64,000 bases of DNA, from IMG/VR virus record IMGVR_UViG_3300020582_000005; one strand, 5' to 3'. Both the position numbers and the translations under genes were made by a program. The notes below the pieces were generated by a model, which worked only from the letters and a program-made list of their open reading frames with translations, was not told where the DNA came from and did not search any database. Shown here one piece after another: positions 1 to 64,000 of the stretch (within the stretch, counting starts at the first letter, position 1; each line of letters begins with the position of its first letter). Source of the DNA: a virus (Duplodnaviria > Heunggongvirae > Uroviricota > Caudoviricetes).

Positions 1-276
1 TATGGTAGAAAATCTACGAAGAAAGTTAAAACTGTGACTCTTTCTACGGTTCATATGGCAAAAGGTCGAGAGTGGGATCATGTTTATGTTATTGGGGTAA
101 ATGAAGGTAGAATGCCCCATAGAGACGGAGAACTTAACGAAGAGAGACGAATATTTTTCGTCGCTTGCTCAAGAGCAGCCAAGACTCTGAGTATAAGTTA
201 TAATGGAGATCGATCTATGTTTTTAAATTCGTTCGGAGATCAAATTAAGGTTCATACAAGTGGCTTACAAAACTAA
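1..276 (+). CDS. UvrD/PcrA-like helicase, C-terminal fragment (5' end lies upstream of window)
   Basis: The reading frame is open from nt 1. The sequence ...VTLSTVHMAKGREWDHVYVIGVNEGRMPH...FFVACSRAAKTL matches the UvrD C-terminal motif VI region (TxHxAKGLEF...ACTRA). Confidence 0.7.
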   Translation, partial: YGRKSTKKVKTVTLSTVHMAKGREWDHVYVIGVNEGRMPHRDGELNEERRIFFVACSRAAKTLSISYNGDRSMFLNSFGDQIKVHTSGLQN

Positions 277-691
277 GAAGAAAGAAAAAGAGTGGCGTAA
301 AAATCACCGAGCATTACTTAGAAAATACGGCAGAGAGTGGCATATTAAACATCGTGAGCATAAACGGATGGAAGGCCAGTTATATCAGTTGCGTCTCGCT
401 TTAGCTAAACGAGGAAAGCTTTATTGTGGTTGGCCCGACGATGGATTTAGATTAGAGGTAAAACTTGGAAATGATCTTATTAAGCGAGATCAACTTAGAA
501 GGTATGCGTGGTTAGAAAAGAATAATTTAGAACACGTTAAAATACGTTTATCGCCAGGACATCAAGAGTGCTTTGAAGGAAATTACGAGGATGTGTGCAT
601 TAAAACATTTTTGAATAGGATATGTGGAAGGAGAAAAGATTACGCTCTTACTTTATGGGATAAATTACTTGAAAAAATGGGGAAGATTTAA
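260..691 (+). CDS. hypothetical basic protein
   Basis: 143-aa ORF, K/R-rich, same strand and tight packing with neighbours. Confidence 0.45.
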   Translation: MAYKTKKKEKEWRKNHRALLRKYGREWHIKHREHKRMEGQLYQLRLALAKRGKLYCGWPDDGFRLEVKLGNDLIKRDQLRRYAWLEKNNLEHVKIRLSPGHQECFEGNYEDVCIKTFLNRICGRRKDYALTLWDKLLEKMGKI

Positions 692-1066
692 ATGAACGAA
701 AGAGAATGGACAGCAGTGACACTGGCTTTCACAGACTTGTTTGACAAGTTGAAGAAGATTGCTCCAGAACAAATTAATATTGATAAGTCATACGTGGCTG
801 GAAAGATTCTTCAAGATGAGCTTAAACGAATTAGAGCCACATCAGCTCTAGAAAATTATTACATAACCAATGCTGGATGGCTTAGTTATGGCATTAGACC
901 TACAGGAATACGTAGTACAGGAATGCGTAATAGTATGGATTGGCAGAAACAAAACGAGGAGTTAGAGAAAAAGAAAGAGGCGCAACGTGCCGAAGAGTTA
1001 GGTGATTTGACACAAGCGTTAAAGTTGTCGATTGAAAAAGCCGACCGAGATCGGCAGGGGGAGTAG
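692..1066 (+). CDS. hypothetical protein
   Basis: 124-aa ORF. Its ATG overlaps the previous stop (TAAATG). Confidence 0.5.
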   Translation: MNEREWTAVTLAFTDLFDKLKKIAPEQINIDKSYVAGKILQDELKRIRATSALENYYITNAGWLSYGIRPTGIRSTGMRNSMDWQKQNEELEKKKEAQRAEELGDLTQALKLSIEKADRDRQGE

Positions 1067-2187
1067 TGGCATTTTTATATATTAATACGAAAGGAAAACC
1101 TCACAGAAAGCACAGTTATAGTGCGGGAAACGAATATGATCAGTGTCCACTTAAGTACTATCTACGCCGTATTGGTGGCTGGCGAGAAATTGAAAATAAA
1201 GCACGTTTTCTTTTCGGACGTGCGCTTGAAGAATCTATTCAGTGGCATCATGATCACGAAGGAATAGGTGCTCTTGAGGATTTTCAACATCGGTGGGCGC
1301 AACATAAAGATCGAAAGGATTTGCTGTATACCGCTACAGAGAAGGATTGGGAAACGCTGAATCTTGACGGTCAAGAAATGATCAAGTTGTATCAGATCAT
1401 GCAGCCTAAACTTCCAATTCCTCTCGGCGGTTGTTCTGTCTTTCAACGAGAGATAGCCAAGGAAGTATTTCCCGGTGATCCTAATTACGGGGAGATTGAG
1501 GATGCAGGTAAGTTGGATATTATAACTTATGTTCAGCCTGACCATCCTATGCTTGAAACTGTCGTTTGGAATACTCAGGATGGAGTATATCGTCCTCTGA
1601 TCGTTGATATTAAGACTAGCGGTATAGATTTTCCAGAACAATCTGGCATAGCTTCATTTGATACACAGCTTAGACGGTACTCTTGGCTATCAGGTATCCG
1701 AGACGTTGCTTTGTTAGTCTTCAAGAAAACCGGACGGTCATTACGAAAAGGAAGTCGAGTCACGTTGTTGGGTGATGCTCATTCGGCAAAGTTTAAAATA
1801 GACTATGAAGCTGGTCAGGAAGTTTTTATCGCTGAAGCTGGAGAAGAGACAAGTTTGATTGTACCTAGTGAAAATCTAGGAAAAGAGTACGGTATTCCAG
1901 TACCGAACTTTATCTTGACTCGACAGCGGTTACAATTCCTGACAGGTCGAGTCACAGAGAAATCTGCCATGGAAGCAGGAGAAATAGCAGCCCGGCAGAT
2001 AGTTCAGATTGTAAACTCGTGGAAGAACAATTCTTGGCCGAATACCTTCGGCATAAGATATCCTCATGATGATCGAAATGATCCTTATTTTCGAGCATTT
2101 GTTCTTGAGGATCAGATGTTTAAAGAACAAAATTTTACAAAGACGGACGAAGAAAATTTCGACGACCTACTAGAGGATAATGAATGA
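1066..2187 (+). CDS. PD-(D/E)XK RecB-family (Cas4-like) nuclease
   Basis: Motifs GKLDIITY (D), LIVDIKTSG (D-x-K) and QLRRYSWL (QhxxY) occur in the order expected for RecB/Cas4 nucleases. It sits directly downstream of the helicase fragment. Confidence 0.65.
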   Translation: MAFLYINTKGKPHRKHSYSAGNEYDQCPLKYYLRRIGGWREIENKARFLFGRALEESIQWHHDHEGIGALEDFQHRWAQHKDRKDLLYTATEKDWETLNLDGQEMIKLYQIMQPKLPIPLGGCSVFQREIAKEVFPGDPNYGEIEDAGKLDIITYVQPDHPMLETVVWNTQDGVYRPLIVDIKTSGIDFPEQSGIASFDTQLRRYSWLSGIRDVALLVFKKTGRSLRKGSRVTLLGDAHSAKFKIDYEAGQEVFIAEAGEETSLIVPSENLGKEYGIPVPNFILTRQRLQFLTGRVTEKSAMEAGEIAARQIVQIVNSWKNNSWPNTFGIRYPHDDRNDPYFRAFVLEDQMFKEQNFTKTDEENFDDLLEDNE

Positions 2188-2474
2188 AAATTCAATGCAG
2201 AATTAAAGATTGTCCATCATTTATTGAAGTAGAGAACGCTACGGAGAATACGACGTATCTATGTAGTAAACACCCGGAGCATGATCAAAATAAGGCGATA
2301 GGACGGAAACGAAAAACTCAAGAAGAAGTTTCATTTCAAGATCGTCAATTTGATCCCGATCTTAGACGATCAGTTAAACCTTTGGGTACAAATCATGTTC
2401 GTCGTCAAGGAAATCAGACGAACGAATTTGTCGGACGACAATTAAATGAATTGCTTTTGACTAATTTGATCTAA
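2184..2474 (+). CDS. hypothetical protein (Cys/His-containing)
   Basis: 96-aa ORF with ATGA overlap to the upstream gene. Confidence 0.45.
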   Translation: MKIQCRIKDCPSFIEVENATENTTYLCSKHPEHDQNKAIGRKRKTQEEVSFQDRQFDPDLRRSVKPLGTNHVRRQGNQTNEFVGRQLNELLLTNLI

Positions 2475-2475
2475 T

Positions 2476-2874
2476 ATGCCTAATCTGAGAGACACATTTA
2501 GTGAATTACGAACGGTTATGGATGGTTCTGATCCGTTTATGACTGACGGGCATCAGATTATCTCGCCACGATCAGATTCAAGAAAGAAGGTTCCAGCATG
2601 GAGTAAGGATGACGATGCCGTTAAGAAACTATTGTTGTGTTCTTTCCCTAAGTTGAAAACTAACATAAAGCACCGAGCCGGGGCGGCTCGTTGGATGCGA
2701 ATAATTCATATGTATTATCGGGTTGGATTGACCGTTGGACATATAGCCGAAGAATTACATGCTAAACCTAATGTAATTAAAAGAGTTTTGATTAGTATAA
2801 GACGAGCGGCAAACGGAAAGAGTGCTGCCAAGGGATTAGCACGTCAAAAAAGGGGGCGACCGGCTAAAATTTAA
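2476..2874 (+). CDS. hypothetical protein with possible C-terminal HTH
   Basis: 132 aa. The segment GHIAEELHAKPNVIKRVLISIRRA looks HTH-like, followed by a basic tail. Confidence 0.4.
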   Translation: MPNLRDTFSELRTVMDGSDPFMTDGHQIISPRSDSRKKVPAWSKDDDAVKKLLLCSFPKLKTNIKHRAGAARWMRIIHMYYRVGLTVGHIAEELHAKPNVIKRVLISIRRAANGKSAAKGLARQKRGRPAKI

Positions 2875-2938
2875 TCGTGTACCTACTGCGACCACTATGG
2901 GAAGAATGTTAAGCTTCCTCTAGGAGAAGTGTGCAAGA

Positions 2939-3682
2939 ATGGGTGTTATTGTAAAGTCTGTATTAGTTCATTCGTGTGAAAAGGAAGCTATAAGTTATCC
3001 CGAGGCGAGCCTTCAAGTAGGTAAAAAGTACGTTCTTGATGGTATCGATCCAAAAGAAATGAGTATTATTCCGTTAGACGGGACGAAGTTTTACTTCGCT
3101 TTGGACGAAAATAGGACCGTTAACGGGGTTAAAATTCGAGGAAAATGTAACTGTCGTAAGTTTGAAACGTATTCTTACTCGGAGAGTTTGTTTGCCATCG
3201 GTGGAGCTAAAGCGGTTTGGACGTTGAATTTAAAGAAGCACCGAATGGAGTTGTTTACCGAGCGAAGATATGAAACAGAAACTGTCAATGGTGAAAAACG
3301 AAGAACCGGCACAATGCAGCTTATTTTTCACGTGTGGCGACGACAGCAGCCTAGAGTGCCCCGAGTAGATTTGATTACGCAAGAGGATATAGAAAGAGCT
3401 TATATAGATGGTCGGCATTTTTATATAGATCACATTGAAAATGTACATGATTTGTATATGTTAAATCGTTTAGATTTATTCGCTCCTGAAGTGGCCCAAG
3501 ATTTGAAACGTCTTTATCATGCAGATCAGAACAAAACTAGAATTGTTCACGGCAAGGAAAGAAAACAGTTAGAAAATAAAGCCGATGAAATTAAGCGAAA
3601 AGGTTTCAAGGATGATCCAACAGAAGGTCGATTAATCTTTCCCTTTCCGAATGATGATCGGACACCTGGAGGACATAAATAA
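2939..3682 (+). CDS. hypothetical protein
   Basis: 247-aa ORF. Confidence 0.5.
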   Translation: MGVIVKSVLVHSCEKEAISYPEASLQVGKKYVLDGIDPKEMSIIPLDGTKFYFALDENRTVNGVKIRGKCNCRKFETYSYSESLFAIGGAKAVWTLNLKKHRMELFTERRYETETVNGEKRRTGTMQLIFHVWRRQQPRVPRVDLITQEDIERAYIDGRHFYIDHIENVHDLYMLNRLDLFAPEVAQDLKRLYHADQNKTRIVHGKERKQLENKADEIKRKGFKDDPTEGRLIFPFPNDDRTPGGHK

Positions 3683-4137
3683 TGGAACCGCACGAAGAAG
3701 CTTTAGGAAAATTGCAAAATGAATATGAACGTACGGAAATTCAGAATGCCATAGATAGATTTAGAGAAAAATATCACAATAAGTCTTTTTCTGGTCGGCA
3801 CCCTGAGTTAGGTCGTATGATCAATTGTCCTATATGCGACCGTCGTCATAGAACTTCTGAAATCTGTCTACAGAGATTCGCTAAAACTGAGGAAGGTGTT
3901 GAGTTAGTAGCCCGAGGGCACGGTCACGGAAAAGGTCGAATTAATCGGCACTGGAATAAACGAAGTCTTGAACTGGTTGATTTGACACGTAAACTAATTA
4001 TTTTTTATCCTAATGGTAATGAAGATGTTAAGAAAGCTCGTTCGGCTGCTATGAATGCACTTCGAAAAAAGTGGCACGCACGTAGTCAACAAATTCAGCA
4101 TCAGCAGAAGTTGTCTAGAAAAATTAATAGAGGGTAG
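3682..4137 (+). CDS. hypothetical protein (CxxC...C pair, basic)
   Basis: 151-aa ORF with NCPICDRRHRTSEIC. Confidence 0.5.
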   Translation: MEPHEEALGKLQNEYERTEIQNAIDRFREKYHNKSFSGRHPELGRMINCPICDRRHRTSEICLQRFAKTEEGVELVARGHGHGKGRINRHWNKRSLELVDLTRKLIIFYPNGNEDVKKARSAAMNALRKKWHARSQQIQHQQKLSRKINRG

Positions 4138-4138
4138 A

Positions 4139-4366
4139 ATGTCGGTCACGGATCACGAATTCGAAATAAGAGAATTACATGCCAGAGAAGAGTGTGAAAC
4201 TCTTGGCGTTATTGGGAAGACAGGGAAGCCGGATCATTGGTTTAACGCTTCTTTACGAGAATGCTTTGCTCGTGATAAGAAGTCTGGGGCTATTAATTGG
4301 CAGCAGACTCTAGAGCTTCGAAAGAAGTTAGTTGCTGGATATGAAAAGAGGAAAGAGCGTGGCTAG
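4139..4366 (+). CDS. hypothetical protein
   Basis: An internal ATG at 4139 (MSVTDHEF) avoids overlap with the previous gene. The 4055 start given by the ORF track overlaps that gene. Confidence 0.4.
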   Translation: MSVTDHEFEIRELHAREECETLGVIGKTGKPDHWFNASLRECFARDKKSGAINWQQTLELRKKLVAGYEKRKERG

Positions 4367-5138
4367 CCCATTTACAAATATCGCTATCGGTATAAAAACA
4401 TTTTTGAGAGACGAGCATTTGGAAGTGGCTGTTAAAGGTATTCTTCATAATATGCCCGGTGCTCAAATTATCGTAGCTGACGATGGAAGAATGACTCCAG
4501 CGAAATCTTTATTTTATGATAATCTTAGATATTGGGGACATTATGTTATGTATATGCCTTATGACTCTGGTTTTGGAGCTAAAAGTAATGTCATATCGCA
4601 AGCAAATGAACATCCTTATCTCCTGATAGGATCAGATGATTTTGATTTTACATATGAAGCAGCGGAAGGTGTATTGAAGTTGCAAAGTATTCTGGATAAC
4701 AATCCAGAAATAGCCGTTGCTAGTGGCCGAGTTAGAAATCGTCCTTATGAGTTTCTTCTAGAGGAAAAGGATGGAGTCATCACGGAACACCCTCTTGATG
4801 TTGATATTAATGGTCGTGGGCAGTCGTTCATAGAGTGTGACCTGACTGTCAATTATTCTCTGATTAGAAAGAAAGTTTTCAATTTTGTGCGATGGGATGA
4901 TGATGTCAAGATCGGTGGTGGTGAGCACGGGGCGTGGTTCTTAGATGTTAAGAGGGCGGGATTTAAAGTGGCCTATGTACCAGGAGTAAATATTAATGAA
5001 CAAAATCGTCCGAGTTCTCAAGAGTATCGGAAATATCGTGCTAGAGCACATTCTCCGAAGCGTCCTTGTTTTGAGCGAAGAGGTATCAAGCGTTACATCC
5101 TTGGAAATGGACAGGTAGATTACGATGCCATCAGTTAA
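4332..5138 (+). CDS. glycosyltransferase family 2-like
   Basis: The N-terminal IAIGIKTF...ADDG and GSDDFDF (DxD) follow the GT2 pattern. The start could be 4332 or 4341. Confidence 0.6.
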   Translation: MLDMKRGKSVASPFTNIAIGIKTFLRDEHLEVAVKGILHNMPGAQIIVADDGRMTPAKSLFYDNLRYWGHYVMYMPYDSGFGAKSNVISQANEHPYLLIGSDDFDFTYEAAEGVLKLQSILDNNPEIAVASGRVRNRPYEFLLEEKDGVITEHPLDVDINGRGQSFIECDLTVNYSLIRKKVFNFVRWDDDVKIGGGEHGAWFLDVKRAGFKVAYVPGVNINEQNRPSSQEYRKYRARAHSPKRPCFERRGIKRYILGNGQVDYDAIS

Positions 5139-5535
5139 ATCTTATCAGAATCGCAAGAAAGAAATTGAAAGTCTTCGACATCTTCTTCAACAGTACGAAG
5201 TGTATTTGAAAAATAAGGACATGAGAATATGCCAACTAGAGGGACAGTTAAATCACTATGCTGGTGTGTTAGCCGATAATTTAGCTTTTCAAATTCAACC
5301 GCCTTTTATTGTAAATACAAAAGAAGCGGAGTTGCTTAAGAAGGAAATTGAAGCATTGAAAGTGACGTTGCGTCTTTATCGAGAGTACATCTTGAAGACT
5401 TATCACGACGCAGATTTCATAGATTTGATGGAAATTCCTAGTTGTTTGAAACCGTTTGACGCTATTAAATACGCCGGGGAGAAAAGTTTGTGGCTTTACA
5501 ATGGAGAAAATAATGGACCTGATAATAAGTCATAA
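5125..5535 (+). CDS. hypothetical coiled-coil protein
   Basis: 136 aa with heptad-like charged repeats. Confidence 0.45.
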   Translation: MPSVKSYQNRKKEIESLRHLLQQYEVYLKNKDMRICQLEGQLNHYAGVLADNLAFQIQPPFIVNTKEAELLKKEIEALKVTLRLYREYILKTYHDADFIDLMEIPSCLKPFDAIKYAGEKSLWLYNGENNGPDNKS

Positions 5536-6496
5536 ATCGTGTCCTGACGGCTTCTGTGCTTCGTTCATAGCACATAAGCGATATCCCGAGGCTGAAATTC
5601 TCCCGTTGAATCACGGTGATCCTCTGCCTATTGAACAGGTTAGAGGGAAAGATGTCATCGTTTTAGATTTTTCTTGGAAACGTCGAGAAGATAATGAAGC
5701 TGTCGCTGCTTCAGCCAAGTCAATCTGGATTTTAGACCATCATAAAACATCTCTTCAAGCTTGCCAGGGTTTACCATATGCTACGTTTGACATGAGTCGA
5801 TCTGGTGCCGGGTTGACGTGGGATTATCTTTTCGGCAAAGATTCTCCACGAGCACAGGACGCAGCAAATTGCTCTGTTGTGGATATGTATAAATACAATA
5901 AAATTCTTGAAGAGATGAGACGCCCTTGGTACGTTAATTATATCGAGGATTACGATCTGTGGAATCATAAATTAATAAGCACTGAGGAAGTTAACGCCTT
6001 TTTGCATTCGTTAAATTTCGACTTCGCTGAGTGGGAAGAACTCGATAATATACACTGGCTTGATGCAGCAGAGCGTGGTAAGTATGTGGTTCGTAACAAT
6101 GAACGTCGAGTTAAATTAGCACTACAGCAAGCTTTTGAAGGACGGTTAGTAATTAACCCAGGAGGATTCGATCCAGAAGCTTTTTCGTGCGATTACTCGG
6201 TGAAAATAGTCAATACTCAATATACGGATGCTTCTGAAGTCGGAGCAGCATTAGTTGAATCGGGCGCAGATATCGGCTTGACTTGGTTTGAACGTGGCGA
6301 TGGAATGATTCAGTTCAGTCTTCGATCTTTAAAAGGCGGTCCTGTAGATGTTTCTAAAGTAGCTGCACTTATCGCACCTGGAGTCGGTGGTGGGCATCAG
6401 TCGGCGTCCGGAGCACCATTACCAATTTATCAGGGGCGAGCATTGATCGACTCTATTTTGAATCGAAAGTGTGGATTGGGAGTAAAGTTTCAGTGA
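5501..6496 (+). CDS. DHH/DHHA1-family phosphoesterase (NrnA/RecJ-like)
   Basis: Contains DGD...ILDHHKT (DHH motif) and GVGGGHQSASGA (GGGH motif). Start is placed at MEKIMDL, though 5513 is also possible. The ORF-track start at 5456 overlaps the upstream gene. Confidence 0.75.
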   Translation: MEKIMDLIISHKSCPDGFCASFIAHKRYPEAEILPLNHGDPLPIEQVRGKDVIVLDFSWKRREDNEAVAASAKSIWILDHHKTSLQACQGLPYATFDMSRSGAGLTWDYLFGKDSPRAQDAANCSVVDMYKYNKILEEMRRPWYVNYIEDYDLWNHKLISTEEVNAFLHSLNFDFAEWEELDNIHWLDAAERGKYVVRNNERRVKLALQQAFEGRLVINPGGFDPEAFSCDYSVKIVNTQYTDASEVGAALVESGADIGLTWFERGDGMIQFSLRSLKGGPVDVSKVAALIAPGVGGGHQSASGAPLPIYQGRALIDSILNRKCGLGVKFQ

Positions 6497-7173
6497 GAAC
6501 GTTGATAGCAGTAAAGTCGTGTCACGATGATCTAGATAAGGGTTGTCACGATACTATTAAACAAACTTGGGGTAAAAATGTTCAATGTGATTTACGTTTC
6601 TTCGTGGGTCAGAAAGTTGGAACACCTTGGAGATGGGGCGGTCTTTTAGATACTATTTATTTAGACGTGAAAGACGATTATAATAGTTTGCCTCAAAAAA
6701 CAAAACGAATCCTTCAGTGGTCTTTTGGGAGGGATTACGATTTTATATTTCTTTGCGATGTAGACACATTCTTGATCCCGTATAAATTATTTCAAACTGA
6801 TTTTCAGAAATTTGATTATTCGGGACGATTTGGTTCTTCGCCCAAGATAGGGTCTACTTTTCACTTTAAGGATGGAAGAGGAATTCATCACTTTCATTGC
6901 CACCCGTGGGCGTCAGGGGGATTTGGGTATGCGCTGTCCCGTAAAGCAGCTGAAATAGTTATTCGTACAGAATCTGGAATGTGGGCCGAGGACATGATGG
7001 TCGGCAATTGTCTTGGCCCTGAGATTCAGTCTGGTAATGTGACGGCGAGTGATTTAATGAGATTCGAGAATGAAGCAAGCTGGCATTATCCGGCGCATAA
7101 ACTTGGGTGGACTCGGGAACGAATGAAACTGTGGATGTGTGAAATGTATAAGGAGCATTTCTTTGATAGTTAG
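6469..7173 (+). CDS. Fringe-like (GT31-like DxD) glycosyltransferase, paralog 1
   Basis: Shares D..KIKQTWGK, YDFIFLCDVDTF.IP, FDYSGR, GGFGYALSRKAAE and WHY motifs with the ORFs at 12646, 13308 and 15678. Confidence 0.55.
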   Translation: MWIGSKVSVRTLIAVKSCHDDLDKGCHDTIKQTWGKNVQCDLRFFVGQKVGTPWRWGGLLDTIYLDVKDDYNSLPQKTKRILQWSFGRDYDFIFLCDVDTFLIPYKLFQTDFQKFDYSGRFGSSPKIGSTFHFKDGRGIHHFHCHPWASGGFGYALSRKAAEIVIRTESGMWAEDMMVGNCLGPEIQSGNVTASDLMRFENEASWHYPAHKLGWTRERMKLWMCEMYKEHFFDS

Positions 7174-7918
7174 ATTAACTGGTGGCTTAGGAAATCAGTT
7201 GTTCATGTACGCATTCGGAAGATCAGTTGCAGCGATAGCTAATGAACCTTTGAAGTTTCATTGGTGTCGTTCAACGTGGGATTATGCTCTTGAACCCTTT
7301 CATCTTCCAATAATACTAGGTTCTCCTGATGGAGCGGAGCTTACATATGAAGAGTCAGGATTCTTTTACGATTCAAAAATAGCTAGTGGAATAAGGGTAT
7401 CTTCCAGACCTCGTCCATGTGAAAGAATTTATTTTCGTGGTTATTGGCAGAGCGAAAAATATTTCAATGTAGATTTGATTAGAAAAGATTTCGATTGGTG
7501 GGTTAACTCTCCGCTGAGAGTACAGTTTAGAAACAAAGCCTTCATTCACGTCCGTCGTGGTGATTATCTAAATCGAGGTACTAAGGAATTCCATGGATCG
7601 CTTCCATTGGAATATTATCAAGCGGCAGTTGCCTATATTAAAGAGCGTGTTCCTGATATAACTTTTGAAGTCTTTACAGATGATCCCGACATGAAAGAGT
7701 TCATGGGTTATCCTGTAGTTTCAACTGGAAATCAGCATCTAGATTTACACACGATGACTAAGTATTCTCATGCAATCTTGGCTAACTCTACATTTTCGTG
7801 GTTCGGGGCATGGTTAGGCGAGCATTCAAGTCAAATTGTTATAGCTCCAAAGAAATGGTTTCAAGATGAAACAATTAATACTTCTGATTTAGTACCTGAT
7901 CGCTGGATAAGGATTTAA
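7139..7918 (+). CDS. GT11 alpha-1,2-fucosyltransferase-like
   Basis: N-terminal IVRLTGGLGNQLFMYAF and the signature FIHVRRGDYL of GT11 FutC/WbsJ-type enzymes. Confidence 0.8.
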   Translation: MKCIRSISLIVRLTGGLGNQLFMYAFGRSVAAIANEPLKFHWCRSTWDYALEPFHLPIILGSPDGAELTYEESGFFYDSKIASGIRVSSRPRPCERIYFRGYWQSEKYFNVDLIRKDFDWWVNSPLRVQFRNKAFIHVRRGDYLNRGTKEFHGSLPLEYYQAAVAYIKERVPDITFEVFTDDPDMKEFMGYPVVSTGNQHLDLHTMTKYSHAILANSTFSWFGAWLGEHSSQIVIAPKKWFQDETINTSDLVPDRWIRI

Positions 7919-7921
7919 ATT

Positions 7922-8374
7922 ATGTCGTCTCAAACTTATAGAGAAACACACCGAGAAATCAATAAAATTAAACAAAGGGAGTGGAGAGCGGCTAATCGAG
8001 AGCACCATCGTGCATATTCACGAAAATACAGTAAAGAACATCCTGAACGACGTAAAGCACAATAAAAGAAGTTACCAGCTAGATACGCTCGTTTGAAGGC
8101 TCACGCTAAAAGTTATGAATTGATTTGTTCAATTTCTTTTGAGCAATACAAATCATTAATAGAGAATCCCTGTTATTATTGCGGAGAAAAATTAGCACTA
8201 TTGCAAACCGGCAGTGGATTAGATCGTATTAATTCTTCCGAAGGTTATACACTTGAAAATCTTCGTGCCTGTTGTATGATATGTAATCAAGCTAAAAATG
8301 TACGTTCAGAAAATGAATTTAGAGAATGGGTAAATAAAATTTACCACTATTGGATTAGCAAGGTGTCTTTATGA
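7922..8374 (+). pseudogene. HNH endonuclease interrupted by an in-frame TAA (N-part 7922-8065, HNH part 8066-8374)
   Basis: ATG at 7922 encodes MSSQTYRETHREINKIKQREWRAANREHHRAYSRKYSKEHPERRKAQ. A TAA follows at 8063-8065, and the same frame continues KKLPARYARLKAHAKSYEL...CYYCGEKLAL...LDRINSSEGYTLENLRACCMICNQAKN (HNH). The downstream part has no in-frame ATG before the HNH motif. Confidence 0.55.
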
Positions 8375-9333
8375 AACGAGCTTTAATTACCGGGGTTTCC
8401 GGACAAACAGGATCGTATTTAGCGGAGTCGCTTCTCGAAAAGGGATATGAAGTTCATGGAATTATACGTCGATCTAGTTCATTAAATACGGGTCGCATAG
8501 ACCATATTTTTAATGATCTACATCTTCATTATGGAGATTTGACCGACGCCAATTCTATTCGTCATATTGTTCAGGAGTCGAAACCAGACGAAGTGTATAA
8601 TCTTGGCGCACAATCACATGTTAAAGTTTCATTTGAGTTGCCGGTTTATACTGCCGAAGCTACCGGTCTAGGTGCTTTGAATATGTTAGAAGCTACTACT
8701 CAATATGGTCACGCTAAATTTTATCAAGCCTCATCAAGTGAGTTATTCGGAAAAGTTGTCGAAACTCCTCAGAAAGAAACTACTCCGTTCTGGCCACGTA
8801 GTCCTTACGGCATCGCAAAACAATTCGCATATTGGAGTACGGTGAACTATCGTGAAGCTTATAATATGTTTGCTTGTAATGGGATTCTTTTTAATCATGA
8901 GTCGCCTCGTAGAGGTGATACGTTTGTCACACAGAAAATAGTCAAAGCAGCTGTTCGGATCACTCAAGGTAAGCAGGACAAACTTTTCCTAGGTAATCTG
9001 GATGCCCGAAGGGATTGGGGCTACGCCAAGGATTATGTTGAGGCTATGTGGCTTATGCTTCAACAAGATAAACCAGATGATTACGTGATCGCCACGGGCG
9101 AAACCCACTCCATAAAAGAGTTCTTGACAGAAGCCTTCAGCTATGTTAATCTAGACTGGACTAAGTATGTAGAGATCGATTCTAAGTATTATCGCCCCGC
9201 TGAAGTGGATTTGTTATTGGGAGACGCTTCAAAGGCTAGACGACAGTTAGGTTGGGAGCCACGAGTGAAGTTTAAAGAGTTGGTTAAAATTATGATGGAA
9301 GCGGAGTTAAATGCTCGATCTTTTAATTCGTGA
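8371..9333 (+). CDS. gmd: GDP-mannose 4,6-dehydratase
   Basis: Near end-to-end similarity to bacterial Gmd: [74 protein letters not shown]. Confidence 0.95.
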
Positions 9334-10309
9334 CGCCGAAGAAACTTTAAACATAGTTGACTACAGTCCACTAGATGGTGCTCGTGTCTTTATTTCTGGG
9401 GCCACAGGTTTGATCGGTATGCACTTGATGACAATTTTGTACGTTCTTAAACAGCGAGGGTATAAGATAGAAGCTTTTGGACAGTATCATAACGAGCCTG
9501 CGTGGTATACTAACCAACTTGCAAAACGGGCTGGATTTAATCTCTATCACGATTCAATGCGATTTGTATCAGCCGATATTATTATTCATGCGGCTGGATA
9601 CGGTCAACCTGTCATTTTTATGCAAAATCCAGCAGATACAATCCATGTAAATACAACTATCACGGAACGATTATTAAAATCTCTCGCTCCTGGCGGTCGC
9701 TTCCTTTTTGTAAGTTCGAATGAAGTTTATCATGGTTTACAGAAAGAATTCGCTACGGAAGAAGATATCGGGAGCACTACTCCTTACCATCCACGGGCAG
9801 GTTATGTCGAAGGAAAACGAAGCGGTGAAGCCATAACTTATGCCTATCGTAAAAATGGAGTAAATGCCTCTTCTGCCCGGTTAAATTTGACTTATGGCCC
9901 AGGCGTTCGTAAGGATGATAAACGTGCTTTGAGCCAATTTATTGATCAGGCGATCACGAAGAATCATATTGAGATGAAGTTTTCAGGCAAGGAAATGAGA
10001 ACTTGTTGTTACGCCAAAGATGTCGCAACGATGCTCTGGAAGGTTGTTCTGCACGGCACTAAACCCGTCTATAACGTTGGTGAGCGCTCTACCACTAGTA
10101 TTGCTGAATTAGCTACGATTGTTGCCCGATTAACTAATTCAACTATTCACATTCCGGAAGAGGATAAAGAATTACCCGGTTCCCACGCCTTACCTAGAAT
10201 GGATATCGGTTTAATGGAAGCGGATATGGGAAAGATGAACTATACCACTTTGGAAGAAGGTCTGAAGAGAACAATTGAGTGGCAACGGAGATTATATGGA
10301 TCATTTTAA
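9311..10309 (+). CDS. NAD(P)-dependent extended-SDR epimerase/reductase (Fcl/ColC/Rmd-like)
   Basis: [15 protein letters not shown] (Rossmann fold) and a Y-x-x-x-K motif (YVEGK). It sits directly after gmd. The exact activity cannot be told from sequence alone. Confidence 0.6.
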
Positions 10310-10838
10310 GATTGAAGAGGAAAAGTTTAATGGACGTGTCAAGTTGATTCGTTCCACTTGCTTTGAAGATGAGCGTGGATATTTCAACATCACTTATCTC
10401 GATAATGAAATGCAAGAAATGGGACTTCCACGATTTGTTCGTGATCTTCACTCTCGGTCAATGAAAAATGTTATACGAGGTTTACACTTTCAATTTACGC
10501 CCCCAATGGCAAAATTAATGCGGGTCACTCAAGGAAGAATTTTTATGGTAGCAGTCGATGTTCACAAACAGTCCGCTACATTTTTACAGTACTATAGTCT
10601 TATTATGCAGAAGGGAGACAAACTTTTACTTTGGGGTGATTCTTATATCGCTCGTGGATTTTGTGCTTTACAGGAATCTGAAGTACAGTACAAATGTTCT
10701 AGTCATTTCGACAAAGCATCTGATGACGCAATTCTATGGAACGATCCTATGATAGGTATCGATTGGCCAGTTAAAGACCCCACTTTATCAGATAGGGATA
10801 GGCACGCCATGACTGCGAAGGAGTTTTTCCATCTATGA
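10275..10838 (+). CDS. RmlC-like cupin sugar-nucleotide 3,5-epimerase
   Basis: FEDERGYF, GLHFQ, VTQGRIFMVAVDV and WNDPMIGIDWP resemble dTDP-4-dehydrorhamnose 3,5-epimerase family enzymes. Confidence 0.7.
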   Translation: MSGNGDYMDHFKIEEEKFNGRVKLIRSTCFEDERGYFNITYLDNEMQEMGLPRFVRDLHSRSMKNVIRGLHFQFTPPMAKLMRVTQGRIFMVAVDVHKQSATFLQYYSLIMQKGDKLLLWGDSYIARGFCALQESEVQYKCSSHFDKASDDAILWNDPMIGIDWPVKDPTLSDRDRHAMTAKEFFHL

Positions 10839-11992
10839 GATCGATAACTTTAGGACATTTGAATATCAGTGAAAACGGAAAACGTTATGTTAATAATGCG
10901 TTGAATGCTAATCGTTTAAGTCGTGGTAAATTTACCGAGTCGTTTGAATTTTCTTTCGCTGAACTACATCAAGTAAAACATGCGTTATTTTGTAATAGCG
11001 GTACATCTGCGCTACAAATCGCTTTGGCGGCATTGAAAGAAGTTTACGGATATAAAGATGGGGACGAAGTCATTGTTCCAGCAACTACGTTTATCGCTAC
11101 GTCTAATATCGTCCTACAAAATAATCTTAAACCCGTGTTCGTTGATGTCAGTCCTGAAACTTATAATATCAATCCATTCAAAATTTCAAAAGCTATTACT
11201 GATAGAACACGTTGTATCATTCCTGTTCATTTGTTTGGCTTGCCAGCGGATATGCACAACATAATGATTACTGCGAAGGGTTACGGATTGCAGGTACTTG
11301 AAGATTCGTGTGAAACTATGTTTGCTACACAAAATGGTAAGTCAGTTGGAAGTTTTGGAGATTTAGCTTGTTTCTCAACTTATGTTGCTCATTTAATTGT
11401 CGGTGGAGTTGGTGGTATTGTCACTACATCGAATTCTAAATTATACGACATATGTCGCAGTTTGATGAATCATGGTCGTAGTACAGATTATATTTCAATA
11501 GATGATGATGATAACCTCCCGACGGACATTATGGATCGACGTTACGAATTTGAAAGAGTAGGCTATTCTTATAGAGCCACAGAGCTAGAAGCCGCCCTCG
11601 CTTTAGCAGAATTAGAACAACGTGAAAACAACATTATAGCACGGCGACGAAATGCCCACGAATTGACTACACTGTTGAAGGATGTTAATTGGTTGCAGTT
11701 ACCGAAAATTCCCGAAAAGATGACGCATAGTTTTATGATGTATCCTATAGTCGTTAAACCTTTTACAAAGAAACGAAATGATTTTCTTATTTATTTAGAA
11801 CGAAACGGAATTGAGACGAGATATATGTTTCCTCTGTTGAGTCAACCGATTTATCAGAAATTATTTCCACGAGAAGAGTCTAAACACTATAACGCTGTGG
11901 GATTAGCAGAACGGGGCTTTTTTATAGGAATTCACCAAGGTCTAAATGGTGATGACATGCAGTATATCGCTAAAGTGATCAAGGATTATTAA
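10835..11992 (+). CDS. DegT/DnrJ/EryC1-family PLP enzyme with His in place of the Schiff-base Lys (ColD/E1-like putative sugar 3-dehydratase)
   Basis: Aminotransferase class-V-like fold. The segment CFSTYVAHLIVGGVGG aligns by eye to the SF-x4-K-x4-GEGG motif (ArnB FSFHAIKNITCAEGG), with H at the Lys position. Confidence 0.7.
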   Translation: MRSITLGHLNISENGKRYVNNALNANRLSRGKFTESFEFSFAELHQVKHALFCNSGTSALQIALAALKEVYGYKDGDEVIVPATTFIATSNIVLQNNLKPVFVDVSPETYNINPFKISKAITDRTRCIIPVHLFGLPADMHNIMITAKGYGLQVLEDSCETMFATQNGKSVGSFGDLACFSTYVAHLIVGGVGGIVTTSNSKLYDICRSLMNHGRSTDYISIDDDDNLPTDIMDRRYEFERVGYSYRATELEAALALAELEQRENNIIARRRNAHELTTLLKDVNWLQLPKIPEKMTHSFMMYPIVVKPFTKKRNDFLIYLERNGIETRYMFPLLSQPIYQKLFPREESKHYNAVGLAERGFFIGIHQGLNGDDMQYIAKVIKDY

Positions 11993-11998
11993 AGCAAA

Positions 11999-12649
11999 AT
12001 GACGATTCAAGAAATAAGACGTGATGTAATCATTAGTATTTTAAAGGATGTAAAGTTTCCGGTTATCGTGGAAGCCGGAGCCTGTCACGGTGAAGATAGC
12101 CAAATGTTAACTTATGCAGCTACTTATCCCGAGAATATTATCCACGTAATGATCGAACCCGATCCCGAGAACTGTGAAGTTATTCGACGAACCGCACTAG
12201 ACATTCCAGGCAGACGCTTGATTGAAGGCGCAGTAGCCAAATATTCTGGTTTTAGAAAGTTTAATCGTGCAATTGAAATAAAAACTGGTTATCGATTTTG
12301 TGGATCGTTATTAGAACCACGGAAAGATGCATTTCGGCAGATGAACTTCGATGAGGTGATTGAAGTTCAATGCTACACTCTCGATGAGATTTTTCAGCAA
12401 CAGGGCTTAACTCACGTCGATTTACTGTGGGCCGACGTTCAAGGCGGGGAAAGAGGAATGCTTGAAGGCGGCGAAGCGGCCCTTTCTAAAACTCGTTACT
12501 TGTTTATGGAAGTCGTTAAAGAAGAACAATATGTAGGAGAAGCTCTTAAAGAAGAATTAGTTTCCTTATTAGAACAAAGAGGCTGGTCAATCGTAATCGA
12601 TTTCGACACTATTGGCGATGTTCTGATGAAAAATGAGAGGTATCAATGA
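11999..12649 (+). CDS. FkbM-family methyltransferase
   Basis: IVEAGACHGEDS is a glycine-rich SAM motif. The protein is the size of FkbM-domain proteins and lies in the sugar locus. Confidence 0.5.
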   Translation: MTIQEIRRDVIISILKDVKFPVIVEAGACHGEDSQMLTYAATYPENIIHVMIEPDPENCEVIRRTALDIPGRRLIEGAVAKYSGFRKFNRAIEIKTGYRFCGSLLEPRKDAFRQMNFDEVIEVQCYTLDEIFQQQGLTHVDLLWADVQGGERGMLEGGEAALSKTRYLFMEVVKEEQYVGEALKEELVSLLEQRGWSIVIDFDTIGDVLMKNERYQ

Positions 12650-13350
12650 GAGTTTTAATAGCGATTATTTCTTTTCAGGGAGACGCTGAAAACGGGAATC
12701 ACGATAAGATTCGGCAAACTTGGGGGAAAGACGTTGCTATAACCGGTGCCGATCTACGCTTTTTCCTTGGGCGACGTGATAAGTTTTATAAGCCAAAAGC
12801 TGATGAAACATCGATTCCTTGGCAAGAGGACGGAACTAGGAAGTGTCAGCACCCTTATTGGACAGCCGTAGCAGGCTGCTGCGTCGAATACTGGCAAGTC
12901 CTTTATAGAGGAATTCTTGATTGGTCGCTACGTAACGGATACGATTACACGTTTCTCGCTGAAAATGACACTTTCTTGATACCACGGAAGTTGATGAAAA
13001 GTGGTTTTGAAAACTACGATTTTTCTGGCTGGATGATGTATACCCACTCAGATAAGCCTGATCAATATTACGTTGAACCCGGTGCTGGATATTTTCTTTC
13101 ACGACGAGCCTCTGAAGCTATTCTGAAAACAACTCCGGATCATTTGCATTTTGAAAATCTTGCTTGCGACGTTTTAAAGCCGATGCAGGAACGTGGGGAA
13201 ATGACAATTAAGTCTCTAGATCATTTTTGGAACGAGACTTCGTGGCACTATAGAGCGCAAGGAATTATAGACCCGGTGATTAGAGACGGCTATCCGGTAG
13301 GCTCTCGTTGGATGTTCGATATGTATCGGCAGCACGGAGCAGATCAATGA
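12646..13350 (+). CDS. Fringe-like glycosyltransferase, paralog 2
   Basis: HDKIRQTWGK, YDYTFLAENDTFLIP, YDFSGW, AGYFLSRRASE, WHY. Confidence 0.55.
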   Translation: MRVLIAIISFQGDAENGNHDKIRQTWGKDVAITGADLRFFLGRRDKFYKPKADETSIPWQEDGTRKCQHPYWTAVAGCCVEYWQVLYRGILDWSLRNGYDYTFLAENDTFLIPRKLMKSGFENYDFSGWMMYTHSDKPDQYYVEPGAGYFLSRRASEAILKTTPDHLHFENLACDVLKPMQERGEMTIKSLDHFWNETSWHYRAQGIIDPVIRDGYPVGSRWMFDMYRQHGADQ

Positions 13351-14048
13351 GAATTCTAGTGGCTGTTTATTCTCATTCCGGAGATTCCGTCAATGGAAAC
13401 CATCAAAAAATTCGAAATACCTGGGGTAAACATGTAGCGCCTTGGGATGTTCGCTTTATGATTGGGCACCGAGACGCCCCAGGCTGGCATATCCAGAACG
13501 ATGAAGTGCTTTTACCTGAACGAGCCAATCGTGCTTGCGGAAATGACTGGTTACTTTGGAATCTTTATTATCAAGAATTAACTATTGAGATGCTTCGGTG
13601 GTCTTTAGAACAAGGTTACGATTTCACGTTTCTTTGCTGCAATGACACGTTCATTATCCCTAGTAAACTGAAAGCGACAGACTTCGAAAAATATGATTAC
13701 TCGGGGATTTTTTATCCTCTTAGTCAGTTAGGAGAAACTTTTTACGAGCCTTTCTATAAGCGGCAGGCTTATGTAGCAGCGGACGCAGGCACGGGCTGGT
13801 TTATGAGTCGTAAAGCATCGGAAATAGTTCTTAACAGTACTCAGGGTGAGTATTTCGGCACTAGTGATCAATATACAGGACAAGTTTTGGGACCGTATAT
13901 TAAGTCTGGAACAATTACTGCAAAGAATCTAGATAATTTTCATCACGTAGCCGCTTGGCATTACCGGGAAGAAGAGAATGCTTTATCAACTGGATATTCT
14001 ATCGGTTCCACTTGGATGCATCAAATGTATCAGAAATACGGGGGATAG
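13308..14048 (+). CDS. Fringe-like glycosyltransferase, paralog 3
   Basis: HQKIRNTWGK, YDFTFLCCNDTFIIP, YDYSG, GWFMSRKASE, WHY. Confidence 0.55.
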   Translation: MDVRYVSAARSRSMRILVAVYSHSGDSVNGNHQKIRNTWGKHVAPWDVRFMIGHRDAPGWHIQNDEVLLPERANRACGNDWLLWNLYYQELTIEMLRWSLEQGYDFTFLCCNDTFIIPSKLKATDFEKYDYSGIFYPLSQLGETFYEPFYKRQAYVAADAGTGWFMSRKASEIVLNSTQGEYFGTSDQYTGQVLGPYIKSGTITAKNLDNFHHVAAWHYREEENALSTGYSIGSTWMHQMYQKYGG

Positions 14049-14909
14049 ATGGAAAATAAAACTTACAAACCTGTCATCTACGCTAACCACGAGTTGAATG
14101 TTCCTGAATTGAATTGGAGAGCATCGATTTCGGTAGACTACTTCAATTTTGAAGATCGAACGCCGTACAAAATATTTTGGCAGTTAGAGCCTGAAGACAT
14201 CACTCCAACGGAAAAGAAACTCATCAAGAATCACCAATTCTACGATCTCATTTTGACTTACAATAATACTGTACTAAGTGAATGCTCTAATGCTGTTTTC
14301 TTTTTGAACAATGGAGTTTGGACCCACGAAAGTGATGTATCACAGAAAAAATTTGCCGTTTCCTTTTTGACCAGTGCAAAGACGATGTGTCCTGGGCATA
14401 AATTCCGTGTCATGACTTTTAAGAAATTACAACAGTATTTAGAGGGAAGTAATTCTGCCCTACCTTGTCCTTTAACGATGCACATGTCCCCTCCTTATCT
14501 ACCCGACAAGCGGAGTATGCTAATACCATTTCAATATGCAATTTCAATTCAAAATTCTCAGATGCATAACTACTTCTCGGAAATTCTTTTAGATTGTTTT
14601 GCTACTAAGACGATTCCTATTTTCTGGGGAAGCGCCAATGTCGGAGAATTTTTTAATCCAGACGGCATTTTGTCTTTTGGTAATCCTTACGATCCTAGAG
14701 CTAGGACAACCTTGAATGATGTTTTGTTGTCCTTGACACCTGATTTTTATCATTCACCTAAGGTCCAGGCAGCGATAGAAGAAAATTATCTGAAGTCTCT
14801 TACATACTCAGATAGGATAGGCCGTTTGGTTAACGCTATCACAGATTCGTGGACTCCGAAGATAACTAAAATTCATAGTGGAGAACCAAATGTCGCTCCC
14901 AACAGTTAG
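14049..14909 (+). CDS. GT10 alpha-1,3/4-fucosyltransferase-like
   Basis: The C-terminal block YQYAISIQNSQMHNYFSEILLDCFATKTIPIFWGSANVGEFFNP matches the GT10 motif (Y.F.L.FENS...YVTEK......IP.YWGS....FNP). Confidence 0.7.
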   Translation: MENKTYKPVIYANHELNVPELNWRASISVDYFNFEDRTPYKIFWQLEPEDITPTEKKLIKNHQFYDLILTYNNTVLSECSNAVFFLNNGVWTHESDVSQKKFAVSFLTSAKTMCPGHKFRVMTFKKLQQYLEGSNSALPCPLTMHMSPPYLPDKRSMLIPFQYAISIQNSQMHNYFSEILLDCFATKTIPIFWGSANVGEFFNPDGILSFGNPYDPRARTTLNDVLLSLTPDFYHSPKVQAAIEENYLKSLTYSDRIGRLVNAITDSWTPKITKIHSGEPNVAPNS

Positions 14910-15681
14910 CCTAGTTTGTCCAACATATAATCGTCAACAATTTCTTCCTGTGGCTATACGTAGTTTTTTACAGCAGACATATCGACCTCTTGAACTGATT
15001 TTTGTTGATGATAGTGGTGATTTATCATGGACTCAAAATTTAGATATTCCATTTGTTTATGTCCGTCTGAGTAAACGTACACCGACAGGCACAAAAAGAA
15101 ACATGGGTGCCGATTTAGCCACAGGTGATATAATCGCTAATTGGGATGATGACGACTGGAGTATGGCTCATAGAATTCAAACTCAAGTCATGCACTTAGA
15201 AAATTCTCAGAAAGCCGTCACAGGATACAACGTGACAATATGTTATGATGAAAAGACACGGGGTTTTTATAGGAATCAAGGCGGTCCTCCTTATTTCGCA
15301 TCCGGAACGTCCCAGATGTACTGGAAAAGTTGGTGGCGTGAGCACCCGTATCCAGATGTAACTTTTGGCGAGGATAGCGTTTTCTCTAGAACAGCACGGC
15401 TTAAGGATCAATTAGCTATTTTTAGTCCAGGGAAAATGCTTGTCGCTAGAAAGCATCAAGCTAACACCGATAAAGTACCGCTTAAGTGGCTTAAAAACGT
15501 AGATTCGAGGGAAATTCATACCGACTTTTTCCGGGCGCTGGAAAGTCCGTCGTTTTCAGATACTTACTTGAAAGAAAAACACGTTTGTTATCAAGAGTGT
15601 CACGAGGAACTTGAACGAGATTTCGCTGGACAAATGATAGACTATCGTGTAAACTGGACTCCGGAGATTAAAACCCGATGA
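14878..15681 (+). CDS. glycosyltransferase family 2
   Basis: LSLVCPTYNRQQFLPVAIRSFLQQTY...LIFVDDSGD and a later DDDD motif. Confidence 0.8.
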   Translation: MENQMSLPTVSLVCPTYNRQQFLPVAIRSFLQQTYRPLELIFVDDSGDLSWTQNLDIPFVYVRLSKRTPTGTKRNMGADLATGDIIANWDDDDWSMAHRIQTQVMHLENSQKAVTGYNVTICYDEKTRGFYRNQGGPPYFASGTSQMYWKSWWREHPYPDVTFGEDSVFSRTARLKDQLAIFSPGKMLVARKHQANTDKVPLKWLKNVDSREIHTDFFRALESPSFSDTYLKEKHVCYQECHEELERDFAGQMIDYRVNWTPEIKTR

Positions 15682-16337
15682 AGATATTGGCTGCTGTTGA
15701 GTCTTGTCAGGCAAATCGACATTTGCATCAAGCTATGCTCGATACGTGGCTTGGTACTTTATCCACTATGGATATAGACTGTCGTTTCTTTATCGGCGGT
15801 TTGAGTGAGCCTGAAAATCACCTTGAGGTATGGGTTCCTTGTTTAGATACATATGATAATCTAGCCGTTAAAACGAGAGGAATTTGTAGATGGGCTGCTA
15901 CCAATAATTATGATTTTCTTTTCAAGTGTGATACTGATACCGTTGTTAATCCGAAGCGTCTTTTAGAAAGTGGATTCGAACAATATGATTATATGGGCGC
16001 TGAAAATTGTGATAATCTTCCGCCTAGTTTAAATGCGGCTTTTCCTGAATGCGTCGGAGGAAAAATTTCGTTTGCGAGTGGCGGTGCAGGCTATTGGTTA
16101 AGTCGAGATGCTATGTCCTACGTAGCGAATGGACCACTCGCATCATTTCCAGAAGATGTATATGTTTCTGGGGTATTAGGCGATAACTACATTTATCCGG
16201 TATGGCACAAGGGGTACCGCTGGCGACCAGGATCGAAGATTAAAGGCGCAACAACTTTCCATTTATCTAGTGCATTGCAGGTGAAATACCGCCCTGAGTT
16301 GATGTACGAATATTATAAGAAAATACTTGACAAATAA
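15678..16337 (+). CDS. Fringe-like glycosyltransferase, paralog 4
   Basis: YDFLFKCDTDTVVNP, YDYMG and GGAGYWLSRDA are shared with the other three paralogs. Confidence 0.55.
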   Translation: MKILAAVESCQANRHLHQAMLDTWLGTLSTMDIDCRFFIGGLSEPENHLEVWVPCLDTYDNLAVKTRGICRWAATNNYDFLFKCDTDTVVNPKRLLESGFEQYDYMGAENCDNLPPSLNAAFPECVGGKISFASGGAGYWLSRDAMSYVANGPLASFPEDVYVSGVLGDNYIYPVWHKGYRWRPGSKIKGATTFHLSSALQVKYRPELMYEYYKKILDK

Positions 16338-16355
16338 ACTTAAGTTTGCTATTCT
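16327..16355 (+). promoter_or_regulatory. sigma70-like promoter, TTGACA(16327-16332)-17 nt-TATTCT(16350-16355)
   Basis: One of three near-identical promoter copies. It is followed by the RBS AGTGAGG and the ATG at 16373. Confidence 0.6.
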
Positions 16356-16372
16356 AGGAAAGTGAGGTTGAA

Positions 16373-16642
16373 ATGGATTACGGACAGTTTCTTGAAGCCT
16401 TGAGTAAAACCACTGGTTGGTTTCTAGAAAAAGATGGGGCTATTAGACGTGGAGAGGGACCGATAATTGGTAATTTAGGTAGCGGTAAGGAGTGTCCGCT
16501 AATGGCTGTTTTCACTGATGGTACTACTTATGATCAACCTTACTCTAGAGAAGTTTGGCACGCTGCTGATAATTGGCCTGGAAATGATAGTCGTAGTCAA
16601 ATTCGTCACGACCTTCTGAAAGCCTGCCACTTGGAGTCGTGA
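16373..16642 (+). CDS. hypothetical protein
   Basis: 89-aa ORF downstream of the promoter and RBS. Confidence 0.5.
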   Translation: MDYGQFLEALSKTTGWFLEKDGAIRRGEGPIIGNLGSGKECPLMAVFTDGTTYDQPYSREVWHAADNWPGNDSRSQIRHDLLKACHLES

Positions 16643-16812
16643 TGGCTAAACTGACAGTTAATTTAAAAGATGTCACTGTCTCGGATATGCGTCGAAATTT
16701 GGCTCGTGTTTTGTCGAAGATGGACGGCACTCTGATGGTTGAGCACGCTTCTTTTTCAGTGGAAATTTTGTTTCCGAAACGAAAACTTCCGAATTTTCCT
16801 AAGGGTGACTAA
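16642..16812 (+). CDS. small hypothetical protein (56 aa)
   Basis: ATG 16642 MAKLTVNLKDVTVSDMRRNLARVLSKMDG.... It ends in TAATG, which overlaps the next start, and is preceded by AGGTGA. Not in the ORF track because it is under 60 aa. Confidence 0.35.
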   Translation: MAKLTVNLKDVTVSDMRRNLARVLSKMDGTLMVEHASFSVEILFPKRKLPNFPKGD

Positions 16813-16988
16813 TGCACATTTTTCATAAATGGGCGAAGTGGGTAACAATTGAAACCCAACGATTCGGTGCTCGCTATCCTTGGACTGCTCCAGGGAAGTA
16901 TGCGTCAATTGGCACCGTAGAAACTCAAAGACGTGTTTGTGAAATTTGTGGCGAAGTTCAATTTAAAACAGTGGAAAGTTCAATTTAG
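16812..16988 (+). CDS. small hypothetical protein (58 aa) with CxxC
   Basis: ATG at 16812, coupled to the previous stop. Contains VCEICGEV. Confidence 0.35.
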   Translation: MHIFHKWAKWVTIETQRFGARYPWTAPGKYASIGTVETQRRVCEICGEVQFKTVESSI

Positions 16989-16995
16989 GTGACTA

Positions 16996-17334
16996 ATGGA
17001 AATTACCCCAGGACAGCGTTTAGATTTATTGTCAGAAATTAAAACCCTTCTTCCTGACGCTGAATTTTCTGTGGAAGAATCTTTTAGGGGGAAAGATATC
17101 GTTTTTCAATCTGTCTGTAGTTGTTATTCTGAGTATACAACTGAGCCATGTTCTTTTGAAGTATGTATCAGCGGAACATTACCTACATCACAGGAAGATC
17201 AATACACGTTAAATCAAGCCGTTCAATCAAAAGTTAGCCGGTGGGTTGAATGTTCTTTAACGTGGTCTGGATGTGAATGTTGTGATGATGAAATTTCGGT
17301 TTGGACTCGTGTTTATCAAAAGAAGGTAAAATGA
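16996..17334 (+). CDS. hypothetical Cys-rich protein
   Basis: 112 aa, preceded by the second AGGTGACTAATG junction. Confidence 0.45.
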   Translation: MEITPGQRLDLLSEIKTLLPDAEFSVEESFRGKDIVFQSVCSCYSEYTTEPCSFEVCISGTLPTSQEDQYTLNQAVQSKVSRWVECSLTWSGCECCDDEISVWTRVYQKKVK

Positions 17335-17504
17335 AAGACGAACGTACTGGACAGAAAAAGCCGTCTTATCAAAGAAAGAATCCTCGCTCGCATGATTTGT
17401 ATGTAGAGCGAAAGCAAGCTCGTAATCAGGCTCGACCGAAGCAACAATTTCTTGGTGTTAATATTCAAACTGGACTAGGATTAGGGTGGACACGCAATGG
17501 CTAA
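17301..17504 (+). CDS. hypothetical basic protein
   Basis: 67 aa, K/R/Q-rich. Confidence 0.35.
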   Translation: MDSCLSKEGKMKDERTGQKKPSYQRKNPRSHDLYVERKQARNQARPKQQFLGVNIQTGLGLGWTRNG

Positions 17505-17724
17505 AATTGGAAATGTTAATTTGATTCTTGTTGGCGATCAACCTGTATTTACCCTTAAGCCGGGTACACTCGTAAAGTATCAGGAACAATTCTGTATTCG
17601 TAATTGGGCGGGGATGGGCACTCTCGACGGTCAATTGTGGTGGAATAATGAAACTATTGAGAGACTTAAAATGTGCGCTGAAGTTCTGCCGTTTGGTGCC
17701 ACGGTAGAAGTGATTCAGAAATGA
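17497..17724 (+). CDS. hypothetical protein
   Basis: 75 aa, overlapping the neighbouring stop and start. Confidence 0.45.
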   Translation: MAKIGNVNLILVGDQPVFTLKPGTLVKYQEQFCIRNWAGMGTLDGQLWWNNETIERLKMCAEVLPFGATVEVIQK

Positions 17725-18032
17725 GATTGATTAATAAAGATTTGGAGCGAGCCTTTCGTAAATTTAACAAAGATTATTTTAACGATGAGCTTCCCCCTGT
17801 CCTAATTAAATTCGATACTGACAAAGAATTAGATTCGGAGACTTACGGAGAGTTTACCGTTGATGGAGAAATTCTAATCAACGAATCTCTCCGAGAAATT
17901 CCAGAATACTGCTTCATAGTCGTTCTGCACGAAATGTCTCATGTAAAGCATCCTATGAATAGCCACGGGATTGCTCATAAAGCAGTTCTCTACGATCTGT
18001 TTATGCAGGGGGCATATGATCCATATCTTTAA
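17721..18032 (+). CDS. SprT-like zinc metallopeptidase
   Basis: The sequence YGEF...INESL...VLHEMSHVKH carries an HExxH in SprT-domain context. Confidence 0.6.
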   Translation: MRLINKDLERAFRKFNKDYFNDELPPVLIKFDTDKELDSETYGEFTVDGEILINESLREIPEYCFIVVLHEMSHVKHPMNSHGIAHKAVLYDLFMQGAYDPYL

Positions 18033-18294
18033 ACTTTTGTTTGCATTTTTGATAGTTCTATTCTGGATTCTTTTTGTGGTAGCTTTAAGTGCCACGCCAG
18101 TTAGGACATTGACTCTTCCTCTCGATTGCCGTAAATCTAGCATTCAAGCTGGCGTCCCTGTCCGAAGAAACAGTGACGGTCGAATCACCAAGGTGGATGT
18201 TTGCGGAGCCGCAGATTCTGGAGACGATACATTTCGAGATATTCCTTATCAGGCACAGTGTGAACAATTCGATACAGGGCAAATTTGCCGATGA
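18016..18294 (+). CDS. possible small secreted/membrane Cys-rich protein
   Basis: MIHIFKLLFAFLIVLFWILFVVALSA (signal/TM) followed by a Cys-containing tail. It fills the 250-nt gap before the NADAR gene. The start is uncertain. Confidence 0.3.
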   Translation: MIHIFKLLFAFLIVLFWILFVVALSATPVRTLTLPLDCRKSSIQAGVPVRRNSDGRITKVDVCGAADSGDDTFRDIPYQAQCEQFDTGQICR

Positions 18295-18713
18295 TCAATG
18301 GATTCACAGGTCGATATACTTTTCTGTCAAATTTCTATATCTATCCGATCAAATGGAGAGATAGAATTCTCATGTCAGCCGAACACGCCTACCAATCAGA
18401 GAAAACGACCGATCCAATTGACCGTGAGACTATCTACAATGCACCAAATCCGTCACAGGCAAAACGATTGGGCGGAAAGAAATATTTACATAGTTTACGT
18501 GCTGATTGGGATCGCATTAAAGATGCTATCATGCTTCAAATTCTTCGAGAAAAGTTTTTCGACTCGGACTTACGTATGAGACTTTTGGAAACCGGTGATC
18601 AGGAGTTAGTTGAAATGAATTGGTGGAATGACACATATTGGGGAGTCTGCAACGGAATCGGTAAGAATAAACTTGGAAAACTTTTAATGCAAGTTAGAGA
18701 GGAAATAAAATGA
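18285..18713 (+). CDS. NADAR (YbiA/DUF1768) domain protein
   Basis: GRYTFLSNFY, SAEHAYQSEK, RLGG and WWNDTYWGVCNG are the conserved NADAR blocks. Confidence 0.8.
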   Translation: MPMINGFTGRYTFLSNFYIYPIKWRDRILMSAEHAYQSEKTTDPIDRETIYNAPNPSQAKRLGGKKYLHSLRADWDRIKDAIMLQILREKFFDSDLRMRLLETGDQELVEMNWWNDTYWGVCNGIGKNKLGKLLMQVREEIK

Positions 18714-19020
18714 AGCATTTAGCTTGTTTAGGAATCGGTTTAAGCATACTCTTATTTGCATTCGCACCATTCTGCCTCATCGTGTTTGCGATTATAAAAC
18801 CAATGATAGGAGTACCGATATTCGTAATTCTTTTTGCTTATTTACTAGGTTTAGCATTTACACAATAAGGGAGAAAAATGAACTACATCTGCCATAAATG
18901 TCGTGTTCGTCAACCGGTCAAACAAGATGCTCCTGTACCGAAATGTCAAGACTGCGGGGAACAAATGCAGCCGGATGTCCTGAATGATCAGGAAGCAACT
19001 AAGAAAGGAATTTATCGGCG

Positions 19021-19305
19021 ATGGTAGAAATATCTCATAAACGAGAGCCGTTATGGAGCGGAATTAACGTTTGGGAAGTTGAATACAAAGTATATTGGAA
19101 TAAGCGTTGGGAAGTGCGAAAGAAACTTGTCATCGGTTTAAATTCTACATCAGGATGTGAAATGGAAGCGTTTATGTCTGTTGCCGCCGTATATGGTGGT
19201 CGAAAGATTAAAGCTCTGTCAGCAAGATTTCTCGGAACCGGCGTATTAGCTGGACACCCTTGGGAGCTTCAAAAGAAACATTGGCAGGATTTAAATAAGG
19301 CTTGA
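19021..19305 (+). CDS. hypothetical protein
   Basis: 94-aa ORF. Confidence 0.4.
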   Translation: MVEISHKREPLWSGINVWEVEYKVYWNKRWEVRKKLVIGLNSTSGCEMEAFMSVAAVYGGRKIKALSARFLGTGVLAGHPWELQKKHWQDLNKA

Positions 19306-19330
19306 CAATATTCTGAAAGTTTGATATTCT
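19302..19330 (+). promoter_or_regulatory. sigma70-like promoter, TTGACA(19302-19307)-17 nt-TATTCT(19325-19330)
   Basis: AAATAAGGCTTGACAATATTCTGAAAGTTTGATATTCT is almost identical to the copy at 30513-30550. The RBS GTGAGGA and the ATG at 19348 follow. Confidence 0.65.
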
Positions 19331-19347
19331 CTTAAAGTGAGGACAAA

Positions 19348-19698
19348 ATGGAAATAAGCAAGACAGCCCGAGCCAGTATGGGTAAGCAGGTTAAAGAAGT
19401 ACATGTTGAGACTCCAGAAGAGGCGATTCGTCAGCTTCGTCTGAATCGGGAAGCTGGATTGCATATCGGCGATATGTCACGAGTGGACGCTCTTTTAAAG
19501 GCTTACGACGAAGCCATTAAACTAGGCGAAGCTTTAGTTCAAGCTGCACCTATTCATGTAGCGACGGGCATCGAGATGGCTGAGCTTCCGGCTCAGGAAG
19601 AGGACCCGAATCATATGAACGATTTTGAACCGGAACCGGTGACTAGAATTATTCATAATTCAGACGGCTCGAATAAGTTTAAACACGGTGTAGAGTGA
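19348..19698 (+). CDS. hypothetical protein
   Basis: 116 aa, first gene after the promoter. Confidence 0.5.
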   Translation: MEISKTARASMGKQVKEVHVETPEEAIRQLRLNREAGLHIGDMSRVDALLKAYDEAIKLGEALVQAAPIHVATGIEMAELPAQEEDPNHMNDFEPEPVTRIIHNSDGSNKFKHGVE

Positions 19699-19892
19699 AA
19701 TACCTTTACATAGAAACGAAAGGTGATCGTAACTTTAGAATTGAAATAGGTGAACATGAGACTCGACCAGATTCAGCTATTGTAGTAGATTTTATACGGA
19801 ATGTTCAACAAAATGGCTTTTATTATCATGGAGAAGATAAAGCGGGATTTCCTTGGCACTCAATAGTTCAAGTCACTTTAAAGGGAATATGA
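19695..19892 (+). CDS. hypothetical protein
   Basis: 65 aa with ATGA coupling. Confidence 0.4.
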
Positions 19893-20221
19893 TTGAAACG
19901 AAAAATGCTGTGATAGAATCTATAGAAATCACTTCCGATGATCACGGGTGTTTGTCTGCATGGCTCTATCTAGACTACGGCGGAAGTGGTCAAGGATTTG
20001 GTGGATATGCTTTATATCTTCCGAAATCTTTTAAGAACCATACAATCGATTCCGGAGCCGGTCATTTTATTTATCGCTGCATGGAAATAGCTGGAGTGAC
20101 TGAATGGTCTAAGATGAAAGGAAAAACTATCCGTGTCCGTTGTGAACATGTTAAAGTTCACGCTATCGGGCACATTGTCAAGGATGATTGGTTTAATCCG
20201 TCTGAGGATTTTAAATCATGA
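19889..20221 (+). CDS. hypothetical protein
   Basis: An internal ATG at 19889 (MIETKNAV) overlaps the upstream TGA. The ORF-track start at 19853 would overlap the previous gene. Confidence 0.45.
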
Positions 20222-20445
20222 GCTATCTAACGTTTACAGAAATTCCGAATCCGACTCGAAAGACTAAGCGATGGAAGGTTGAAAATATTCAATATGGGGG
20301 ACAACTTGGAATCATTTCATTTAATCCTTCGTGGCGAACGTATGTGTTTTGTAATTCAAATTTGATACAATTAGATGCTGGATGCCTAGAAGAAATCGTA
20401 AATTTTCTTAAAGAACAAACTGGATTGTGGAGAAATAGTCTGTGA
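20218..20445 (+). CDS. hypothetical protein
   Basis: 75 aa. Confidence 0.4.
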
Positions 20446-20654
20446 CAAATTTTCGTTGTAAGTTTTACAAACGTGCTTTCAAGTATAACTCTGCTCCAAT
20501 TGAGTTTGCCAAAATAGATTTAGAAATTGTTGTCAAGGCGTGGGATATAGAAGAGGCTATTTCAAACGGTAAAGCAGTTATCAAAAGTTTGGGAATAACA
20601 GAAGGTATTCTATCGTTAACTGAAATAGAGGAATCAAAATCGTGGGGAATTTGA
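20442..20654 (+). CDS. hypothetical protein
   Basis: 70 aa. Confidence 0.4.
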   Translation: MTNFRCKFYKRAFKYNSAPIEFAKIDLEIVVKAWDIEEAISNGKAVIKSLGITEGILSLTEIEESKSWGI

Positions 20655-20657
20655 TCG

Positions 20658-21158
20658 ATGCGAATTAACTTATTCGGCGGTCCAGGCAGTGGAAAGAGTA
20701 CTACGGCAGCATGGTTGTTCTCGGAATTGAAGCGGCGATTGGTAAGTGTAGAGCACGTCAATGAGTACGTCAAAGCATGGGCCTACGCCAAGCGACCTGT
20801 CGATCACTATGATCAGATTTACATCATGGCGAAGCAGATGCAGTATGAGTACCGGTTTCTGAAGAATGGTATCAAGAACACTGTAACAGATTCGCCGGTT
20901 GATTTGAGTATCGTCTACTCGCCGGAACATTTGAAGCCAGCGATGCGTTTGCTTAGTCAGACGTACAATCAAGACTTCGCTTATGAGAACATTTTCATTC
21001 GTCGGGGAGATAAGCCGTACGTTCAAGAGGGACGATATCAAGATAAGATACGAGCTTTGGAAGTTGATCATAAAATCAAGGAAGAAATTGGCACCATGGT
21101 AGAGTTTGACTTCGGTGATCCGGCTGTGCTAGACTATGTTTTAGCGAGAATCAGATGA
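20658..21158 (+). CDS. P-loop kinase (T4 Pnk-kinase/AAA_33-like)
   Basis: The Walker A sequence INLFGGPGSGKSTTAAWL closely resembles the polynucleotide kinase and nucleotide kinase GxPGSGKST motif. Confidence 0.6.
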   Translation: MRINLFGGPGSGKSTTAAWLFSELKRRLVSVEHVNEYVKAWAYAKRPVDHYDQIYIMAKQMQYEYRFLKNGIKNTVTDSPVDLSIVYSPEHLKPAMRLLSQTYNQDFAYENIFIRRGDKPYVQEGRYQDKIRALEVDHKIKEEIGTMVEFDFGDPAVLDYVLARIR

Positions 21159-21355
21159 AGTGGTTAACGCCTGCACATCCAAAGCACGGAGACAAACGCT
21201 TCCGGAAGATATTTGCGTGGTTTCCAATCGAATGTGATGATGGAACTACTCGTTGGTTAGAAACTCTCTACGTAGAAGAGACTTGGTTTCAAAGTACTAC
21301 TAGGAGTCACTGGCATTGGTGGTCTAAGAAAAAGTATATCACGGTGAACAAATGA
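21155..21355 (+). CDS. hypothetical protein
   Basis: 66 aa. Confidence 0.35.
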   Translation: MKWLTPAHPKHGDKRFRKIFAWFPIECDDGTTRWLETLYVEETWFQSTTRSHWHWWSKKKYITVNK

Positions 21356-22080
21356 AAACTTGGTTGATTTCAGACACGCATTTTAATCATCAGAATATCG
21401 CCACGTACTGTCAACGTCCGGATAATTTTACCGAGTTGATCGTCCGGAACTGGCAGAATAAAGTTCATCCAAATGATATGGTTATCCATGTGGGCGATGT
21501 TTTTATCGGCAAGCCGGATGGCTGGCGTCAGATTTACCCGCTGTTGCCCGGTAGAAAGGTATTGGTACGGGGCAACCACGATAAACATCCGTCTTTGTGG
21601 TGGATGGAGAATGGCTTCGATATCGCCATAGATGCCATGATCTTCCGGCACACGTGGATTACTCATCGACCGGCACAATCATTGCCGAAGCACACTTACT
21701 TGAACATTCACGGTCATTTGCACAACATCTGGCATGGTTTTCACAAAGATGAGCCAGATACCCGAGTGATCAATAACCAAGGCCGATTGCATAACCGTTG
21801 GCAGCGTTTGTTTGCTGTCGAATACGCTGATTACGGTCCTGTTGAGTTTGAAGATTTTCTTGCTCATCCGGACAAGTATCAGGCTCGTGGTCCCGCTGCC
21901 GAAGCTGAAGCAGATTATGAGGCACAAGTCTTTCAGGACGAGAAAGAAGCAAAACGTAAAGAACGACTTGCGAACCACATCTGTAAATCAGATAAGTGCC
22001 GTTGCCCAAAAGCAGAGGCGAATAGAACTCCTGAAATGATTGCCGAGAACTATTCGCCCTCTCCTATGGAGCGGGACTAG
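21352..22080 (+). CDS. calcineurin-like metallophosphoesterase
   Basis: Contains the ordered MPP motifs LISDTHFNH, GDVF and GNHD. Confidence 0.75.
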   Translation: MKTWLISDTHFNHQNIATYCQRPDNFTELIVRNWQNKVHPNDMVIHVGDVFIGKPDGWRQIYPLLPGRKVLVRGNHDKHPSLWWMENGFDIAIDAMIFRHTWITHRPAQSLPKHTYLNIHGHLHNIWHGFHKDEPDTRVINNQGRLHNRWQRLFAVEYADYGPVEFEDFLAHPDKYQARGPAAEAEADYEAQVFQDEKEAKRKERLANHICKSDKCRCPKAEANRTPEMIAENYSPSPMERD

Positions 22081-22508
22081 TGAGAAAATACACATCGATT
22101 TTCGCTACTGCTGAGCATAAACTGATTACTTCCATCAAAGATGTGAAGGGCCGGTGGAGCTATCATACAATGGGTTTCTTTTTAAACGGAGAAGCAATTG
22201 GGCACGGTTCGTTAAATTTAATAAGTAAAAGACGTAAAATTTTTGAAACTAGTGCCACGGAAATTTTCAAAAAGTTTAGAAACAAAGGGCATGGGATTCA
22301 TCTTTATATAGCTCTGATTGAAACAGCCAGGAGCATTGGAGCTAAACAAATTCAATCTGATAATACGTTGAATCAATTTTCTCGACGTATGTGGCAGGAG
22401 AAATTAGCGAAAATTTATCCGGTTAAAATAAGAAAAACTAGACGACCATGTTCTCATTGTGACCAGGATGGATTGAGACGAAAATACTTCTACATAGAGC
22501 TAACATGA
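22080..22508 (+). CDS. hypothetical protein (possible GNAT-like fold)
   Basis: 142 aa. The GNAT assignment is weak and rests on HGIHLYIALIETARSIGAKQI. Confidence 0.35.
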   Translation: MRKYTSIFATAEHKLITSIKDVKGRWSYHTMGFFLNGEAIGHGSLNLISKRRKIFETSATEIFKKFRNKGHGIHLYIALIETARSIGAKQIQSDNTLNQFSRRMWQEKLAKIYPVKIRKTRRPCSHCDQDGLRRKYFYIELT

Positions 22509-22605
22509 GTTGGGATACATTAACTGCCCCGCAATGGGCTACTTTGTTCGGTGTTCTCTTGATCGCTGTAGTCTTGATTGCAGCCGATTTGATAAATGAT
22601 GAACC

Positions 22606-22872
22606 ATGGGGAGGATTCAAGCTATGAATGGTATGACAACGTTACAGTATTTCGACAAGCAGAAGCGGGATGAAGTCTATAACCGATTACGTCAATCAGA
22701 GGAACCAAATGAGCGTCAAGTTATACGTTATTCGGACCCTGTTCCGATCATGCTCAGTGAAGAGGAATTCAAGTTGGATCAGAAAAATCGAGTCATATAC
22801 AAAACTGGGTATTTTCTAGCGTATCCCGAGGAGTGTACATGGAAAAGATTGAAGAGAAAATCAGCAGAATAG
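22606..22872 (+). CDS. hypothetical protein
   Basis: 88 aa. Confidence 0.4.
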   Translation: MGRIQAMNGMTTLQYFDKQKRDEVYNRLRQSEEPNERQVIRYSDPVPIMLSEEEFKLDQKNRVIYKTGYFLAYPEECTWKRLKRKSAE

Positions 22873-23109
22873 TTCTTTCCGCACTGATGTTTGTGGCGAT
22901 TCTTTTTATACTCATACCACTATTCGGTAAGTTGATCGCTCTAGGATTGTTGAAGTTGTTCACGTACTATCTATGATCGTAAACTTAGATAGATTCGAAC
23001 ACTGGAAAGAAATACTCGATAGGTTTGAAGCCGGAGAATTGATTGACACGACAGCCAGTAAAATGCTTCAAGATTTAAGAGACAAAGAACGTAAAGAATT
23101 TGAGGAATC

Positions 23110-23679
23110 ATGCCCGACAACGACCAAGAAATAAAAGATCATTTGCTTGAAAAGTTTAATGAGCTAGCTGAGAAAGAAGTAATAGATAAGGCAAAGCGAG
23201 ACGATTTTATGGCGAGAATGCAGAAAAAGATGCAAATTGAACTAATGAAAGTTCAGCAAGCTTGTTCACATAGGAAGGGGCAGGCGTGGACTATCCCGAC
23301 TCCGGATATAAATAGCGAGAGTTTCCTAAAGTTTGAACCTAAACTTCCTTTATTTGTGTTCGATTTCTGTATAATCATGCACACATTTGTAGATGGCAAT
23401 CAAATGATCAAATGTGTCATGTGCAACCGAACGTGGTATAACACTGATCCTGATTTTCCTGAAGCTTTGAAAATGGTCATGGCTTCTTCAAATAAGCCTT
23501 CCGCTAGTGAAAGATTAATCAATGGAGCGACGTCTGCTCTCCCGCCTAACATAGTCACGTATGTGACTCCCCTGAAAAAGAGTTTCTGGAAACGGTTTTG
23601 GATAGCTTTGACTACTCCGAATGAAAGAAAAGCTTTAAATGATGCAATAGAAGAATTCAAGGGAGATGATAATGTTTAG
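23110..23679 (+). CDS. hypothetical protein
   Basis: 189 aa. Confidence 0.45.
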   Translation: MPDNDQEIKDHLLEKFNELAEKEVIDKAKRDDFMARMQKKMQIELMKVQQACSHRKGQAWTIPTPDINSESFLKFEPKLPLFVFDFCIIMHTFVDGNQMIKCVMCNRTWYNTDPDFPEALKMVMASSNKPSASERLINGATSALPPNIVTYVTPLKKSFWKRFWIALTTPNERKALNDAIEEFKGDDNV

Positions 23680-23914
23680 TCGGGAGGACCTTGTAATACC
23701 AGTCAGTGGTTGGGTACCGAATATCGAGCCGGGTAAAAAATGCACTCACGGAGTTTATATTCCGTCAACTCAAGAGCAGCAATTGTTTGCAGATAATTGC
23801 CAAGTATGCACCGGCTTGATAGGATATTTAACCAGGACCGGAAAGACTTTGGAAGAGGCTAATGCGAGAGTTAAATTTTTATGGAATCGTTTAGATAAAA
23901 AAGAGGAACAATGA
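23666..23914 (+). CDS. hypothetical protein
   Basis: 82 aa. Confidence 0.4.
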   Translation: MIMFSREDLVIPVSGWVPNIEPGKKCTHGVYIPSTQEQQLFADNCQVCTGLIGYLTRTGKTLEEANARVKFLWNRLDKKEEQ

Positions 23915-24061
23915 AGTTAAATCTCGACCGGGTACAAGAACTTTCCGAAACCTTGGCTCTCTTATTAAAAGACCGTCATCCTGGCTTAGTAACGTGGAGA
24001 GAATCTGTACTACAAATTTTAGAGCAATTACGAAAAGAACTACTTTAGGAGAAGCAATTAA

Positions 24062-24529
24062 ATGGCGGATTCAAAAATTGCAATAGCAAAAACCCTGATT
24101 AATGAGGGCGGGTATGTCGACAACCCAAACGATTCGGGTGGCCCGACAAAATACGGTATCACTCAGAAGGATATGCCTGGAGTGAACATTCAGGATATAA
24201 CTTCAGATCAGGCAACGGCGTATTATCAGGAGCACTATTGGAAGAGTCTCTATTCTGAAATTAGCTCCCAACTAGTGACCGATAAAATTTTTGATATGGG
24301 CGTCCTGTTCGGCGTCGGCGAAGCTATCAAACTACTTCAAATTCTCCTAGGCGTCCAGGTGGACTGCGACTTCGGTCCCCATACCCTAGCCTGCTTGAAT
24401 CAAATTGATCCTGCAAATTTGTTGACAACGTACAAGACGGCTCTAGTTACATATGCTATCGGTATCGCTAACGATAAGCCACAGGATCGGGTGTTCCTGA
24501 ACGGGTGGATACGTCGAGTGAATAGTTAA
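24062..24529 (+). CDS. endolysin, GH108 N-acetylmuramidase with C-terminal peptidoglycan-binding domain
   Basis: The N-terminus AKTLINEGGYVDNPNDSGGPTKYGIT is the GH108 signature, with the C-terminal region typical of PG_binding_3. Confidence 0.8.
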   Translation: MADSKIAIAKTLINEGGYVDNPNDSGGPTKYGITQKDMPGVNIQDITSDQATAYYQEHYWKSLYSEISSQLVTDKIFDMGVLFGVGEAIKLLQILLGVQVDCDFGPHTLACLNQIDPANLLTTYKTALVTYAIGIANDKPQDRVFLNGWIRRVNS

Positions 24530-24823
24530 ATGATCTATGATTTTGAATTTAAAAAGCTGACTCCGAAGGAACGAGAAATACTCCGAGTTAATTCTCGATT
24601 GATCGATCAACTGTTAGAACGCTGTCCTGGTGAATGCGGTAATCCAGATTGTAAGTACCCGTTACCGTCAGTAGATAATTATCGCACTGTCGAATTTGGT
24701 GAAGTTTGTGAATTGTGCTACTATATGTATAAGATTTTGTATGAAAAAGCATACTTCTTAAAACTACACCGAGAATGGAAGCGAGATCACCCGGATAAAA
24801 ATGGAAACACAGAAATATATTAG
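24530..24823 (+). CDS. hypothetical Cys-containing protein
   Basis: 97 aa. Confidence 0.4.
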   Translation: MIYDFEFKKLTPKEREILRVNSRLIDQLLERCPGECGNPDCKYPLPSVDNYRTVEFGEVCELCYYMYKILYEKAYFLKLHREWKRDHPDKNGNTEIY

Positions 24824-24833
24824 GAGAATAAAA

Positions 24834-25190
24834 ATGAATAGACGAACATCAAATCCGTATGTAGAAAATTTTACAGATAGGGAAGATATTATCAACAACT
24901 ACCATGCTCCTGATGACGCCCTGAAAGGAGCTAAGATATATCTAGCTTGGTATGGCTACGGCAATTACGACGGTCAATCGTTAGTGATCTTTGAAAAAGA
25001 CGGCCAGCTTTATGAAGTAAACGGTTCACACTGCTCGTGCAACGGATTAGAGGGGCAGTGGTCGCCTGAAGAAACTTCATGGAAGGCTCTTTCTGGACGT
25101 AACATAGACGACAATCATACAACCGGAGCCGCAGTGGCAAATGAACTTCTGAAGAAATTAGTTAAAAAACATCTTGACAAGAAGAAGTAA
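24834..25190 (+). CDS. hypothetical protein
   Basis: Start at MNRRTSNPYV after the RBS TAGGAGAATAAAA. The earlier ORF-track start overlaps the upstream gene. Confidence 0.4.
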   Translation: MNRRTSNPYVENFTDREDIINNYHAPDDALKGAKIYLAWYGYGNYDGQSLVIFEKDGQLYEVNGSHCSCNGLEGQWSPEETSWKALSGRNIDDNHTTGAAVANELLKKLVKKHLDKKK

Positions 25191-25218
25191 ATTTGTTAAT
25201 CTAACAATAGAGGCGAAC

Positions 25219-25437
25219 ATGGAAAAAGAAACAAAAGAGCAGCGATTCACCCGGCTTGCCACAGCCCGAGTTAATAAGGCTATCAAGGCAATCCGAGTTG
25301 TCGGTAGGTTGGCGAAGCAGAATACCAATCCGGAGTACGCTACTAAAATTGTCAGTGCATTGGTAGCGGCTGTGGACTTGGTTGAGGCTCAGTTCCAGCC
25401 TAAGGCAGACGAGGAAAAGACGGGATTCGCACTCTAA
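25219..25437 (+). CDS. hypothetical protein
   Basis: Start at MEKETKEQRF after GAGGCGAAC. Confidence 0.4.
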   Translation: MEKETKEQRFTRLATARVNKAIKAIRVVGRLAKQNTNPEYATKIVSALVAAVDLVEAQFQPKADEEKTGFAL

Positions 25438-25514
25438 GACATGACCGGGAAAGTGGAGGCGAGTGGCAGTACCACCGCTTTCGGCGAGTACCGGTCTAAT
25501 TTTAAGGAGATAAA

Positions 25515-25883
25515 ATGTGCATAGAAGAAGTTAGTAATAAGAAACCTGTGCTGAGTGGTTATGGTTACAAAGTTTTCCGAGTAGACAACAATACTTTGTA
25601 TTCCGCATTCATGGACACGCCGAATCCGGGGAATGAGTGGCTTATAGCAGAAGATAGTGGACATGACGAACCTGGATTTCATATTTATACGACACGGGAA
25701 AAAGCTGACGAATGTGTTCGTTGGTACGATAACTTTATATGTAGGCGTGAGAAACCAGAAAACCGAGACATTTATAAGGTTTTTAAGGTTCGATATCGCA
25801 AAGCTACAAAACAAGGAATTGGAGACGGCGGATTCACTAAGAATCCACGAATAATCATAGCACAAGAAATGTACATTCTTTAG
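25515..25883 (+). CDS. hypothetical protein
   Basis: The RBS TAAGGAGATAAAATG precedes it. It is preferred over the antisense ORF 25434-25913 on strand context. Confidence 0.45.
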   Translation: MCIEEVSNKKPVLSGYGYKVFRVDNNTLYSAFMDTPNPGNEWLIAEDSGHDEPGFHIYTTREKADECVRWYDNFICRREKPENRDIYKVFKVRYRKATKQGIGDGGFTKNPRIIIAQEMYIL

Positions 25884-25891
25884 GAGAAACC

Positions 25892-26425
25892 ATGCGAGAC
25901 TGGTTAAAGGCACTTGGAATCACAGTAGCTTCAATGTCGCCACTAGGATTAATTTTCCTGATGCTTTTACCGGTACCGACACATACTATGGCGGTTAATC
26001 CTAGTCCCTACGATGTTCCAGCTTATCGCCAAGCCTTCTTTGACGCTAGCAGAATTTATGGCAAAGCTGGCTGCGGCGATATAACTCTTGCTGAAATGAC
26101 CGCTGAGAATTCACTCAGAACTGGCGTACCAGCTAACATAATCGCTGCCATCATCAGCGTCGAATCGTCCTGCAATCCGCTGGCGATCAGCAATCGTGGC
26201 GCAGTTGGTTTGACTCAAGTGAACGTTAAAGTGCAATCTGAAAAATTTGAACAATTTAGTGCAATCAATCTTTTTAATCCGAAAGAGAACATGCGAGTCG
26301 GCACTCAAATTATGTCTGAAATGATCAAACAATATGGACTACGCTCTGGTATAAGTCACTACGACGGCGTAGGACCAGAAGCTGACGCCTATGTTCTAAA
26401 GGTGTTGGCACTGGCTGGCAAATGA
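25892..26425 (+). CDS. SLT-domain lytic transglycosylase with N-terminal signal-anchor
   Basis: The N-terminal hydrophobic LGITVASMSPLGLIFLMLL is followed by the SLT core IISVESSCNPLAISNRGAVGLTQV. The RBS GGAGAAACC lies upstream. Confidence 0.75.
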   Translation: MRDWLKALGITVASMSPLGLIFLMLLPVPTHTMAVNPSPYDVPAYRQAFFDASRIYGKAGCGDITLAEMTAENSLRTGVPANIIAAIISVESSCNPLAISNRGAVGLTQVNVKVQSEKFEQFSAINLFNPKENMRVGTQIMSEMIKQYGLRSGISHYDGVGPEADAYVLKVLALAGK

Positions 26426-26552
26426 ACGATCTTATCAAACGCAATTCTGAACTAGAACAAGAGAATATTCAACTAAAGAAACGTGCCGAAAAAGCAGAAC
26501 AAACACTACTAGAAATTCAAGCAGCGTGGAAAACTATCACCAGAATTATGAG

Positions 26553-27518
26553 ATGCTATTCATGAGTTTACCTGGGGCTACAGACGTTGGTGTAGTGATC
26601 GGTCGATTTCAAGTGCCGAATCTTCACGAAGGTCATCGGAGTCTACTCGATTTAGTCGCAACTAGACATAAACGGGTTTTAATTCTACTAGGATCGCCTG
26701 CGTGGAAGGGTGGTAAGAGTGATCCTCTTGACTACCATACTCGGGCATTGATGTTTCATCAAGAGTATCCAGACTTTCTAGTTGCACCAGTGACAGATAC
26801 GCAATCAAATGATCAGTGGTCAGAGCAAGTAGATAAAATTATCCAGAGTGTATTTTCACTTTGTCAAGTGACACTTTATGGAGCACGAGACAGTTTCATC
26901 GATCAATATAATGGGCGATACAAAACAAGCGAAATTATACAGTCTGTTGAATCTTCTGGCACAACTGTTCGAGAATATACAGCAGCCATGCCTCAGGAAA
27001 AAGAAAGTTTCCGTGCCGGTGCAATCTATGGAATTCTAAACAATCCAAGTCTGATAGTGCCATGCGTTGACGGCGCTGTCTTAAGAAAGAGCGAGGATGA
27101 AATTCGAGTTGTATTGATCAGGAAACCAGATGAAAAACTTCTCAAATTTCCTGGTGGGAAAGTGGAATACGATGACAAATCCTACGAATCCGCCGTCAAT
27201 CGAGAAGTCCGAGAAGAAACCGGACTTGAAGTCGGAACCCCGATCTACGTCACGTCCAGTTGTAGTCTGCCTGATTGGAGAGCTATCGGCGCTGGAATTG
27301 CTGTACATACTTCTCTCTTTGCGCTCCGATTTATATATGGCGCTCCCAAAGGTCGAGACGACGCAGCTGAAGCCGGATGGTTCAACCTCTTTGAAATAAA
27401 AGAGGCGCAGATGGAAGATTGCCATAAAAAGTTGTTGACAACTTTGAAAGCTTGGGTTAGTATAAATTCAGGAGACTTCTTCAATGACGAATTTACTGCT
27501 GCAGACCGACTCATATAA
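26553..27518 (+). CDS. nadM: bifunctional NMN adenylyltransferase / Nudix hydrolase (NadM-Nudix type)
   Basis: The N-terminus VGVVIGRFQVPNLHEGH carries the (H/T)xGH nucleotidyltransferase motif. The C-terminal Nudix box is GGKVEYDDKSYESAVNREVREETGLE. The start is uncertain (26526, 26553 or 26562). Confidence 0.8.
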   Translation: MLFMSLPGATDVGVVIGRFQVPNLHEGHRSLLDLVATRHKRVLILLGSPAWKGGKSDPLDYHTRALMFHQEYPDFLVAPVTDTQSNDQWSEQVDKIIQSVFSLCQVTLYGARDSFIDQYNGRYKTSEIIQSVESSGTTVREYTAAMPQEKESFRAGAIYGILNNPSLIVPCVDGAVLRKSEDEIRVVLIRKPDEKLLKFPGGKVEYDDKSYESAVNREVREETGLEVGTPIYVTSSCSLPDWRAIGAGIAVHTSLFALRFIYGAPKGRDDAAEAGWFNLFEIKEAQMEDCHKKLLTTLKAWVSINSGDFFNDEFTAADRLI

Positions 27519-28920
27519 ACTGACACACTTCAAACAATACCCGCCAAAGACACAGTATGTCTACTCTTATCTAGAAAGTCGTGGCGGTCAATTCGACAAC
27601 ACAGTATTCTTTGGTCTGCAATATCTCTTGAAGAAATACTTGGTAGGGAAAGTATTCACACCGAAAGATATAGAAGCTGCAAATCGATTTGCTTTGGCAC
27701 ATTTCAGTCGAACCGATTGTTTCAACTATACCGGATGGTATCAGTTGTACAATAAATACGATGGTGTTCTGCCTATTAAGATTAAGGCAGTTCCTGAAGG
27801 CTCTGTTATTCCAGTTCATAATGTTTTGATGACAATCGAGAATACGGATGCGGACTTCCCGTGGCTGACGAATTATCTCGAAACGATTCTAATGAAGGTG
27901 TGGTATCCGACAACGGTTGCAACCCTGTCTCGGGAAATCAAGAAACTTATCACAGACTATCATACAAAGACAGGTTCAGACCTTAGTGGCATAAATTTCA
28001 AGCTACACGACTTTGGATACAGAGGGGTCAGTTCAGAGGAAACAGCAGGAGTTGGCGGGGCCGCTCATCTTCTTAATTTTCAGGGCACGGATACAATTGC
28101 CGGAATCTTGCATTTGCAAGAATATTATTCTAAAATCGAAGCAAAAGAGATAGTCACATCTACTCTTAAAAATGAGGGTGGTCAATTCCCAGGGCCAGGG
28201 ATGTACGGATTCAGTATTCCTGCAGCAGAGCATTCAACAATCACATCCTGGGGCAAAGATAACGAATATCAGGCAATGAAAAATATGCTTGATCAATATC
28301 CCGGCACTGTGGCCATTGTCAGTGATTCTTACGATTTGAAGGAAGCCGTCAATGTAGTTCTTGGATGGAAACTTCGAAATCAGATCATTCACCGAGATGG
28401 GGCTGTCGTGGTACGTCCAGACTCAGGGGACCCGGCGACTGCTGTAGGAAATGTCCTCGAATGGCTCGATAGTAAATATGGGTCCGAAGTAAATAGTAAA
28501 GGATTCAAGGTTCTTAATCCACACGTTAGAGTGATTCAAGGAGACGGAGTAAACTATGAATCCATCAGAGGGATTCTAGCGCATATCCACAATCGGGGGT
28601 GGGCGGCTGAAAACGTCGCATTCGGCATGGGTGGGGCGCTTCTACAGAGACTGGACCGAGATACGCAACGATTTGCTATCAAATGTTCCTCCATTACAGT
28701 TGACGGTGTGGAAAGAGACGTATGGAAAGAGACGATCACTGATACAAGTAAGGCTAGTAAACGGGGCCGCTTAGTTCTCGGGCACAATGGCAGAGAATTC
28801 ATCACCGTCAAAGCTGAACCCGGTCTGATATACACAAGCGATAATCTAAAAACAGTCTTTGAAAACGGGGAACTAAAAATCGACCAGACGGTAGAAGAAA
28901 TTAGGAAAAGGGCAGAGTAA
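27484..28920 (+). CDS. nadV: nicotinamide phosphoribosyltransferase (NAMPT/NadV)
   Basis: 478 aa. The N-terminus LLQTDSYKLTHFKQYP is typical of NAMPT. Length and domain order fit. Confidence 0.9.
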   Translation: MTNLLLQTDSYKLTHFKQYPPKTQYVYSYLESRGGQFDNTVFFGLQYLLKKYLVGKVFTPKDIEAANRFALAHFSRTDCFNYTGWYQLYNKYDGVLPIKIKAVPEGSVIPVHNVLMTIENTDADFPWLTNYLETILMKVWYPTTVATLSREIKKLITDYHTKTGSDLSGINFKLHDFGYRGVSSEETAGVGGAAHLLNFQGTDTIAGILHLQEYYSKIEAKEIVTSTLKNEGGQFPGPGMYGFSIPAAEHSTITSWGKDNEYQAMKNMLDQYPGTVAIVSDSYDLKEAVNVVLGWKLRNQIIHRDGAVVVRPDSGDPATAVGNVLEWLDSKYGSEVNSKGFKVLNPHVRVIQGDGVNYESIRGILAHIHNRGWAAENVAFGMGGALLQRLDRDTQRFAIKCSSITVDGVERDVWKETITDTSKASKRGRLVLGHNGREFITVKAEPGLIYTSDNLKTVFENGELKIDQTVEEIRKRAE

Positions 28921-29312
28921 TGGGTAGACCTCGTATTTATCCCGTTGAAACGTTGCCGCAAAGAGCACGCATTAACTTTAAACGATGGAGAAATAGTTTA
29001 ACTTTAAAAGAATTTACTTTGAAATTATATACATATCGCTTAAAATACAGGTTCAATTTAACTCCCGAGACTGTAAAGCGAATGTTTGAAAAACAGAGTG
29101 GTTTATGTAAACTATGTAGAGTAGCATTGAAGAAATGGGTTATAGATCACGATCACAAATGTTGTCCCGGCAGGCGATCTTGTGGTAAATGTGTTCGAGG
29201 TCTTTTGTGTATCCCATGCAACGCAATGCTTGGGCAACTCGACCGCATGTTAAGAATCGGATTTAAAAGAATCTGTAAGTATTTGAGGCTAAAGCATGAC
29301 TTGGCTATATGA
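28920..29312 (+). CDS. Endonuclease VII-like HNH nuclease
   Basis: CKLCRVALKKWVIDHDHKCCPGRRSCGKCVRGLLCIPCNAMLG matches the T4 gp49/Endo VII zinc-binding HNH signature. It is a paralog of the gene at 52764-53171. Confidence 0.7.
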   Translation: MGRPRIYPVETLPQRARINFKRWRNSLTLKEFTLKLYTYRLKYRFNLTPETVKRMFEKQSGLCKLCRVALKKWVIDHDHKCCPGRRSCGKCVRGLLCIPCNAMLGQLDRMLRIGFKRICKYLRLKHDLAI

Positions 29313-29417
29313 AGCTTTGTTCTGTCCTCAACACGGTTTATTAAAGCCAGATAATTTTATGGCTATCTGGGCAACAATTCAAGTCTCAACAATTCACGCT
29401 AGGTTTTATCTAACGAA

Positions 29418-29807
29418 GTGGTTCGGCATATGAACACGATCTACATTCCATCGCTTGCCCATATTTTTATCGTTGAGGATGATCTAAGCCGTATTGGATG
29501 GTTTATTAATAAACTCGGTTCCAAAATTATTGGAATACACGACAAACCTGCAAATGCTATCCAAGCCCTGCGAGCATTTAACATAAACGAAATTGATATG
29601 TTCTTTCTCGATCACGATCTAGGCGGTCCATTCGAGCCACCTTTTAGCACTGATATAGCGAAGTATATGTTTGAACAAGACCCAAAGATTGGCAGACGAA
29701 CTATCATACACAGCTGCAATCCCGCTGGTACACGAAACCTTGAAGTGATTCTGCCGGGAGCGATACAGCTTCCGTTTGGAACATTTGATATTCAGGACAA
29801 AGAATGA
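29418..29807 (+). CDS. hypothetical protein, possible receiver(REC)-like fold
   Basis: IFIVEDD...IDMFFLDHDLGG weakly recalls a CheY-like acidic pocket. Low confidence. Confidence 0.35.
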   Translation: MVRHMNTIYIPSLAHIFIVEDDLSRIGWFINKLGSKIIGIHDKPANAIQALRAFNINEIDMFFLDHDLGGPFEPPFSTDIAKYMFEQDPKIGRRTIIHSCNPAGTRNLEVILPGAIQLPFGTFDIQDKE

Positions 29808-29976
29808 GAGAAAAACTACATAAAGCCGGGATAACTTTCGATGGGCACGTAACAAACGGAAGTCTTGACGCTCAAATAAAAGTCATCGTAGATTTCTTAG
29901 AGTCTGAGCGTGGCCCTGACAGTGGGGGAGAATACGCTAAAGAGGATTGGGACGAATTAATAGAGAGGATTAAATC

Positions 29977-30525
29977 GTGACGAGCATTAAACAGTTTTAC
30001 CTTTTAAAATTGATTGAAGAGTGTTCCGAAGTAGCTCAACAAGCTGCCAAGCAAATACAGTTTGGACATTTCTCAACAAGTCAGACAACTGGCAAGAGAT
30101 ATGACAATACAGCGTTGCTACGTGCTGAAGTTAACGATATTCTCGCCACGCTAGATGTACTAATGGACTTGGGAGAGCTTCCTGAAATTTCTCCTCAAGA
30201 ATTGCTTGAAGCTAAAAACAAGAAACGAAATCGAATCATGGAGTATCTACAACACTCACAGGCACTTGGTCTAGTTGAAAAAAACTTCAAGGATTATGAA
30301 GCCGTGGAATATCCACACCGATTTGGATCTATGTCCGATTTGTGCATAGACTGCGGAATCGGGACTGGTTGGTTTGGACGTAATTATGGAAAACCGTGTC
30401 CTGAAAGAAAACAAACTAAAAAATTTGAACGGGGATATTGCGGTTGTAGAGAATATCCTGACGGAGATGCTTGCCTTCTACCTAACAACCACGACGGGAG
30501 GCACGACTGGCAAAATAAGCCTTGA
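29977..30525 (+). CDS. MazG-like nucleotide pyrophosphohydrolase (putative)
   Basis: KLIEECSEVAQQ and the downstream E/D pattern resemble the MazG EExxE helix. The C-terminal Cys cluster is extra. Confidence 0.45.
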   Translation: MTSIKQFYLLKLIEECSEVAQQAAKQIQFGHFSTSQTTGKRYDNTALLRAEVNDILATLDVLMDLGELPEISPQELLEAKNKKRNRIMEYLQHSQALGLVEKNFKDYEAVEYPHRFGSMSDLCIDCGIGTGWFGRNYGKPCPERKQTKKFERGYCGCREYPDGDACLLPNNHDGRHDWQNKP

Positions 30526-30550
30526 CAAACATCTGAAAGTTTGATATTCT
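30522..30550 (+). promoter_or_regulatory. sigma70-like promoter, TTGACA(30522-30527)-17 nt-TATTCT(30545-30550)
   Basis: AAAATAAGCCTTGACAAACATCTGAAAGTTTGATATTCT is a near-identical copy of 19292-19330. The ATG of the integrase lies at 30558. Confidence 0.65.
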
Positions 30551-30557
30551 TCTGATT

Positions 30558-31490
30558 ATGAAGCTAAGCGAACAGTCTGAAAGGTTCATCCGTCAAATCG
30601 CTAACCGGAAGCGTGCTCCTGCCCGTTTAGCTACGCTCAAGACCTTCCAAAACCGGTTAAATAGCGTTATCCTGCCTCGACTTGGCGAGATGGACCTTAA
30701 AGACATTGAAAATGGCGTCGTACGGCGGTTTATAGCTGACATTTCTCAGGAATTAGCTCCAAGCACCGTGACAGCTACTTTGTCACTCTTAAAGGCTGTA
30801 ATAGCCTCTGCTGTGGATGAAAATGGCAATCGGACATATAACCGGACCTGGAATGCTGACTTTATAGACGCCCCTTTGATAGTCCAGAAAGACCTAAATG
30901 CCCCTGTAATAGGCCGGGAATCGCTTTCAGAGGCGATTTCCAAGGCTCAGGGAGTAGATAAGCCTCTATATGCCATCCTAGCCGGAACGGGGCTTAGAAT
31001 CGGAGAGTGCCTAGCTCTGGGAACCGGACAGGGAACCGGTCTAAACATCTGGAATCCGGCTAAGGCTACTTTAAGCATTCGAAGCACTGTTTTACAGAAC
31101 GGAGAGATTCAACCGATGCCTAAAACAGAAGCAGGCATTAGAGAGGTTGATATTCATCCAGAATTGAACAAATTTCTCACTGGCACTCTCTTAAGAGAGG
31201 GCGAGAAAAGGGGTTTGTTATTCCAAAACAGTAATAAACCCCTTGTTTATTCTACAGTACTTCGCCGGATGCATAAACTAGGAATCGAAGAGGCATTTCA
31301 TGCCTTTCGCCGCTTTCGTGTGACACATCTTGAAGCCAATAACGTGCCGCATACTTTGATTCAATTTTGGGTTGGACATGCCGCCGGAGATATTACGGAT
31401 CAATACACTAGGATTGGTTCCGATATTCAAACTCGAAAAGAATGGTGCGAAAAGGTTGGTTTAGGGTTCAAAATTCCTGATGTGGGATAG
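30558..31490 (+). CDS. int: tyrosine integrase/recombinase
   Basis: The catalytic residues are in order: R (GLRIGE), HAFRRFRVTHL (H-x-x-R), VGH, and the Tyr in DQYTRIG. Confidence 0.8.
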   Translation: MKLSEQSERFIRQIANRKRAPARLATLKTFQNRLNSVILPRLGEMDLKDIENGVVRRFIADISQELAPSTVTATLSLLKAVIASAVDENGNRTYNRTWNADFIDAPLIVQKDLNAPVIGRESLSEAISKAQGVDKPLYAILAGTGLRIGECLALGTGQGTGLNIWNPAKATLSIRSTVLQNGEIQPMPKTEAGIREVDIHPELNKFLTGTLLREGEKRGLLFQNSNKPLVYSTVLRRMHKLGIEEAFHAFRRFRVTHLEANNVPHTLIQFWVGHAAGDITDQYTRIGSDIQTRKEWCEKVGLGFKIPDVG

Positions 31491-31595
31491 CACAGATTAC
31501 ATGATTTTAGGTATATTTAGTTTACTGTTAATTGCAATCGGCTCCATATGTTATGCTGTAATTTGTTTAATTCTAGACAAATAAAAAGAGGAGAT

Positions 31596-32483
31596 ATGGG
31601 AATATTGTTTTTTCTGTTGTTCGTAGCGGGGATTATTTTGGCAATTGTGTTGCCGATAGTAACATTCGTTCAGACTGAGAAGGTTAAGCTAAGCCGTTCG
31701 ATTCCAGGTATTGGAGTCGCTCTGTTTTTCTTGACACTTGCTCTGTCTTTTACTACAATCGATGCTGGCAGTGTCGGTATTGTCAAGCGATTCGGACAGG
31801 CCACCCGCCAGCTACAACCAGGAGCGCACTTTGTTCTGCCATATGCAGACACTGTCACACCTGTTGCCGTTCAAACTAGAATTGTCAAGCCAAGCGAAGA
31901 GGCTTCTAGCCGTGATCTTCAGATGGTAAATTTTGAAGTCACATTCGCTTATCATGTTGATTCAGCGCACGCAACAGAAATCTTGACTCAATTAAATGAT
32001 GATGCTGAATCCCGTGTGATCACTCCAGCTATTCTTGAAGCTATTAAGTCTGTCACAGCGCAATACGATGTGCAAGAATTGGTTGGCAAGCGACCGGAAG
32101 TTCGGGATAAGATCGAATCGTTTGTCAAGACCCGATTGCTCCCTTACCACATTGTAGCTGAAACCGTCAGCATCACTAACTTCAAATTTTCTGAGCAGTA
32201 CGAACAGAGCATTGAAGCCAAGGTGACGGCTCAGCAAAATGCCGAGAAAGCCTTGAACGATCTACAGCGTATTAAAACTGAGGCGCAACAAAAGATCGAA
32301 CAAGCTAAGGGAGAAGCTGAAGCTCTGAAGTCTCAGAAGGAACAAATCACGCCTGAACTTCTTCAGCTTCGCACGATTGAAATGATGTCAAAGAATTGGG
32401 ATGGTCATCTACCAACTACCATGGTAGGCGGAAGCGGAGCACTCCCAATGTTGGATGTTCTTGAAGCAGCACGAAAGAAGTAG
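31596..32483 (+). CDS. SPFH/band-7 (stomatin/prohibitin-like) membrane protein
   Basis: The RBS AAAGAGGAG precedes the ATG at 31596. An N-terminal TM helix is followed by the SPFH core GIVKRFGQATRQLQPGAHFVLPYADTV and a coiled-coil C-terminus. Confidence 0.75.
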   Translation: MGILFFLLFVAGIILAIVLPIVTFVQTEKVKLSRSIPGIGVALFFLTLALSFTTIDAGSVGIVKRFGQATRQLQPGAHFVLPYADTVTPVAVQTRIVKPSEEASSRDLQMVNFEVTFAYHVDSAHATEILTQLNDDAESRVITPAILEAIKSVTAQYDVQELVGKRPEVRDKIESFVKTRLLPYHIVAETVSITNFKFSEQYEQSIEAKVTAQQNAEKALNDLQRIKTEAQQKIEQAKGEAEALKSQKEQITPELLQLRTIEMMSKNWDGHLPTTMVGGSGALPMLDVLEAARKK

Positions 32484-32533
32484 ATGAGGAAAAGGGGCCG
32501 GAGCAATCCGGCTCCGATCCCAGAAAGACTAAA

Positions 32534-32788
32534 ATGAAAAAGATAGGAATTGCGATAAGTATAATACTCGTGGTAGGATACTTCGTAATTAAAACTAAAG
32601 CACAACAATATCCGCCTGTATTTCAAAATTATCAAACATCTTTAACTTATTTTTGGGATTCACGAACGAATTTATGTTTTGCATATGTGGAAATCGACAA
32701 TCTCTATAGAACTCCATCTTTAGGATTCACGATCACAAATGTTCCTTGTACAGATTCAGTTAAGAAAATAATAAATAAGGAACAATGA
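32534..32788 (+). CDS. small secreted protein (signal peptide)
   Basis: MKKIGIAISIILVVGYFVIKTKA has signal-peptide character. Confidence 0.4.
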   Translation: MKKIGIAISIILVVGYFVIKTKAQQYPPVFQNYQTSLTYFWDSRTNLCFAYVEIDNLYRTPSLGFTITNVPCTDSVKKIINKEQ

Positions 32789-33108
32789 TGATCGAAGGCA
32801 TAGTCTGGACAAAGAAAGATGACAGATGGGAAATGACCGATAACTGGCCTGCAGGTCGCCGCAGTGCCCGAATTATCATAGACGATCAACCTGAGGCGTT
32901 TGGGAATTACAGCCAGTCTGAAGCCGTGAAGATCATCACTGATGCCATAACAAAAAAGCAAACTAAAGATCATTACAAATACACAATCATTCCGGGCAAA
33001 GAAATGACGCAGGAGTCAAAAGAAAAATTGATTGAATTTACAAAACGGAAGAAGCAGGAACGTGGTGAGATTGAGCCTGTGGAATCTTACATCTCAAAGG
33101 AAGAATGA
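32785..33108 (+). CDS. hypothetical protein
   Basis: 107 aa, ATGA-coupled. Confidence 0.4.
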   Translation: MMIEGIVWTKKDDRWEMTDNWPAGRRSARIIIDDQPEAFGNYSQSEAVKIITDAITKKQTKDHYKYTIIPGKEMTQESKEKLIEFTKRKKQERGEIEPVESYISKEE

Positions 33109-33296
33109 TGGAAACTTATACGCTAAGATTATTTTACGATGGACAGCGAGATTTTCAGGAAGAGGAATTCCAAGCGGTAACTTCGACTGTAGCTTTTTAT
33201 CATGCAGCCGATGAAGCAAAGAAATTCAAAGCTAGTCACTTTAATGTTAATTTAGGAAGGATCGAACGAGAGGAATATGGAAAACAAAGGCGGTGA
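33105..33296 (+). CDS. hypothetical protein
   Basis: 63 aa, ATGA-coupled. Confidence 0.35.
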   Translation: MMETYTLRLFYDGQRDFQEEEFQAVTSTVAFYHAADEAKKFKASHFNVNLGRIEREEYGKQRR

Positions 33297-33428
33297 TGTT
33301 CTAGCCAGCGGTGGAGTTAAATGCCAATTTCCCCCCGCAGGAAGCGGCGTGACTCAAAAGAAATGGGACGAGATATGGAAGGATTATGTCCCCGAAAAAA
33401 CTTACATTAAACCGAAACGAAAGAAGAA

Positions 33429-33611
33429 ATGATTCTTCCAAGAGACACATACGAATTGAATCATTTAATAGCTAAAGTACAAGCCGCTGAGCTATTATTT
33501 CGAATTGAACGAGACTCTTTTTCTGGTATACCAACAGAACTAGACTCCTGTGCTAGGCTATGGAAAGCAAAACAGGAACTAGAAATTTACTACAAAGTTC
33601 ATTTTGAGTAA
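33429..33611 (+). CDS. hypothetical protein
   Basis: 60 aa. Its stop lies immediately before palindrome copy 1. Confidence 0.35.
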   Translation: MILPRDTYELNHLIAKVQAAELLFRIERDSFSGIPTELDSCARLWKAKQELEIYYKVHFE

Positions 33612-33612
33612 G

Positions 33613-33633
33613 CAATCAATGCACGATTGATTG
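33613..33633 (+). promoter_or_regulatory. palindromic element copy 1: CAATCAAT-gcacg-ATTGATTG followed by TAC
   Basis: An 8-bp inverted repeat read directly from the sequence. It lies upstream of an RBS (AAGGAG) and the ATG at 33664. Confidence 0.5.
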
Positions 33634-34022
33634 TACTGCGACTGAGAACAAAGGAGTTACGAAATGTCGAAGAAATGCGAACATTGCGTCTATCCCGGCT
33701 GGAATCCGGTTTCGGTTTCTGACGGAAATGCTTACTCCTACAACTACGAATTACGACAGGACTCGCACATCGAATACCGGCCCTGTATATATTGCAATAA
33801 AGACGGCAAGAAACCGAGGACGTACCCGCACCTATGAGAAAAATTACGATCTATCGGGACGATTCAACAACGCAAGTCGTTTACGACCGAGTGAAACATT
33901 TCTTCTGGACGGCAAATAACTCTGTGTTAGTGATCGCCCAATATACAAAACCACCGAAGCACCGTTATATCCAGTGGCCTCGGGAGCGGTTTTGCTGGTT
34001 CAAGGACGAAGAAGATAAAGTG

Positions 34023-34043
34023 CAATCAAGAGCGTATTGATTG
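34023..34043 (+). promoter_or_regulatory. palindromic element copy 2: CAATCAA-gagcgta-TTGATTG followed by TAC
   Basis: A 7-bp inverted repeat with the same half-sites as copy 1. It is followed by the RBS AAAGGAG and the ATG at 34074. Confidence 0.5.
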
Positions 34044-34197
34044 TACTCGGAACGGAAACAAAGGAGATAGCAAATGGACGTACTAAATTGGATTGGCGAC
34101 CACCCGATACTCACTTTTGTGATACTCATCGTAGTGGCAAATTTTGTCCTTCGCCTATGCGGAAAGTAGCACGCTGATTGCACCGGAGGAAACGAAA

Positions 34198-34404
34198 ATG
34201 GCCGAGATTGAACGCTGTCCGCAATGTGACGACTATACCGTATGCGGGCATCCTTATCACAAATTGATAGTCCAAGCCAATCTAATCGCTCTACGTGCAC
34301 TGTGGATGGAGAGGGCGAAGCAATTAAGAAAAGATACCGCCTATACAGACTGCGCCGTGACGTTAGAGGCTTGCGCCGACGATCTTTCGTCTTTATTTCG
34401 TTAG
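34198..34404 (+). CDS. small Cys-rich (zinc-ribbon-like) protein
   Basis: MAEIERCPQCDDYTVCGHPYH. This is the last plus-strand gene before the convergence point. Confidence 0.35.
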   Translation: MAEIERCPQCDDYTVCGHPYHKLIVQANLIALRALWMERAKQLRKDTAYTDCAVTLEACADDLSSLFR

Positions 34405-34410
34405 AAAGTG

Positions 34411-34432
34411 CAATCAACACGCTAGTTGATTG
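34411..34432. terminator. palindromic element copy 3 / putative bidirectional terminator: CAATCAAC-acgcta-GTTGATTG
   Basis: An 8-bp stem lies exactly between the convergent stop codons at 34402-34404 (+) and 34438-34440 (-). A TTTT run follows on the plus strand. Confidence 0.45.
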
Positions 34433-34437
34433 TAGTT

Positions 34438-37400
34438 TTAAGAAGCCTTTCTTTGAGCAGCCTGTCTATATTGCTCTCGACTCTTTTCTAATTGCTCAGT
34501 GACGGCTTCTTTCGTAACCTTGTCTACCGGCAACGCTAATGTCGATCCCGAAGTAGGATCGTGAAATAAAGCCATATCTGGAATATTCAATTCTTTATCA
34601 CCTTTCCAAATTCCACCGGGTATAGCACCAGCTTCCTTGATCGGCGCATCGTACTCTCCTGTTGTCCGCTCTGGCGGTAACGAATTCTCTGTTTTAAGCA
34701 ATGTACCACCCGGCCCTGTACCGGTTGGAGGTGGTTTATAAGGCAATCTTAGAGATTCAAATAAGTCTCTTTTAAAAGCATCGTCATCGGTTTCTCTTAT
34801 TTCGTCGGCGGCAGTTCCCGCAGCTTCTCCTGTATCGCTTGACGCAACACTCGTTTCTCGGTTGGATTCGCCTGCCGGATTGTGTTCCGTACCGACTCCA
34901 TGAGTTCCTTCAGGGTTGTTTGCATTTTTTCCTCTCAAACTATCTAATCTATCTTTAAATTCCATCAATCTAATTACACTATAGTGATGTGATTCAGGAA
35001 GACCACGCTCTCGTGTATCCGAAAATTCGTTGATCAAATTTTCTACTTCTGGGTCCGATAGAGTAGCCTTTGCTCTTGTTATTCCCCACTCAATAAACTT
35101 ATCTTTTTCTTCTTCTGACAAACCAAGTAAATCCAGCGCATCTTTAACTTCTCTAAGATCAGCTCCTAAAGCTTTATTATCTTCTATCTTAACACCATCG
35201 TATAATTCATTCGCAGCAGCACCAGCTAAATACATAGACAAAACATCAGGAAGACGTTCTTTTAATCCTTTAGGCTCTAATGTACCATCTGATCTTTTAA
35301 CTAAGTCCTCTGGTAAACTAACACGTAAAGCAGCTATTGTCTGCGGAGAAGCAGCCACATGTTCACCGCTAATAATATCGTGAACTTCAAAACCCGCCAT
35401 ATATGCTAATACCGCATGAGCTAATTCGTGATTCAAGATAGCTTTTGTGTCTAATCCTGTTTGACTTTTAATTTCAGACGGTGCTTCAAATTCACCGTAT
35501 GCCTTAACTAGTTTCGGCGCAGGCTCAGCTGCGCCCTGCTCTTTTGGGCGTTTAAAGCCCTCTGGAATTCTACCACCAAATATTTGTTCTAACTGATGTT
35601 GTGCTGCATCTTTCTCTACGGATGTGGCTGTAGGATTTTCGAGAGCTTCTCGTAAACTGTTTATATAATTACTAATTTTATTCAAATCCTCTGGATACAT
35701 TTCTAGCGGAGTAGGTTTACCCTGAAGCCGTCCAAACAACGGTATAGGACCATATGGAATTTCTTCCTGACCTTTCGCCTCAGGAGTTTCTGGCTTCTGA
35801 ATTCTTCCTCTGATCTGTTGTTCTTCTGGAGTCTCTGTGACAAACTTATCAGCCTCAGGGTGATTTAAAGCACGATCCAGCAATTCAGACCGAGTCAAAT
35901 CCTCAGGAACTTCTGGCGGTGGAAGAAGCTTTTCTCCAGCTTCTCTTCCTAGATAAGCTCCAGCCGCAGCACCCAAAGCGCCTGATTTAGAACCCACTAA
36001 AGCACCAGCTACCGGAGCCACGCCTCGTGCGACTCTACGTGTCAAAGGTTCTTCAGGTGCTTCCGGCGCTGTTCCCTTAACTTGCTGATCAGCACCATAA
36101 ACCTTATCCAACACAGCGTTCTTAAATGAAATAAGATTTCCGATAATATCTCGACGAAAATCACGAGCCGTGACACCTTTATCTAAACCGTGAGCATCAA
36201 TTGTATCGTAAACTCCGTCACGAAGAACATCCTTAGCTACTTGTAAAGCAGCGTATTTAGGATCAACGTTTTCGATTCGAACTTGTTGATAATCTGGTTT
36301 CTTTTCTATAGCTGTTGTTTGATCATTCAATTGTCGACGAATTCTGTCCGCATCGCTAACCGTCACAGACTTACCTTTAGTCAAACCGAATTTTTCCAAC
36401 TCATCCATCGCCTTATCTACGAATCCAGCTTCAGCGTACTTTCTAGAGTCTAATTCACTCTTAACTTCGTCCCAAACGTTGACGGGTTTGTTATTCTTTA
36501 AGATAGGCTCATCCGGAACCTGCTTAATAGCACCTTGCATAACCTTATCTTCAGCTTTGGTAATTTGGCTCTGTAAGGCTTCAGCCGCCTCTGCCGGATC
36601 GTGTATGGTGTTTAGCTTGTGTTCAGCCGCAAGAGCGTTATAAGCGACCTGAGGTGCCTTCTCAACGTCGTAAGGATTGGTCTTAGAAGGCGGAAAAGCG
36701 TCAGCGATATCCTTGATTGGATTTGACTTTACTTCTACCCTTGGCACAGATATCTTATCTTTAACAGCTGCAGCAACCTTACCTGGAGCCTCTTTAACTG
36801 CTGTAGCTGTTTTACCAGCTACTTCAGCAACCTTTCCAGCTACAGCACGATCTGTCGGAGAAGCGACTTCCAGCGGTTTACCAGCCATATCGTACATACC
36901 GGCCACAGTCAACGCACCACTCAACAAAAGATGAGTTCCTTCATACAGAACTTTTGAGGAATCGCCCTTATCCCACGCTTTCTTAACTTCAGGGAATCGA
37001 TTGTACATATCGACAATCTGTTGTGAAGTCAAACCAAGATTCGCCAATTGATGCACTGCATAAATCTTTGCCGCAGAATCTATCATTCCCAAACCGCCAG
37101 ATGCAGCAATCAAACCAAGATTAATTGGAGAAGTCATTCCTTCAGCGAATTCTAATCCGGCTTTCAAAATAGGATGCTTCTGTCCGTCGATTTGTTCTGA
37201 ACCTTTTGTCAATGAAGCGGTAGCCATCTTTTTATAACCCTGTGCCGCTTGCTTAGCTCCACCGACAATATCTCCCTGAAGCATTCGGCGAATACCCTCA
37301 CCAGCTGCCGGAGCTTCGCCCAAAACAGTCCCCGGACCGGCTACTTCCTGTTTCAACTGCTCTATCATCCCTTGTTGTTTCTGAACATCTTCAGGAACTG

Positions 37401-37575
37401 CCTCAGGTTTACCTGTCTGCTGAAGTACACTATCTAGAGTTCCAATATGTTCCGGATTCGTCAATGTTGTAGGTTGCAAAGCTGGAGCAGGCGCAGGGGA
37501 CGGAGTATCAGGCGAATCTGGAGAATCGGCTGGTTTACCCGTTGCTCTTAAAATGTCATCTAGATTTTGAGGCAT
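34438..37575 (-). CDS. large virion/ejection-type protein with zincin-like HExxH motif
   Basis: 1045 aa. It has a Pro/Ala-rich N-terminus, a Gly/Ala-rich middle and HELAHAVLAYMAGFEV in the C-terminal half. It is the last gene of the structural operon. Confidence 0.55.
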   Translation of the reverse strand: MPQNLDDILRATGKPADSPDSPDTPSPAPAPALQPTTLTNPEHIGTLDSVLQQTGKPEAVPEDVQKQQGMIEQLKQEVAGPGTVLGEAPAAGEGIRRMLQGDIVGGAKQAAQGYKKMATASLTKGSEQIDGQKHPILKAGLEFAEGMTSPINLGLIAASGGLGMIDSAAKIYAVHQLANLGLTSQQIVDMYNRFPEVKKAWDKGDSSKVLYEGTHLLLSGALTVAGMYDMAGKPLEVASPTDRAVAGKVAEVAGKTATAVKEAPGKVAAAVKDKISVPRVEVKSNPIKDIADAFPPSKTNPYDVEKAPQVAYNALAAEHKLNTIHDPAEAAEALQSQITKAEDKVMQGAIKQVPDEPILKNNKPVNVWDEVKSELDSRKYAEAGFVDKAMDELEKFGLTKGKSVTVSDADRIRRQLNDQTTAIEKKPDYQQVRIENVDPKYAALQVAKDVLRDGVYDTIDAHGLDKGVTARDFRRDIIGNLISFKNAVLDKVYGADQQVKGTAPEAPEEPLTRRVARGVAPVAGALVGSKSGALGAAAGAYLGREAGEKLLPPPEVPEDLTRSELLDRALNHPEADKFVTETPEEQQIRGRIQKPETPEAKGQEEIPYGPIPLFGRLQGKPTPLEMYPEDLNKISNYINSLREALENPTATSVEKDAAQHQLEQIFGGRIPEGFKRPKEQGAAEPAPKLVKAYGEFEAPSEIKSQTGLDTKAILNHELAHAVLAYMAGFEVHDIISGEHVAASPQTIAALRVSLPEDLVKRSDGTLEPKGLKERLPDVLSMYLAGAAANELYDGVKIEDNKALGADLREVKDALDLLGLSEEEKDKFIEWGITRAKATLSDPEVENLINEFSDTRERGLPESHHYSVIRLMEFKDRLDSLRGKNANNPEGTHGVGTEHNPAGESNRETSVASSDTGEAAGTAADEIRETDDDAFKRDLFESLRLPYKPPPTGTGPGGTLLKTENSLPPERTTGEYDAPIKEAGAIPGGIWKGDKELNIPDMALFHDPTSGSTLALPVDKVTKEAVTEQLEKSREQYRQAAQRKAS

Positions 37576-39617
37576 TACTGTGCTCCTTGCTGTTTCTCTA
37601 ACGCCATCTTAGCTTGCATGTATTTAGCAAGAGGGGCCACTTCTGTGAATGTGTACGGTCTACCTTGAGAGTCTTTGATTGTAACTTTACCGTCATCGGC
37701 AACCAATTGAAGTGAAGCATAAGCTTCTGGACTTAAATCAGAATATTTCGTTTCATAAGCTGGAGACGGAGCCGCCTGCTTATATCGAGTCTTATATTCA
37801 CTAATACCGTCTGCCATCAAACTAGCTACTTTTCTAAGATTTGCCTTAGCATTCCACGTCGCTGAAAACTCGCCGCCCAATGTTTTCTTAGCGTCTTCGA
37901 TTTCAGTTTTACCAGGAGAATTTGATTGAGCATTAAATGAAGCTAATTCTTGAGCTAATTGATTATAAATAGATTCTTTTTCATGTATAGGTTCAAATCC
38001 TGGCACTAAGGCACCTAATGTAGTACCTTGGTAAAGCTGCAACAAGTGCTTAGAAGCAATACCGGCTGATCGCAGCCGTATGTTATCCTTACCGGCAGTC
38101 ATGCTCTTAACCGCTTCCGCATATCCACCAACCTTTGAACTATCGAAGTTAGGATAGAAGAAATTAACAGCGTCAGCCAAGTTTGAATTTCGTGACAACA
38201 AATACGCAAGTCGACCTACGTCGCCTTTTCCTACGCCAATAGAATCTATTGTTGCCATTTCATTCGCAGGGAACGAAGCTCTGTAAGCTTGCTTTGCCAT
38301 AACTTTTTCGGCGGGATCGGCTGTAGTTTCATACTTTTCTAACAATTCCGGATTACCCTCGTACTTATTCTTGGTAGCATCTTTCAATTTATTATTAGCT
38401 TCAAGAATTCGTTCTGTTTCTGCATCATGAGTTTCTCGTTCCTCTTCTCGACGCTGATCTTCGGCGTCTTTCTGCTGCTTTTCTAATGCTGTTGTATAGC
38501 CACTCTGTCCTGTTGGGTCTTCTTTCGTAGCAAACATTCTGACAATATCTTGATGCAAATTAGGAAATTTCTGTTTCATATCGGGAGAACTTTTCCAATC
38601 AGCCAACATATGCTTTTCAGCTTGAGCGATATCGCCTTTTGCAGCGCCAAGATATTTAGTCCACTCGCCCGACGGAGCAAAAGTGTTATACTCATTTGTC
38701 AGTTGCAAATCAGAGGCAGCTTTTTTAGTAGCCGCAGTCTGAGCCTGAATAGTCTGAGACTGCTTAAACAAACTGTTGGCCACGTATCCAGGCATTCTAT
38801 CACTCTTATTTTCACTTCCATCGTATTTAATGTTATATTGATTACCACCAGGAATCTTATTGACAACATCAATCCAAGGCTGATCTTCCTTTGTCAACTG
38901 ATATTCCGCAGGAACCGACATAACAGTGTAAGTCAAAGCATACTGTGGTTTCCCTTGCTTATCTTCACCCACATATTTCTTTCCGGTAGGAAACGCTGTA
39001 TGTGTCGAGGCATAAGTTCCGGGTTTGTCATTTCTAGCAGCGTCTCTTGTCTTTATCAAATTCGTCAATTCAGACGCAGTAACATTCTCAGCGTCAACCT
39101 GAGACTGAGCCTTCGGTAATGATGACCACTGATCAGCCATTTGACTTCCGCTGGCAATAGACTTATCCATCTGTTCTTCGCCAAGCTGCCAAGTCAGAGC
39201 CTGCTCGTGACGCATCTGAGCATTAGCTGTCGCCACATTAGCCATAGCACGCCAATCTTCACGTGTATTCTCTCGGGCTTGCTGTTCCAACACTTCCTTA
39301 TGCTCTTGTTCTTGCTTCTGTCGTGCCTGTGCCGCTTGCATAGTCTTCTGAGCACCATACAAGGCTCCTGCACCTTCTGGTACTTGCCCTACAGCACCGG
39401 CGTCGCCCATAGCAGCTGTAAATCCCTTCAAAGCGTTAGCCAGTTTAGCACCGAAACTTCCTGGTTTTACTGCAGGTTCCTGTGGAATAGGAGTCGCTGG
39501 TGCAGGTTTGTAGGGTGGAATCTGTTCCGGCTGCGTAGCCTGCATATCCGGTTGATTAGCTAATGTATCCAATCCCGCTTGTTCGGGAGTAACTACGTTT
39601 CCATCTGCCATGTTCAT
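37575..39617 (-). CDS. large Q/A/E-rich coiled-coil structural protein (internal virion or tape-measure-like)
   Basis: 680 aa with strong coiled-coil and low-complexity composition. Confidence 0.5.
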   Translation of the reverse strand: MNMADGNVVTPEQAGLDTLANQPDMQATQPEQIPPYKPAPATPIPQEPAVKPGSFGAKLANALKGFTAAMGDAGAVGQVPEGAGALYGAQKTMQAAQARQKQEQEHKEVLEQQARENTREDWRAMANVATANAQMRHEQALTWQLGEEQMDKSIASGSQMADQWSSLPKAQSQVDAENVTASELTNLIKTRDAARNDKPGTYASTHTAFPTGKKYVGEDKQGKPQYALTYTVMSVPAEYQLTKEDQPWIDVVNKIPGGNQYNIKYDGSENKSDRMPGYVANSLFKQSQTIQAQTAATKKAASDLQLTNEYNTFAPSGEWTKYLGAAKGDIAQAEKHMLADWKSSPDMKQKFPNLHQDIVRMFATKEDPTGQSGYTTALEKQQKDAEDQRREEERETHDAETERILEANNKLKDATKNKYEGNPELLEKYETTADPAEKVMAKQAYRASFPANEMATIDSIGVGKGDVGRLAYLLSRNSNLADAVNFFYPNFDSSKVGGYAEAVKSMTAGKDNIRLRSAGIASKHLLQLYQGTTLGALVPGFEPIHEKESIYNQLAQELASFNAQSNSPGKTEIEDAKKTLGGEFSATWNAKANLRKVASLMADGISEYKTRYKQAAPSPAYETKYSDLSPEAYASLQLVADDGKVTIKDSQGRPYTFTEVAPLAKYMQAKMALEKQQGAQ

Positions 39618-39628
39618 TCCTCTTTAAG

Positions 39629-40393
39629 TTATTCTGACGCACCTGGAGCAGCGCCCATGTTTAACCAATCTGTACCAAATTGTCCTTCTAGCGGTCCGGT
39701 AGCTGACGGAGTAGTGCTAGAGAACACACCTGGATTGGCAAAAGAGCCTATACCGCCATCACTTGAGCCACCGCCACCTAACAAACCACCACCTAAAACA
39801 CCCAAACCAGCTTTAGCTAACCCTGTAACGGCACCAGTTATATCAGCCCATTTCTGATTCTTCTGCTGATTAATTGTCTTAGCTTGACCGAATGCCGCCT
39901 GATTAGCTTGAGATGCACCGCTAGCGAATGCTTCTGGGTTTTCTGCTCCAGCTAGTGTTTGTAAGCCACTTATTGATTGCAATAAATTCTGACGACCTAA
40001 ATCAAAACTATTAATATTCAACTGATTCAAAAGATCAGCTTGTTTAGTGGCTCCAGCTGCGGCGATCTCACCCTGAATTTCTTGTTGAGGACCGCTAACC
40101 AAAGCGCTACCTGCTCCACCACCTTCACCTGCAATAGCGTTCCCGGCAGCTTGTCGAGCCGATCTCGTAGCGCCAGCCACATTATTCAATACACTAGCTT
40201 GCAATTGAGACATAACGGCAGGAGAGTAACCAGGAGGAAAATTACCTGATTGCAACTGACCTAATGCACCTTGCACTTGGCTAAGTATATTAGTCTGTGT
40301 AGCGAATCTATCTTTATAGGCGTTGTCGAGCGCAGTTGATAAAGATGCTTCCTGATTGGCTAATTGTTCTTCTTGTCCGCTAGGGCCACACAT
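39629..40393 (-). CDS. low-complexity G/A/Q/S-rich structural protein
   Basis: 254 aa with GGGLLGGGGSSDGG runs. Confidence 0.45.
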   Translation of the reverse strand: MCGPSGQEEQLANQEASLSTALDNAYKDRFATQTNILSQVQGALGQLQSGNFPPGYSPAVMSQLQASVLNNVAGATRSARQAAGNAIAGEGGGAGSALVSGPQQEIQGEIAAAGATKQADLLNQLNINSFDLGRQNLLQSISGLQTLAGAENPEAFASGASQANQAAFGQAKTINQQKNQKWADITGAVTGLAKAGLGVLGGGLLGGGGSSDGGIGSFANPGVFSSTTPSATGPLEGQFGTDWLNMGAAPGASE

Positions 40394-40794
40394 AGTTTGT
40401 ACTCTCCAACAGATTCCTCTACAGGACGAAATCCTCTCGAAACCATAAATCTAATTAAACTCGAATTAGATGAATTAAAAATAATACTTTTTCCCTTACT
40501 CATTAAATGCATCAATAGGGGAGGTAAACCTTCGTTCATCGCTAATATGAGACGTAAACGACTAACTTCTTTTCTCGGACCGAATTGACAGTGAAGTCTA
40601 AACTGTTTTGTCTCTTCCTCAACTTTCAAATAAACAACCGGACCCATTTCGTCTTGCACACAGGCGCAAACATAAGCGTCGCTTCCCGTTAACCACCAAT
40701 CGGGTTGTTTCTGATTTTGATGCCAAGGATCGGCCTCTGTCCACTCTCGTATTTGATCTATGTCTTCTTTAACTGACGGAATAAATTTAATCAT
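40360..40794 (-). CDS. hypothetical structural-module protein
   Basis: 144 aa. Confidence 0.45.
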   Translation of the reverse strand: MIKFIPSVKEDIDQIREWTEADPWHQNQKQPDWWLTGSDAYVCACVQDEMGPVVYLKVEEETKQFRLHCQFGPRKEVSRLRLILAMNEGLPPLLMHLMSKGKSIIFNSSNSSLIRFMVSRGFRPVEESVGEYKLCVALADKKNN

Positions 40795-41528
40795 TAGATA
40801 ATCTTTTCAGCAGCAATGTAAAATGTGTACGCACGACCAGCCACAGACGATCCCCAAAATTTTCGTCGTCTTCTCTGGGAATTTGGTGGACCGTCTACAA
40901 CAACTGGATTTCCAGTCGCTGTTCCAAAATTCTGATTTTGTGACAAGTCTTGCAACGGTGTTTGTTCATTAAACTTATAATTAACAGCCAGAGCACCATT
41001 ATCTAAAGATATGGGAGTAATTTGCTGTGATGCCAATGACAAAATTTCACTCACCGATAAAGCCCGATTAAAAATAGCGAAATCGGACATGCGGCCAGCG
41101 CCCCAAAGTGTAGTGTTATTTCGACTCATAAGATTTAACGTAAAATTTCCGAAATTCCCCCCTGGCGATGCCCCTCCAGAAACTGTCTGTGACTTACCGT
41201 CTACCCAAACTTGAGCCTGAGCTGTCGTGCTAGCAATTATTCCATAATGATGCCACGTGGCGGCACTAGGACGAGGAAAATTACAAGAATTATAGTTGCT
41301 AGTGTGAACATTTACATCGAAGGCTGAACTAGTGGACGAATTGGGATCGATCAAGATTGCCCCATTATTACTATTATAGTTTGCGCTCGTTTCCAATGCC
41401 AACTCATCGTCATTAGCGAATGCGTTCCACCACAACCAAAACGATAAAGTAATTGTCGCTGTGTTAGACAAATTTACCGTAGATTGAGATTGAATTGCTT
41501 GACTAGTACCATTAAAAGATCGAGCCAT
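40794..41528 (-). CDS. tail-associated protein, possible lectin/LamG-like fold
   Basis: 244 aa, beta-rich, S/T/N composition, lying within the tail-fiber region. Fold not confirmed. Confidence 0.4.
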   Translation of the reverse strand: MARSFNGTSQAIQSQSTVNLSNTATITLSFWLWWNAFANDDELALETSANYNSNNGAILIDPNSSTSSAFDVNVHTSNYNSCNFPRPSAATWHHYGIIASTTAQAQVWVDGKSQTVSGGASPGGNFGNFTLNLMSRNNTTLWGAGRMSDFAIFNRALSVSEILSLASQQITPISLDNGALAVNYKFNEQTPLQDLSQNQNFGTATGNPVVVDGPPNSQRRRRKFWGSSVAGRAYTFYIAAEKII

Positions 41529-41992
41529 TAAGCCACCGTCTGTGTTAAGCCCATATACTGAGATGTACTTGCGGCTGCGCCTAGTGATCCACCGTTAGTA
41601 TTTTTAACTGCAAGACCCCAACGTTGGGGAACAGAGCCGCCAAAAGCCTGAGCCAATGAAAACATTCTAGACGTATACTGCGTCGTAGTTGACGGTGTTT
41701 GAATCGAACCTATAAAAACCAAATTTGGATTTGCAGTTGGGGTAAAAGCTGCATCTGAGCCTGATGCTCCATCAGAATACGAAGTTCCACCATCATTTGA
41801 TGCATACGCCCACAAATCGACCGTACCGGCTGCAGTCCCTCCAGTTGTGACGATAACCTGAATTAAAGCATCTAGAAATAAATTAGTGCTGTTATCCACA
41901 AACGCAGATTGTCTCCACGACCCTGATCCTAAACTCGCTAATGTGATAGTTATCGCCGTAGATGAGCCAAAATTTTCTTTAATTGTCGCCAT
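41528..41992 (-). CDS. hypothetical tail protein
   Basis: 154 aa, S/T/G-rich. Confidence 0.45.
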   Translation of the reverse strand: MATIKENFGSSTAITITLASLGSGSWRQSAFVDNSTNLFLDALIQVIVTTGGTAAGTVDLWAYASNDGGTSYSDGASGSDAAFTPTANPNLVFIGSIQTPSTTTQYTSRMFSLAQAFGGSVPQRWGLAVKNTNGGSLGAAASTSQYMGLTQTVA

Positions 41993-42004
41993 ATATTCTC
42001 CAAC

Positions 42005-44314
42005 TTATGATAAAGTAAAACTGTATGAAACATCGTGAATTCCATCTGATTCTATTACAGAATCAAATTGAATAATCGTCCCTATAGACGTTGTCGAAAT
42101 AGATGCCGGAGTAAACGATTGAGAAGCAACTCCGTCATTCCAAGAAATAGATGCGGTTAAATTTCCGGTACCACCGGTTGTAACAACCACATAAACAGAA
42201 ATTCTATACAATCCTGTAGGAAGAATAGCTCCACAAGCTCTCAAATTCCCTGTCACGGTTGTAGTATTTCCAAATTGTGTTACAGACGTAATCGAGAGAT
42301 TCAAAAGGTCTGACCCTTGAATCTGTCGAGCGGTTATCGGACCTGGACCGGCACAAGCTGTCGGACCGATAATAGCAAAACTAGGAGATACAGTGCCCGA
42401 TCCAATGGTAACTTTTCCTGATGCATCAGGACCTGTAGCCGTCAAAAACGACGGAACTGCTATACTATTTACACCGTGCCAAGTAAAATAATTTGTTCCG
42501 TCGGTGAAAATAAGGATGCCCTGATTTTGACCTAGAGTAAGACTACTTAACGAACCGTCAATCAATAATCCGTTCGGAGAAATAGTCAACGTCCCTGCAC
42601 CTATGTTCTGAACTAAAATCCACCAACCCGAATCTGACAATCCTATGATTTGGGGGTGAGCCGGAACGGGATTTGGAAGAGTTAACGTAGCAGCAGAAGC
42701 CGAGTTAAATGATAGAAGAGTGCCTTCATCGCCTCGAACTGCCAAATAACTTCCCATCTTAGCTTGAACAAAGCCAGTCGCAGGACCTATCAGCGCCCAA
42801 CTCGAAGGAGATGTAAAAGCATCACCAGTAGTTTCCGCTAAACAGACAAAAACTGAACCACGAAATTCAACCACATCGTAAGGAAGAAATTTTGAAGTAC
42901 TTTGAACTGATCCTGGTAATTCAAAACCTATAGCACCCGAGGAAAGTTGTAATCCGCTGCTAAGAGGAAGAATAGTCGGTGTACTCAAGGCTCCATTATT
43001 TTGCGCCGCAGCTAGACAGGCACCGTCATCAGTATTTGCTAATTTATACACATTGGAAGGAATGTTGTTATCTCCTACCGACGATACGGCTCCGCTAGGG
43101 CCGGTGTGACCCTCCCACAAGTCCGTATAGATAAACGTACTTCCCTTAGTAGTAGCCTGAGTAAACCCAACCGCATTCGGACCACCACCACCGGATACCA
43201 ATGCTGTTGCTTGCAACATGGTCAAAGATGCCGTACCGGTATCGGCTGTAGGACCATAATTAGGATTTCCGTAAACGCTGTTAATCGTAAACTGAGTTGG
43301 AGAAGCTGATGCCACGAATCCCGACTGACCATTCAAAAATGTAGCGTTAGCTAGATTGAAAAACGTTACATAATTTCCCGCCACAAGACTATTGTTAGCT
43401 GTAACCGTCAAAACAGTCGGCGAAGTTTGAATCTGCGTTATAGAAAACGGAGCAAACCCCCCGAAACCAAAAAATGCGATCAGAGCTTCCCAATCATCGC
43501 TAGAACTTAAGGTAGCCGTAAAAGTTACTGAAGAACCACCAGGAATAGCTTTCCAATACAAATGCGATCCACCCGAAATGTTGTATAATAAGTTCCAACC
43601 GGCAGGAGGAGTAAACGTGAATCCGGCATTATCGTTACTAACAAAAACAAGAGCTACTTCATTCGGAAAGGTACCGCTGGAAGTGGCCGTAACCGTAGGT
43701 GAGACTGTACTACCGGAAGCCCCTACAACTCCAGTCGCATCGATGGGACCGAATCCCCCTGCACTAAACTGAGCTGGATAAGTACCGTTAAATACAAGAT
43801 TTTCTGATACTAAAGTCCAAGCAGACGGGGTAAGAGGCTGGTTAGTAGACTCTCCGATTTCTCCTACGGCATTTAAATCTGGCTGCAAGCCTATGCTTGT
43901 CGAATTCGCAACATACGTCGATACATTAAAAATTACCACGTCACCAGGATTATAAGTTACGAATCCAAGCCAATACCCACGAAATCGCATTCCTGTACCG
44001 GACGTTATAACCGTTGTTGTCGACTTATTCTCAGTAATAACGCTTTGAATAGCAGCGTTATTTTGTGGATTAGCCGACGGTGCAGTAGGCATGATTGGAA
44101 TGCTTGTAACTCGTGGCGTACGATCTGTGCCGACAAGATAAGCGTCATGCTGCAAATTAGCTGGAATACTTCCCCGATAATACGGTGGAAGAACTATCGG
44201 AGTTGACGAAATCGGAGAAGGCACTTCACCCGGAACAATGGGCTTAGTTTCTACTTCTTGCCAATTTTCAGGAATGTCCGCTTCGTTTATAAAATTTGAT
44301 TTCTGTTCTGCCAT
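42005..44314 (-). CDS. tail fiber/spike-like protein
   Basis: 769 aa. The S/T/G/N-rich beta composition is typical of fibers. The gene overlaps its neighbours, which suggests translational coupling. Confidence 0.5.
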   Translation of the reverse strand: MAEQKSNFINEADIPENWQEVETKPIVPGEVPSPISSTPIVLPPYYRGSIPANLQHDAYLVGTDRTPRVTSIPIMPTAPSANPQNNAAIQSVITENKSTTTVITSGTGMRFRGYWLGFVTYNPGDVVIFNVSTYVANSTSIGLQPDLNAVGEIGESTNQPLTPSAWTLVSENLVFNGTYPAQFSAGGFGPIDATGVVGASGSTVSPTVTATSSGTFPNEVALVFVSNDNAGFTFTPPAGWNLLYNISGGSHLYWKAIPGGSSVTFTATLSSSDDWEALIAFFGFGGFAPFSITQIQTSPTVLTVTANNSLVAGNYVTFFNLANATFLNGQSGFVASASPTQFTINSVYGNPNYGPTADTGTASLTMLQATALVSGGGGPNAVGFTQATTKGSTFIYTDLWEGHTGPSGAVSSVGDNNIPSNVYKLANTDDGACLAAAQNNGALSTPTILPLSSGLQLSSGAIGFELPGSVQSTSKFLPYDVVEFRGSVFVCLAETTGDAFTSPSSWALIGPATGFVQAKMGSYLAVRGDEGTLLSFNSASAATLTLPNPVPAHPQIIGLSDSGWWILVQNIGAGTLTISPNGLLIDGSLSSLTLGQNQGILIFTDGTNYFTWHGVNSIAVPSFLTATGPDASGKVTIGSGTVSPSFAIIGPTACAGPGPITARQIQGSDLLNLSITSVTQFGNTTTVTGNLRACGAILPTGLYRISVYVVVTTGGTGNLTASISWNDGVASQSFTPASISTTSIGTIIQFDSVIESDGIHDVSYSFTLS

Positions 44315-47300
44315 TATAGTTCAACAATTAATTTTCCAAAAATAGTCAAATTATACAACTCGTCGCCATTTGAAGTTGTTCCTAGGTCTACCTTAATTTG
44401 CAAGTGACGACAAACAGCTAGCGACGGATTACTCGCAAAATAATATCGATTAGGACTATATGATGCCGGAGAAATGGTTGTTCCGTAAATTGAAGGCGGA
44501 TCGAACACCGGCTCTTGTGTAAACGGAGTAAACGTTCCGGATATTTCATTCAATAAATATGAAACCGTAGGAGTAAAATCCACTCCAGAAAAATCCACTT
44601 CTATGAACTTTAACAACGCTCGTTGACCAGGATGAGCCAACATAATTCCACCCATAGTGAAATTTGCATCGTATGGTGTTCCATTATCAGTAAAAACGGA
44701 CAAACTTCTCTTCAAAATATTGTGTCCACCAGTTGACGCACCTACCAGCAAAGCCTTAATACCCGGAGTATACTCAATACTCTGAACCATGTGGCATCCA
44801 CCAGTAATAGCGGCAAATGGACTCCAGATAGGTTCAGCGCCTTGCAAACCACCGGGAACTTGTCTAGGATTCAACCGATACCAACCTGTAGCACCGTCGC
44901 AAACAAAAATACAGTTATCTATTCCACTTTGGTGAACAGCCACATAACCAGTAGCGGCATTCCACGTCGTATCCGAAACACCAGAAGAAGGCAAATTGGC
45001 GAATTGATCGCCTAATGGGAAACCGAAATTCGCCAAATTCAAACTAGGACTCAATACCATGAATTCGTTATCAGCGCTAAAGAAGAATATTTCTCCCGCA
45101 TAAACATCCAAGAAATTGAAACTCAACAACCCCACGCCAGGACATAATGTAACTGAATAGAAAGTTGCTGTCGCAGGACCACCAGCTATTAATTCAATAG
45201 AATCCACCGTAAATGTTATTATCCCTTGCGGAGTTCTAACTAAACGGGTAACGGAAGCCAAGAAAGGCAATGAGTTAATAGCTGGAAATGCGAAATTGGC
45301 ATTCCCAGTTGGAGTATCAGGACCTCCGCTAGATAAAACATTTTGTCCTACAGTTCCCCAAATTCTTTGAAAATTAAATACCATCGGCAAGAAATTCGAT
45401 GGAGCAGGATTATTAATACCATTTATCGGAGCTATAATTTGAGGATTCAAACCCGGAAACTGGTTTGTCGCAACGCTAGGTAGAAAGTCTTGAAATACCC
45501 AATCATATTTTACTCCATTAACTGTATACTTACCAGAGCCAGCCTGAGACGGAATGTTAGGAATTTCTGTCAATTCAAACATCTGCGTAGGACCGCCGCC
45601 GTCAGCCGAACGCCATATCACAATTGTATCGAATTGAATATCAGGAGAATATTGACCGTAAACAGAGAACACGGCTCCCGCATTAGCTCCTGTCAAAGTT
45701 GTAGCAGGAGACGCAGTCGTAATAAAACCCGTCTCACTTCCAGTTGGAGCAGGTAAAGCACCATTAAATGGTGGACCCGGAGGAGGAATATTTTGTGGGG
45801 TGCTAGTTCCTGGTATTAATACTGAATAAAAATCTGTCAAAGTTCGTGCTTTATACGAGTACGCCCACGAAAGAGATGTAGAGAATGATAACGAATTCTG
45901 CTTAAACGGCCCATTATTATACCAAACTACACCACCTGCAGCCGCAGGAGACGGATCATACGTTTCATTTGAACCCGGTGCTGTTGAAGTATTCCATGTT
46001 GGAGTACTACTTCCTGAAACTCCTGTTTGAACTACGTACTCTATATTAGTTCCATCATTAACATTAGCACCACCCAATGGAACTGAAATAGGAGCAAAAA
46101 ATCCTGCGTTAGGCAAATAATACTTTTGACTTGCAATCCAAACAGCACTTCGTCCTACGTTTACCCATGTAAGACCATTAGTTCCATCCGGAACTGGTCC
46201 GAAACCATAAGCGGAACCCAAATTCTGCCATCGCAAAGTACCGTTATCAACAGTAGTGCCGCCTTGATTTCTATTCCAAACCGGAGCCGAACCTCCCGAT
46301 GTTCCTGAAGCTGTCACCTGTTGACGATTAGAATTCGAATCTATGATAATTGTTCCAACACCATAGACATGACCAGTTTGGTAATACAGCTGAGCACCAG
46401 AGTTACCGAACGGATCGGATGCGCCTGAAGTTCCTGAACTAGCCGCAACCCACAAACTTCCGTTATTGTCCTTAACAACTCCGAACGCTGAACCCGGAGA
46501 AGACCACCCAATGTATGGAGTTCCCGATTGCCACAGCCCAGTTCCGTTATTGGTTGCTGTTACGCATAGCCACTTTAGAGTACTTCCATCTGAACCTGCT
46601 GGCTCAGTAGTAGTTTGACCGGCTGCTGTTTGCCATGTTATAGAAGTATTACTTGCTGCTGTTGTACCGGAACCGGTGTTTTCCTGCAAATAAATAGTTC
46701 CCGCAGGAAGTGGATGACCCGGCTGCGGCAATGTAAACGGCTCCAGAATACGAACAGACGGTGGAGGAGTCGCTATCACTTGGGAAGGTCGCCATATGCC
46801 TTGACAGTATCCATTTGGAATATTATTTATATTTCCCAAACTCATCCAAGTTACTTGACGATCTGGAATAACAGTACCTGGAGGTGGAGGATTTGCAGTT
46901 CCGTAACCTGCAGCAGCGAATGGATTTGACAGACCCGTATTCGCCGTTGCTTGACTTGAAATATTTACAAAGAAACAACCGGTTGCTTGATCGTAACAAA
47001 TACATCGCAGAGCATTTGTACTAAAAGCCTGAGTTTCTGTTTCAAATGGGAAATTCGGCATCCACGGAATAACATCACTTAGATTTCTCCAAGTAACAGT
47101 ATTATCCGATGTAGTGTTACCTGGAGTTTGATTCCAAGTAGGACCGCCTGTACTAGACGTACCTAAAACAGCCACAGAACCTATCACTACTGACGGATTA
47201 TTAATAAAATTTAACTGTTGAATATTACCATTAGGATCGACAATCAATCCCATCGTCGAAAACCATGTACTCGCTTGCCAAGTTCCAGCCGCAGTACCAG

Positions 47301-48081
47301 ACGGCGTAGCTACTACTGCTGGAGCATTTAAAGGACCTAAAGCTCCATAACTAAAAATCGTTCCATTAGGATTTAACGGAGTATATATTCTGGTTTCTAC
47401 TCCGTCCCCCATGTACAAAATACCGGCGACAGCTAGAAAATAGGTTTGACCAGCACCGACACCTTTTCCAAACAAAAATGTAGTAGTTCCGTTTTGAACA
47501 TCCCAATAAACAGCGCCTGCCGATACCGCAGTCGCCACATGGATTTCTGACACGGCGACAGAATTAGAAACAGTCAAAGTTGTTGTGGTTGAAGCTGTGA
47601 CAGTAAAGGTTCCATTATTCCCAGGGTTTGTCGCAAAACCAGCGATCTGAAAAATAAATCCCTGATAAGCATTACTACCGCCATTAGGAAAAACTCCGGT
47701 ATAAACAGCCGTAGAACCGACAGAGGACGCAACAGACGAGATAGCAAGCGGTCCCGTACTTCCAGTATCTACGATAACTCTAATTGTACCATCTGTTAAT
47801 TGGAAGGAAAATGCCCGTAAAGGGGTGGTAGGATATATGTCAGCCGAAAAAGGAACCAGACCGGGACGACGCTGAAGAGTCAAGCGATTTGTAAGCTCGA
47901 TATTCTTCCCCATCCACAATGCGTCTGGACGACCGCCATAAAATCTAGCTGTGGCGACATCAGAAGGATCATGCAGCACGTTTCTTTGAGTATACAATCC
48001 TGTAAACGCCCGATCCATAAAGATAGGCGTATACCGAGGCTGTTTTTGAGGCTGTGCTCCATGTGCCTGAAGTAAATTCAT
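44314..48081 (-). CDS. very large tail structural protein
   Basis: 1255 aa with T/S/G/N-rich repetitive beta-type composition. Confidence 0.5.
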   Translation of the reverse strand: MNLLQAHGAQPQKQPRYTPIFMDRAFTGLYTQRNVLHDPSDVATARFYGGRPDALWMGKNIELTNRLTLQRRPGLVPFSADIYPTTPLRAFSFQLTDGTIRVIVDTGSTGPLAISSVASSVGSTAVYTGVFPNGGSNAYQGFIFQIAGFATNPGNNGTFTVTASTTTTLTVSNSVAVSEIHVATAVSAGAVYWDVQNGTTTFLFGKGVGAGQTYFLAVAGILYMGDGVETRIYTPLNPNGTIFSYGALGPLNAPAVVATPSGTAAGTWQASTWFSTMGLIVDPNGNIQQLNFINNPSVVIGSVAVLGTSSTGGPTWNQTPGNTTSDNTVTWRNLSDVIPWMPNFPFETETQAFSTNALRCICYDQATGCFFVNISSQATANTGLSNPFAAAGYGTANPPPPGTVIPDRQVTWMSLGNINNIPNGYCQGIWRPSQVIATPPPSVRILEPFTLPQPGHPLPAGTIYLQENTGSGTTAASNTSITWQTAAGQTTTEPAGSDGSTLKWLCVTATNNGTGLWQSGTPYIGWSSPGSAFGVVKDNNGSLWVAASSGTSGASDPFGNSGAQLYYQTGHVYGVGTIIIDSNSNRQQVTASGTSGGSAPVWNRNQGGTTVDNGTLRWQNLGSAYGFGPVPDGTNGLTWVNVGRSAVWIASQKYYLPNAGFFAPISVPLGGANVNDGTNIEYVVQTGVSGSSTPTWNTSTAPGSNETYDPSPAAAGGVVWYNNGPFKQNSLSFSTSLSWAYSYKARTLTDFYSVLIPGTSTPQNIPPPGPPFNGALPAPTGSETGFITTASPATTLTGANAGAVFSVYGQYSPDIQFDTIVIWRSADGGGPTQMFELTEIPNIPSQAGSGKYTVNGVKYDWVFQDFLPSVATNQFPGLNPQIIAPINGINNPAPSNFLPMVFNFQRIWGTVGQNVLSSGGPDTPTGNANFAFPAINSLPFLASVTRLVRTPQGIITFTVDSIELIAGGPATATFYSVTLCPGVGLLSFNFLDVYAGEIFFFSADNEFMVLSPSLNLANFGFPLGDQFANLPSSGVSDTTWNAATGYVAVHQSGIDNCIFVCDGATGWYRLNPRQVPGGLQGAEPIWSPFAAITGGCHMVQSIEYTPGIKALLVGASTGGHNILKRSLSVFTDNGTPYDANFTMGGIMLAHPGQRALLKFIEVDFSGVDFTPTVSYLLNEISGTFTPFTQEPVFDPPSIYGTTISPASYSPNRYYFASNPSLAVCRHLQIKVDLGTTSNGDELYNLTIFGKLIVEL

Positions 48082-49010
48082 TAAATCCCTCTACCTTGAA
48101 CTCCCTGTTGAAGTTTCAACGTTACCGAATTTTGCTCTCTGCCCTGAGCAAACCATTGTTGGGCAAATATATTCTTTTGAGTGTCGGACAGCCCTTCGGC
48201 TTTCGCCAAGAAAGCTGCGACTCCACGTTGTCTATAAATCTGCGATCTAGTATCGTCGACAACTGCCAGAGACTCACCCAAAAAGAGATTGTTATAAATA
48301 TCCGAATACGAATCCGGAATTGGTGCCCAACTTTGATTTATTACCAAACCAGGATCGGTTTCAGCTTGACCATTTGGATTATTAAGTATCAAAGTTGTCA
48401 AATTGACAGACACAATAGAAAAAGCTCCGTTATTTGCGGCAGTTTTAAGACCCGATACAAAAGCACTCTGCCCTATTAAGAACGACAACGGATCAAATGT
48501 TCCAACATATTCAGTAGTTCCACCCGAAGCATTCATAACAGACGTAATCGGAAACGAGCCGAATTGAACAGCCAGCTTCTGATAAGTCAAAACAATTGTA
48601 TAAACTTGATCGGGAATACCCATAAAACGAATCTTAAAACCAACTCCAGGAGTATTCAAAATAACTGCCACAGCATGAGGTTGTTGTTGATCTCCACCTA
48701 AAGACAAAGCTGCTGTATTATAAACATCCTTAATTTCTATAACTTGATTATTTGAATCTATCAAAGATGCTTTTTCCAAAAATCCGAAATCAGTGTTTGT
48801 ATAAGTATAATCCTGAACATTAACTTGAGTTGATTTAGTAGAATCCTCAACTCGATTAAACGCCCACCCAATAGGCGGAAGAAACAACATAGAATTTCTA
48901 ATCATTGAACAAATAGAAACCGCAGGCTCGTTACTTGTACCGGCATTCATAGGACTATATTCTATGTACGGTAAAGACCAATTTAAAGTCGATGTAAGCG
49001 TATTCGCCAT
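48081..49010 (-). CDS. structural protein
   Basis: 309 aa. Confidence 0.45.
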   Translation of the reverse strand: MANTLTSTLNWSLPYIEYSPMNAGTSNEPAVSICSMIRNSMLFLPPIGWAFNRVEDSTKSTQVNVQDYTYTNTDFGFLEKASLIDSNNQVIEIKDVYNTAALSLGGDQQQPHAVAVILNTPGVGFKIRFMGIPDQVYTIVLTYQKLAVQFGSFPITSVMNASGGTTEYVGTFDPLSFLIGQSAFVSGLKTAANNGAFSIVSVNLTTLILNNPNGQAETDPGLVINQSWAPIPDSYSDIYNNLFLGESLAVVDDTRSQIYRQRGVAAFLAKAEGLSDTQKNIFAQQWFAQGREQNSVTLKLQQGVQGRGI

Positions 49011-49417
49011 TAACTCACCAAAAGAAAGGCAGGAGCCGTCAACGTCTCAGTGAATAGCACCTGTTGTGTCTGCTGTGGAGTATTTGTCACATTCAGTCCA
49101 CCAATACTCTGAGAAACCGTCTCCACATTTGTGACTAAACATATAAATTGAAAACCGTTATCCGAAGTACTCAATACCGGTGTAGTGTAACTTGAGCCTT
49201 GTGCTCCAGTAATTTGCCAGAACCCATCAGCTTCGGCTCCAGGTAAAGGAGTGAATCCAGAAGCTGTAGAGATAGCATGATCCGTCGTAAACCACTGATA
49301 TGACAACACGCCGTCTGCTTTCGCTACGACGAAAAATGTCGCCGTACTCCCATGGAGGACAGATTGATTCTGCGGTTGTACGGTAATGATAACAGGAGAT
49401 TCAGGCATAGACACCAA
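49010..49417 (-). CDS. Ig-like domain protein
   Basis: ITVQPQNQSVLHGSTATFFVVAKADGVLSYQWF...GSSYTTPVLSTSDNGFQFICLVTN follows an I-set/Big-like Ig pattern (W core, Y.C..N). Confidence 0.5.
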   Translation of the reverse strand: MVSMPESPVIITVQPQNQSVLHGSTATFFVVAKADGVLSYQWFTTDHAISTASGFTPLPGAEADGFWQITGAQGSSYTTPVLSTSDNGFQFICLVTNVETVSQSIGGLNVTNTPQQTQQVLFTETLTAPAFLLVS

Positions 49418-49423
49418 TAGAAA

Positions 49424-49447
49424 AGCCGCCTATATTTATGGGCGGCT
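49424..49447 (-). terminator. intrinsic terminator after the GIY-YIG gene
   Basis: On the minus strand: AGCCGCC-cataaatata-GGCGGCT followed by TTTTCTATT. Confidence 0.6.
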
Positions 49448-49469
49448 CTGAGATTACGATAATTAAAAT

Positions 49470-50093
49470 CTATTTACAGTACTGGCAAGAAGAATTGATA
49501 ATATTGCGATTTACATGCCAACGGATGTGAAGATAACGTTTAGAACCTGCGACATGTTCTTCTTTATTCAAACCGCCATATTTCTTACCCACTGCCGACA
49601 TGTGGCCGCTTTCTACATTTCTCTTTGCCGCTAATGCTCCAGCTACCTTACCACCTATTGAAGAAATCTTTTGAAGATGACCTGACTCGACGTTATTTTT
49701 ACCCGCTTTGCGAGAACCTTCTCTACAAATTTCTTTATTTACAGGATTAAAGAAGCCGATCTTATTTTCAACACAAAATTTTCCACCGGCTTTAGCAGCA
49801 TTAACCTGATGTTCTTTAGTAAAAATGATACCAGATACTCCGTCGCCACCATCCGTAAGATTACGAAGACAACCAGTTCCTAAATCTTTTCGTCCCCAAT
49901 TTGCAATTAACTCTTTCTCAGTTTCAAAAGCTTCCTCTTCAGAGTCTCTCAATAAAATTAAAATTCGTGAATTATCTACAGGTTTGTGACAAGTATGATC
50001 TCTACTTGTAAATGCCCGATTACCTCGGCCTTTACCAACATAGTATGGAGTCCCATCTTTTCTTAGCCACAAATAAGCGTAAAATTGTGCCAT
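49470..50093 (-). CDS. GIY-YIG homing endonuclease
   Basis: The ATG at 50093 is preceded by AAGGAG. MAQFYAYLWLRKDGTPYYVGKGRGNRA is the GIY-YIG motif. The C-terminal repeats NVESGHLQKISSIGGK and NVESGHMSAVGKK form a NUMOD-like DNA-binding region. Confidence 0.85.
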   Translation of the reverse strand: MAQFYAYLWLRKDGTPYYVGKGRGNRAFTSRDHTCHKPVDNSRILILLRDSEEEAFETEKELIANWGRKDLGTGCLRNLTDGGDGVSGIIFTKEHQVNAAKAGGKFCVENKIGFFNPVNKEICREGSRKAGKNNVESGHLQKISSIGGKVAGALAAKRNVESGHMSAVGKKYGGLNKEEHVAGSKRYLHIRWHVNRNIINSSCQYCK

Positions 50094-50110
50094 GTTTTCT
50101 CCTTTATAAG

Positions 50111-50139
50111 AGTATATCACAACACGAGGCTATTGTCAA
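50111..50139 (-). promoter_or_regulatory. sigma70 promoter for the GIY-YIG gene: TTGACA-17-TATACT
   Basis: The minus strand reads cTTGACAatagcctcgtgttgtgaTATACTcttataAAGGAGaaaacATG. Confidence 0.65.
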
Positions 50140-50200
50140 GAACAAATTAAATATTCGCCTAATTTTCGCTATAAATACTATAAGTCTTTTATTATTAATA

Positions 50201-51295
50201 TTATCTGGTAGGGTACTGGAACGGCCATTGAGGACCGAACCAACGTTGACGACCAACTACTCCACCCATTATTCCACGATCTGGAACGAAACTGTTCTCT
50301 TCTAATTCGAAGTCTTCCTTGGCTCGCATAGAGTATGCAGCTGCTTGCCACAATGCCCACTCTTCTTTAAACTTCGCTCTGATTTTCGCTTCCGGAGAAT
50401 ATCTGTAGCACTGAGCAATAAATCCTTGTCGAAAAATAGGTTCGTATTCATCCGGCAACGGAGCTAATGTTTGCGAAAGACTTGTGAATCTAACCGGCAC
50501 CGCCTGTCCACATAAGCTAAACTGCCATACGACACCAGTCTGAGACGGAGCAGGGAGAATTCTAAATCCAGCACCATTTGGATCAACTACAGTCCAAACT
50601 GTAGTCGAAGCGTCCTGACGAGTTGCTGCAGTCACCAAGAAACCCGGAGCCGAATTTGGAGGAGCTACAGGAGGGTTCACGCCCTCAGTTCCGAAAACTG
50701 TCAAGACCAAAAGATTGTTATTAGAATCCTTAATCTGCAAAATAGGATTAAACGGCATCGCTGTTAAATTAGGACTAACTAGCGGCTGATATACGGAACC
50801 CGCAACAGGATTATTACCGAAAGAAGTGCTTCCGGTATTTCCTTTACCCCATTGACCGTAATACAACGTACGATTTGGAAACCAATTGCACAAAAACAAC
50901 GGAGAATTCGTAGCAGAATTAAAAAGCATACCAGTCTGTTGTGGCAACTGACGACCTACTTCAACCTGACGCCACGGCTTAGGAACAGCAGTATTGTTAA
51001 TATCGACTACAATTCCTCTCTCTAACCACGACAAATTAAAAATAGATGAGCCGTCAAGATTTATACCCGCATAATCCTGTTGAAACGAGTTTGTATAAAA
51101 TTGAGGTAAGTTGATCTCGTTCCATTTATGAGGAAAAGGTAGAGCGCAGATAGCATTCATAACATCGTTTGCAATTGTTTTGGCGGGTTGACCAGAAGAC
51201 TGAGGGACATTAAGGACAGGTGCAATATCACCAAATCCCTGCGCTATTGTGACTATATCCTGAAGCTTTACGGTACTTAAAGAAGATGTGGGCAT
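50201..51295 (-). CDS. structural protein
   Basis: 364 aa. Confidence 0.45.
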   Translation of the reverse strand: MPTSSLSTVKLQDIVTIAQGFGDIAPVLNVPQSSGQPAKTIANDVMNAICALPFPHKWNEINLPQFYTNSFQQDYAGINLDGSSIFNLSWLERGIVVDINNTAVPKPWRQVEVGRQLPQQTGMLFNSATNSPLFLCNWFPNRTLYYGQWGKGNTGSTSFGNNPVAGSVYQPLVSPNLTAMPFNPILQIKDSNNNLLVLTVFGTEGVNPPVAPPNSAPGFLVTAATRQDASTTVWTVVDPNGAGFRILPAPSQTGVVWQFSLCGQAVPVRFTSLSQTLAPLPDEYEPIFRQGFIAQCYRYSPEAKIRAKFKEEWALWQAAAYSMRAKEDFELEENSFVPDRGIMGGVVGRQRWFGPQWPFQYPTR

Positions 51296-51357
51296 CTAGG
51301 CCTCAAATAAAAATCCGGTTGTTATCGCACAACCGGTAAAGCGGTAGAACGACTTCT

Positions 51358-52047
51358 TTATACTGTTGGCTGATCTTTAGTTCGTTCCAAGAACGCTCTA
51401 CCTTCAGGACTACTCAATAGCGCTGAGATAAAGGATGGATCACGACCTTGCAACAACAAAGCAATGTCGCCGTCTACGTGCAACGGAGCTTCCGAACTAG
51501 ACTCTTTATCCGTCGACTGCTTAGTCATCTCGACGGCTTCTGCCCAACCGACCTTTGTATGATTTGTGACTTGTTTTCCACTGATCATCAAGAATTCCTT
51601 GGTGTCTCCTGGTTTCCACTTCATCTTACAAATTCGGCACATAATGGTCTGAGAGTGATCGATAAAGGTATGAAGATAAACAGCATAGTCGACAACTGGA
51701 CCTTTAATACTGCCCTTACCTAGACCCTTCTGATGCTTACACTGCGCCTGAGTCAGCAGACGAGTTCTATCGAACTCTCTAGCATTCAATCGGCGCTGCT
51801 TGTCTCTCTGTTCAATTCTTTCAATTAATGCTCGTTCTTCAACTTCTTTTCGAGCCTCTCGCTGAAACATCATCTGTGTCAGCTTTTGGTTTTCCACCTG
51901 CATCTGAACCAACATAGCGATAGCCCCTTCCAACGTAGTTGGTGCGGCGGCTGCTATAGGTTGTACTGCTGGAGCCTGTTCTTGAGGCTTCTCAACTTTC
52001 TTATCTACAGACAAAAGAAAATCACTGACTTCTTGTTTCTTATCCAT
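51358..52047 (-). CDS. hypothetical protein (structural module)
   Basis: 229 aa, charged and coiled N-terminus. Confidence 0.45.
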   Translation of the reverse strand: MDKKQEVSDFLLSVDKKVEKPQEQAPAVQPIAAAAPTTLEGAIAMLVQMQVENQKLTQMMFQREARKEVEERALIERIEQRDKQRRLNAREFDRTRLLTQAQCKHQKGLGKGSIKGPVVDYAVYLHTFIDHSQTIMCRICKMKWKPGDTKEFLMISGKQVTNHTKVGWAEAVEMTKQSTDKESSSEAPLHVDGDIALLLQGRDPSFISALLSSPEGRAFLERTKDQPTV

Positions 52048-52113
52048 AACATGTCCTTTCTCAGGCTAGACTTCTTCTGAGAACTAATCCGGATTACGTT
52101 CCGGTGACGAAAT

Positions 52114-52767
52114 TTACAACGATGAAGTTTCGTGCCTTTTTCCATTACGAAATAGCCACAAAGTTCTTCTATAAACTCTACTAATCTTACTCAAAGCTGG
52201 CTTACCGAATATTCGATGAGCCTCATCTTCAGTAACAATTTCTTTAATTATTAATTGAGACAACACAGTTCGCCATCCCCTGAAATCTTCTCCCTGGGGA
52301 ACATTGTGACGATCCAACTTCAAAACACTCCATTCATACATAGCTGGTACTTGAAGATAGCAGACGTAAACTGCTTGATCACTCCACTTTCGAATAGCCC
52401 ACAAAGCAACTGTTTGAGGCGGGTATCCATTATCAACAGTGAAACAATGCACCCCATTATCTCGAAGTTTCTGAATAAAATCACGAGTAGATATGGCGTT
52501 TACTTTTCTACCTTCGGGATTTGCCAAGATATCTTGATCTTCGATCTGATAGGCTTTCGCCATCGTATCGCTGATTTCTTTTTCTTGGGCAAAACTTTCC
52601 TTAACAAATGCTTTATAATCATGCGGGAAACGAACCCAATCTGGAGTTCCATTAGCGAGTAACTTTTTTATAGTTGCTTGCGTGGTCTTCATATCGTGAA
52701 CACTATTGATGGGATTTTCTGCTGGTGCTAAAAAATCCTCATACTGACGACCATTGATATTTTTCAT
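52114..52767 (-). CDS. hypothetical protein
   Basis: 217 aa. Confidence 0.45.
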   Translation of the reverse strand: MKNINGRQYEDFLAPAENPINSVHDMKTTQATIKKLLANGTPDWVRFPHDYKAFVKESFAQEKEISDTMAKAYQIEDQDILANPEGRKVNAISTRDFIQKLRDNGVHCFTVDNGYPPQTVALWAIRKWSDQAVYVCYLQVPAMYEWSVLKLDRHNVPQGEDFRGWRTVLSQLIIKEIVTEDEAHRIFGKPALSKISRVYRRTLWLFRNGKRHETSSL

Positions 52768-53171
52768 TGTTCCTTCTTATAACTATTGACGTACTGAATA
52801 GCATTAGACAATATTTCAGGATTTTCCTGAAGCATTCCTAACCCTATGTTACAGCCCTCACACAACAAACCACGACGACACTTATCACAACTCTTTAACT
52901 TAGGGCAGCACTTATGGTCGTGATCAATATGCGGAGTTCTTTCAAATGGCTTACGACAAACGGCACACTTATTATCTTGCTCAACTAATTTCGTATCAAA
53001 CCACTCTTGAGTTATACCGTGTCTAGTGTTTCTATGCCGCTTAGCTTGTGCTTCTTTATTGTCTCTATAAAACTGAGCATTACGAGCAAGGGATTGCTCT
53101 TTATGATTTTCGTAATATCTTTTATTTCTTTCTGACTGAGTTAACGGTCTGTCCGAAAATATTCTTCGCAT
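52764..53171 (-). CDS. Endonuclease VII-like HNH nuclease
   Basis: CAVCRKPFERTPHIDHDHKCCPKLKSCDKCRRGLLCEGCNIGLG. The start is placed at the ATG at 53171, which follows GAGGAGAGAAA. The ORF-track start at 53225 overlaps a hairpin. Paralog of 28920-29312. Confidence 0.7.
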   Translation of the reverse strand: MRRIFSDRPLTQSERNKRYYENHKEQSLARNAQFYRDNKEAQAKRHRNTRHGITQEWFDTKLVEQDNKCAVCRKPFERTPHIDHDHKCCPKLKSCDKCRRGLLCEGCNIGLGMLQENPEILSNAIQYVNSYKKEQ

Positions 53172-53195
53172 TTTCTCTCCTCGAAAGAGCGAGTT

Positions 53196-53222
53196 GGAAG
53201 GTATGTTCGAGGCATACCTTCC
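53196..53222 (-). terminator. strong hairpin downstream of the putative capsid gene (10-bp stem GGAAGGTATG/CATACCTTCC)
   Basis: Read directly from the sequence. The trailing T-run is weak, so this may be a partial terminator or an RNA-stability element. Confidence 0.45.
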
Positions 53223-53229
53223 CACTCTA

Positions 53230-53258
53230 ATCTTAGCATAAGTTGCAACTTATGTCAA
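53230..53258 (-). promoter_or_regulatory. promoter-like TTGACA-17-TAAGAT with perfect palindrome CATAAGTTGCAACTTATG in the spacer
   Basis: The minus strand reads cTTGACAtaagttgcaacttatgcTAAGAT. It is located between the capsid stop and the Endo VII gene. Confidence 0.35.
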
Positions 53259-53267
53259 GAGTTAAAT

Positions 53268-54293
53268 TTATTGAATGGCAGGAACGCTATCAATGTAGCG
53301 AATTCTCTGCGTGTTCAATCCTGTTGCTGGAGGAAGTGTAACGGTCTGGTGAAATTTGTACGATGCCCAGCCCCCGATTGTTCCTGTTGGATCAAATGAA
53401 CTCTGAGGCGCATCTGTTACGACACGGCACTCAATTGTTCTCCAATCGCCTTCGTCTAGGTCTGTGTCACCGGGAACTTCCAACCATACACCGATAAAGG
53501 CATAGTTACCGTACACGTATGTACGATACGCTGTCTTACCTGTGCCGTTGTAATTCGCTGTTGTTGTCACAAACGGTGTCTGTCGCAACACAATGTTTGT
53601 GCCGGGAAGTTCAATATCCTGGGTCTGGTCAGAACCAGCCATCTTGTCGAACTTCTCCATGTTGGCGTACTTCCACAAATCAACAATGCTGTTGTTAACA
53701 GTTGTTGCGTTGTAAATATCACCCAACACGTTAGGACTTACAGAACCGCCGAACTTACCACGCTTGCAAGGCAACACGTTGTGCGAAACTAACTGCTGTT
53801 TCAATTCACGAACTGTTCCTAGGTCAAGTGTGTAAGGGGCTGATAGCAAACCGCTCTGGTTAACGTTAGCGTCAACTGTCGATGCCGAGTCAACTACGGC
53901 GCTATACAATTCAGAAATCGACTGACCAGCCTGATAGCCTAGTTCAACAGCCGAATTTCCGACCAACTCATCAATCGCTGCGGCAATCGCAAACGAAGAG
54001 AAGTTGGAATAGTTATTCCATTCACCAATCTGCGCCGGAGCGCTCAACTGGCTGATCAGTTCCGGACTTCCAACCGTACCGTCGGCTCGCTGTGTTGTAT
54101 CACCAGATAGCGTGTTGTACTGGAAGAATGTTCGGTTGATACCCATGTGCAACGGTTGCACACGTCGCTCTGCCCATGCTACGAAAGCATCGGTTTCGCC
54201 CTTCAGGTTAGGAATCAGTTCCTTATCGAACAAGATAGCCTGCGCTGTTAAAACGTTTCCTACGTTCATTGCTGCTGGATTTGGTCCACTCAT
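53268..54293 (-). CDS. putative major capsid protein
   Basis: 341 aa. It lies directly downstream of a scaffold-like protein. Terminators/hairpins lie after the gene. No family signature was recognised. Confidence 0.45.
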   Translation of the reverse strand: MSGPNPAAMNVGNVLTAQAILFDKELIPNLKGETDAFVAWAERRVQPLHMGINRTFFQYNTLSGDTTQRADGTVGSPELISQLSAPAQIGEWNNYSNFSSFAIAAAIDELVGNSAVELGYQAGQSISELYSAVVDSASTVDANVNQSGLLSAPYTLDLGTVRELKQQLVSHNVLPCKRGKFGGSVSPNVLGDIYNATTVNNSIVDLWKYANMEKFDKMAGSDQTQDIELPGTNIVLRQTPFVTTTANYNGTGKTAYRTYVYGNYAFIGVWLEVPGDTDLDEGDWRTIECRVVTDAPQSSFDPTGTIGGWASYKFHQTVTLPPATGLNTQRIRYIDSVPAIQ

Positions 54294-54323
54294 AAAATCT
54301 CTGCCTTAATATGCTTTACGAAG

Positions 54324-55580
54324 TTATCGAGGCTGTGCAAGGACTGCGTTAATCTCGGCCCGTGATTTCGGGTCTTTGACTAAGCGCTTCAATTTTTCCT
54401 TGTCCATCTTCAAAATACCTTCTCTTGTGTATTTCGGTTCACCTGAAACCGTCGGTCGCTGTGCTGATAGCGATCCTGGTTCAAGTCCACCGTTAATACC
54501 CGGTCTTGGCGTAGCAGGAGGTGTATTGTCTGCTGGCAAAGTTGCCGGTGGTACTGGCGCTGCTGGAGGAGCAGCCGCCGCTGCTTGTCTTGCCGCTAAT
54601 TCGGCGGCAGGATGTTGCACGGCTGGTAACGCTTGTGGCACCGTTACCGGTGGATTAGCCACGGGCGGTACCTCTACTCGACTAGCTGGCACCACTACCG
54701 GAGCCAACTCGTGTTCCAATGCAATAAATGCAATTTCCAAATTATCTAAAGTAAACTCAAGTTGATTTTCCTCAAGATACTTTCCGATCAAATCAGAATT
54801 TGCTTTGCATGGATTAAAATCTTTAACGTGTCGCTGCATAAACTCAAAACCAATTTGCTTACCCTTAGCTTTTGCTTCAGCTTCTCGGGCTGCTTCTCGG
54901 TCTTTAGCGACTTCACTTCCGGCGATCTTTCTTGCCGCTGCAACAGCCTTGGCAGAATCGTCGCCTTTCAAATCTTTTAGTAATGCAGCCATATCTTCGT
55001 CTGTCAGAGGCTTATACTCTGGCTCCACGGGCTGCTGTTGTTTAAACGTAACTTTCTGAGTCTTCAAACGATTGAAGGCTCGTGTTGCTTGAACATGACA
55101 CTCATCTTTCTTTGCGATAAACTCAGGCCACGTCTTAGCCTCAAGATGAGTAGGTCGTCCAATAGGATTACCAGATTCGTCTTTAACCTGATATTCCTGA
55201 ACAATTCTTAAAATTTTACCTTCGGCATCACGAGTAACATGTATACCGTAAACAGCATAAGAAGCATCTTCTGCTTCCCACGGCTTAACTAATACTTGGT
55301 TTGCTGACGCTGCCGCCGTTGCCGCTTCTGATACTGCTTTGGCTGCTGCTGCATCCGCTGCGTCTTGTTCTGCTGCCGCCGCTTCTTTTGTCGCTTGATC
55401 TGCGGCTTCTTTCGCTGCTGCTTCTTCTGGAGTAATCACAGGAGCTTCTTCGGTTGCCTGAAGTGCTCGATTAATCTCAACTATACCTTCCGGCGTCGAC
55501 ATCTTTTTCTTCAGTTCTTCAGTACCGAGTTTATACACATCGGCCTTAGTACGCAGTATTTCTGACATATTAGTCTCCAT
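54324..55580 (-). CDS. putative scaffolding protein
   Basis: 418 aa, A/E/K-rich, with long helical or coiled segments and a Pro/Ala-rich tail. It sits between the portal and capsid genes. Confidence 0.45.
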   Translation of the reverse strand: METNMSEILRTKADVYKLGTEELKKKMSTPEGIVEINRALQATEEAPVITPEEAAAKEAADQATKEAAAAEQDAADAAAAKAVSEAATAAASANQVLVKPWEAEDASYAVYGIHVTRDAEGKILRIVQEYQVKDESGNPIGRPTHLEAKTWPEFIAKKDECHVQATRAFNRLKTQKVTFKQQQPVEPEYKPLTDEDMAALLKDLKGDDSAKAVAAARKIAGSEVAKDREAAREAEAKAKGKQIGFEFMQRHVKDFNPCKANSDLIGKYLEENQLEFTLDNLEIAFIALEHELAPVVVPASRVEVPPVANPPVTVPQALPAVQHPAAELAARQAAAAAPPAAPVPPATLPADNTPPATPRPGINGGLEPGSLSAQRPTVSGEPKYTREGILKMDKEKLKRLVKDPKSRAEINAVLAQPR

Positions 55581-55962
55581 CTTGTAATTTATTAGACAAC
55601 ACCACTGCTTGCGCTAGTGGATTACCCGGTCGAGCTTTAGATTCCGCCGCATTAATAACAGCACGAATTTCCTCTTCCGATACTTGCTGACTCAAAACAG
55701 CTACTCGCTCATGAAAATCAATTGACTTCATAACATCGGCACAAAATTCATTTATCGTTTGAGACTGTAAATGCAAACGACTAAGTTTCTTTTCATACTC
55801 CGCATCATCAGATTTAAGAGCAAGAAAACGTCTATTAACTCTCTCACACGATTTATTGAAAATCATGATCAAAACTTCGTAACCGGGATGATGAGCTAAA
55901 TTAGCCAAAGCTGCTCGCTGTGGCATAGTTAATTCATCAAATAACAAAGGTTCTACGGACAT
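55570..55962 (-). CDS. hypothetical protein
   Basis: 130 aa, lying between the portal and the scaffold gene. Confidence 0.45.
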   Translation of the reverse strand: MSVEPLLFDELTMPQRAALANLAHHPGYEVLIMIFNKSCERVNRRFLALKSDDAEYEKKLSRLHLQSQTINEFCADVMKSIDFHERVAVLSQQVSEEEIRAVINAAESKARPGNPLAQAVVLSNKLQDGD

Positions 55963-55981
55963 TGTGACTCCTAACTATTGA

Positions 55982-58120
55982 TTATATTTCTGTTGACGAA
56001 CCGACTCCTGTTGTAGTTGGTTCACCAGATATTTCTGGTTGTAAAGCATGTTCTGTAGCCGCTCTGACGACTTCATTTGAAGCCTTTCCTAACTGCTCTT
56101 GTTCCTGTAAAGCCTGCTCTTGCTGGAACTTCTGCTGTTGCTGCTCTTGCTGTGCTTGAGCTTGACGAGCTTGAACTCCGGCAGGAGAATTTGCATCTCG
56201 CTGCTTAGTTTCATCAGGAGACATAGGAATCAAGAATTCTTGACTGTACTTCCATCCAGCTGCTGCGGCGTACATTTTAAATATCTGAGGATAATTCCAC
56301 TTCACGCCTGCCTGAGTAAGCCCGTTATTAAATGCTGGTGCAGCAAAAAGTTGCATCAGAATAGGAAAAAATTGAGCCATCTCTTTCTTAGCGCCAAGAT
56401 GAGCACCGGCAAGTACTTCATACTCTAACTGAGCATTTCTGAAATCGATATGATCGACACTCTTTATGGCGTCTTTACCCATCTTCTCGCCAAGGATTCT
56501 GTTCAAGACAGAAGTAGGTAATAAATCATTGTTCAATTCATCCATTGTCTGAAGCCAAGGCTCAAAAACTTGACGAATGATTCGACCGATAGGATTATCT
56601 AATCTCGATGCATTAGCCTGAATAACTCCAGCCGCACCGGTTCCTGATCGCATACCAGTTGACTTAATACCAGCCGAACTAGCGCCTTGAACAACTTGCT
56701 CATTGGCTCCAGACGAAGCCGCAGCCGCTGCTTGTGACTGCTGAATAGCCTGATAAGCTGCCGCAGGTGGCGACGGCATTTCTAGAATTCTAAATGCCTT
56801 ATCTACGTCGTCATCTACGTCGATAATACCGCCCTGCTTCCACCGAATGTTCTGCGTAGGAGTATTAAATCCCTTCTTACGAACAAACGGAGGCTGCAAG
56901 CAATACGAAATCAAATCCAACGAAAGGTTTGTCACACCCTGCTCAACCAATTGTTCTGAACCGATCAAGATACCCAACCCTTGACCATAAAAACAATCCG
57001 GAATGTTTCTCCAGTTTGCTGAGAAGAACGGAATTCGCCCATACGGATTAGCTTCATTTCGAATCAAGATGTTGTGACCATCAAAAGTCATAATCACAAT
57101 GACTCGTTCTTTATCCCATCGCTCAAGAATCTCAATTGGAGTTTCTTGTGGGTTTGCCGAAGTCTTATAGCTTCGAGGAAGAGCATGTTGCAAATAACCA
57201 TACATACCTTCCGGAATAGTCAACGTGATGTTATCTGGTCCGGAAGTAGGTTTAGAAAAATACAGCCCTCTCAAAACATCTTCATCAGGAATGTTATAAC
57301 CAGGAACATTTCGCAGACGATCTAAATCCGAAAACGTGGCGTAATCTCGATAGATAACCCACTTTGCTTTTCGAATATCACCAACACGAGTGCCGGGATC
57401 GACTAGGACAGTTCGAATATCGCAAAATTTAATCCAAGGTCGAGAATGAAGAACTTCAACTACTTCACTGACAAACTCATCCGATTCGGCAGTATGAATA
57501 GGCTCAATTTCTTGAGTCGCACCAACGAATGTTCCTGTTTTCTTCTTTCGGCTATATGTCTTTCTCTTTTCTTTATATTCGGAATATCCCCACTTCATTA
57601 TCCCTGTTCCGAACAAAGCCATATGTTCCGCAAACAACTCAACTTCTTCTTCAAAATGCATTAAGTCTAATTGAGTAGTGAAAAGAGCTTTCTTCGCTTC
57701 GACTACAGTCTGTGTTGTTCCAGGTCGAGGACGTAGTTCAAACGGTGGTTTCTCATAAAAGATTCCGCCCATCACCTTAGGGATGATAGAACTAATATGA
57801 TTCGAAACCATAAACTTCGGAACGTTAGCCTGAGCTACGTTACCACCATCAAAAGCGGTACTAGCTGCTGGCGATTGATACAACGTATCCGCCAAAGTCC
57901 AACCTGAAGGCCACTGATTTATATTGATGTAATTATCAGCTGAAGCACAATCATCCAATACCAACTTAACAGCTGCTTGCGCCTGTAGCATAAGGATGTT
58001 AGTTTCAACATCCACACTAGTATTATCTTTAGTTATTTCTCCCGCAGGCTCTACATATAGTTTTGAAATCTCTTCTGGTGCCGGTTGAGAACTACCGGGG
58101 ACTGCTCCGATTCCTGCCAT
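55982..58120 (-). CDS. putative portal protein
   Basis: About 712 aa, directly downstream of TerL. The start is placed at the ATG at 58120 (GGATGGAAATAATATG), 14 nt after the TerL stop. The ORF-track start at 58246 overlaps TerL. It has a Q/E-rich C-terminus. The call rests on position and size. Confidence 0.5.
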   Translation of the reverse strand: MAGIGAVPGSSQPAPEEISKLYVEPAGEITKDNTSVDVETNILMLQAQAAVKLVLDDCASADNYININQWPSGWTLADTLYQSPAASTAFDGGNVAQANVPKFMVSNHISSIIPKVMGGIFYEKPPFELRPRPGTTQTVVEAKKALFTTQLDLMHFEEEVELFAEHMALFGTGIMKWGYSEYKEKRKTYSRKKKTGTFVGATQEIEPIHTAESDEFVSEVVEVLHSRPWIKFCDIRTVLVDPGTRVGDIRKAKWVIYRDYATFSDLDRLRNVPGYNIPDEDVLRGLYFSKPTSGPDNITLTIPEGMYGYLQHALPRSYKTSANPQETPIEILERWDKERVIVIMTFDGHNILIRNEANPYGRIPFFSANWRNIPDCFYGQGLGILIGSEQLVEQGVTNLSLDLISYCLQPPFVRKKGFNTPTQNIRWKQGGIIDVDDDVDKAFRILEMPSPPAAAYQAIQQSQAAAAASSGANEQVVQGASSAGIKSTGMRSGTGAAGVIQANASRLDNPIGRIIRQVFEPWLQTMDELNNDLLPTSVLNRILGEKMGKDAIKSVDHIDFRNAQLEYEVLAGAHLGAKKEMAQFFPILMQLFAAPAFNNGLTQAGVKWNYPQIFKMYAAAAGWKYSQEFLIPMSPDETKQRDANSPAGVQARQAQAQQEQQQQKFQQEQALQEQEQLGKASNEVVRAATEHALQPEISGEPTTTGVGSSTEI

Positions 58121-58133
58121 ATTATTTCCATCC

Positions 58134-60266
58134 TTAAACGTGCATTCCATTACCACCGAAGATTTTATTTCGAGGGTCATTTGAAGGTCGCACATCTTCT
58201 GGTGCTGACGGTGCCTGCGTAGGCGTAGGATCACCCCATCCACCAAAAATTCTTTTGTGAAATTCAGCTTGCGCCATTGCGATTCGCTGAGTTTCTTTTG
58301 TTTTTTCTTGAGCCTTTATATCTTCCACTGAGGGAATATACGTTGGCAGAAAGAAATACAACATCGACATGGCGTCAGGAATATCATCCTTTCGACCACG
58401 ATTTCTTCGCTCACCCGTGTAACGAGTTAACTGAGTAAATGCCTCATCATTCCATGCACCGAAACAGAACCAAAGCAAATCATTCGTAAGCAATATTTCC
58501 AACTGCTTAATGCGATTTCTTTTGGCATCAGGCTCGACAGAAGGTGTTCTCCACCAAATTCTGGGCATAACATCCAAACGCTTATACCAACGATCTAACT
58601 CTATTTGAAGCAGTTCAGAGCTTGGAGTTTTCTCAATCAATGTTTGTCGTGGATTCCAATCCCGATCCATCTTGACAATCTGCTGAGCTAACTCAGAAGG
58701 TGTCCAACGACCGAAACGAACATCTAAAATTGCTAATCCCCATCGCCCATCTTTTTGATAACGTCGAGCAGCTACACCAACTGAGTAGTCTGAATTCTTA
58801 TTATGTGTCAGTGCCCAATCCCAAGCTATAAAAAGATCACCATCTTGAGGAGCCATTGTCATAGGATACAAATGCTTACGCAATGCATCCTCAGTGAACG
58901 TTACTCTGAAAGAATCTTCGGCTTCCAAAGCGGGTTCATTCAATTGCTGACAACGAAACAACTTCTCATTATCTAGAAGCTTTCCACGAAGAACTTGAAA
59001 AGCATTCTTAGACAACTCAGGAAAAGCTAAAACAACCATATCTTCCGTAAGTTGCTTCAAAGGTAAATCTTCAAACCCTGGTTTAACTATCCAACACGCA
59101 CGACAAAAATACTTTAACGGCTTATCATCTCGAATAGCTATACGAGAACCATACCAATCGTCCGGAAAATATCTCGTACCAATACTGTCTGTAAACCCAT
59201 GCCCATCAACTAGGTTGGAACTGTTATCTATCTGATCTTTCAACGATTCTCTGGTTTGCGTAGTTAAACAATTTTTATCGTTAACAGCATCATCATTCTT
59301 TTTAATATCGCAATGCCAACCCGACAAACCAGAATCAATCGAGTTAACCCATAAAGTAGGTTCTACTTGACTGTGTTTTCTACATCGCAAAAGAATAGGA
59401 GTATTGGCTCTACCAGCGGCTTTCCGCAAAACATACTCAGGAAATAACAGTTGAAAATCTGTCGGTGTTCCCTGCTCCGCTAAATAAAGATAACCCTTAA
59501 TCGCCTTCATGAAAGCAAAAGCTAATTTCTTTTCAGCCGTCATGATCAAGATACGAACATCCGGAACGTTTAGCATCCATTGAATACAATCCACTCTATT
59601 CAACGTAGACTTAAAATGTCCTCTAGAATCCAGAATCAGGGACTCTTTTGTAAGACATCCGTGTTCATCAAATCGCTCTTGACGATCAATAGCCTTATGA
59701 ACATCGCCGATGGTATAACCTTTATAATACACACCATCGAAATTTTTCTGAACGTACGTATCGGCTATTTCTTGATGAACTCGGCGTACAAAATCGTGAC
59801 GTAGAATATCGATACCTAGAAATAGTAAATCCTTTCTAGCTTTATCTCTAAGATCAAGCCACTCTCTAAAATTACGATAAGCTCCGAGAATCTTTGAATC
59901 CAACGGCTTTGGAGTATTAGACTTCTTAGTCTTAGAACCTTTTGGACGACCACGAGGTCGTTTTACATCATCCTCTTCTTCCTCTTCTTCTGAAGCTAAC
60001 CACTCGTCTCGACCAACATAAAGCTGACCTAACTGTGCCCAACTCAAACTCTCCGACCGTCTATCAACCTTACCAAGACTTCCTACATCAGCTAAAGGAA
60101 GTTCCGCCTCATCGAAGGGTGCTAATGTTTCACGAATAAACTGATTCTCTACTGTGACAAACTGTGCAGGAGCACTTTCTCTTACTGAAAGATCAAAGCC
60201 TAATCGTAACGCACGCTCTTTACTATACTTTCTCTCTTCTCGTGTTTCTTCTGTAGTATTACCCAT
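58134..60266 (-). CDS. terL: terminase large subunit with N-terminal basic/acidic extension
   Basis: DSRGHFKST is a T4-type deviant Walker A (gp17 SRQLGKT). The C-terminal DGDLFIAWDWALT...D is the RNaseH-like nuclease motif. The N-terminal 150 aa carry an E/D run and RPRGRPKGSKTKK. Confidence 0.75.
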   Translation of the reverse strand: MGNTTEETREERKYSKERALRLGFDLSVRESAPAQFVTVENQFIRETLAPFDEAELPLADVGSLGKVDRRSESLSWAQLGQLYVGRDEWLASEEEEEEDDVKRPRGRPKGSKTKKSNTPKPLDSKILGAYRNFREWLDLRDKARKDLLFLGIDILRHDFVRRVHQEIADTYVQKNFDGVYYKGYTIGDVHKAIDRQERFDEHGCLTKESLILDSRGHFKSTLNRVDCIQWMLNVPDVRILIMTAEKKLAFAFMKAIKGYLYLAEQGTPTDFQLLFPEYVLRKAAGRANTPILLRCRKHSQVEPTLWVNSIDSGLSGWHCDIKKNDDAVNDKNCLTTQTRESLKDQIDNSSNLVDGHGFTDSIGTRYFPDDWYGSRIAIRDDKPLKYFCRACWIVKPGFEDLPLKQLTEDMVVLAFPELSKNAFQVLRGKLLDNEKLFRCQQLNEPALEAEDSFRVTFTEDALRKHLYPMTMAPQDGDLFIAWDWALTHNKNSDYSVGVAARRYQKDGRWGLAILDVRFGRWTPSELAQQIVKMDRDWNPRQTLIEKTPSSELLQIELDRWYKRLDVMPRIWWRTPSVEPDAKRNRIKQLEILLTNDLLWFCFGAWNDEAFTQLTRYTGERRNRGRKDDIPDAMSMLYFFLPTYIPSVEDIKAQEKTKETQRIAMAQAEFHKRIFGGWGDPTPTQAPSAPEDVRPSNDPRNKIFGGNGMHV

Positions 60267-60279
60267 TGATCCCTCGACA

Positions 60280-60483
60280 TTAAGCCGATGGTATCAATGA
60301 TCCTGTCGGCTTTAAACTTGGCTTCTTAGCAGCTTCGCCCCATCTTTTTATTAAGGAGTACGGAGCTTGTGAATACTCATTAGCGATTATATCTGGATTT
60401 GAAACTGAGTCTCTTTGTAAAGTCTTATCAAAAGTTTCAGCTGTTTCCAGAGGATTCTTTCCAAGACCACTCATATCTGGCAT
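60280..60483 (-). CDS. hypothetical protein
   Basis: 67 aa. Confidence 0.35.
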   Translation of the reverse strand: MPDMSGLGKNPLETAETFDKTLQRDSVSNPDIIANEYSQAPYSLIKRWGEAAKKPSLKPTGSLIPSA

Positions 60484-60484
60484 G

Positions 60485-60697
60485 TTACTGCCCCTCTGCT
60501 ACCTTTCTTTGCTGAGCATTCCACTCTAGTGATTTCTCTTCGTCAGACTTAGGCTTTGCTGCCTTTGGAGCCGCCATCTTATAAGATGCACCAGAATACT
60601 CGTTGCTTAGTTCATGGGGCAACGGCACAGGAGAAGTCTTTCCAGGTCTACTGGAGACTTCCGACGTTCTTTTTACATCTTCAAAAATATCTGGCAT
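60485..60697 (-). CDS. hypothetical protein
   Basis: 70 aa. Confidence 0.35.
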   Translation of the reverse strand: MPDIFEDVKRTSEVSSRPGKTSPVPLPHELSNEYSGASYKMAAPKAAKPKSDEEKSLEWNAQQRKVAEGQ

Positions 60698-61326
60698 TAG
60701 CTCACCATATCTTCCGAATGTTTAATCTCTTTCGTTAAAGCAATAGCTTTATATCCAGATGGGTCTTGATCATCTTTATAAACGCCTACAACTCCACCCG
60801 GCGCTACTTTTACTTTATTATGATCACCATGAAGTAATTGAGACAACTCGTGGACGATTGAACTATGAACAACTGAAATAGAAGGATATTTACTAGCTTC
60901 ACCCTTGTGAATAGCCATCATAATCTTAGGATCGGTTCTCTTTCTAAAATCATTCAGCCGTTCACCCCGAGGAATTTTCTCATCAGGATTATCTTGATAA
61001 TATCGAATCGTCGCTAAATTCTCTTTATCTTTTGGCTTACCTGATAGCTCACCGACATTAAAAGCATCGAAATCCTTAACCATCTTAGGCTTTATCTTAG
61101 ACTTCGATTTTTCCAAAATCGGTTCTATAGTTTGCAGCGTTCGCTTTTTACTACTATGATAAGCTGCGCTAAACTTTCGACTCTTGAAAAAATTACCTAA
61201 CTCTTCAGCCTGTTCTTTTCCTTTATCATCCAACGATACATCAACAGGGCCACGAAACTTCCCCGCATCATTTAATTCGGTACTACCGTGCCGAACAAAA
61301 TATGCTACGGGTTTCAACATATTCAT
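60697..61326 (-). CDS. histidine phosphatase superfamily (PGAM-like) protein
   Basis: AYFVRHGSTELN contains the RHG catalytic motif. Confidence 0.7.
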   Translation of the reverse strand: MNMLKPVAYFVRHGSTELNDAGKFRGPVDVSLDDKGKEQAEELGNFFKSRKFSAAYHSSKKRTLQTIEPILEKSKSKIKPKMVKDFDAFNVGELSGKPKDKENLATIRYYQDNPDEKIPRGERLNDFRKRTDPKIMMAIHKGEASKYPSISVVHSSIVHELSQLLHGDHNKVKVAPGGVVGVYKDDQDPSGYKAIALTKEIKHSEDMVS

Positions 61327-62273
61327 GCTTTCCCTACAAGTTCTATGTCTACTCCATATCCCTTCGAAGTAATAAGACGATATATGCCATCCATTTTTTC
61401 GATATAAACACGCTTCTTATAATAGATATCGGCCAATTCGAACCCTAAAACCTGAACTTGAAACTTGTATCCAGCTTGAACAAACGTTGGATTAGGACCG
61501 TGAACTTTCAACTTAAACGAATGTTCTTTACCAAATAGTTGTTTAAAATCGGTATCTGAAATAGACGGCTTAACAACTTCAACAGAGACAAGAGCATTCA
61601 AAAATGCTTGAAAATTATCTATAGACTCAACACCTAAGCCGACAGTTATTTGTGCTTCATCCTCATTACTAAATTGCATTGTGACGATTCCTACAATCTT
61701 ATGTGTAGTCAGTGATATAAGAGCCGAACCTGAAGAACCTTCACTACCAAAAATTTGAGCTATGAAATAACCCGGCACTAGAATTCCTTCAGAGGTCAAA
61801 TTAGCTGAAGATACTTTTCCTACGCTAAGTTGTTTAGCAGCAGATAAAGCGAAATTCACATCTATAACATCATCTCCAATAGAAACCCCACCTAGAGTTC
61901 CCAAAGGAATAACTGGATAAACCTTATCGGTCTTTAATTCAAATACGGCGAAATCGAATTTTTTATCGAATACCGATTTAACAACAGTCACGGGTGTAAA
62001 ATCTTCATCCACATCATCAGCTACTGCATAAGTATAGCCCGTAGACTTACCGACACAATGACCTGCTCCGATCAAATGATAACCACCAGGAATAATTTCA
62101 TACGCTGTCACTGTACAAAAATCTTGAACGTGATCTTTATAAATTCCTTCTAACAGCATTGTTGCCTTAAACACATCACCATTGAAACCTTTCGGTGATT
62201 GAATAACTGATCCTCCTGCCGCAAGAGGAAGCGAGAGAATTAAAACCAAAGCTAACGTGGCTAATTTTTTCAC
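61323..62273 (-). CDS. secreted trypsin-like (S1/S1B, HtrA or V8-like) serine protease
   Basis: Signal peptide MKKLATLALVLILSLPLAAGG, a His box HLIGAGHCVG and a Ser box GSEGSSGSALIS. Confidence 0.7.
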   Translation of the reverse strand: MKKLATLALVLILSLPLAAGGSVIQSPKGFNGDVFKATMLLEGIYKDHVQDFCTVTAYEIIPGGYHLIGAGHCVGKSTGYTYAVADDVDEDFTPVTVVKSVFDKKFDFAVFELKTDKVYPVIPLGTLGGVSIGDDVIDVNFALSAAKQLSVGKVSSANLTSEGILVPGYFIAQIFGSEGSSGSALISLTTHKIVGIVTMQFSNEDEAQITVGLGVESIDNFQAFLNALVSVEVVKPSISDTDFKQLFGKEHSFKLKVHGPNPTFVQAGYKFQVQVLGFELADIYYKKRVYIEKMDGIYRLITSKGYGVDIELVGKA

Positions 62274-62332
62274 ACTAATACCCTAACAGAGCATAGTTTA
62301 AAGCCGCCCTCTTACAAGGTCCTCTGCTCGGC

Positions 62333-62527
62333 TTACTGTTGATCGTCGTCTTTTCTAGCGGGTGAAAAAGCGTGGCTAGCGACACCGCCGACTACTACGC
62401 TGGTAAAAGCTACGAAAGTGGGGTCCATGTGATGGAACCACTGAAGAACTGCCCCCACCCCAAAAATACTACCTATCATCGGAAGGTGATAATCTTTAAC
62501 ATTAGTTAAAATTTTATCCCAATTCAT
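62333..62527 (-). CDS. small membrane protein
   Basis: 64 aa with two hydrophobic segments. Confidence 0.35.
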   Translation of the reverse strand: MNWDKILTNVKDYHLPMIGSIFGVGAVLQWFHHMDPTFVAFTSVVVGGVASHAFSPARKDDDQQ

Positions 62528-62721
62528 TAGTGTTTAAACCCCGACATCGTTTGCGCAAAGTTTGCCATCTTTTGAACATGGGCGTTCTTGCTGTGAGTAG
62601 CGGCTTCGACCTTAGACTTAGGAATCGTTTCTCCCTCAGGAACACCTAGCGCCCGATGCAAACCACCTTTTCGAAGTTTATGCAGCGCTCTATAAAGAGA
62701 GGGATTTTTAGCTCTTGCCAT
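62527..62721 (-). CDS. hypothetical basic protein
   Basis: 64 aa. Confidence 0.35.
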   Translation of the reverse strand: MARAKNPSLYRALHKLRKGGLHRALGVPEGETIPKSKVEAATHSKNAHVQKMANFAQTMSGFKH

Positions 62722-62722
62722 A

Positions 62723-62971
62723 TTACACTCCCTTCATAGGAATACCAGCCTTAACTGCTTCGGCGGCATCTACACCGTGATCTCCAGCTTCAGCTGCGCC
62801 TTCCTGTTCATCTGGCTCAGATGTGTGCTCCATAAGGCCGTCCATCATTCCGTCATGATCAGCACGAGCGTAATCCTTGTGCTTACCCTCTTCATGCTCG
62901 TGATGAATCGAATGCGAACCATCGGCGTGATGAGTAATGTGAGTGTGAGAATATTTATGAGTCTTAGCCAT
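62723..62971 (-). CDS. histidine-rich acidic small protein (possible metal binding)
   Basis: 82 aa containing 16 His, for example HTHITHHADGSHSIHHEHEEGKH. Confidence 0.4.
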   Translation of the reverse strand: MAKTHKYSHTHITHHADGSHSIHHEHEEGKHKDYARADHDGMMDGLMEHTSEPDEQEGAAEAGDHGVDAAEAVKAGIPMKGV

Positions 62972-62982
62972 GATAATCTCCG

Positions 62983-63396
62983 TTACTTGGCATTATGCCG
63001 ATTATTAAATTGTTCCGGAACTGCGTGTTCGCCTTTCTCATCATGACCACTGTCGACGCCTTCCTGCCACATAGCCAATCCATTTGCTCTGGCACTTGCG
63101 TTAGGCTTATGATATGGTCTGTGACCTGTTTCTTGATTAGTAGGCATTCTGTCATGAGCGCCATTGGCAGCATGACCGCCTGTAACTCCACGCTTCCAAT
63201 TATCTAAAGCGGCTGCTCTTGTGCCCATTTGATGCTTTGCATCTTTAACAGGTACACCAGTGTTCATACCACTCTGACCTTCACCTTGACGAATGTCGGC
63301 CTCGTGATCACAAACCTCGCCTGTACCCGGAGTAGCCATAGCTACACCGATCTTATTTCCTCTTTTCGGACTGTGGTCCTTTGCATAATCTGACAT
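62983..63396 (-). CDS. hypothetical G/H/K-rich protein
   Basis: Start at the ATG at 63396 after AGGAGAAATAAT, which removes the overlap with the upstream gene. Confidence 0.4.
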   Translation of the reverse strand: MSDYAKDHSPKRGNKIGVAMATPGTGEVCDHEADIRQGEGQSGMNTGVPVKDAKHQMGTRAAALDNWKRGVTGGHAANGAHDRMPTNQETGHRPYHKPNASARANGLAMWQEGVDSGHDEKGEHAVPEQFNNRHNAK

Positions 63397-63397
63397 A

Positions 63398-63715
63398 TTA
63401 TTTCTCCTGATCTTTTTTCTTGAAGGCTTCGACAAACTCGCAACATCCTTTTTCGATGTTAACGATAGGCAAACCCTTCGAATCTTTTTTAACTTGTGGA
63501 TCAGCTAACATAACAGACTGAAGACAGCGACCACGACCATCTTCATCCTTAAAAATCTTATCTTGCTTAATACCTTTGAGGTATTCACACATACCACAAT
63601 AATAAGGACCGTTTTCAGCATATCCTGCTAAATCCGTACTCTTAGGCCAAATTGGACCTACGTCAGAGATAAACTTTTTTAACTTACCGATTATTTTAAG
63701 CCAGGACTTAGCCAT
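63398..63715 (-). CDS. hypothetical Cys-containing protein
   Basis: The start is placed at MAKSWLK to limit overlap with the upstream gene. Contains CGMCEY...CC. Confidence 0.35.
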   Translation of the reverse strand: MAKSWLKIIGKLKKFISDVGPIWPKSTDLAGYAENGPYYCGMCEYLKGIKQDKIFKDEDGRGRCLQSVMLADPQVKKDSKGLPIVNIEKGCCEFVEAFKKKDQEK

Positions 63716-63917
63716 TTTTCCGTGCCTTATGTGCCACCTTATAAGATGGCAAATGCTTCTCAGAAGTCGAAGCGAAATCATGAAGCTGCTCATGGCTCAT
63801 TTTCTTCAAACCTTTATTACGAGCATATAACTTTTCCGGATGATGTTCAGCGATTGCCATAGCTGTCCGTTGAGCTACTGAAACTGCTGGCATGTTATGC
63901 TCCGTGTCGACGACCAA
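63708..63917 (-). CDS. hypothetical protein
   Basis: 69 aa. A further minus-strand ORF continues beyond the window end. Confidence 0.35.
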   Translation of the reverse strand: MVVDTEHNMPAVSVAQRTAMAIAEHHPEKLYARNKGLKKMSHEQLHDFASTSEKHLPSYKVAHKARKNG

Positions 63918-64000
63918 GTAACATCAATAAGCCCTGAACGGCGTAAGTAACTAAAAACTTGCCATTCTCCCAATTCTTTGCTGTCTTAGCATCGTCTTTA

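Follow-up and report, generated by a model that had tools for sequence, protein, structure and literature searches.

Promoter-like sequences in the genome of an uncultured soil phage (~42% GC), analysed here over a window of 64,000 nucleotides, resemble one another over some 38 nt, and the question is what maintains a likeness that extends beyond the −35 and −10 hexamers. A preliminary description of this DNA took it as the mark of an additional sequence-specific factor. The reading favoured here, with a probability of roughly three in four, is that the four sites P1–P4 are promoters for the host primary (σ70/σA-type) holoenzyme, and that their similarity arises from polymerase contacts with no separate factor. 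The closest cultured relative is Tunturi_3, a phage of Tunturiibacter (Acidobacteriota), whose portal protein is 35% identical.

Four probable promoters and three looser sites in the window

The sequence TTGACA-N17-TATTCT has three exact matches in the window, all on the plus strand (16327, 19302 and 30522), against 0.01 expected from shuffled sequences, and these are the three copies already recognised in the preliminary description. Its motif GAAAGTTTGATATTCT is exact at 19315–19330 and 30535–30550 and has three mismatches at 16340–16355; the match that it had put at about 38 nt amounts to 89% identity over 38 nt between 19293–19330 and 30513–30550, and the copy that it called more diverged (16318–16355) is 66% identical to the reference. 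The whole-genome motif search that it had proposed, run on the window, brought out a fourth copy at 25164–25202 (25165–25202 reads TTGACAAGAAGAAGTAAATTTGTTAATCT) together with three looser sites. The relaxed form CTTGACA-N14-TGnTAnnnT occurs at seven sites in the window, where 0.055 would be expected, each oriented like its local genes. P1–P4 and all three looser sites have a perfect TTGACA, and the spacer is exactly 17 bp in 7/7 window sites and in 43/43 copies from the clade. TG is present at −15/−14 in 4/4 of P1–P4, and their −10 hexamer is TATTCT in three and TAATCT in one. With a weight matrix (PWM) trained on relatives only, window sequences being excluded, P4 scores 43.5 bits, P1 41.7, P2 39.6 and P3 24.2; the looser site at 50111 scores 14.3, compared with 12.3 for the best of 30 shuffles, and that at 9124 falls under the close-clade threshold.

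P1 (16317–16355, plus strand) consists of an A-rich upstream segment, a C, TTGACA (16327–16332), a 17-bp spacer that ends in TTTGc and contains the 12-bp palindrome AAACTTAAGTTT, and TATTCT (16350–16355). The TAA stop codon (16335–16337) of an upstream glycosyltransferase-like gene sits in this spacer. The leader and gene that follow (16356–16642, plus strand) comprise a Shine–Dalgarno (SD) sequence, GTGAGG (16362–16367), and a frame of 89 residues (16373–16642) without a family match in Pfam or PHROG. The orthologue of P1 in two related contigs (L003 and L024) has 27/29 core positions identical; a sister phage lacks the 89-residue gene, and its P1, judging from position, directly drives the next gene (16642–16812 in the window). 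P2 (19292–19330, plus strand) is made up of AAATAAGGC, TTGACA (19302–19307), the spacer ATATTCTGAAAGTTTGA and TATTCT (19325–19330), with the TGA stop codon of ORF 19021–19305 lying within TTGACA. It is followed (leader and gene 19331–19698, plus strand) by GTGAGG (19337–19342) and a gene for 116 residues (19348–19698), again without a Pfam or PHROG family match, and an orthologue of P2 was found in three contigs (L003, L023 and L024). P3 (25164–25202, plus strand) has TTGACA at 25174–25179, the spacer AGAAGAAGTAAATTTGT and TAATCT at 25197–25202; its upstream half coincides with the 3′-terminal part of a gene (~24834–25190) that is missing in sister phages. Behind it (leader and gene 25203–25437, plus strand) lie the SD sequence AGAGG (25209–25213) and a gene for 72 residues (25219–25437); L024, L280 and L281 keep both this gene and the promoter. 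At P1–P3, 16–17 nt separate the −10 element from the SD-led ATG.

P4 (30512–30550, plus strand) comprises AAAATAAGCC, TTGACA (30522–30527), the spacer AACATCTGAAAGTTTGA and TATTCT (30545–30550), and the TGA stop codon of a MazG-like ORF (29977–30525) lies within its TTGACA. As the preliminary description had noticed, this copy sits immediately 5′ of the gene for a tyrosine recombinase (integrase) of 310 residues (30558–31490, plus strand; PF00589, E 1.2e-9; phrog_1, E 1e-25). The ATG lies 7 nt past the −10 hexamer, space for an SD sequence being absent; the corresponding gap is 6–7 nt in 10/10 relatives with an integrase at least 51% identical, and among homologues the protein is conserved from residue 1, the first internal methionine being residue 45. 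Because the −10 element lies only 6–7 nt before the ATG, where an SD sequence is impossible, the integrase mRNA is predicted to be leaderless, in what would be a conserved arrangement. One integrase homologue (44%) has an ordinary SD leader instead. Orthologues of P4 occur in nine further relatives, and across them (integrase identity 94–51%) the −35, spacing, TG and −10 are kept, the spacer varying freely in its upstream half; a sister phage has another spacer (GCTATCTAGAGCGTGC), yet retains all four of these features.

Of the looser sites, the one at 9124–9152 (plus strand; cTTGACAGAAGCCTTCAGCTATGTTAATCT), a candidate, lies in the end of an epimerase gene (8371–9333) and upstream of 9311–10309. 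That at 50111–50139 (minus strand; cTTGACAATAGCCTCGTGTTGTGATATACT) is in the structural arm and is followed by AAGGAG and ATG, and that at 53230–53258 (minus strand; cTTGACATAAGTTGCAACTTATGCTAAGAT) lies just past a major-capsid-like gene and has as its spacer a perfect 18-bp palindrome.

Position-by-position conservation among related phages

Matching gene junctions in at least ten related phage contigs carry the same promoters, with 29 unique copies in the close clade; related contigs overall contain 43 unique copies, every one on the sense strand. The perfect −35, 17-bp spacing, TGn and TAnnnT, together with sense orientation and conserved matching junctions, agree with the σ70-type assignment made earlier, and the 29 clade copies bear out the view that conservation reaches past both hexamers. 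In these 29 copies, information is high at −45 to −37, −36 to −29, −20 to −13 and −12 to −7, and is 0.02–0.37 bit in the mid-spacer (−26 to −21). The A-rich segment from −45 to −37, with consensus AAATAAAG, carries 0.4–1.6 bit per position. C-36 is invariant and T-17 is present in at least 90% of copies (93% in the clade), although the search demanded neither; at −16, 72% of clade copies have T, a purine not being favoured; and RAG at −20 to −18, beyond the classical TGn contact, is conserved in the clade. The clade −10 element is TAYTCT, with T-9 in 83% and C-8 in 93%. In the −10 element σ70 mainly reads A-11 and T-7, so the conservation of T-9 and C-8 suggests either a host-specific sigma preference or that something else is needed. 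Among viral loci in general that share the upstream architecture, A-9 is present in 78%, A-8 in 75% and TATTCT in 0/112; the inner −10 bases go by lineage, with TAYTCT in this clade, TAGnnT in more distant relatives and TATAGT in Tunturi_3.

The spacer motif is generic. TTGACAA-N8-AARTTTGn occurs in more than 100 unrelated viral contigs and in 97 bacterial genomes, and TTGACAA-N8-AARTTTGnTATTCT has 22 viral and 97 bacterial matches, chiefly in Bacillota and Chloroflexota, of which 28% fall within long open frames compared with 87% of random positions. The version with any TAnnnT is found at more than 120 viral loci, with TATAAT in 42% and a C before TTGACA in 50%. Since conservation sits on polymerase contacts, the mid-spacer varies and this motif is generic, an extra factor is not required. 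The earlier inference of one is not supported, in that the conserved positions all lie in known contact zones of RNA polymerase, the mid-spacer being free, and that the same architecture recurs in those unrelated viral contigs and bacterial genomes. The extended conservation from which it was drawn would be explained for the most part by polymerase contacts; the part that still speaks for it is T-9/C-8 and the RAG at −20 to −18, which are outside the textbook σ70 contacts.

The simplest explanation would be that host RNA polymerase with its primary sigma factor reads P1–P4, each core element appearing near-optimal: a UP-proximal-like AAATAAAG at −45 to −37, C-36, TTGACAA, the 17-bp spacer, T-17 with TG at −15/−14, and TAYTCT, which retains both critical −10 bases, A-11 and T-7. 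The proximal subsite of UP elements spans −45 to −37 (PMC2613000), and the sequence there is A/T-rich as in such a subsite. A C is enriched at the 3′ end of UP elements, TRTG is a variant of the extended −10, and transcription starts 7 bp after the −10 (bioRxiv 10.1101/2025.01.23.634641). Transcripts would likewise begin ~7 nt past the −10, giving P1–P3 a leader of ~10 nt with GTGAGG (AGAGG at P3), and the integrase none. The promoters are packed into gene junctions, with the stop codon of the upstream gene inside the promoter. The 38-nt likeness would then reflect selection on polymerase contacts, one promoter design being reused through the phage clade. What the sequences show is the architecture, its statistics, the pattern of conservation in orthologues and the wide occurrence of the spacer motif; the start of transcription at these sites, the sigma factor that reads them, how strong they are and when they act, and translation of the integrase mRNA without a leader are inferred.

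Alternative explanations

The positions that lie past the canonical contacts (RAGTT at −20 to −16, and T-9/C-8) could belong to a spacer element (GAAAGTTTGA and its surroundings, or CAAAC-N8-GTTTG) that works as an operator or as an activator site, and through which a phage or host protein would co-regulate a set that includes the integrase. Core positions 5–22 do tend to form an inverted repeat, with pairing at 66%, against 60.9% for shuffles (0/500) and no more than 42% once the register is slid, but this shuffle control is inflated by the kinship of the copies. In some relatives the spacer is a palindrome that keeps to one register and has compensatory changes: orthologues of P3 carry CAAACCC/GGGTTTG, CAAACCT/AGGTTTG and CAAACTT/AAGTTTG, and the palindrome at 53230 is in the same register. 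The palindromes differ in sequence, so a single protein could not read all of them. Within the window, a dyad is present in P1 (the 12-bp palindrome) and P4 (5+5), and P2 and P3 have none; an operator like those of lambda, 434 or P22, a 14–18 bp dyad with a common half-site, was considered and rejected given the dyad-less P2 and P3 and the differing palindromes. An operator is judged unlikely also from the unconstrained mid-spacer, from the inner positions of the inverted repeat, which fail to pair in over half of the copies, and from the frequency of the AARTTTG spacer motif among unrelated phages and bacteria. ORF 2476–2874, put forward earlier as a helix-turn-helix (HTH) candidate, has no match in Pfam or PHROG, and among the ~60 ORFs scanned against Pfam, many of which match nothing, none carries an HTH domain or a sigma domain. 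A dedicated regulator, phage or host, or a switch in DNA structure, coordinating the promoter set in these soil, probably acidobacterial, phages is a shade more doubtful; if true, T-9/C-8, the RAG at −20 to −18 and the register-locked palindromes would together mark that regulator or switch, and the set under its control would include a leaderless integrase gene. A phage-specific sigma factor or modified polymerase acting at middle or late promoters would explain TAYTCT and fits the lineage-specific inner −10 bases, but it is very improbable: the combination of a perfect TTGACA with a 17-bp spacer and TGn is characteristic of primary sigma factors, the scanned ORFs yielded no domain of a sigma factor or an RNA polymerase, and the identical TATTCT motif is present in intergenic DNA of 97 bacterial genomes.

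The likeness could also be mainly historical, the copies being recent duplicates, or homogenised by recombination or gene conversion, and serving as portable shuffling junctions like the T4-type PeSL cassettes. PeSLs, σ70 promoters with AT-rich upstream sequence, SD and ATG, mediate shuffling (PMC2839356; PMC4122927), and next to 4/4 of the present promoters the sequence differs from that of related phages by an insertion, a deletion or a replacement, among them the gene directly behind P1 that the sister phage lacks, the inserted gene that supplies the upstream half of P3, and, upstream of P2, a gene that L024 has in addition, flanked by two AAATAAAG repeats. Two breakpoint junctions fall inside the motif, in the P3 spacer and in the AAATAAAG repeats at P2, but most arm breakpoints lie away from promoters, and the P3 insertion has its left junction in sequence that belongs to no promoter. 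The cores of P2 and P4 agree at 26/29 positions, which places this pair among the most similar 1.7%; pairs of non-orthologous copies from different genomes include several that are equally alike. The promoters are unaccompanied by a stem-loop terminator: no terminator-like site adjoins P1–P4, the sequence upstream of the −35 being coding, and shuffled sequences fold as well as the P3 and P4 regions of the window (z −0.25 and −0.87). Promoter copies remain at matching junctions even where integrases are only 51% identical, and since the neutral mid-spacer is randomised there, selection and not recency would maintain the remaining positions, which makes a mainly historical origin distinctly improbable. 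Barely credible is the proposal that the adjacent tyrosine recombinase acts on the repeats as its targets (attP-like or cassette sites), short inverted arms lying on either side of an 8-bp centre. P4 does adjoin the integrase gene and contain CAAAC-N8-GTTTG, but the arms are no more than the ends of the −35 and the extended −10, P2 and P3 have no dyad, breakpoints lie at promoter edges and not at the spacer centre, and no tRNA or att-like repeat was seen.

Comparison with known systems

The cI gene of lambda, transcribed from PRM, is an example of a leaderless phage gene for regulation or recombination. Genes of this type have a −10 element close to the ATG and no SD sequence, as does the window integrase; the candidate described here differs in being a tyrosine recombinase, in having a perfect −35 and an extended −10, and in being known from sequence. 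Tunturi_3, in a genome of 97.6 kb with 51% GC as against ~42% in the window phage, similarly has at least ten gcTTGACA-N14-TGnTAnnnT sites with A-rich upstream sequence (0.17 expected), and its integrase gene likewise begins 6 nt past a −10. The two integrases have no detectable homology outside the catalytic motif, and in Tunturi_3 the −10 is mostly TATAGT, not TAYTCT. Promoters go unmentioned in the Tunturi_3 paper (PMC11924767).

The T4-type PeSLs (Arbiol et al. 2010, PMC2839356; Comeau et al. 2014, PMC4122927) share with the present sites repeated σ70 promoters with AT-rich upstream sequence, a 3′ end of SD and ATG (P4, without SD, excepted), and a location among small genes without assigned function in a variable region, adjoining indels between related phages. 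Unlike PeSLs, the window promoters have no adjacent stable stem-loop and overlap the coding sequence of the gene upstream; the conserved stretch spans ~40–60 nt, against ~100 in PeSLs, and the phage itself is not T4-like. Another close parallel is with extended −10 or −16-region (TRTGn) σ70/σA promoters that have a UP A-tract, as in strong phage early and Gram-positive σA promoters, with which the window promoters share TTGACA, the 17-bp spacer, TG, T-17, a C directly 5′ of the −35 and the A-rich −45 to −37. They depart from the TRTGn class in a −16 region that is mostly TTTG, with T and not a purine at −16, and from TATAAT-type promoters in TAYTCT with its conserved T-9/C-8. The window promoters probably represent a strong, ordinary bacterial-type design, reused at gene junctions of the phage and its relatives.

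Promoter copies in the window and in related phages

The three copies of an extended, nearly identical promoter reported in the preliminary description, here P1 (16317-16355), P2 (19292-19330) and P4 (30512-30550), were confirmed by reading the window sequence, and a repeat finder added a fourth, TTGACAAGAAGAAGTAAATTTGTTAATCT, at 25165-25202, within P3 (25164-25202); all lie on the + strand. P2 and P4, said to match over about 38 nt, are 89% identical over 38 nt, and GAAAGTTTGATATTCT occurs exactly at 19315-19330 and 30535-30550, and with three mismatches at 16340-16355. A motif search proposed for the whole genome was run over the window and yielded copies beyond the original three, so that the original observation is both confirmed and extended. 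Where 0.01 matches to the strict pattern TTGACA-N17-TATTCT would be expected, the window has three, each on the + strand; for the relaxed pattern TTGACA-N14-TGnTAnnnT it has seven against 0.055 expected, of which 9124, 16327, 19302, 25174 and 30522 are + strand sites and 50111-50139 and 53230-53258 are - strand sites, every one of them sense to the local genes and directly preceded by C. With a weight matrix built only from relatives, P4, P1, P2 and P3 scored 43.5, 41.7, 39.6 and 24.2 bits, respectively, against a shuffle maximum of 12.3; the matrix found no site in the 7 kb that precede the window. Separately, the site TTGACAACTTTGAAAGCTTGGGTTAGTAT at 27435-27463 (+), with a 17-bp spacer, no TG and aaaaagttg before it, lies 20 nt 5' of the NAMPT start with its GGAG, and is possibly a further promoter outside the strict family.

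Syntenic relatives were found by a motif scan together with protein-anchored look-ups (contigs L003/L023/L024, L018, L126 and L280-L287); their integrases are 94-51% identical, and P1, P2, P3 and P4 occur in them at matching junctions. One match in the sister phage, at L024:1502, falls inside a gene and has no conserved counterpart in the window; it was disregarded. Across all related loci 43 unique copies fit TTGAC-N15-TGnTAnnnT, 43/43 on the sense strand, and in their alignment C at -36, numbered from the predicted start, is invariant and T at -17 reaches at least 90%, neither being imposed by the search. The 29 copies of the close clade have high information at -45 to -37 (AAATAAAG), -36 to -29 (CTTGACAA), -20 to -13 (RAGTTTGA) and -12 to -7 (TAYTCT), and just 0.02-0.37 bit at -26 to -21; the spacers of the P4 series, each between TTGACA and TATTCT, are aacatctgaaagtTTGa, gctatctagagcgTGc, aacaaaccggagtTTGa, ccactttggagtTTGc and gctagtttgaatcTGa. 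Gene conversion between P2 and P4 was considered and rejected: their identity in the 29-nt core (26/29, top 1.7% of pairs) is high yet no outlier. Since non-orthologous pairs from different genomes also reach 25-27/29 in the core, P2 and P4 would simply both be close to the clade consensus.

Probable sigma-factor recognition and the spacer motif

The assignment of these elements as promoters is well supported by sequence and conservation, and the most economical reading would be a strong promoter family for the primary sigma factor of the host, in which conservation past the hexamers would be the sum of known auxiliary promoter elements. According to PMC2613000, the proximal UP subsite covers -45 to -37, and no specific contacts are made with spacers upstream of -15. 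A second study (bioRxiv 10.1101/2025.01.23.634641) reports frequent C enrichment at the 3' end of UP elements, lists TRTG among extended -10 variants as one that Firmicutes commonly have, and places the centre of start sites 7 bp past the -10. The preliminary description had taken the conservation to imply an additional sequence-specific factor, with the ORF at 2476-2874 as an HTH candidate. Such a factor is not needed where known auxiliary elements account for the conservation; the candidate ORF has no Pfam or PHROG match, and about 60 ORFs scanned against Pfam and PHROG revealed no repressor, HTH or sigma domain. The action of an extra factor on these promoters keeps weak residual support. 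Within the -10, T at -9 (83%) and C at -8 (93%) predominate in the close clade. In viruses sampled more widely for this upstream architecture, both positions are A, with TATTCT in 0/112 among the matches listed; elsewhere the -10 is TAGnnT in more distant relatives and TATAGT in the Tunturiibacter phage Tunturi_3. Because the mid-spacer has randomised, T-9 and C-8 are, to judge from the alignment, under selection, for which a host-specific sigma preference is the simplest candidate cause. The reading as primary-sigma promoters brings no new mechanism to light.

The spacer motif itself is generic: TTGACAA-N8-AARTTTGnTATTCT has matches in 22 viral stretches, of which just two are relatives of the window, and in 97 bacterial genome stretches, mainly of Bacillota, Chloroflexota, Patescibacteria and Poribacteria. 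As expected of real promoters, just 28% of the bacterial matches fall inside long open frames, compared with 87% for random positions; the presence of an ORF start within 150 nt gave no discrimination (0.61 vs 0.62 at random). A viral scan allowing any TAnnnT produced at least 120 loci, and among those listed 42% have TATAAT as their -10 and 50% have a C just before TTGACA. Tunturi_3 has at least 10 gcTTGACA-N14-TGnTAnnnT sites (0.17 expected), often following aaataaa. Two or three TTGACAA-N8-AARTTTGnTATWCT promoters lie within about 2 kb in uncultured IMG/VR phages unrelated to the window (L004/L012/L016 and L304), and the design is thus reused elsewhere as a multi-copy promoter.

Core positions 5-22, from the C of the -35 to the G of TGn, tend towards an inverted repeat, as in orthologues of P3 (CAAACCC-GACA-GGGTTTG, CAAACCT-GACA-AGGTTTG and CAAACTT-AATG-AAGTTTG) and in P4 of the relative L281 (CAAACTT-TTGA-AAGTTTG). 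Pairing reaches 66%, compared with 60.9% when shuffled (0/500) and no more than 42% once the register is slid, for copies that are related and from which the structure was itself derived; in over half of the copies the inner pairs do not form, and folding of the P3 and P4 regions of the window was no better than that of shuffles. An Rfam search of the whole window returned no family, so that no known RNA element corresponds to the repeat. A spacer hairpin serving as terminator was also rejected, being unstable in the window copies and stable in only some orthologues (P3 of L024, z -3.4). The inverted repeat is best regarded as a lead, not a finding. At the promoter-like site 53230-53258 (-), just past the major-capsid-like gene, the spacer is an 18-bp perfect palindrome, CATAAGTTGCAACTTATG, in the register that the 7+7 inverted repeats, with their compensatory changes, occupy in P3 orthologues (L024, L280, L281 and L284).

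Gene junctions, integrase start and phage identity

At P2 and P4 the stop codon of the upstream gene is the TGA within TTGACA, and at P1 and P3 it is a TAA within the spacer; in P1-P3 the end of the -10 hexamer lies 16-17 nt from the ATG, which is preceded by GTGAGG or AGAGG. The ORFs upstream of P2 (no family annotation) and P4 (MazG-like PHROG) both finish ...AAT AAG GCT/CCT TGA, and because differently annotated ORFs end alike, their common AAATAAG is more likely to reflect a constraint on the DNA than on the coding sequence. One copy had been said to drive the integrase; P4 directly precedes the integrase ATG, which starts 7 nt past TATTCT (30545-30560) and so leaves no room for a Shine-Dalgarno sequence. 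The start codon agrees with an N-terminus conserved from residue 1, the first internal Met being residue 45, within the conserved N-terminal domain. A gap of 6-7 nt from -10 to ATG, with no Shine-Dalgarno sequence, is shared by the window and all relatives whose integrase is at least 51% identical (~9966-10003 in L023 and L280-L287; ~6021-6058 in L285). The arrangement is kept in a 43% identical homologue (TAAACT-6 nt-ATG; L410 2967-3003), a 44% identical homologue (L409) having instead a 17-nt leader with GGAGG, and the non-homologous integrase of Tunturi_3 also starts 6 nt from a -10 (L408 13357-13394, -). The integrase mRNA is predicted to be leaderless, in a conserved arrangement, and expression of this probably leaderless integrase may be under translational control.

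The window is a phage with a + arm (1-34 kb, + strand; helicase, nuclease, sugar-modification cluster, NAD-salvage, small genes of unassigned function, tyrosine recombinase and SPFH protein) and a - arm (34.4-64 kb, - strand; portal, large terminase, major-capsid-like protein and tail proteins). Its auxiliary genes (8371-16337, 18285-18713, 29418-29807 and 31548-32483) include a sugar-nucleotide modification cluster of two epimerases, an aminotransferase and glycosyltransferase-like genes; others encode a protein with a NADAR domain and one with a cREC_REC receiver domain, and the integrase is directly followed by an SPFH/Band 7 protein. At the end of the + arm, two hairpins, GCAATCAA...TTGATTGT, 73% identical (33612-33666 and 34022-34076, +; -12.7 to -15.2 kcal/mol, z -1.7 and -2.5), stand before two small ORFs with AAAGGAG and ATG next; one such hairpin also occurs in the sister phage (L023 ~12712-12767). 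None of 50,697 phage records matched the region at near-identity, nor has the right-end protein a match on record. The best cultured relative is Tunturi_3 (PP885686.1), with a portal 35% identical (E 9e-87) and a large terminase 25% identical to those at 55982-60266 (-); it is a podovirus of an Acidobacteriota host from tundra soil, with a GC content of 51% against about 42% for the window. Soil and peat metagenomes are the source of the related contigs, and the sequence comparison suggests an Acidobacteriota host. The bacterial-genome scan gave 97 single-copy matches and no prophage relative, hence no direct host, and a tRNA search found none, so there is no att-tRNA clue.

To our knowledge, promoters of Acidobacteriota are essentially undescribed. 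They go unmentioned in the Tunturi phage paper (PMC11924767). AAATAAAGCTTGACAAAC-N7-RAGTTTGATAYTCT can serve as a working promoter consensus for a clade of uncultured soil phages, allows transcription units in these genomes to be annotated, and makes promoters of the P1-P4 type candidate strong promoters for genetic tools.

Gene-content breakpoints and PeSL cassettes

The + arm is highly mosaic among the relatives, and a breakpoint adjoins each of P1-P4, in a synteny-chain comparison that left out L280 and L281, which had been mis-joined via the similarity of P2 and P4. Directly behind P1, the gene at 16373-16642 (89 aa) is missing from the sister phage. Before P3, a gene at ~24834-25190 (129 aa, phrog_8792), absent from the sister phages, is inserted between ...GAAATATATTA and ATTTGTTAATCT, so that its 3' end would supply the UP and -35 half of P3; upstream of P2, two AAATAAAG repeats in the sister phage enclose an additional gene. 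The block at 26427-29803 (NadR-like/NUDIX, NAMPT and endonuclease VII) is absent from L024, L283 and L285.

In T4-type phages, promoter-early stem-loop (PeSL) cassettes combine sigma70 promoters, AT-rich upstream sequence and a Shine-Dalgarno sequence with ATG, and mediate shuffling (PMC2839356; PMC4122927). The promoters described here likewise adjoin gene-content breakpoints; however, the defining stem-loop terminator is absent at the window promoters, and most breakpoints are not at promoters. By this analogy, the promoter set appears to work in part as a PeSL does, without being one.

Follow-up and report, generated by a model that had tools for sequence, protein, structure and literature searches.

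We analyzed a 64,000-nucleotide stretch of viral DNA (IMG/VR record IMGVR_UViG_3300020582_000005), referred to here as the window, with a focus on three consecutive small open reading frames (ORFs) at 17721-18713. A reading made previously from the letters of the DNA (the sequence-only reading) had placed these three ORFs here, and our analysis confirmed that they exist at these coordinates, all on the + strand. The genes and features that matter for the analysis are the following:

17721..18032, + strand: ORF-A, predicted SprT/Spartan-type stand-alone zincin, 103 aa
18016..18294, + strand: ORF-B, predicted small exported or membrane-anchored Cys-rich protein, 92 aa
18291..18713, + strand: ORF-C, predicted orphan NADAR with a short YbiA-like core, 140 aa counted from the ATG
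16326..16355, + strand: promoter-like motif, copy 1, CTTGACAA-N8-AAGTTTG-N-TATTCT, upstream of the small-ORF cassette
19301..19330, + strand: promoter-like motif, copy 2, where the cassette ends on its downstream side and the next unit begins
About 6.4-16.3 kb: large glycan-biosynthesis cluster, upstream of the three genes
26526-28920, in a + strand block: NUDIX and NAMPT, downstream of the three genes
29418-29807, in the + strand block, downstream: cREC_REC cyclic-phosphate-processing domain
In the same + strand block as NUDIX, NAMPT, and cREC_REC: AAA_28
30558-31490: integrase

Two minus-strand ORFs, at 17874-18143 and 18085-18282, were discarded, as conservation falls on the + strand ORFs.

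The three genes are closely packed. The junctions at 17721, 18291, and 18710 are ATGA overlaps: at the first, the end of a 75-aa ORF directly before ORF-A overlaps the ORF-A start; at the second, the ORF-B stop overlaps the start of the NADAR gene; and at the third, the next ORF begins. ORF-A and ORF-B overlap by 17 nt. Because tight packing of this kind extends along the whole small-gene array and is common to the neighboring small ORFs, it is not special to ORF-A, ORF-B, and the NADAR gene. The promoter-like motif, of which further copies lie at 30521 and 25173 (the latter with two mismatches), was found in 4 copies in the window compared to 0 in 100 shuffles and is kept at equivalent places in relatives. 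At 16326 and 19301, the motif is followed by AAAGTGAGG and an ATG, and these two copies bracket a cassette (16373-19305) of twelve small ORFs that include the three genes. The three genes are, thus, likely cotranscribed along with about nine other small ORFs.

Megablast of the 16-20 kb part of the window gave no match to phage genomes, and the best match of the terminase, in Tunturiibacter phage Tunturi_3, is just 25% identical; hence, the source has no close cultured relative. No tRNAs were found in the window. The source is an uncultured, probably temperate soil phage with a genome of roughly 110 kb.

To classify ORF-C, we used profile, structure, and residue comparisons. ORF-C matched the Pfam NADAR family (PF08719) over residues 8-140 with 84.1 bits (gathering score, 35.1; E=1.7e-23), phrog_1017 with E=6.7e-42, and TIGR02464 (riboflavin biosynthesis intermediates N-glycosidase) with 86.8 bits (cutoff, 73.7). 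The nearest solved structure is that of Escherichia coli YbiA (2b3w; E=3e-20), followed by that of the Phytophthora NADAR (8bau; E=2e-5). Schuller et al. described E43, K50, E125, D130, and W133 as key residues of PnNADAR (PMC11543638). These residues align to E31, K38, E108, D114, and W117 of ORF-C, which are invariant in 10 sequences, including six intact orthologues, a Ruegeria phage protein, NADAR-Bas32, and YbiA. The catalytic residues, on which the sequence-only reading had made its NADAR assignment hinge, are accordingly present, and ORF-C is, as judged from its sequence, a genuine NADAR.

The second acidic site of ORF-C is occupied by a Glu, and the protein lacks an N-terminal extension, which makes it YbiA-type rather than DarG1-type. 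E. coli YbiA, which is 40% identical to ORF-C, likewise consists of the core without the N-terminal extension, with a Glu where PnNADAR has E125; it differs from ORF-C in that it is a chromosomal riboflavin-intermediate N-glycosidase encoded in a LexA-controlled operon (PMC11125620). DarG1, the DarT1-linked antitoxin of the BC4488 subfamily, belongs to the same superfamily as ORF-C and has the catalytic Glu and Lys in common with it, but its second acidic position is an Asp (D171), it bears a basic N-terminal beta1-beta2-alpha1 extension, and its gene adjoins darT1 (PMC11543638). ORF-C, by contrast, has the Glu instead of the Asp and no extension (its residue 8 aligns to YbiA residue 25). No Pfam match to an ART or DarT was found among the ORFs neighboring ORF-C. 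We, therefore, rejected ORF-C as a DarG1 based on the Glu, the missing extension, the lack of a neighboring darT1, and the lack of a PADLOC DarG match. T4 AdfN (gp30.3) resembles ORF-C in the proposed role, i.e., that of an orphan phage NADAR that takes DarT1-derived ADP-ribose off phage DNA, but its specificity is for T-even modified DNA, and it forms a separate clade in which a His replaces the YbiA-type Glu (PMC11543638). T4 AdfN matches no NCBIfam model, and ORF-C has no detectable similarity to T4 gp30.3 (BLASTP E=21), which argues against ORF-C being AdfN-type.

ORF-A contains the zinc-site motif H70-E71-M-S-H74 … H82-G83. On its own, the protein matched Pfam SprT-like (PF10263) with 17.8 bits and E=0.003, i.e., below the gathering score of 25.6, and a word-indexed search returned four homologues only. 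A full-library profile search returned 159 cluster representatives at E<=1e-3; with few exceptions, these are stand-alone proteins of 95-125 aa. In an alignment of 85 family members, every sequence has H70, E71, H74, and G97, at least 90% have H82, and the family motif HEMxH-x(7-20)-HG…GAYDxLL reaches the very C-terminus; 76 of the 85 aligned members matched PF10263 (E<=0.01; best E=3.6e-13). The AlphaFold model of ORF-A (pLDDT, 96.9; pTM, 0.89) comprises a helix, a three-stranded sheet, and the active-site helices, and nothing more, and 93 of the 103 residues align to Spartan, all within its protease core. As the sequence-only reading had proposed, the HExxH motif is embedded in an SprT/Spartan-type fold, and, based on the model, ORF-A is a zincin that consists of the protease sub-domain of this fold only.

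The SprT domain of human Spartan (6mdx) and yeast Wss1 have a Zn-binding/DNA-binding sub-domain as well as further targeting regions, whereas ORF-A ends at residue 103 with the conserved GAYDxxL tail and has no such regions. No DNA-binding or Zn-ribbon part and no other Pfam domain was found up to this last residue. Since ORF-A is without DNA-binding parts, the label of crosslink protease is not justified; the SprT-type clearance of DNA-protein crosslinks that the gene had been suggested to carry out is, thus, not indicated. The minigluzincins proabylysin (4jiu), projannalysin (4jix), and selecase (4qhf) are 16-20% identical to ORF-A and have a structural score against it that is below that of Spartan; they are archaeal and without phage context. 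In tblastn searches, the consensus of the ORF-A family gave no match, and a central family member matched RB43-like phages and actinophages over motif length only (32-37% of the query). The narrow ORF-A alignment used as a locus query returned only 2 loci, both of which were already known. Altogether, the ORF-A family represents uncharacterized, protease-only SprT/Spartan-fold zincins that are essentially confined to viruses. We also observed that, across a wide lineage of uncultured phages, members of the family repeatedly lie at the edge of glycan-biosynthesis clusters. Separately, the family shows whole-allele replacement.

The small Cys-rich, secreted-looking ORF that had been noted between the SprT-like gene and the NADAR gene is real and conserved, with 16 homologues, all from the group of the source phage. 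ORF-B has a hydrophobic N-terminus (Kyte-Doolittle score of 3.26 for residues 8-22), and its AlphaFold model (overall pLDDT, 65.3) has a confident helix at residues 2-24 and is unreliable elsewhere. Among the homologues, the N-terminus varies, while the mature part of about 58 aa is nearly invariant, and C38, C63, C82, and C91 are invariant. ORF-B had no match in Pfam, PHROGs, PADLOC, NCBIfam, or the PDB. From these sequence features, ORF-B has the appearance of a disulfide-bonded protein that is either exported or anchored in the membrane.

Using tblastn and blastn, we compared 13 distinct genomic contexts of ORF-A relatives. In the list, the percentage after ORF-A is its identity to ORF-A of the window, and the genes are given in the downstream direction:

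L003: ORF-A 100%; the same phage as the window
L004: ORF-A 33% (a different allele); 95.8% DNA identity from window position 17998 through ORF-B, NADAR, and three more genes
L002 and L005: ORF-A 95%; ORF-B, one inserted ORF (72 or 85 aa), and NADAR at 73-75%
L010: ORF-A 85%; ORF-B, a 50-aa insert, and NADAR
L006: ORF-A 50%; ORF-B, a 46-aa ORF and a 435-aa RtcB, and NADAR
L009: ORF-A 45%; ORF-B, an 82-aa insert, and NADAR without the first 42 residues (E31 and K38 lost)
L008: ORF-A 45%; ORF-B, then a frameshifted NADAR pseudogene
L001: ORF-A 95%; ORF-B, with NADAR and the next ORF cleanly deleted
L020: ORF-A 53%; NADAR (59% identical) directly after, and no ORF-B
L017-L019: ORF-A 33-39%; no ORF-B and no NADAR within 4 kb

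Of these 13 contexts, 7 have an intact NADAR, 2 have a decayed one, and 4 have none. In L004, NADAR is 97% identical despite an ORF-A of 33% identity, while in L002 and L005, ORF-A is conserved at 95% and NADAR at 73-75%, supporting that the genes have discordant histories. ORF-A is intact in L001, L008, and L009, in which NADAR is deleted, frameshifted, and truncated, respectively. That NADAR has decayed repeatedly in close relatives marks it as an accessory gene of conditional use. Moreover, five relatives have unrelated ORFs (46-85 aa and, in one case, RtcB) between ORF-B and NADAR. In a reverse survey, we inspected 5 kb around the 80 best IMG/VR NADAR loci (43-73% identical to ORF-C); 78 of these had no ORF-A relative within this distance, and the 2 loci with an ORF-A-family gene both belong to the group of the source phage. 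The comparative loci, thus, support that the three genes are separate cassettes in a mosaic region and that, as far as can be judged from these sequences, their adjacency reflects the shared ancestry of one phage lineage together with the absence of the usual inserts in the source isolate. In contexts in which ORF-A is at least 45% identical, NADAR, if present, is always located 0-1.7 kb downstream and in the same transcription unit. Because NADAR is always near ORF-A in this lineage and abuts it in L020 at identities of 53% and 59%, respectively, a loose functional link may exist.

Homologues of the NADAR were detected by tblastn in 710 phage records, and the closest annotated homologues of ORF-C are phage proteins. 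The NADARs of T5-like phages (Markadamsvirinae) include bas32_0066 (Escherichia phage IrisVonRoten), i.e., NADAR-Bas32 (QXV80247.1), and bas33_0070 (HildyBeyeler). ORF-C is 49% identical to NADAR-Bas32 over the full length (E=3e-43). NADAR-Bas32 is likewise an orphan NADAR from a phage, is about 140-150 aa long, consists of the YbiA-like core only, and has the same E/K/E/D/W residues; it comes from another phage lineage and host. With 66.3 bits, NADAR-Bas32 is under the 73.7 cutoff of TIGR02464, while ORF-C (86.8 bits) is over it; thus, ORF-C is somewhat more YbiA-like than the validated NADAR-Bas32.

T4 AdfN strips DarT1-made ADP-ribose from DNA (Johannesman, Carlson and LeRoux, PMC11257639; Nat Commun 2025, PMC11825919). 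With NADAR-Bas32 and NADAR-Bas60, phage growth on DarTG1 cells is regained by several logs, and both proteins neutralize DarT1 in uninfected cells, but not DarTG2 (PMC11257639). All NADAR classes tested, including YbiA, hydrolyze guanine-ADPr in vitro (Cihlova et al., PMC11125620; also PMC11543638), yet YbiA, although it cleaves G-ADPr in vitro, gives no protection against DarT1 in cells, and neither YbiA nor T4 gp30.3 rescues DarT1 toxicity in uninfected cells (PMC11125620). Based on homology, an anti-DarT1 role is plausible and is the best-supported function for ORF-C; the concept of phage NADARs acting against DarT1 is already published. Two observations speak against this role: ORF-C scores over the TIGR02464 cutoff while NADAR-Bas32 scores under it, and the 40%-identical YbiA did not protect cells from DarT1 (PMC11125620). 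Thus, of the interpretation offered by the sequence-only reading, the anti-DarT part is well supported for the NADAR by its homology to NADAR-Bas32, while the part that joined SprT and NADAR in one module is not.

The explanation that we favor, and that we consider moderately probable, is that the three genes are independent, swappable accessory genes that form no obligate unit, with ORF-C as an anti-DarT1-type NADAR, ORF-A as a minimal protease, and ORF-B as an envelope protein. In the source isolate, ORF-A, ORF-B, and NADAR would merely happen to abut within the 12-gene cassette bracketed by the promoter-like motif. A host DarT1-type toxin would put ADP-ribose on guanine bases of the phage DNA, and ORF-C, an orphan NADAR N-glycohydrolase, would most likely cut the ADP-ribose from those guanines, with the substrate and the in vivo role proposed by analogy to the characterized phage NADARs. 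Removal of the ADP-ribose would restore replication, as shown for AdfN, NADAR-Bas32, and NADAR-Bas60. ORF-A, presumed to be catalytically active, would, unlike Spartan and Wss1, probably cleave its protein substrate without DNA-dependent targeting, and ORF-B, as a small disulfide-bonded protein, would go to the envelope.

Alternatively, the NADAR could act on small molecules derived from ADP-ribose or NAD, such as immune signals or by-products of RNA repair, rather than on DNA adducts, as part of an NAD+/ADPr toolkit. We regard this possibility as unlikely, albeit with a real chance of being correct. NUDIX, NAMPT, cREC_REC, and AAA_28 are encoded in the same + strand block, L006 has an RtcB RNA ligase inserted directly upstream of NADAR, and Iyer et al. 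have argued for soluble ADPr derivatives (PMC9503650). However, the NUDIX, NAMPT, and other NAD genes are located 8-10 kb from NADAR and in other promoter units. Moreover, every phage NADAR tested took guanine-ADPr off DNA, and three countered DarTG1 (PMC11125620 and PMC11257639), while no substrate of the small-molecule kind has been demonstrated for phage NADARs in the cited NADAR studies.

For ORF-A, we considered two specific roles. That this protease serves counter-defense by destroying an immune protein of the host, possibly in loose cooperation with NADAR against an ADP-ribosylating defense, appears distinctly unlikely. Slightly less probable again is that ORF-A and ORF-B act as a pair, in which the protease, for example, processes or controls the exported ORF-B and NADAR is an unrelated neighbor. 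The two genes share 14-17 nt and adjoin each other in 9 of the 13 contexts, and insertions between them were never seen, though insertions are common on either side. However, L004 has swapped ORF-A for the 33%-identical allele and yet has kept ORF-B, and L020 and L017-L019 carry ORF-A without ORF-B. Also, ORF-A has no export signal while ORF-B is predicted to be exported, placing the two proteins in different compartments, and because the ORF-B homologues all come from one phage group, the adjacency may be a matter of shared descent only.

There is only a slim chance that the NADAR is an auxiliary metabolic gene product, i.e., a YbiA/RibX-type N-glycosidase that destroys reactive intermediates of the riboflavin pathway. 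The TIGR02464 match over the cutoff and the closest solved structure, that of E. coli YbiA, would fit such a function. On the other hand, riboflavin genes were not seen among the ORFs scanned, the repeated loss and decay of NADAR in close relatives are as for a conditionally useful accessory gene, the closest annotated homologues are phage-borne and one is a validated anti-DarT1 enzyme, and YbiA, too, cleaves G-ADPr in vitro (PMC11125620). Slimmer still is the chance that ORF-A as a crosslink protease and NADAR as a de-ADP-ribosylase jointly strip defense-imposed covalent adducts from phage DNA, as the sequence-only reading had suggested: while both domains are real, share one transcription unit, and remain adjacent in the divergent L020 locus, ORF-A is without the Zn-binding/DNA-binding sub-domain, the allele histories are discordant, NADAR is lost or decayed where ORF-A is retained, unrelated genes lie between them, L017-L019 have ORF-A without NADAR, almost none of the best viral NADAR loci has an ORF-A relative within 5 kb, and DarT adducts are ADP-ribosylated bases and not protein crosslinks (PMC11543638).

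These results advise caution in that two adjoining DNA-adduct-related domains in one phage do not equal a module, as the loci show gene-by-gene mosaicism. No new mechanism is indicated, and the family of small SprT-like proteases and its exported Cys-rich neighbor are reasonable candidates for anti-defense screens. By homology, the orphan phage NADARs acting against DarTG1, a class described recently, would gain a soil-phage member in ORF-C.

The window carries four copies of a promoter-like motif, CTTGACAA-N8-AAGTTTG-N-TATTCT, versus none in 100 shuffles, and the motif is kept at equivalent positions in related contigs. When the copies at 16326 and 19301 were aligned, we observed that both are followed downstream by AAAGTGAGG and then ATG. 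The repeated motif is probably the promoter of the phage's early or middle transcription units. Its copies and the other features considered here are as follows:

16326-16355, 19301-19330, 25173-25202 and 30521-30550, + strand: promoter-like motif
~6469-16337, + strand: large phage-borne glycan-biosynthesis cluster
20658-21158, + strand: AAA_28 P-loop protein
26526-28920, + strand: 330-aa NUDIX protein, then an overlapping NAMPT
28920-29312: endonuclease VII homologue
29418-29807, + strand: cREC_REC (cyclic-phosphate-processing receiver) domain protein
30558-31490, + strand: tyrosine integrase
31548-32483, + strand: SPFH/Band 7 protein

Neither an attachment site nor a tRNA was found in the window. 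The tyrosine integrase and SPFH/Band 7 genes close its + strand block, suggesting a temperate lifestyle.

The glycan cluster encodes a GDP-mannose 4,6-dehydratase (E=1e-139), Galactosyl_T-like proteins, GT11, a second epimerase/dehydratase, a DegT-type aminotransferase and GT2, and in relatives there are, in addition, GT10, a dTDP-sugar isomerase and genes of the E1_dh/transketolase-like type. Distant relatives of the SprT/Spartan-type zincin ORF-A (L017-L020) likewise lie next to sugar, glycosyltransferase or methyltransferase genes.

Both cREC_REC and AAA_28 are families previously tied to NAD/ADPr or RNA-end processing. The NUDIX protein consists of an N-terminal extension of ~180 aa and a C-terminal NUDIX domain, while the NAMPT comprises NAMPT_N plus NAPRTase; this gene pair is similar to NARP2, a phage pathway for NAD+ reconstitution (bioRxiv 10.1101/2024.02.11.579819; PMC13464706).

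Among related loci, the gene for the YbiA-type NADAR enzyme is a frameshifted pseudogene in L008 (3368-3687), a 5'-truncated remnant without the catalytic Glu and Lys in L009 (3602-3907), and missing from L001, where a clean deletion (at 10571) has removed both it and the following ORF. In one relative, L006, a 435-aa RtcB RNA ligase (3407-4714) is inserted immediately 5' of NADAR, which brings to mind the suggestion that NADAR and RNA repair are connected.

A comparison of L004 (2703-3017) with the window (17721-17997) revealed that ORF-A is swapped for an allele of 33% identity, itself identical to P0030, while the 1.6 kb downstream of ORF-A are 95.8% identical. The breakpoint lies within the conserved 3' end encoding GAYDxLL. 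The change in L004 is a whole-allele replacement of the kind known from arms-race genes.
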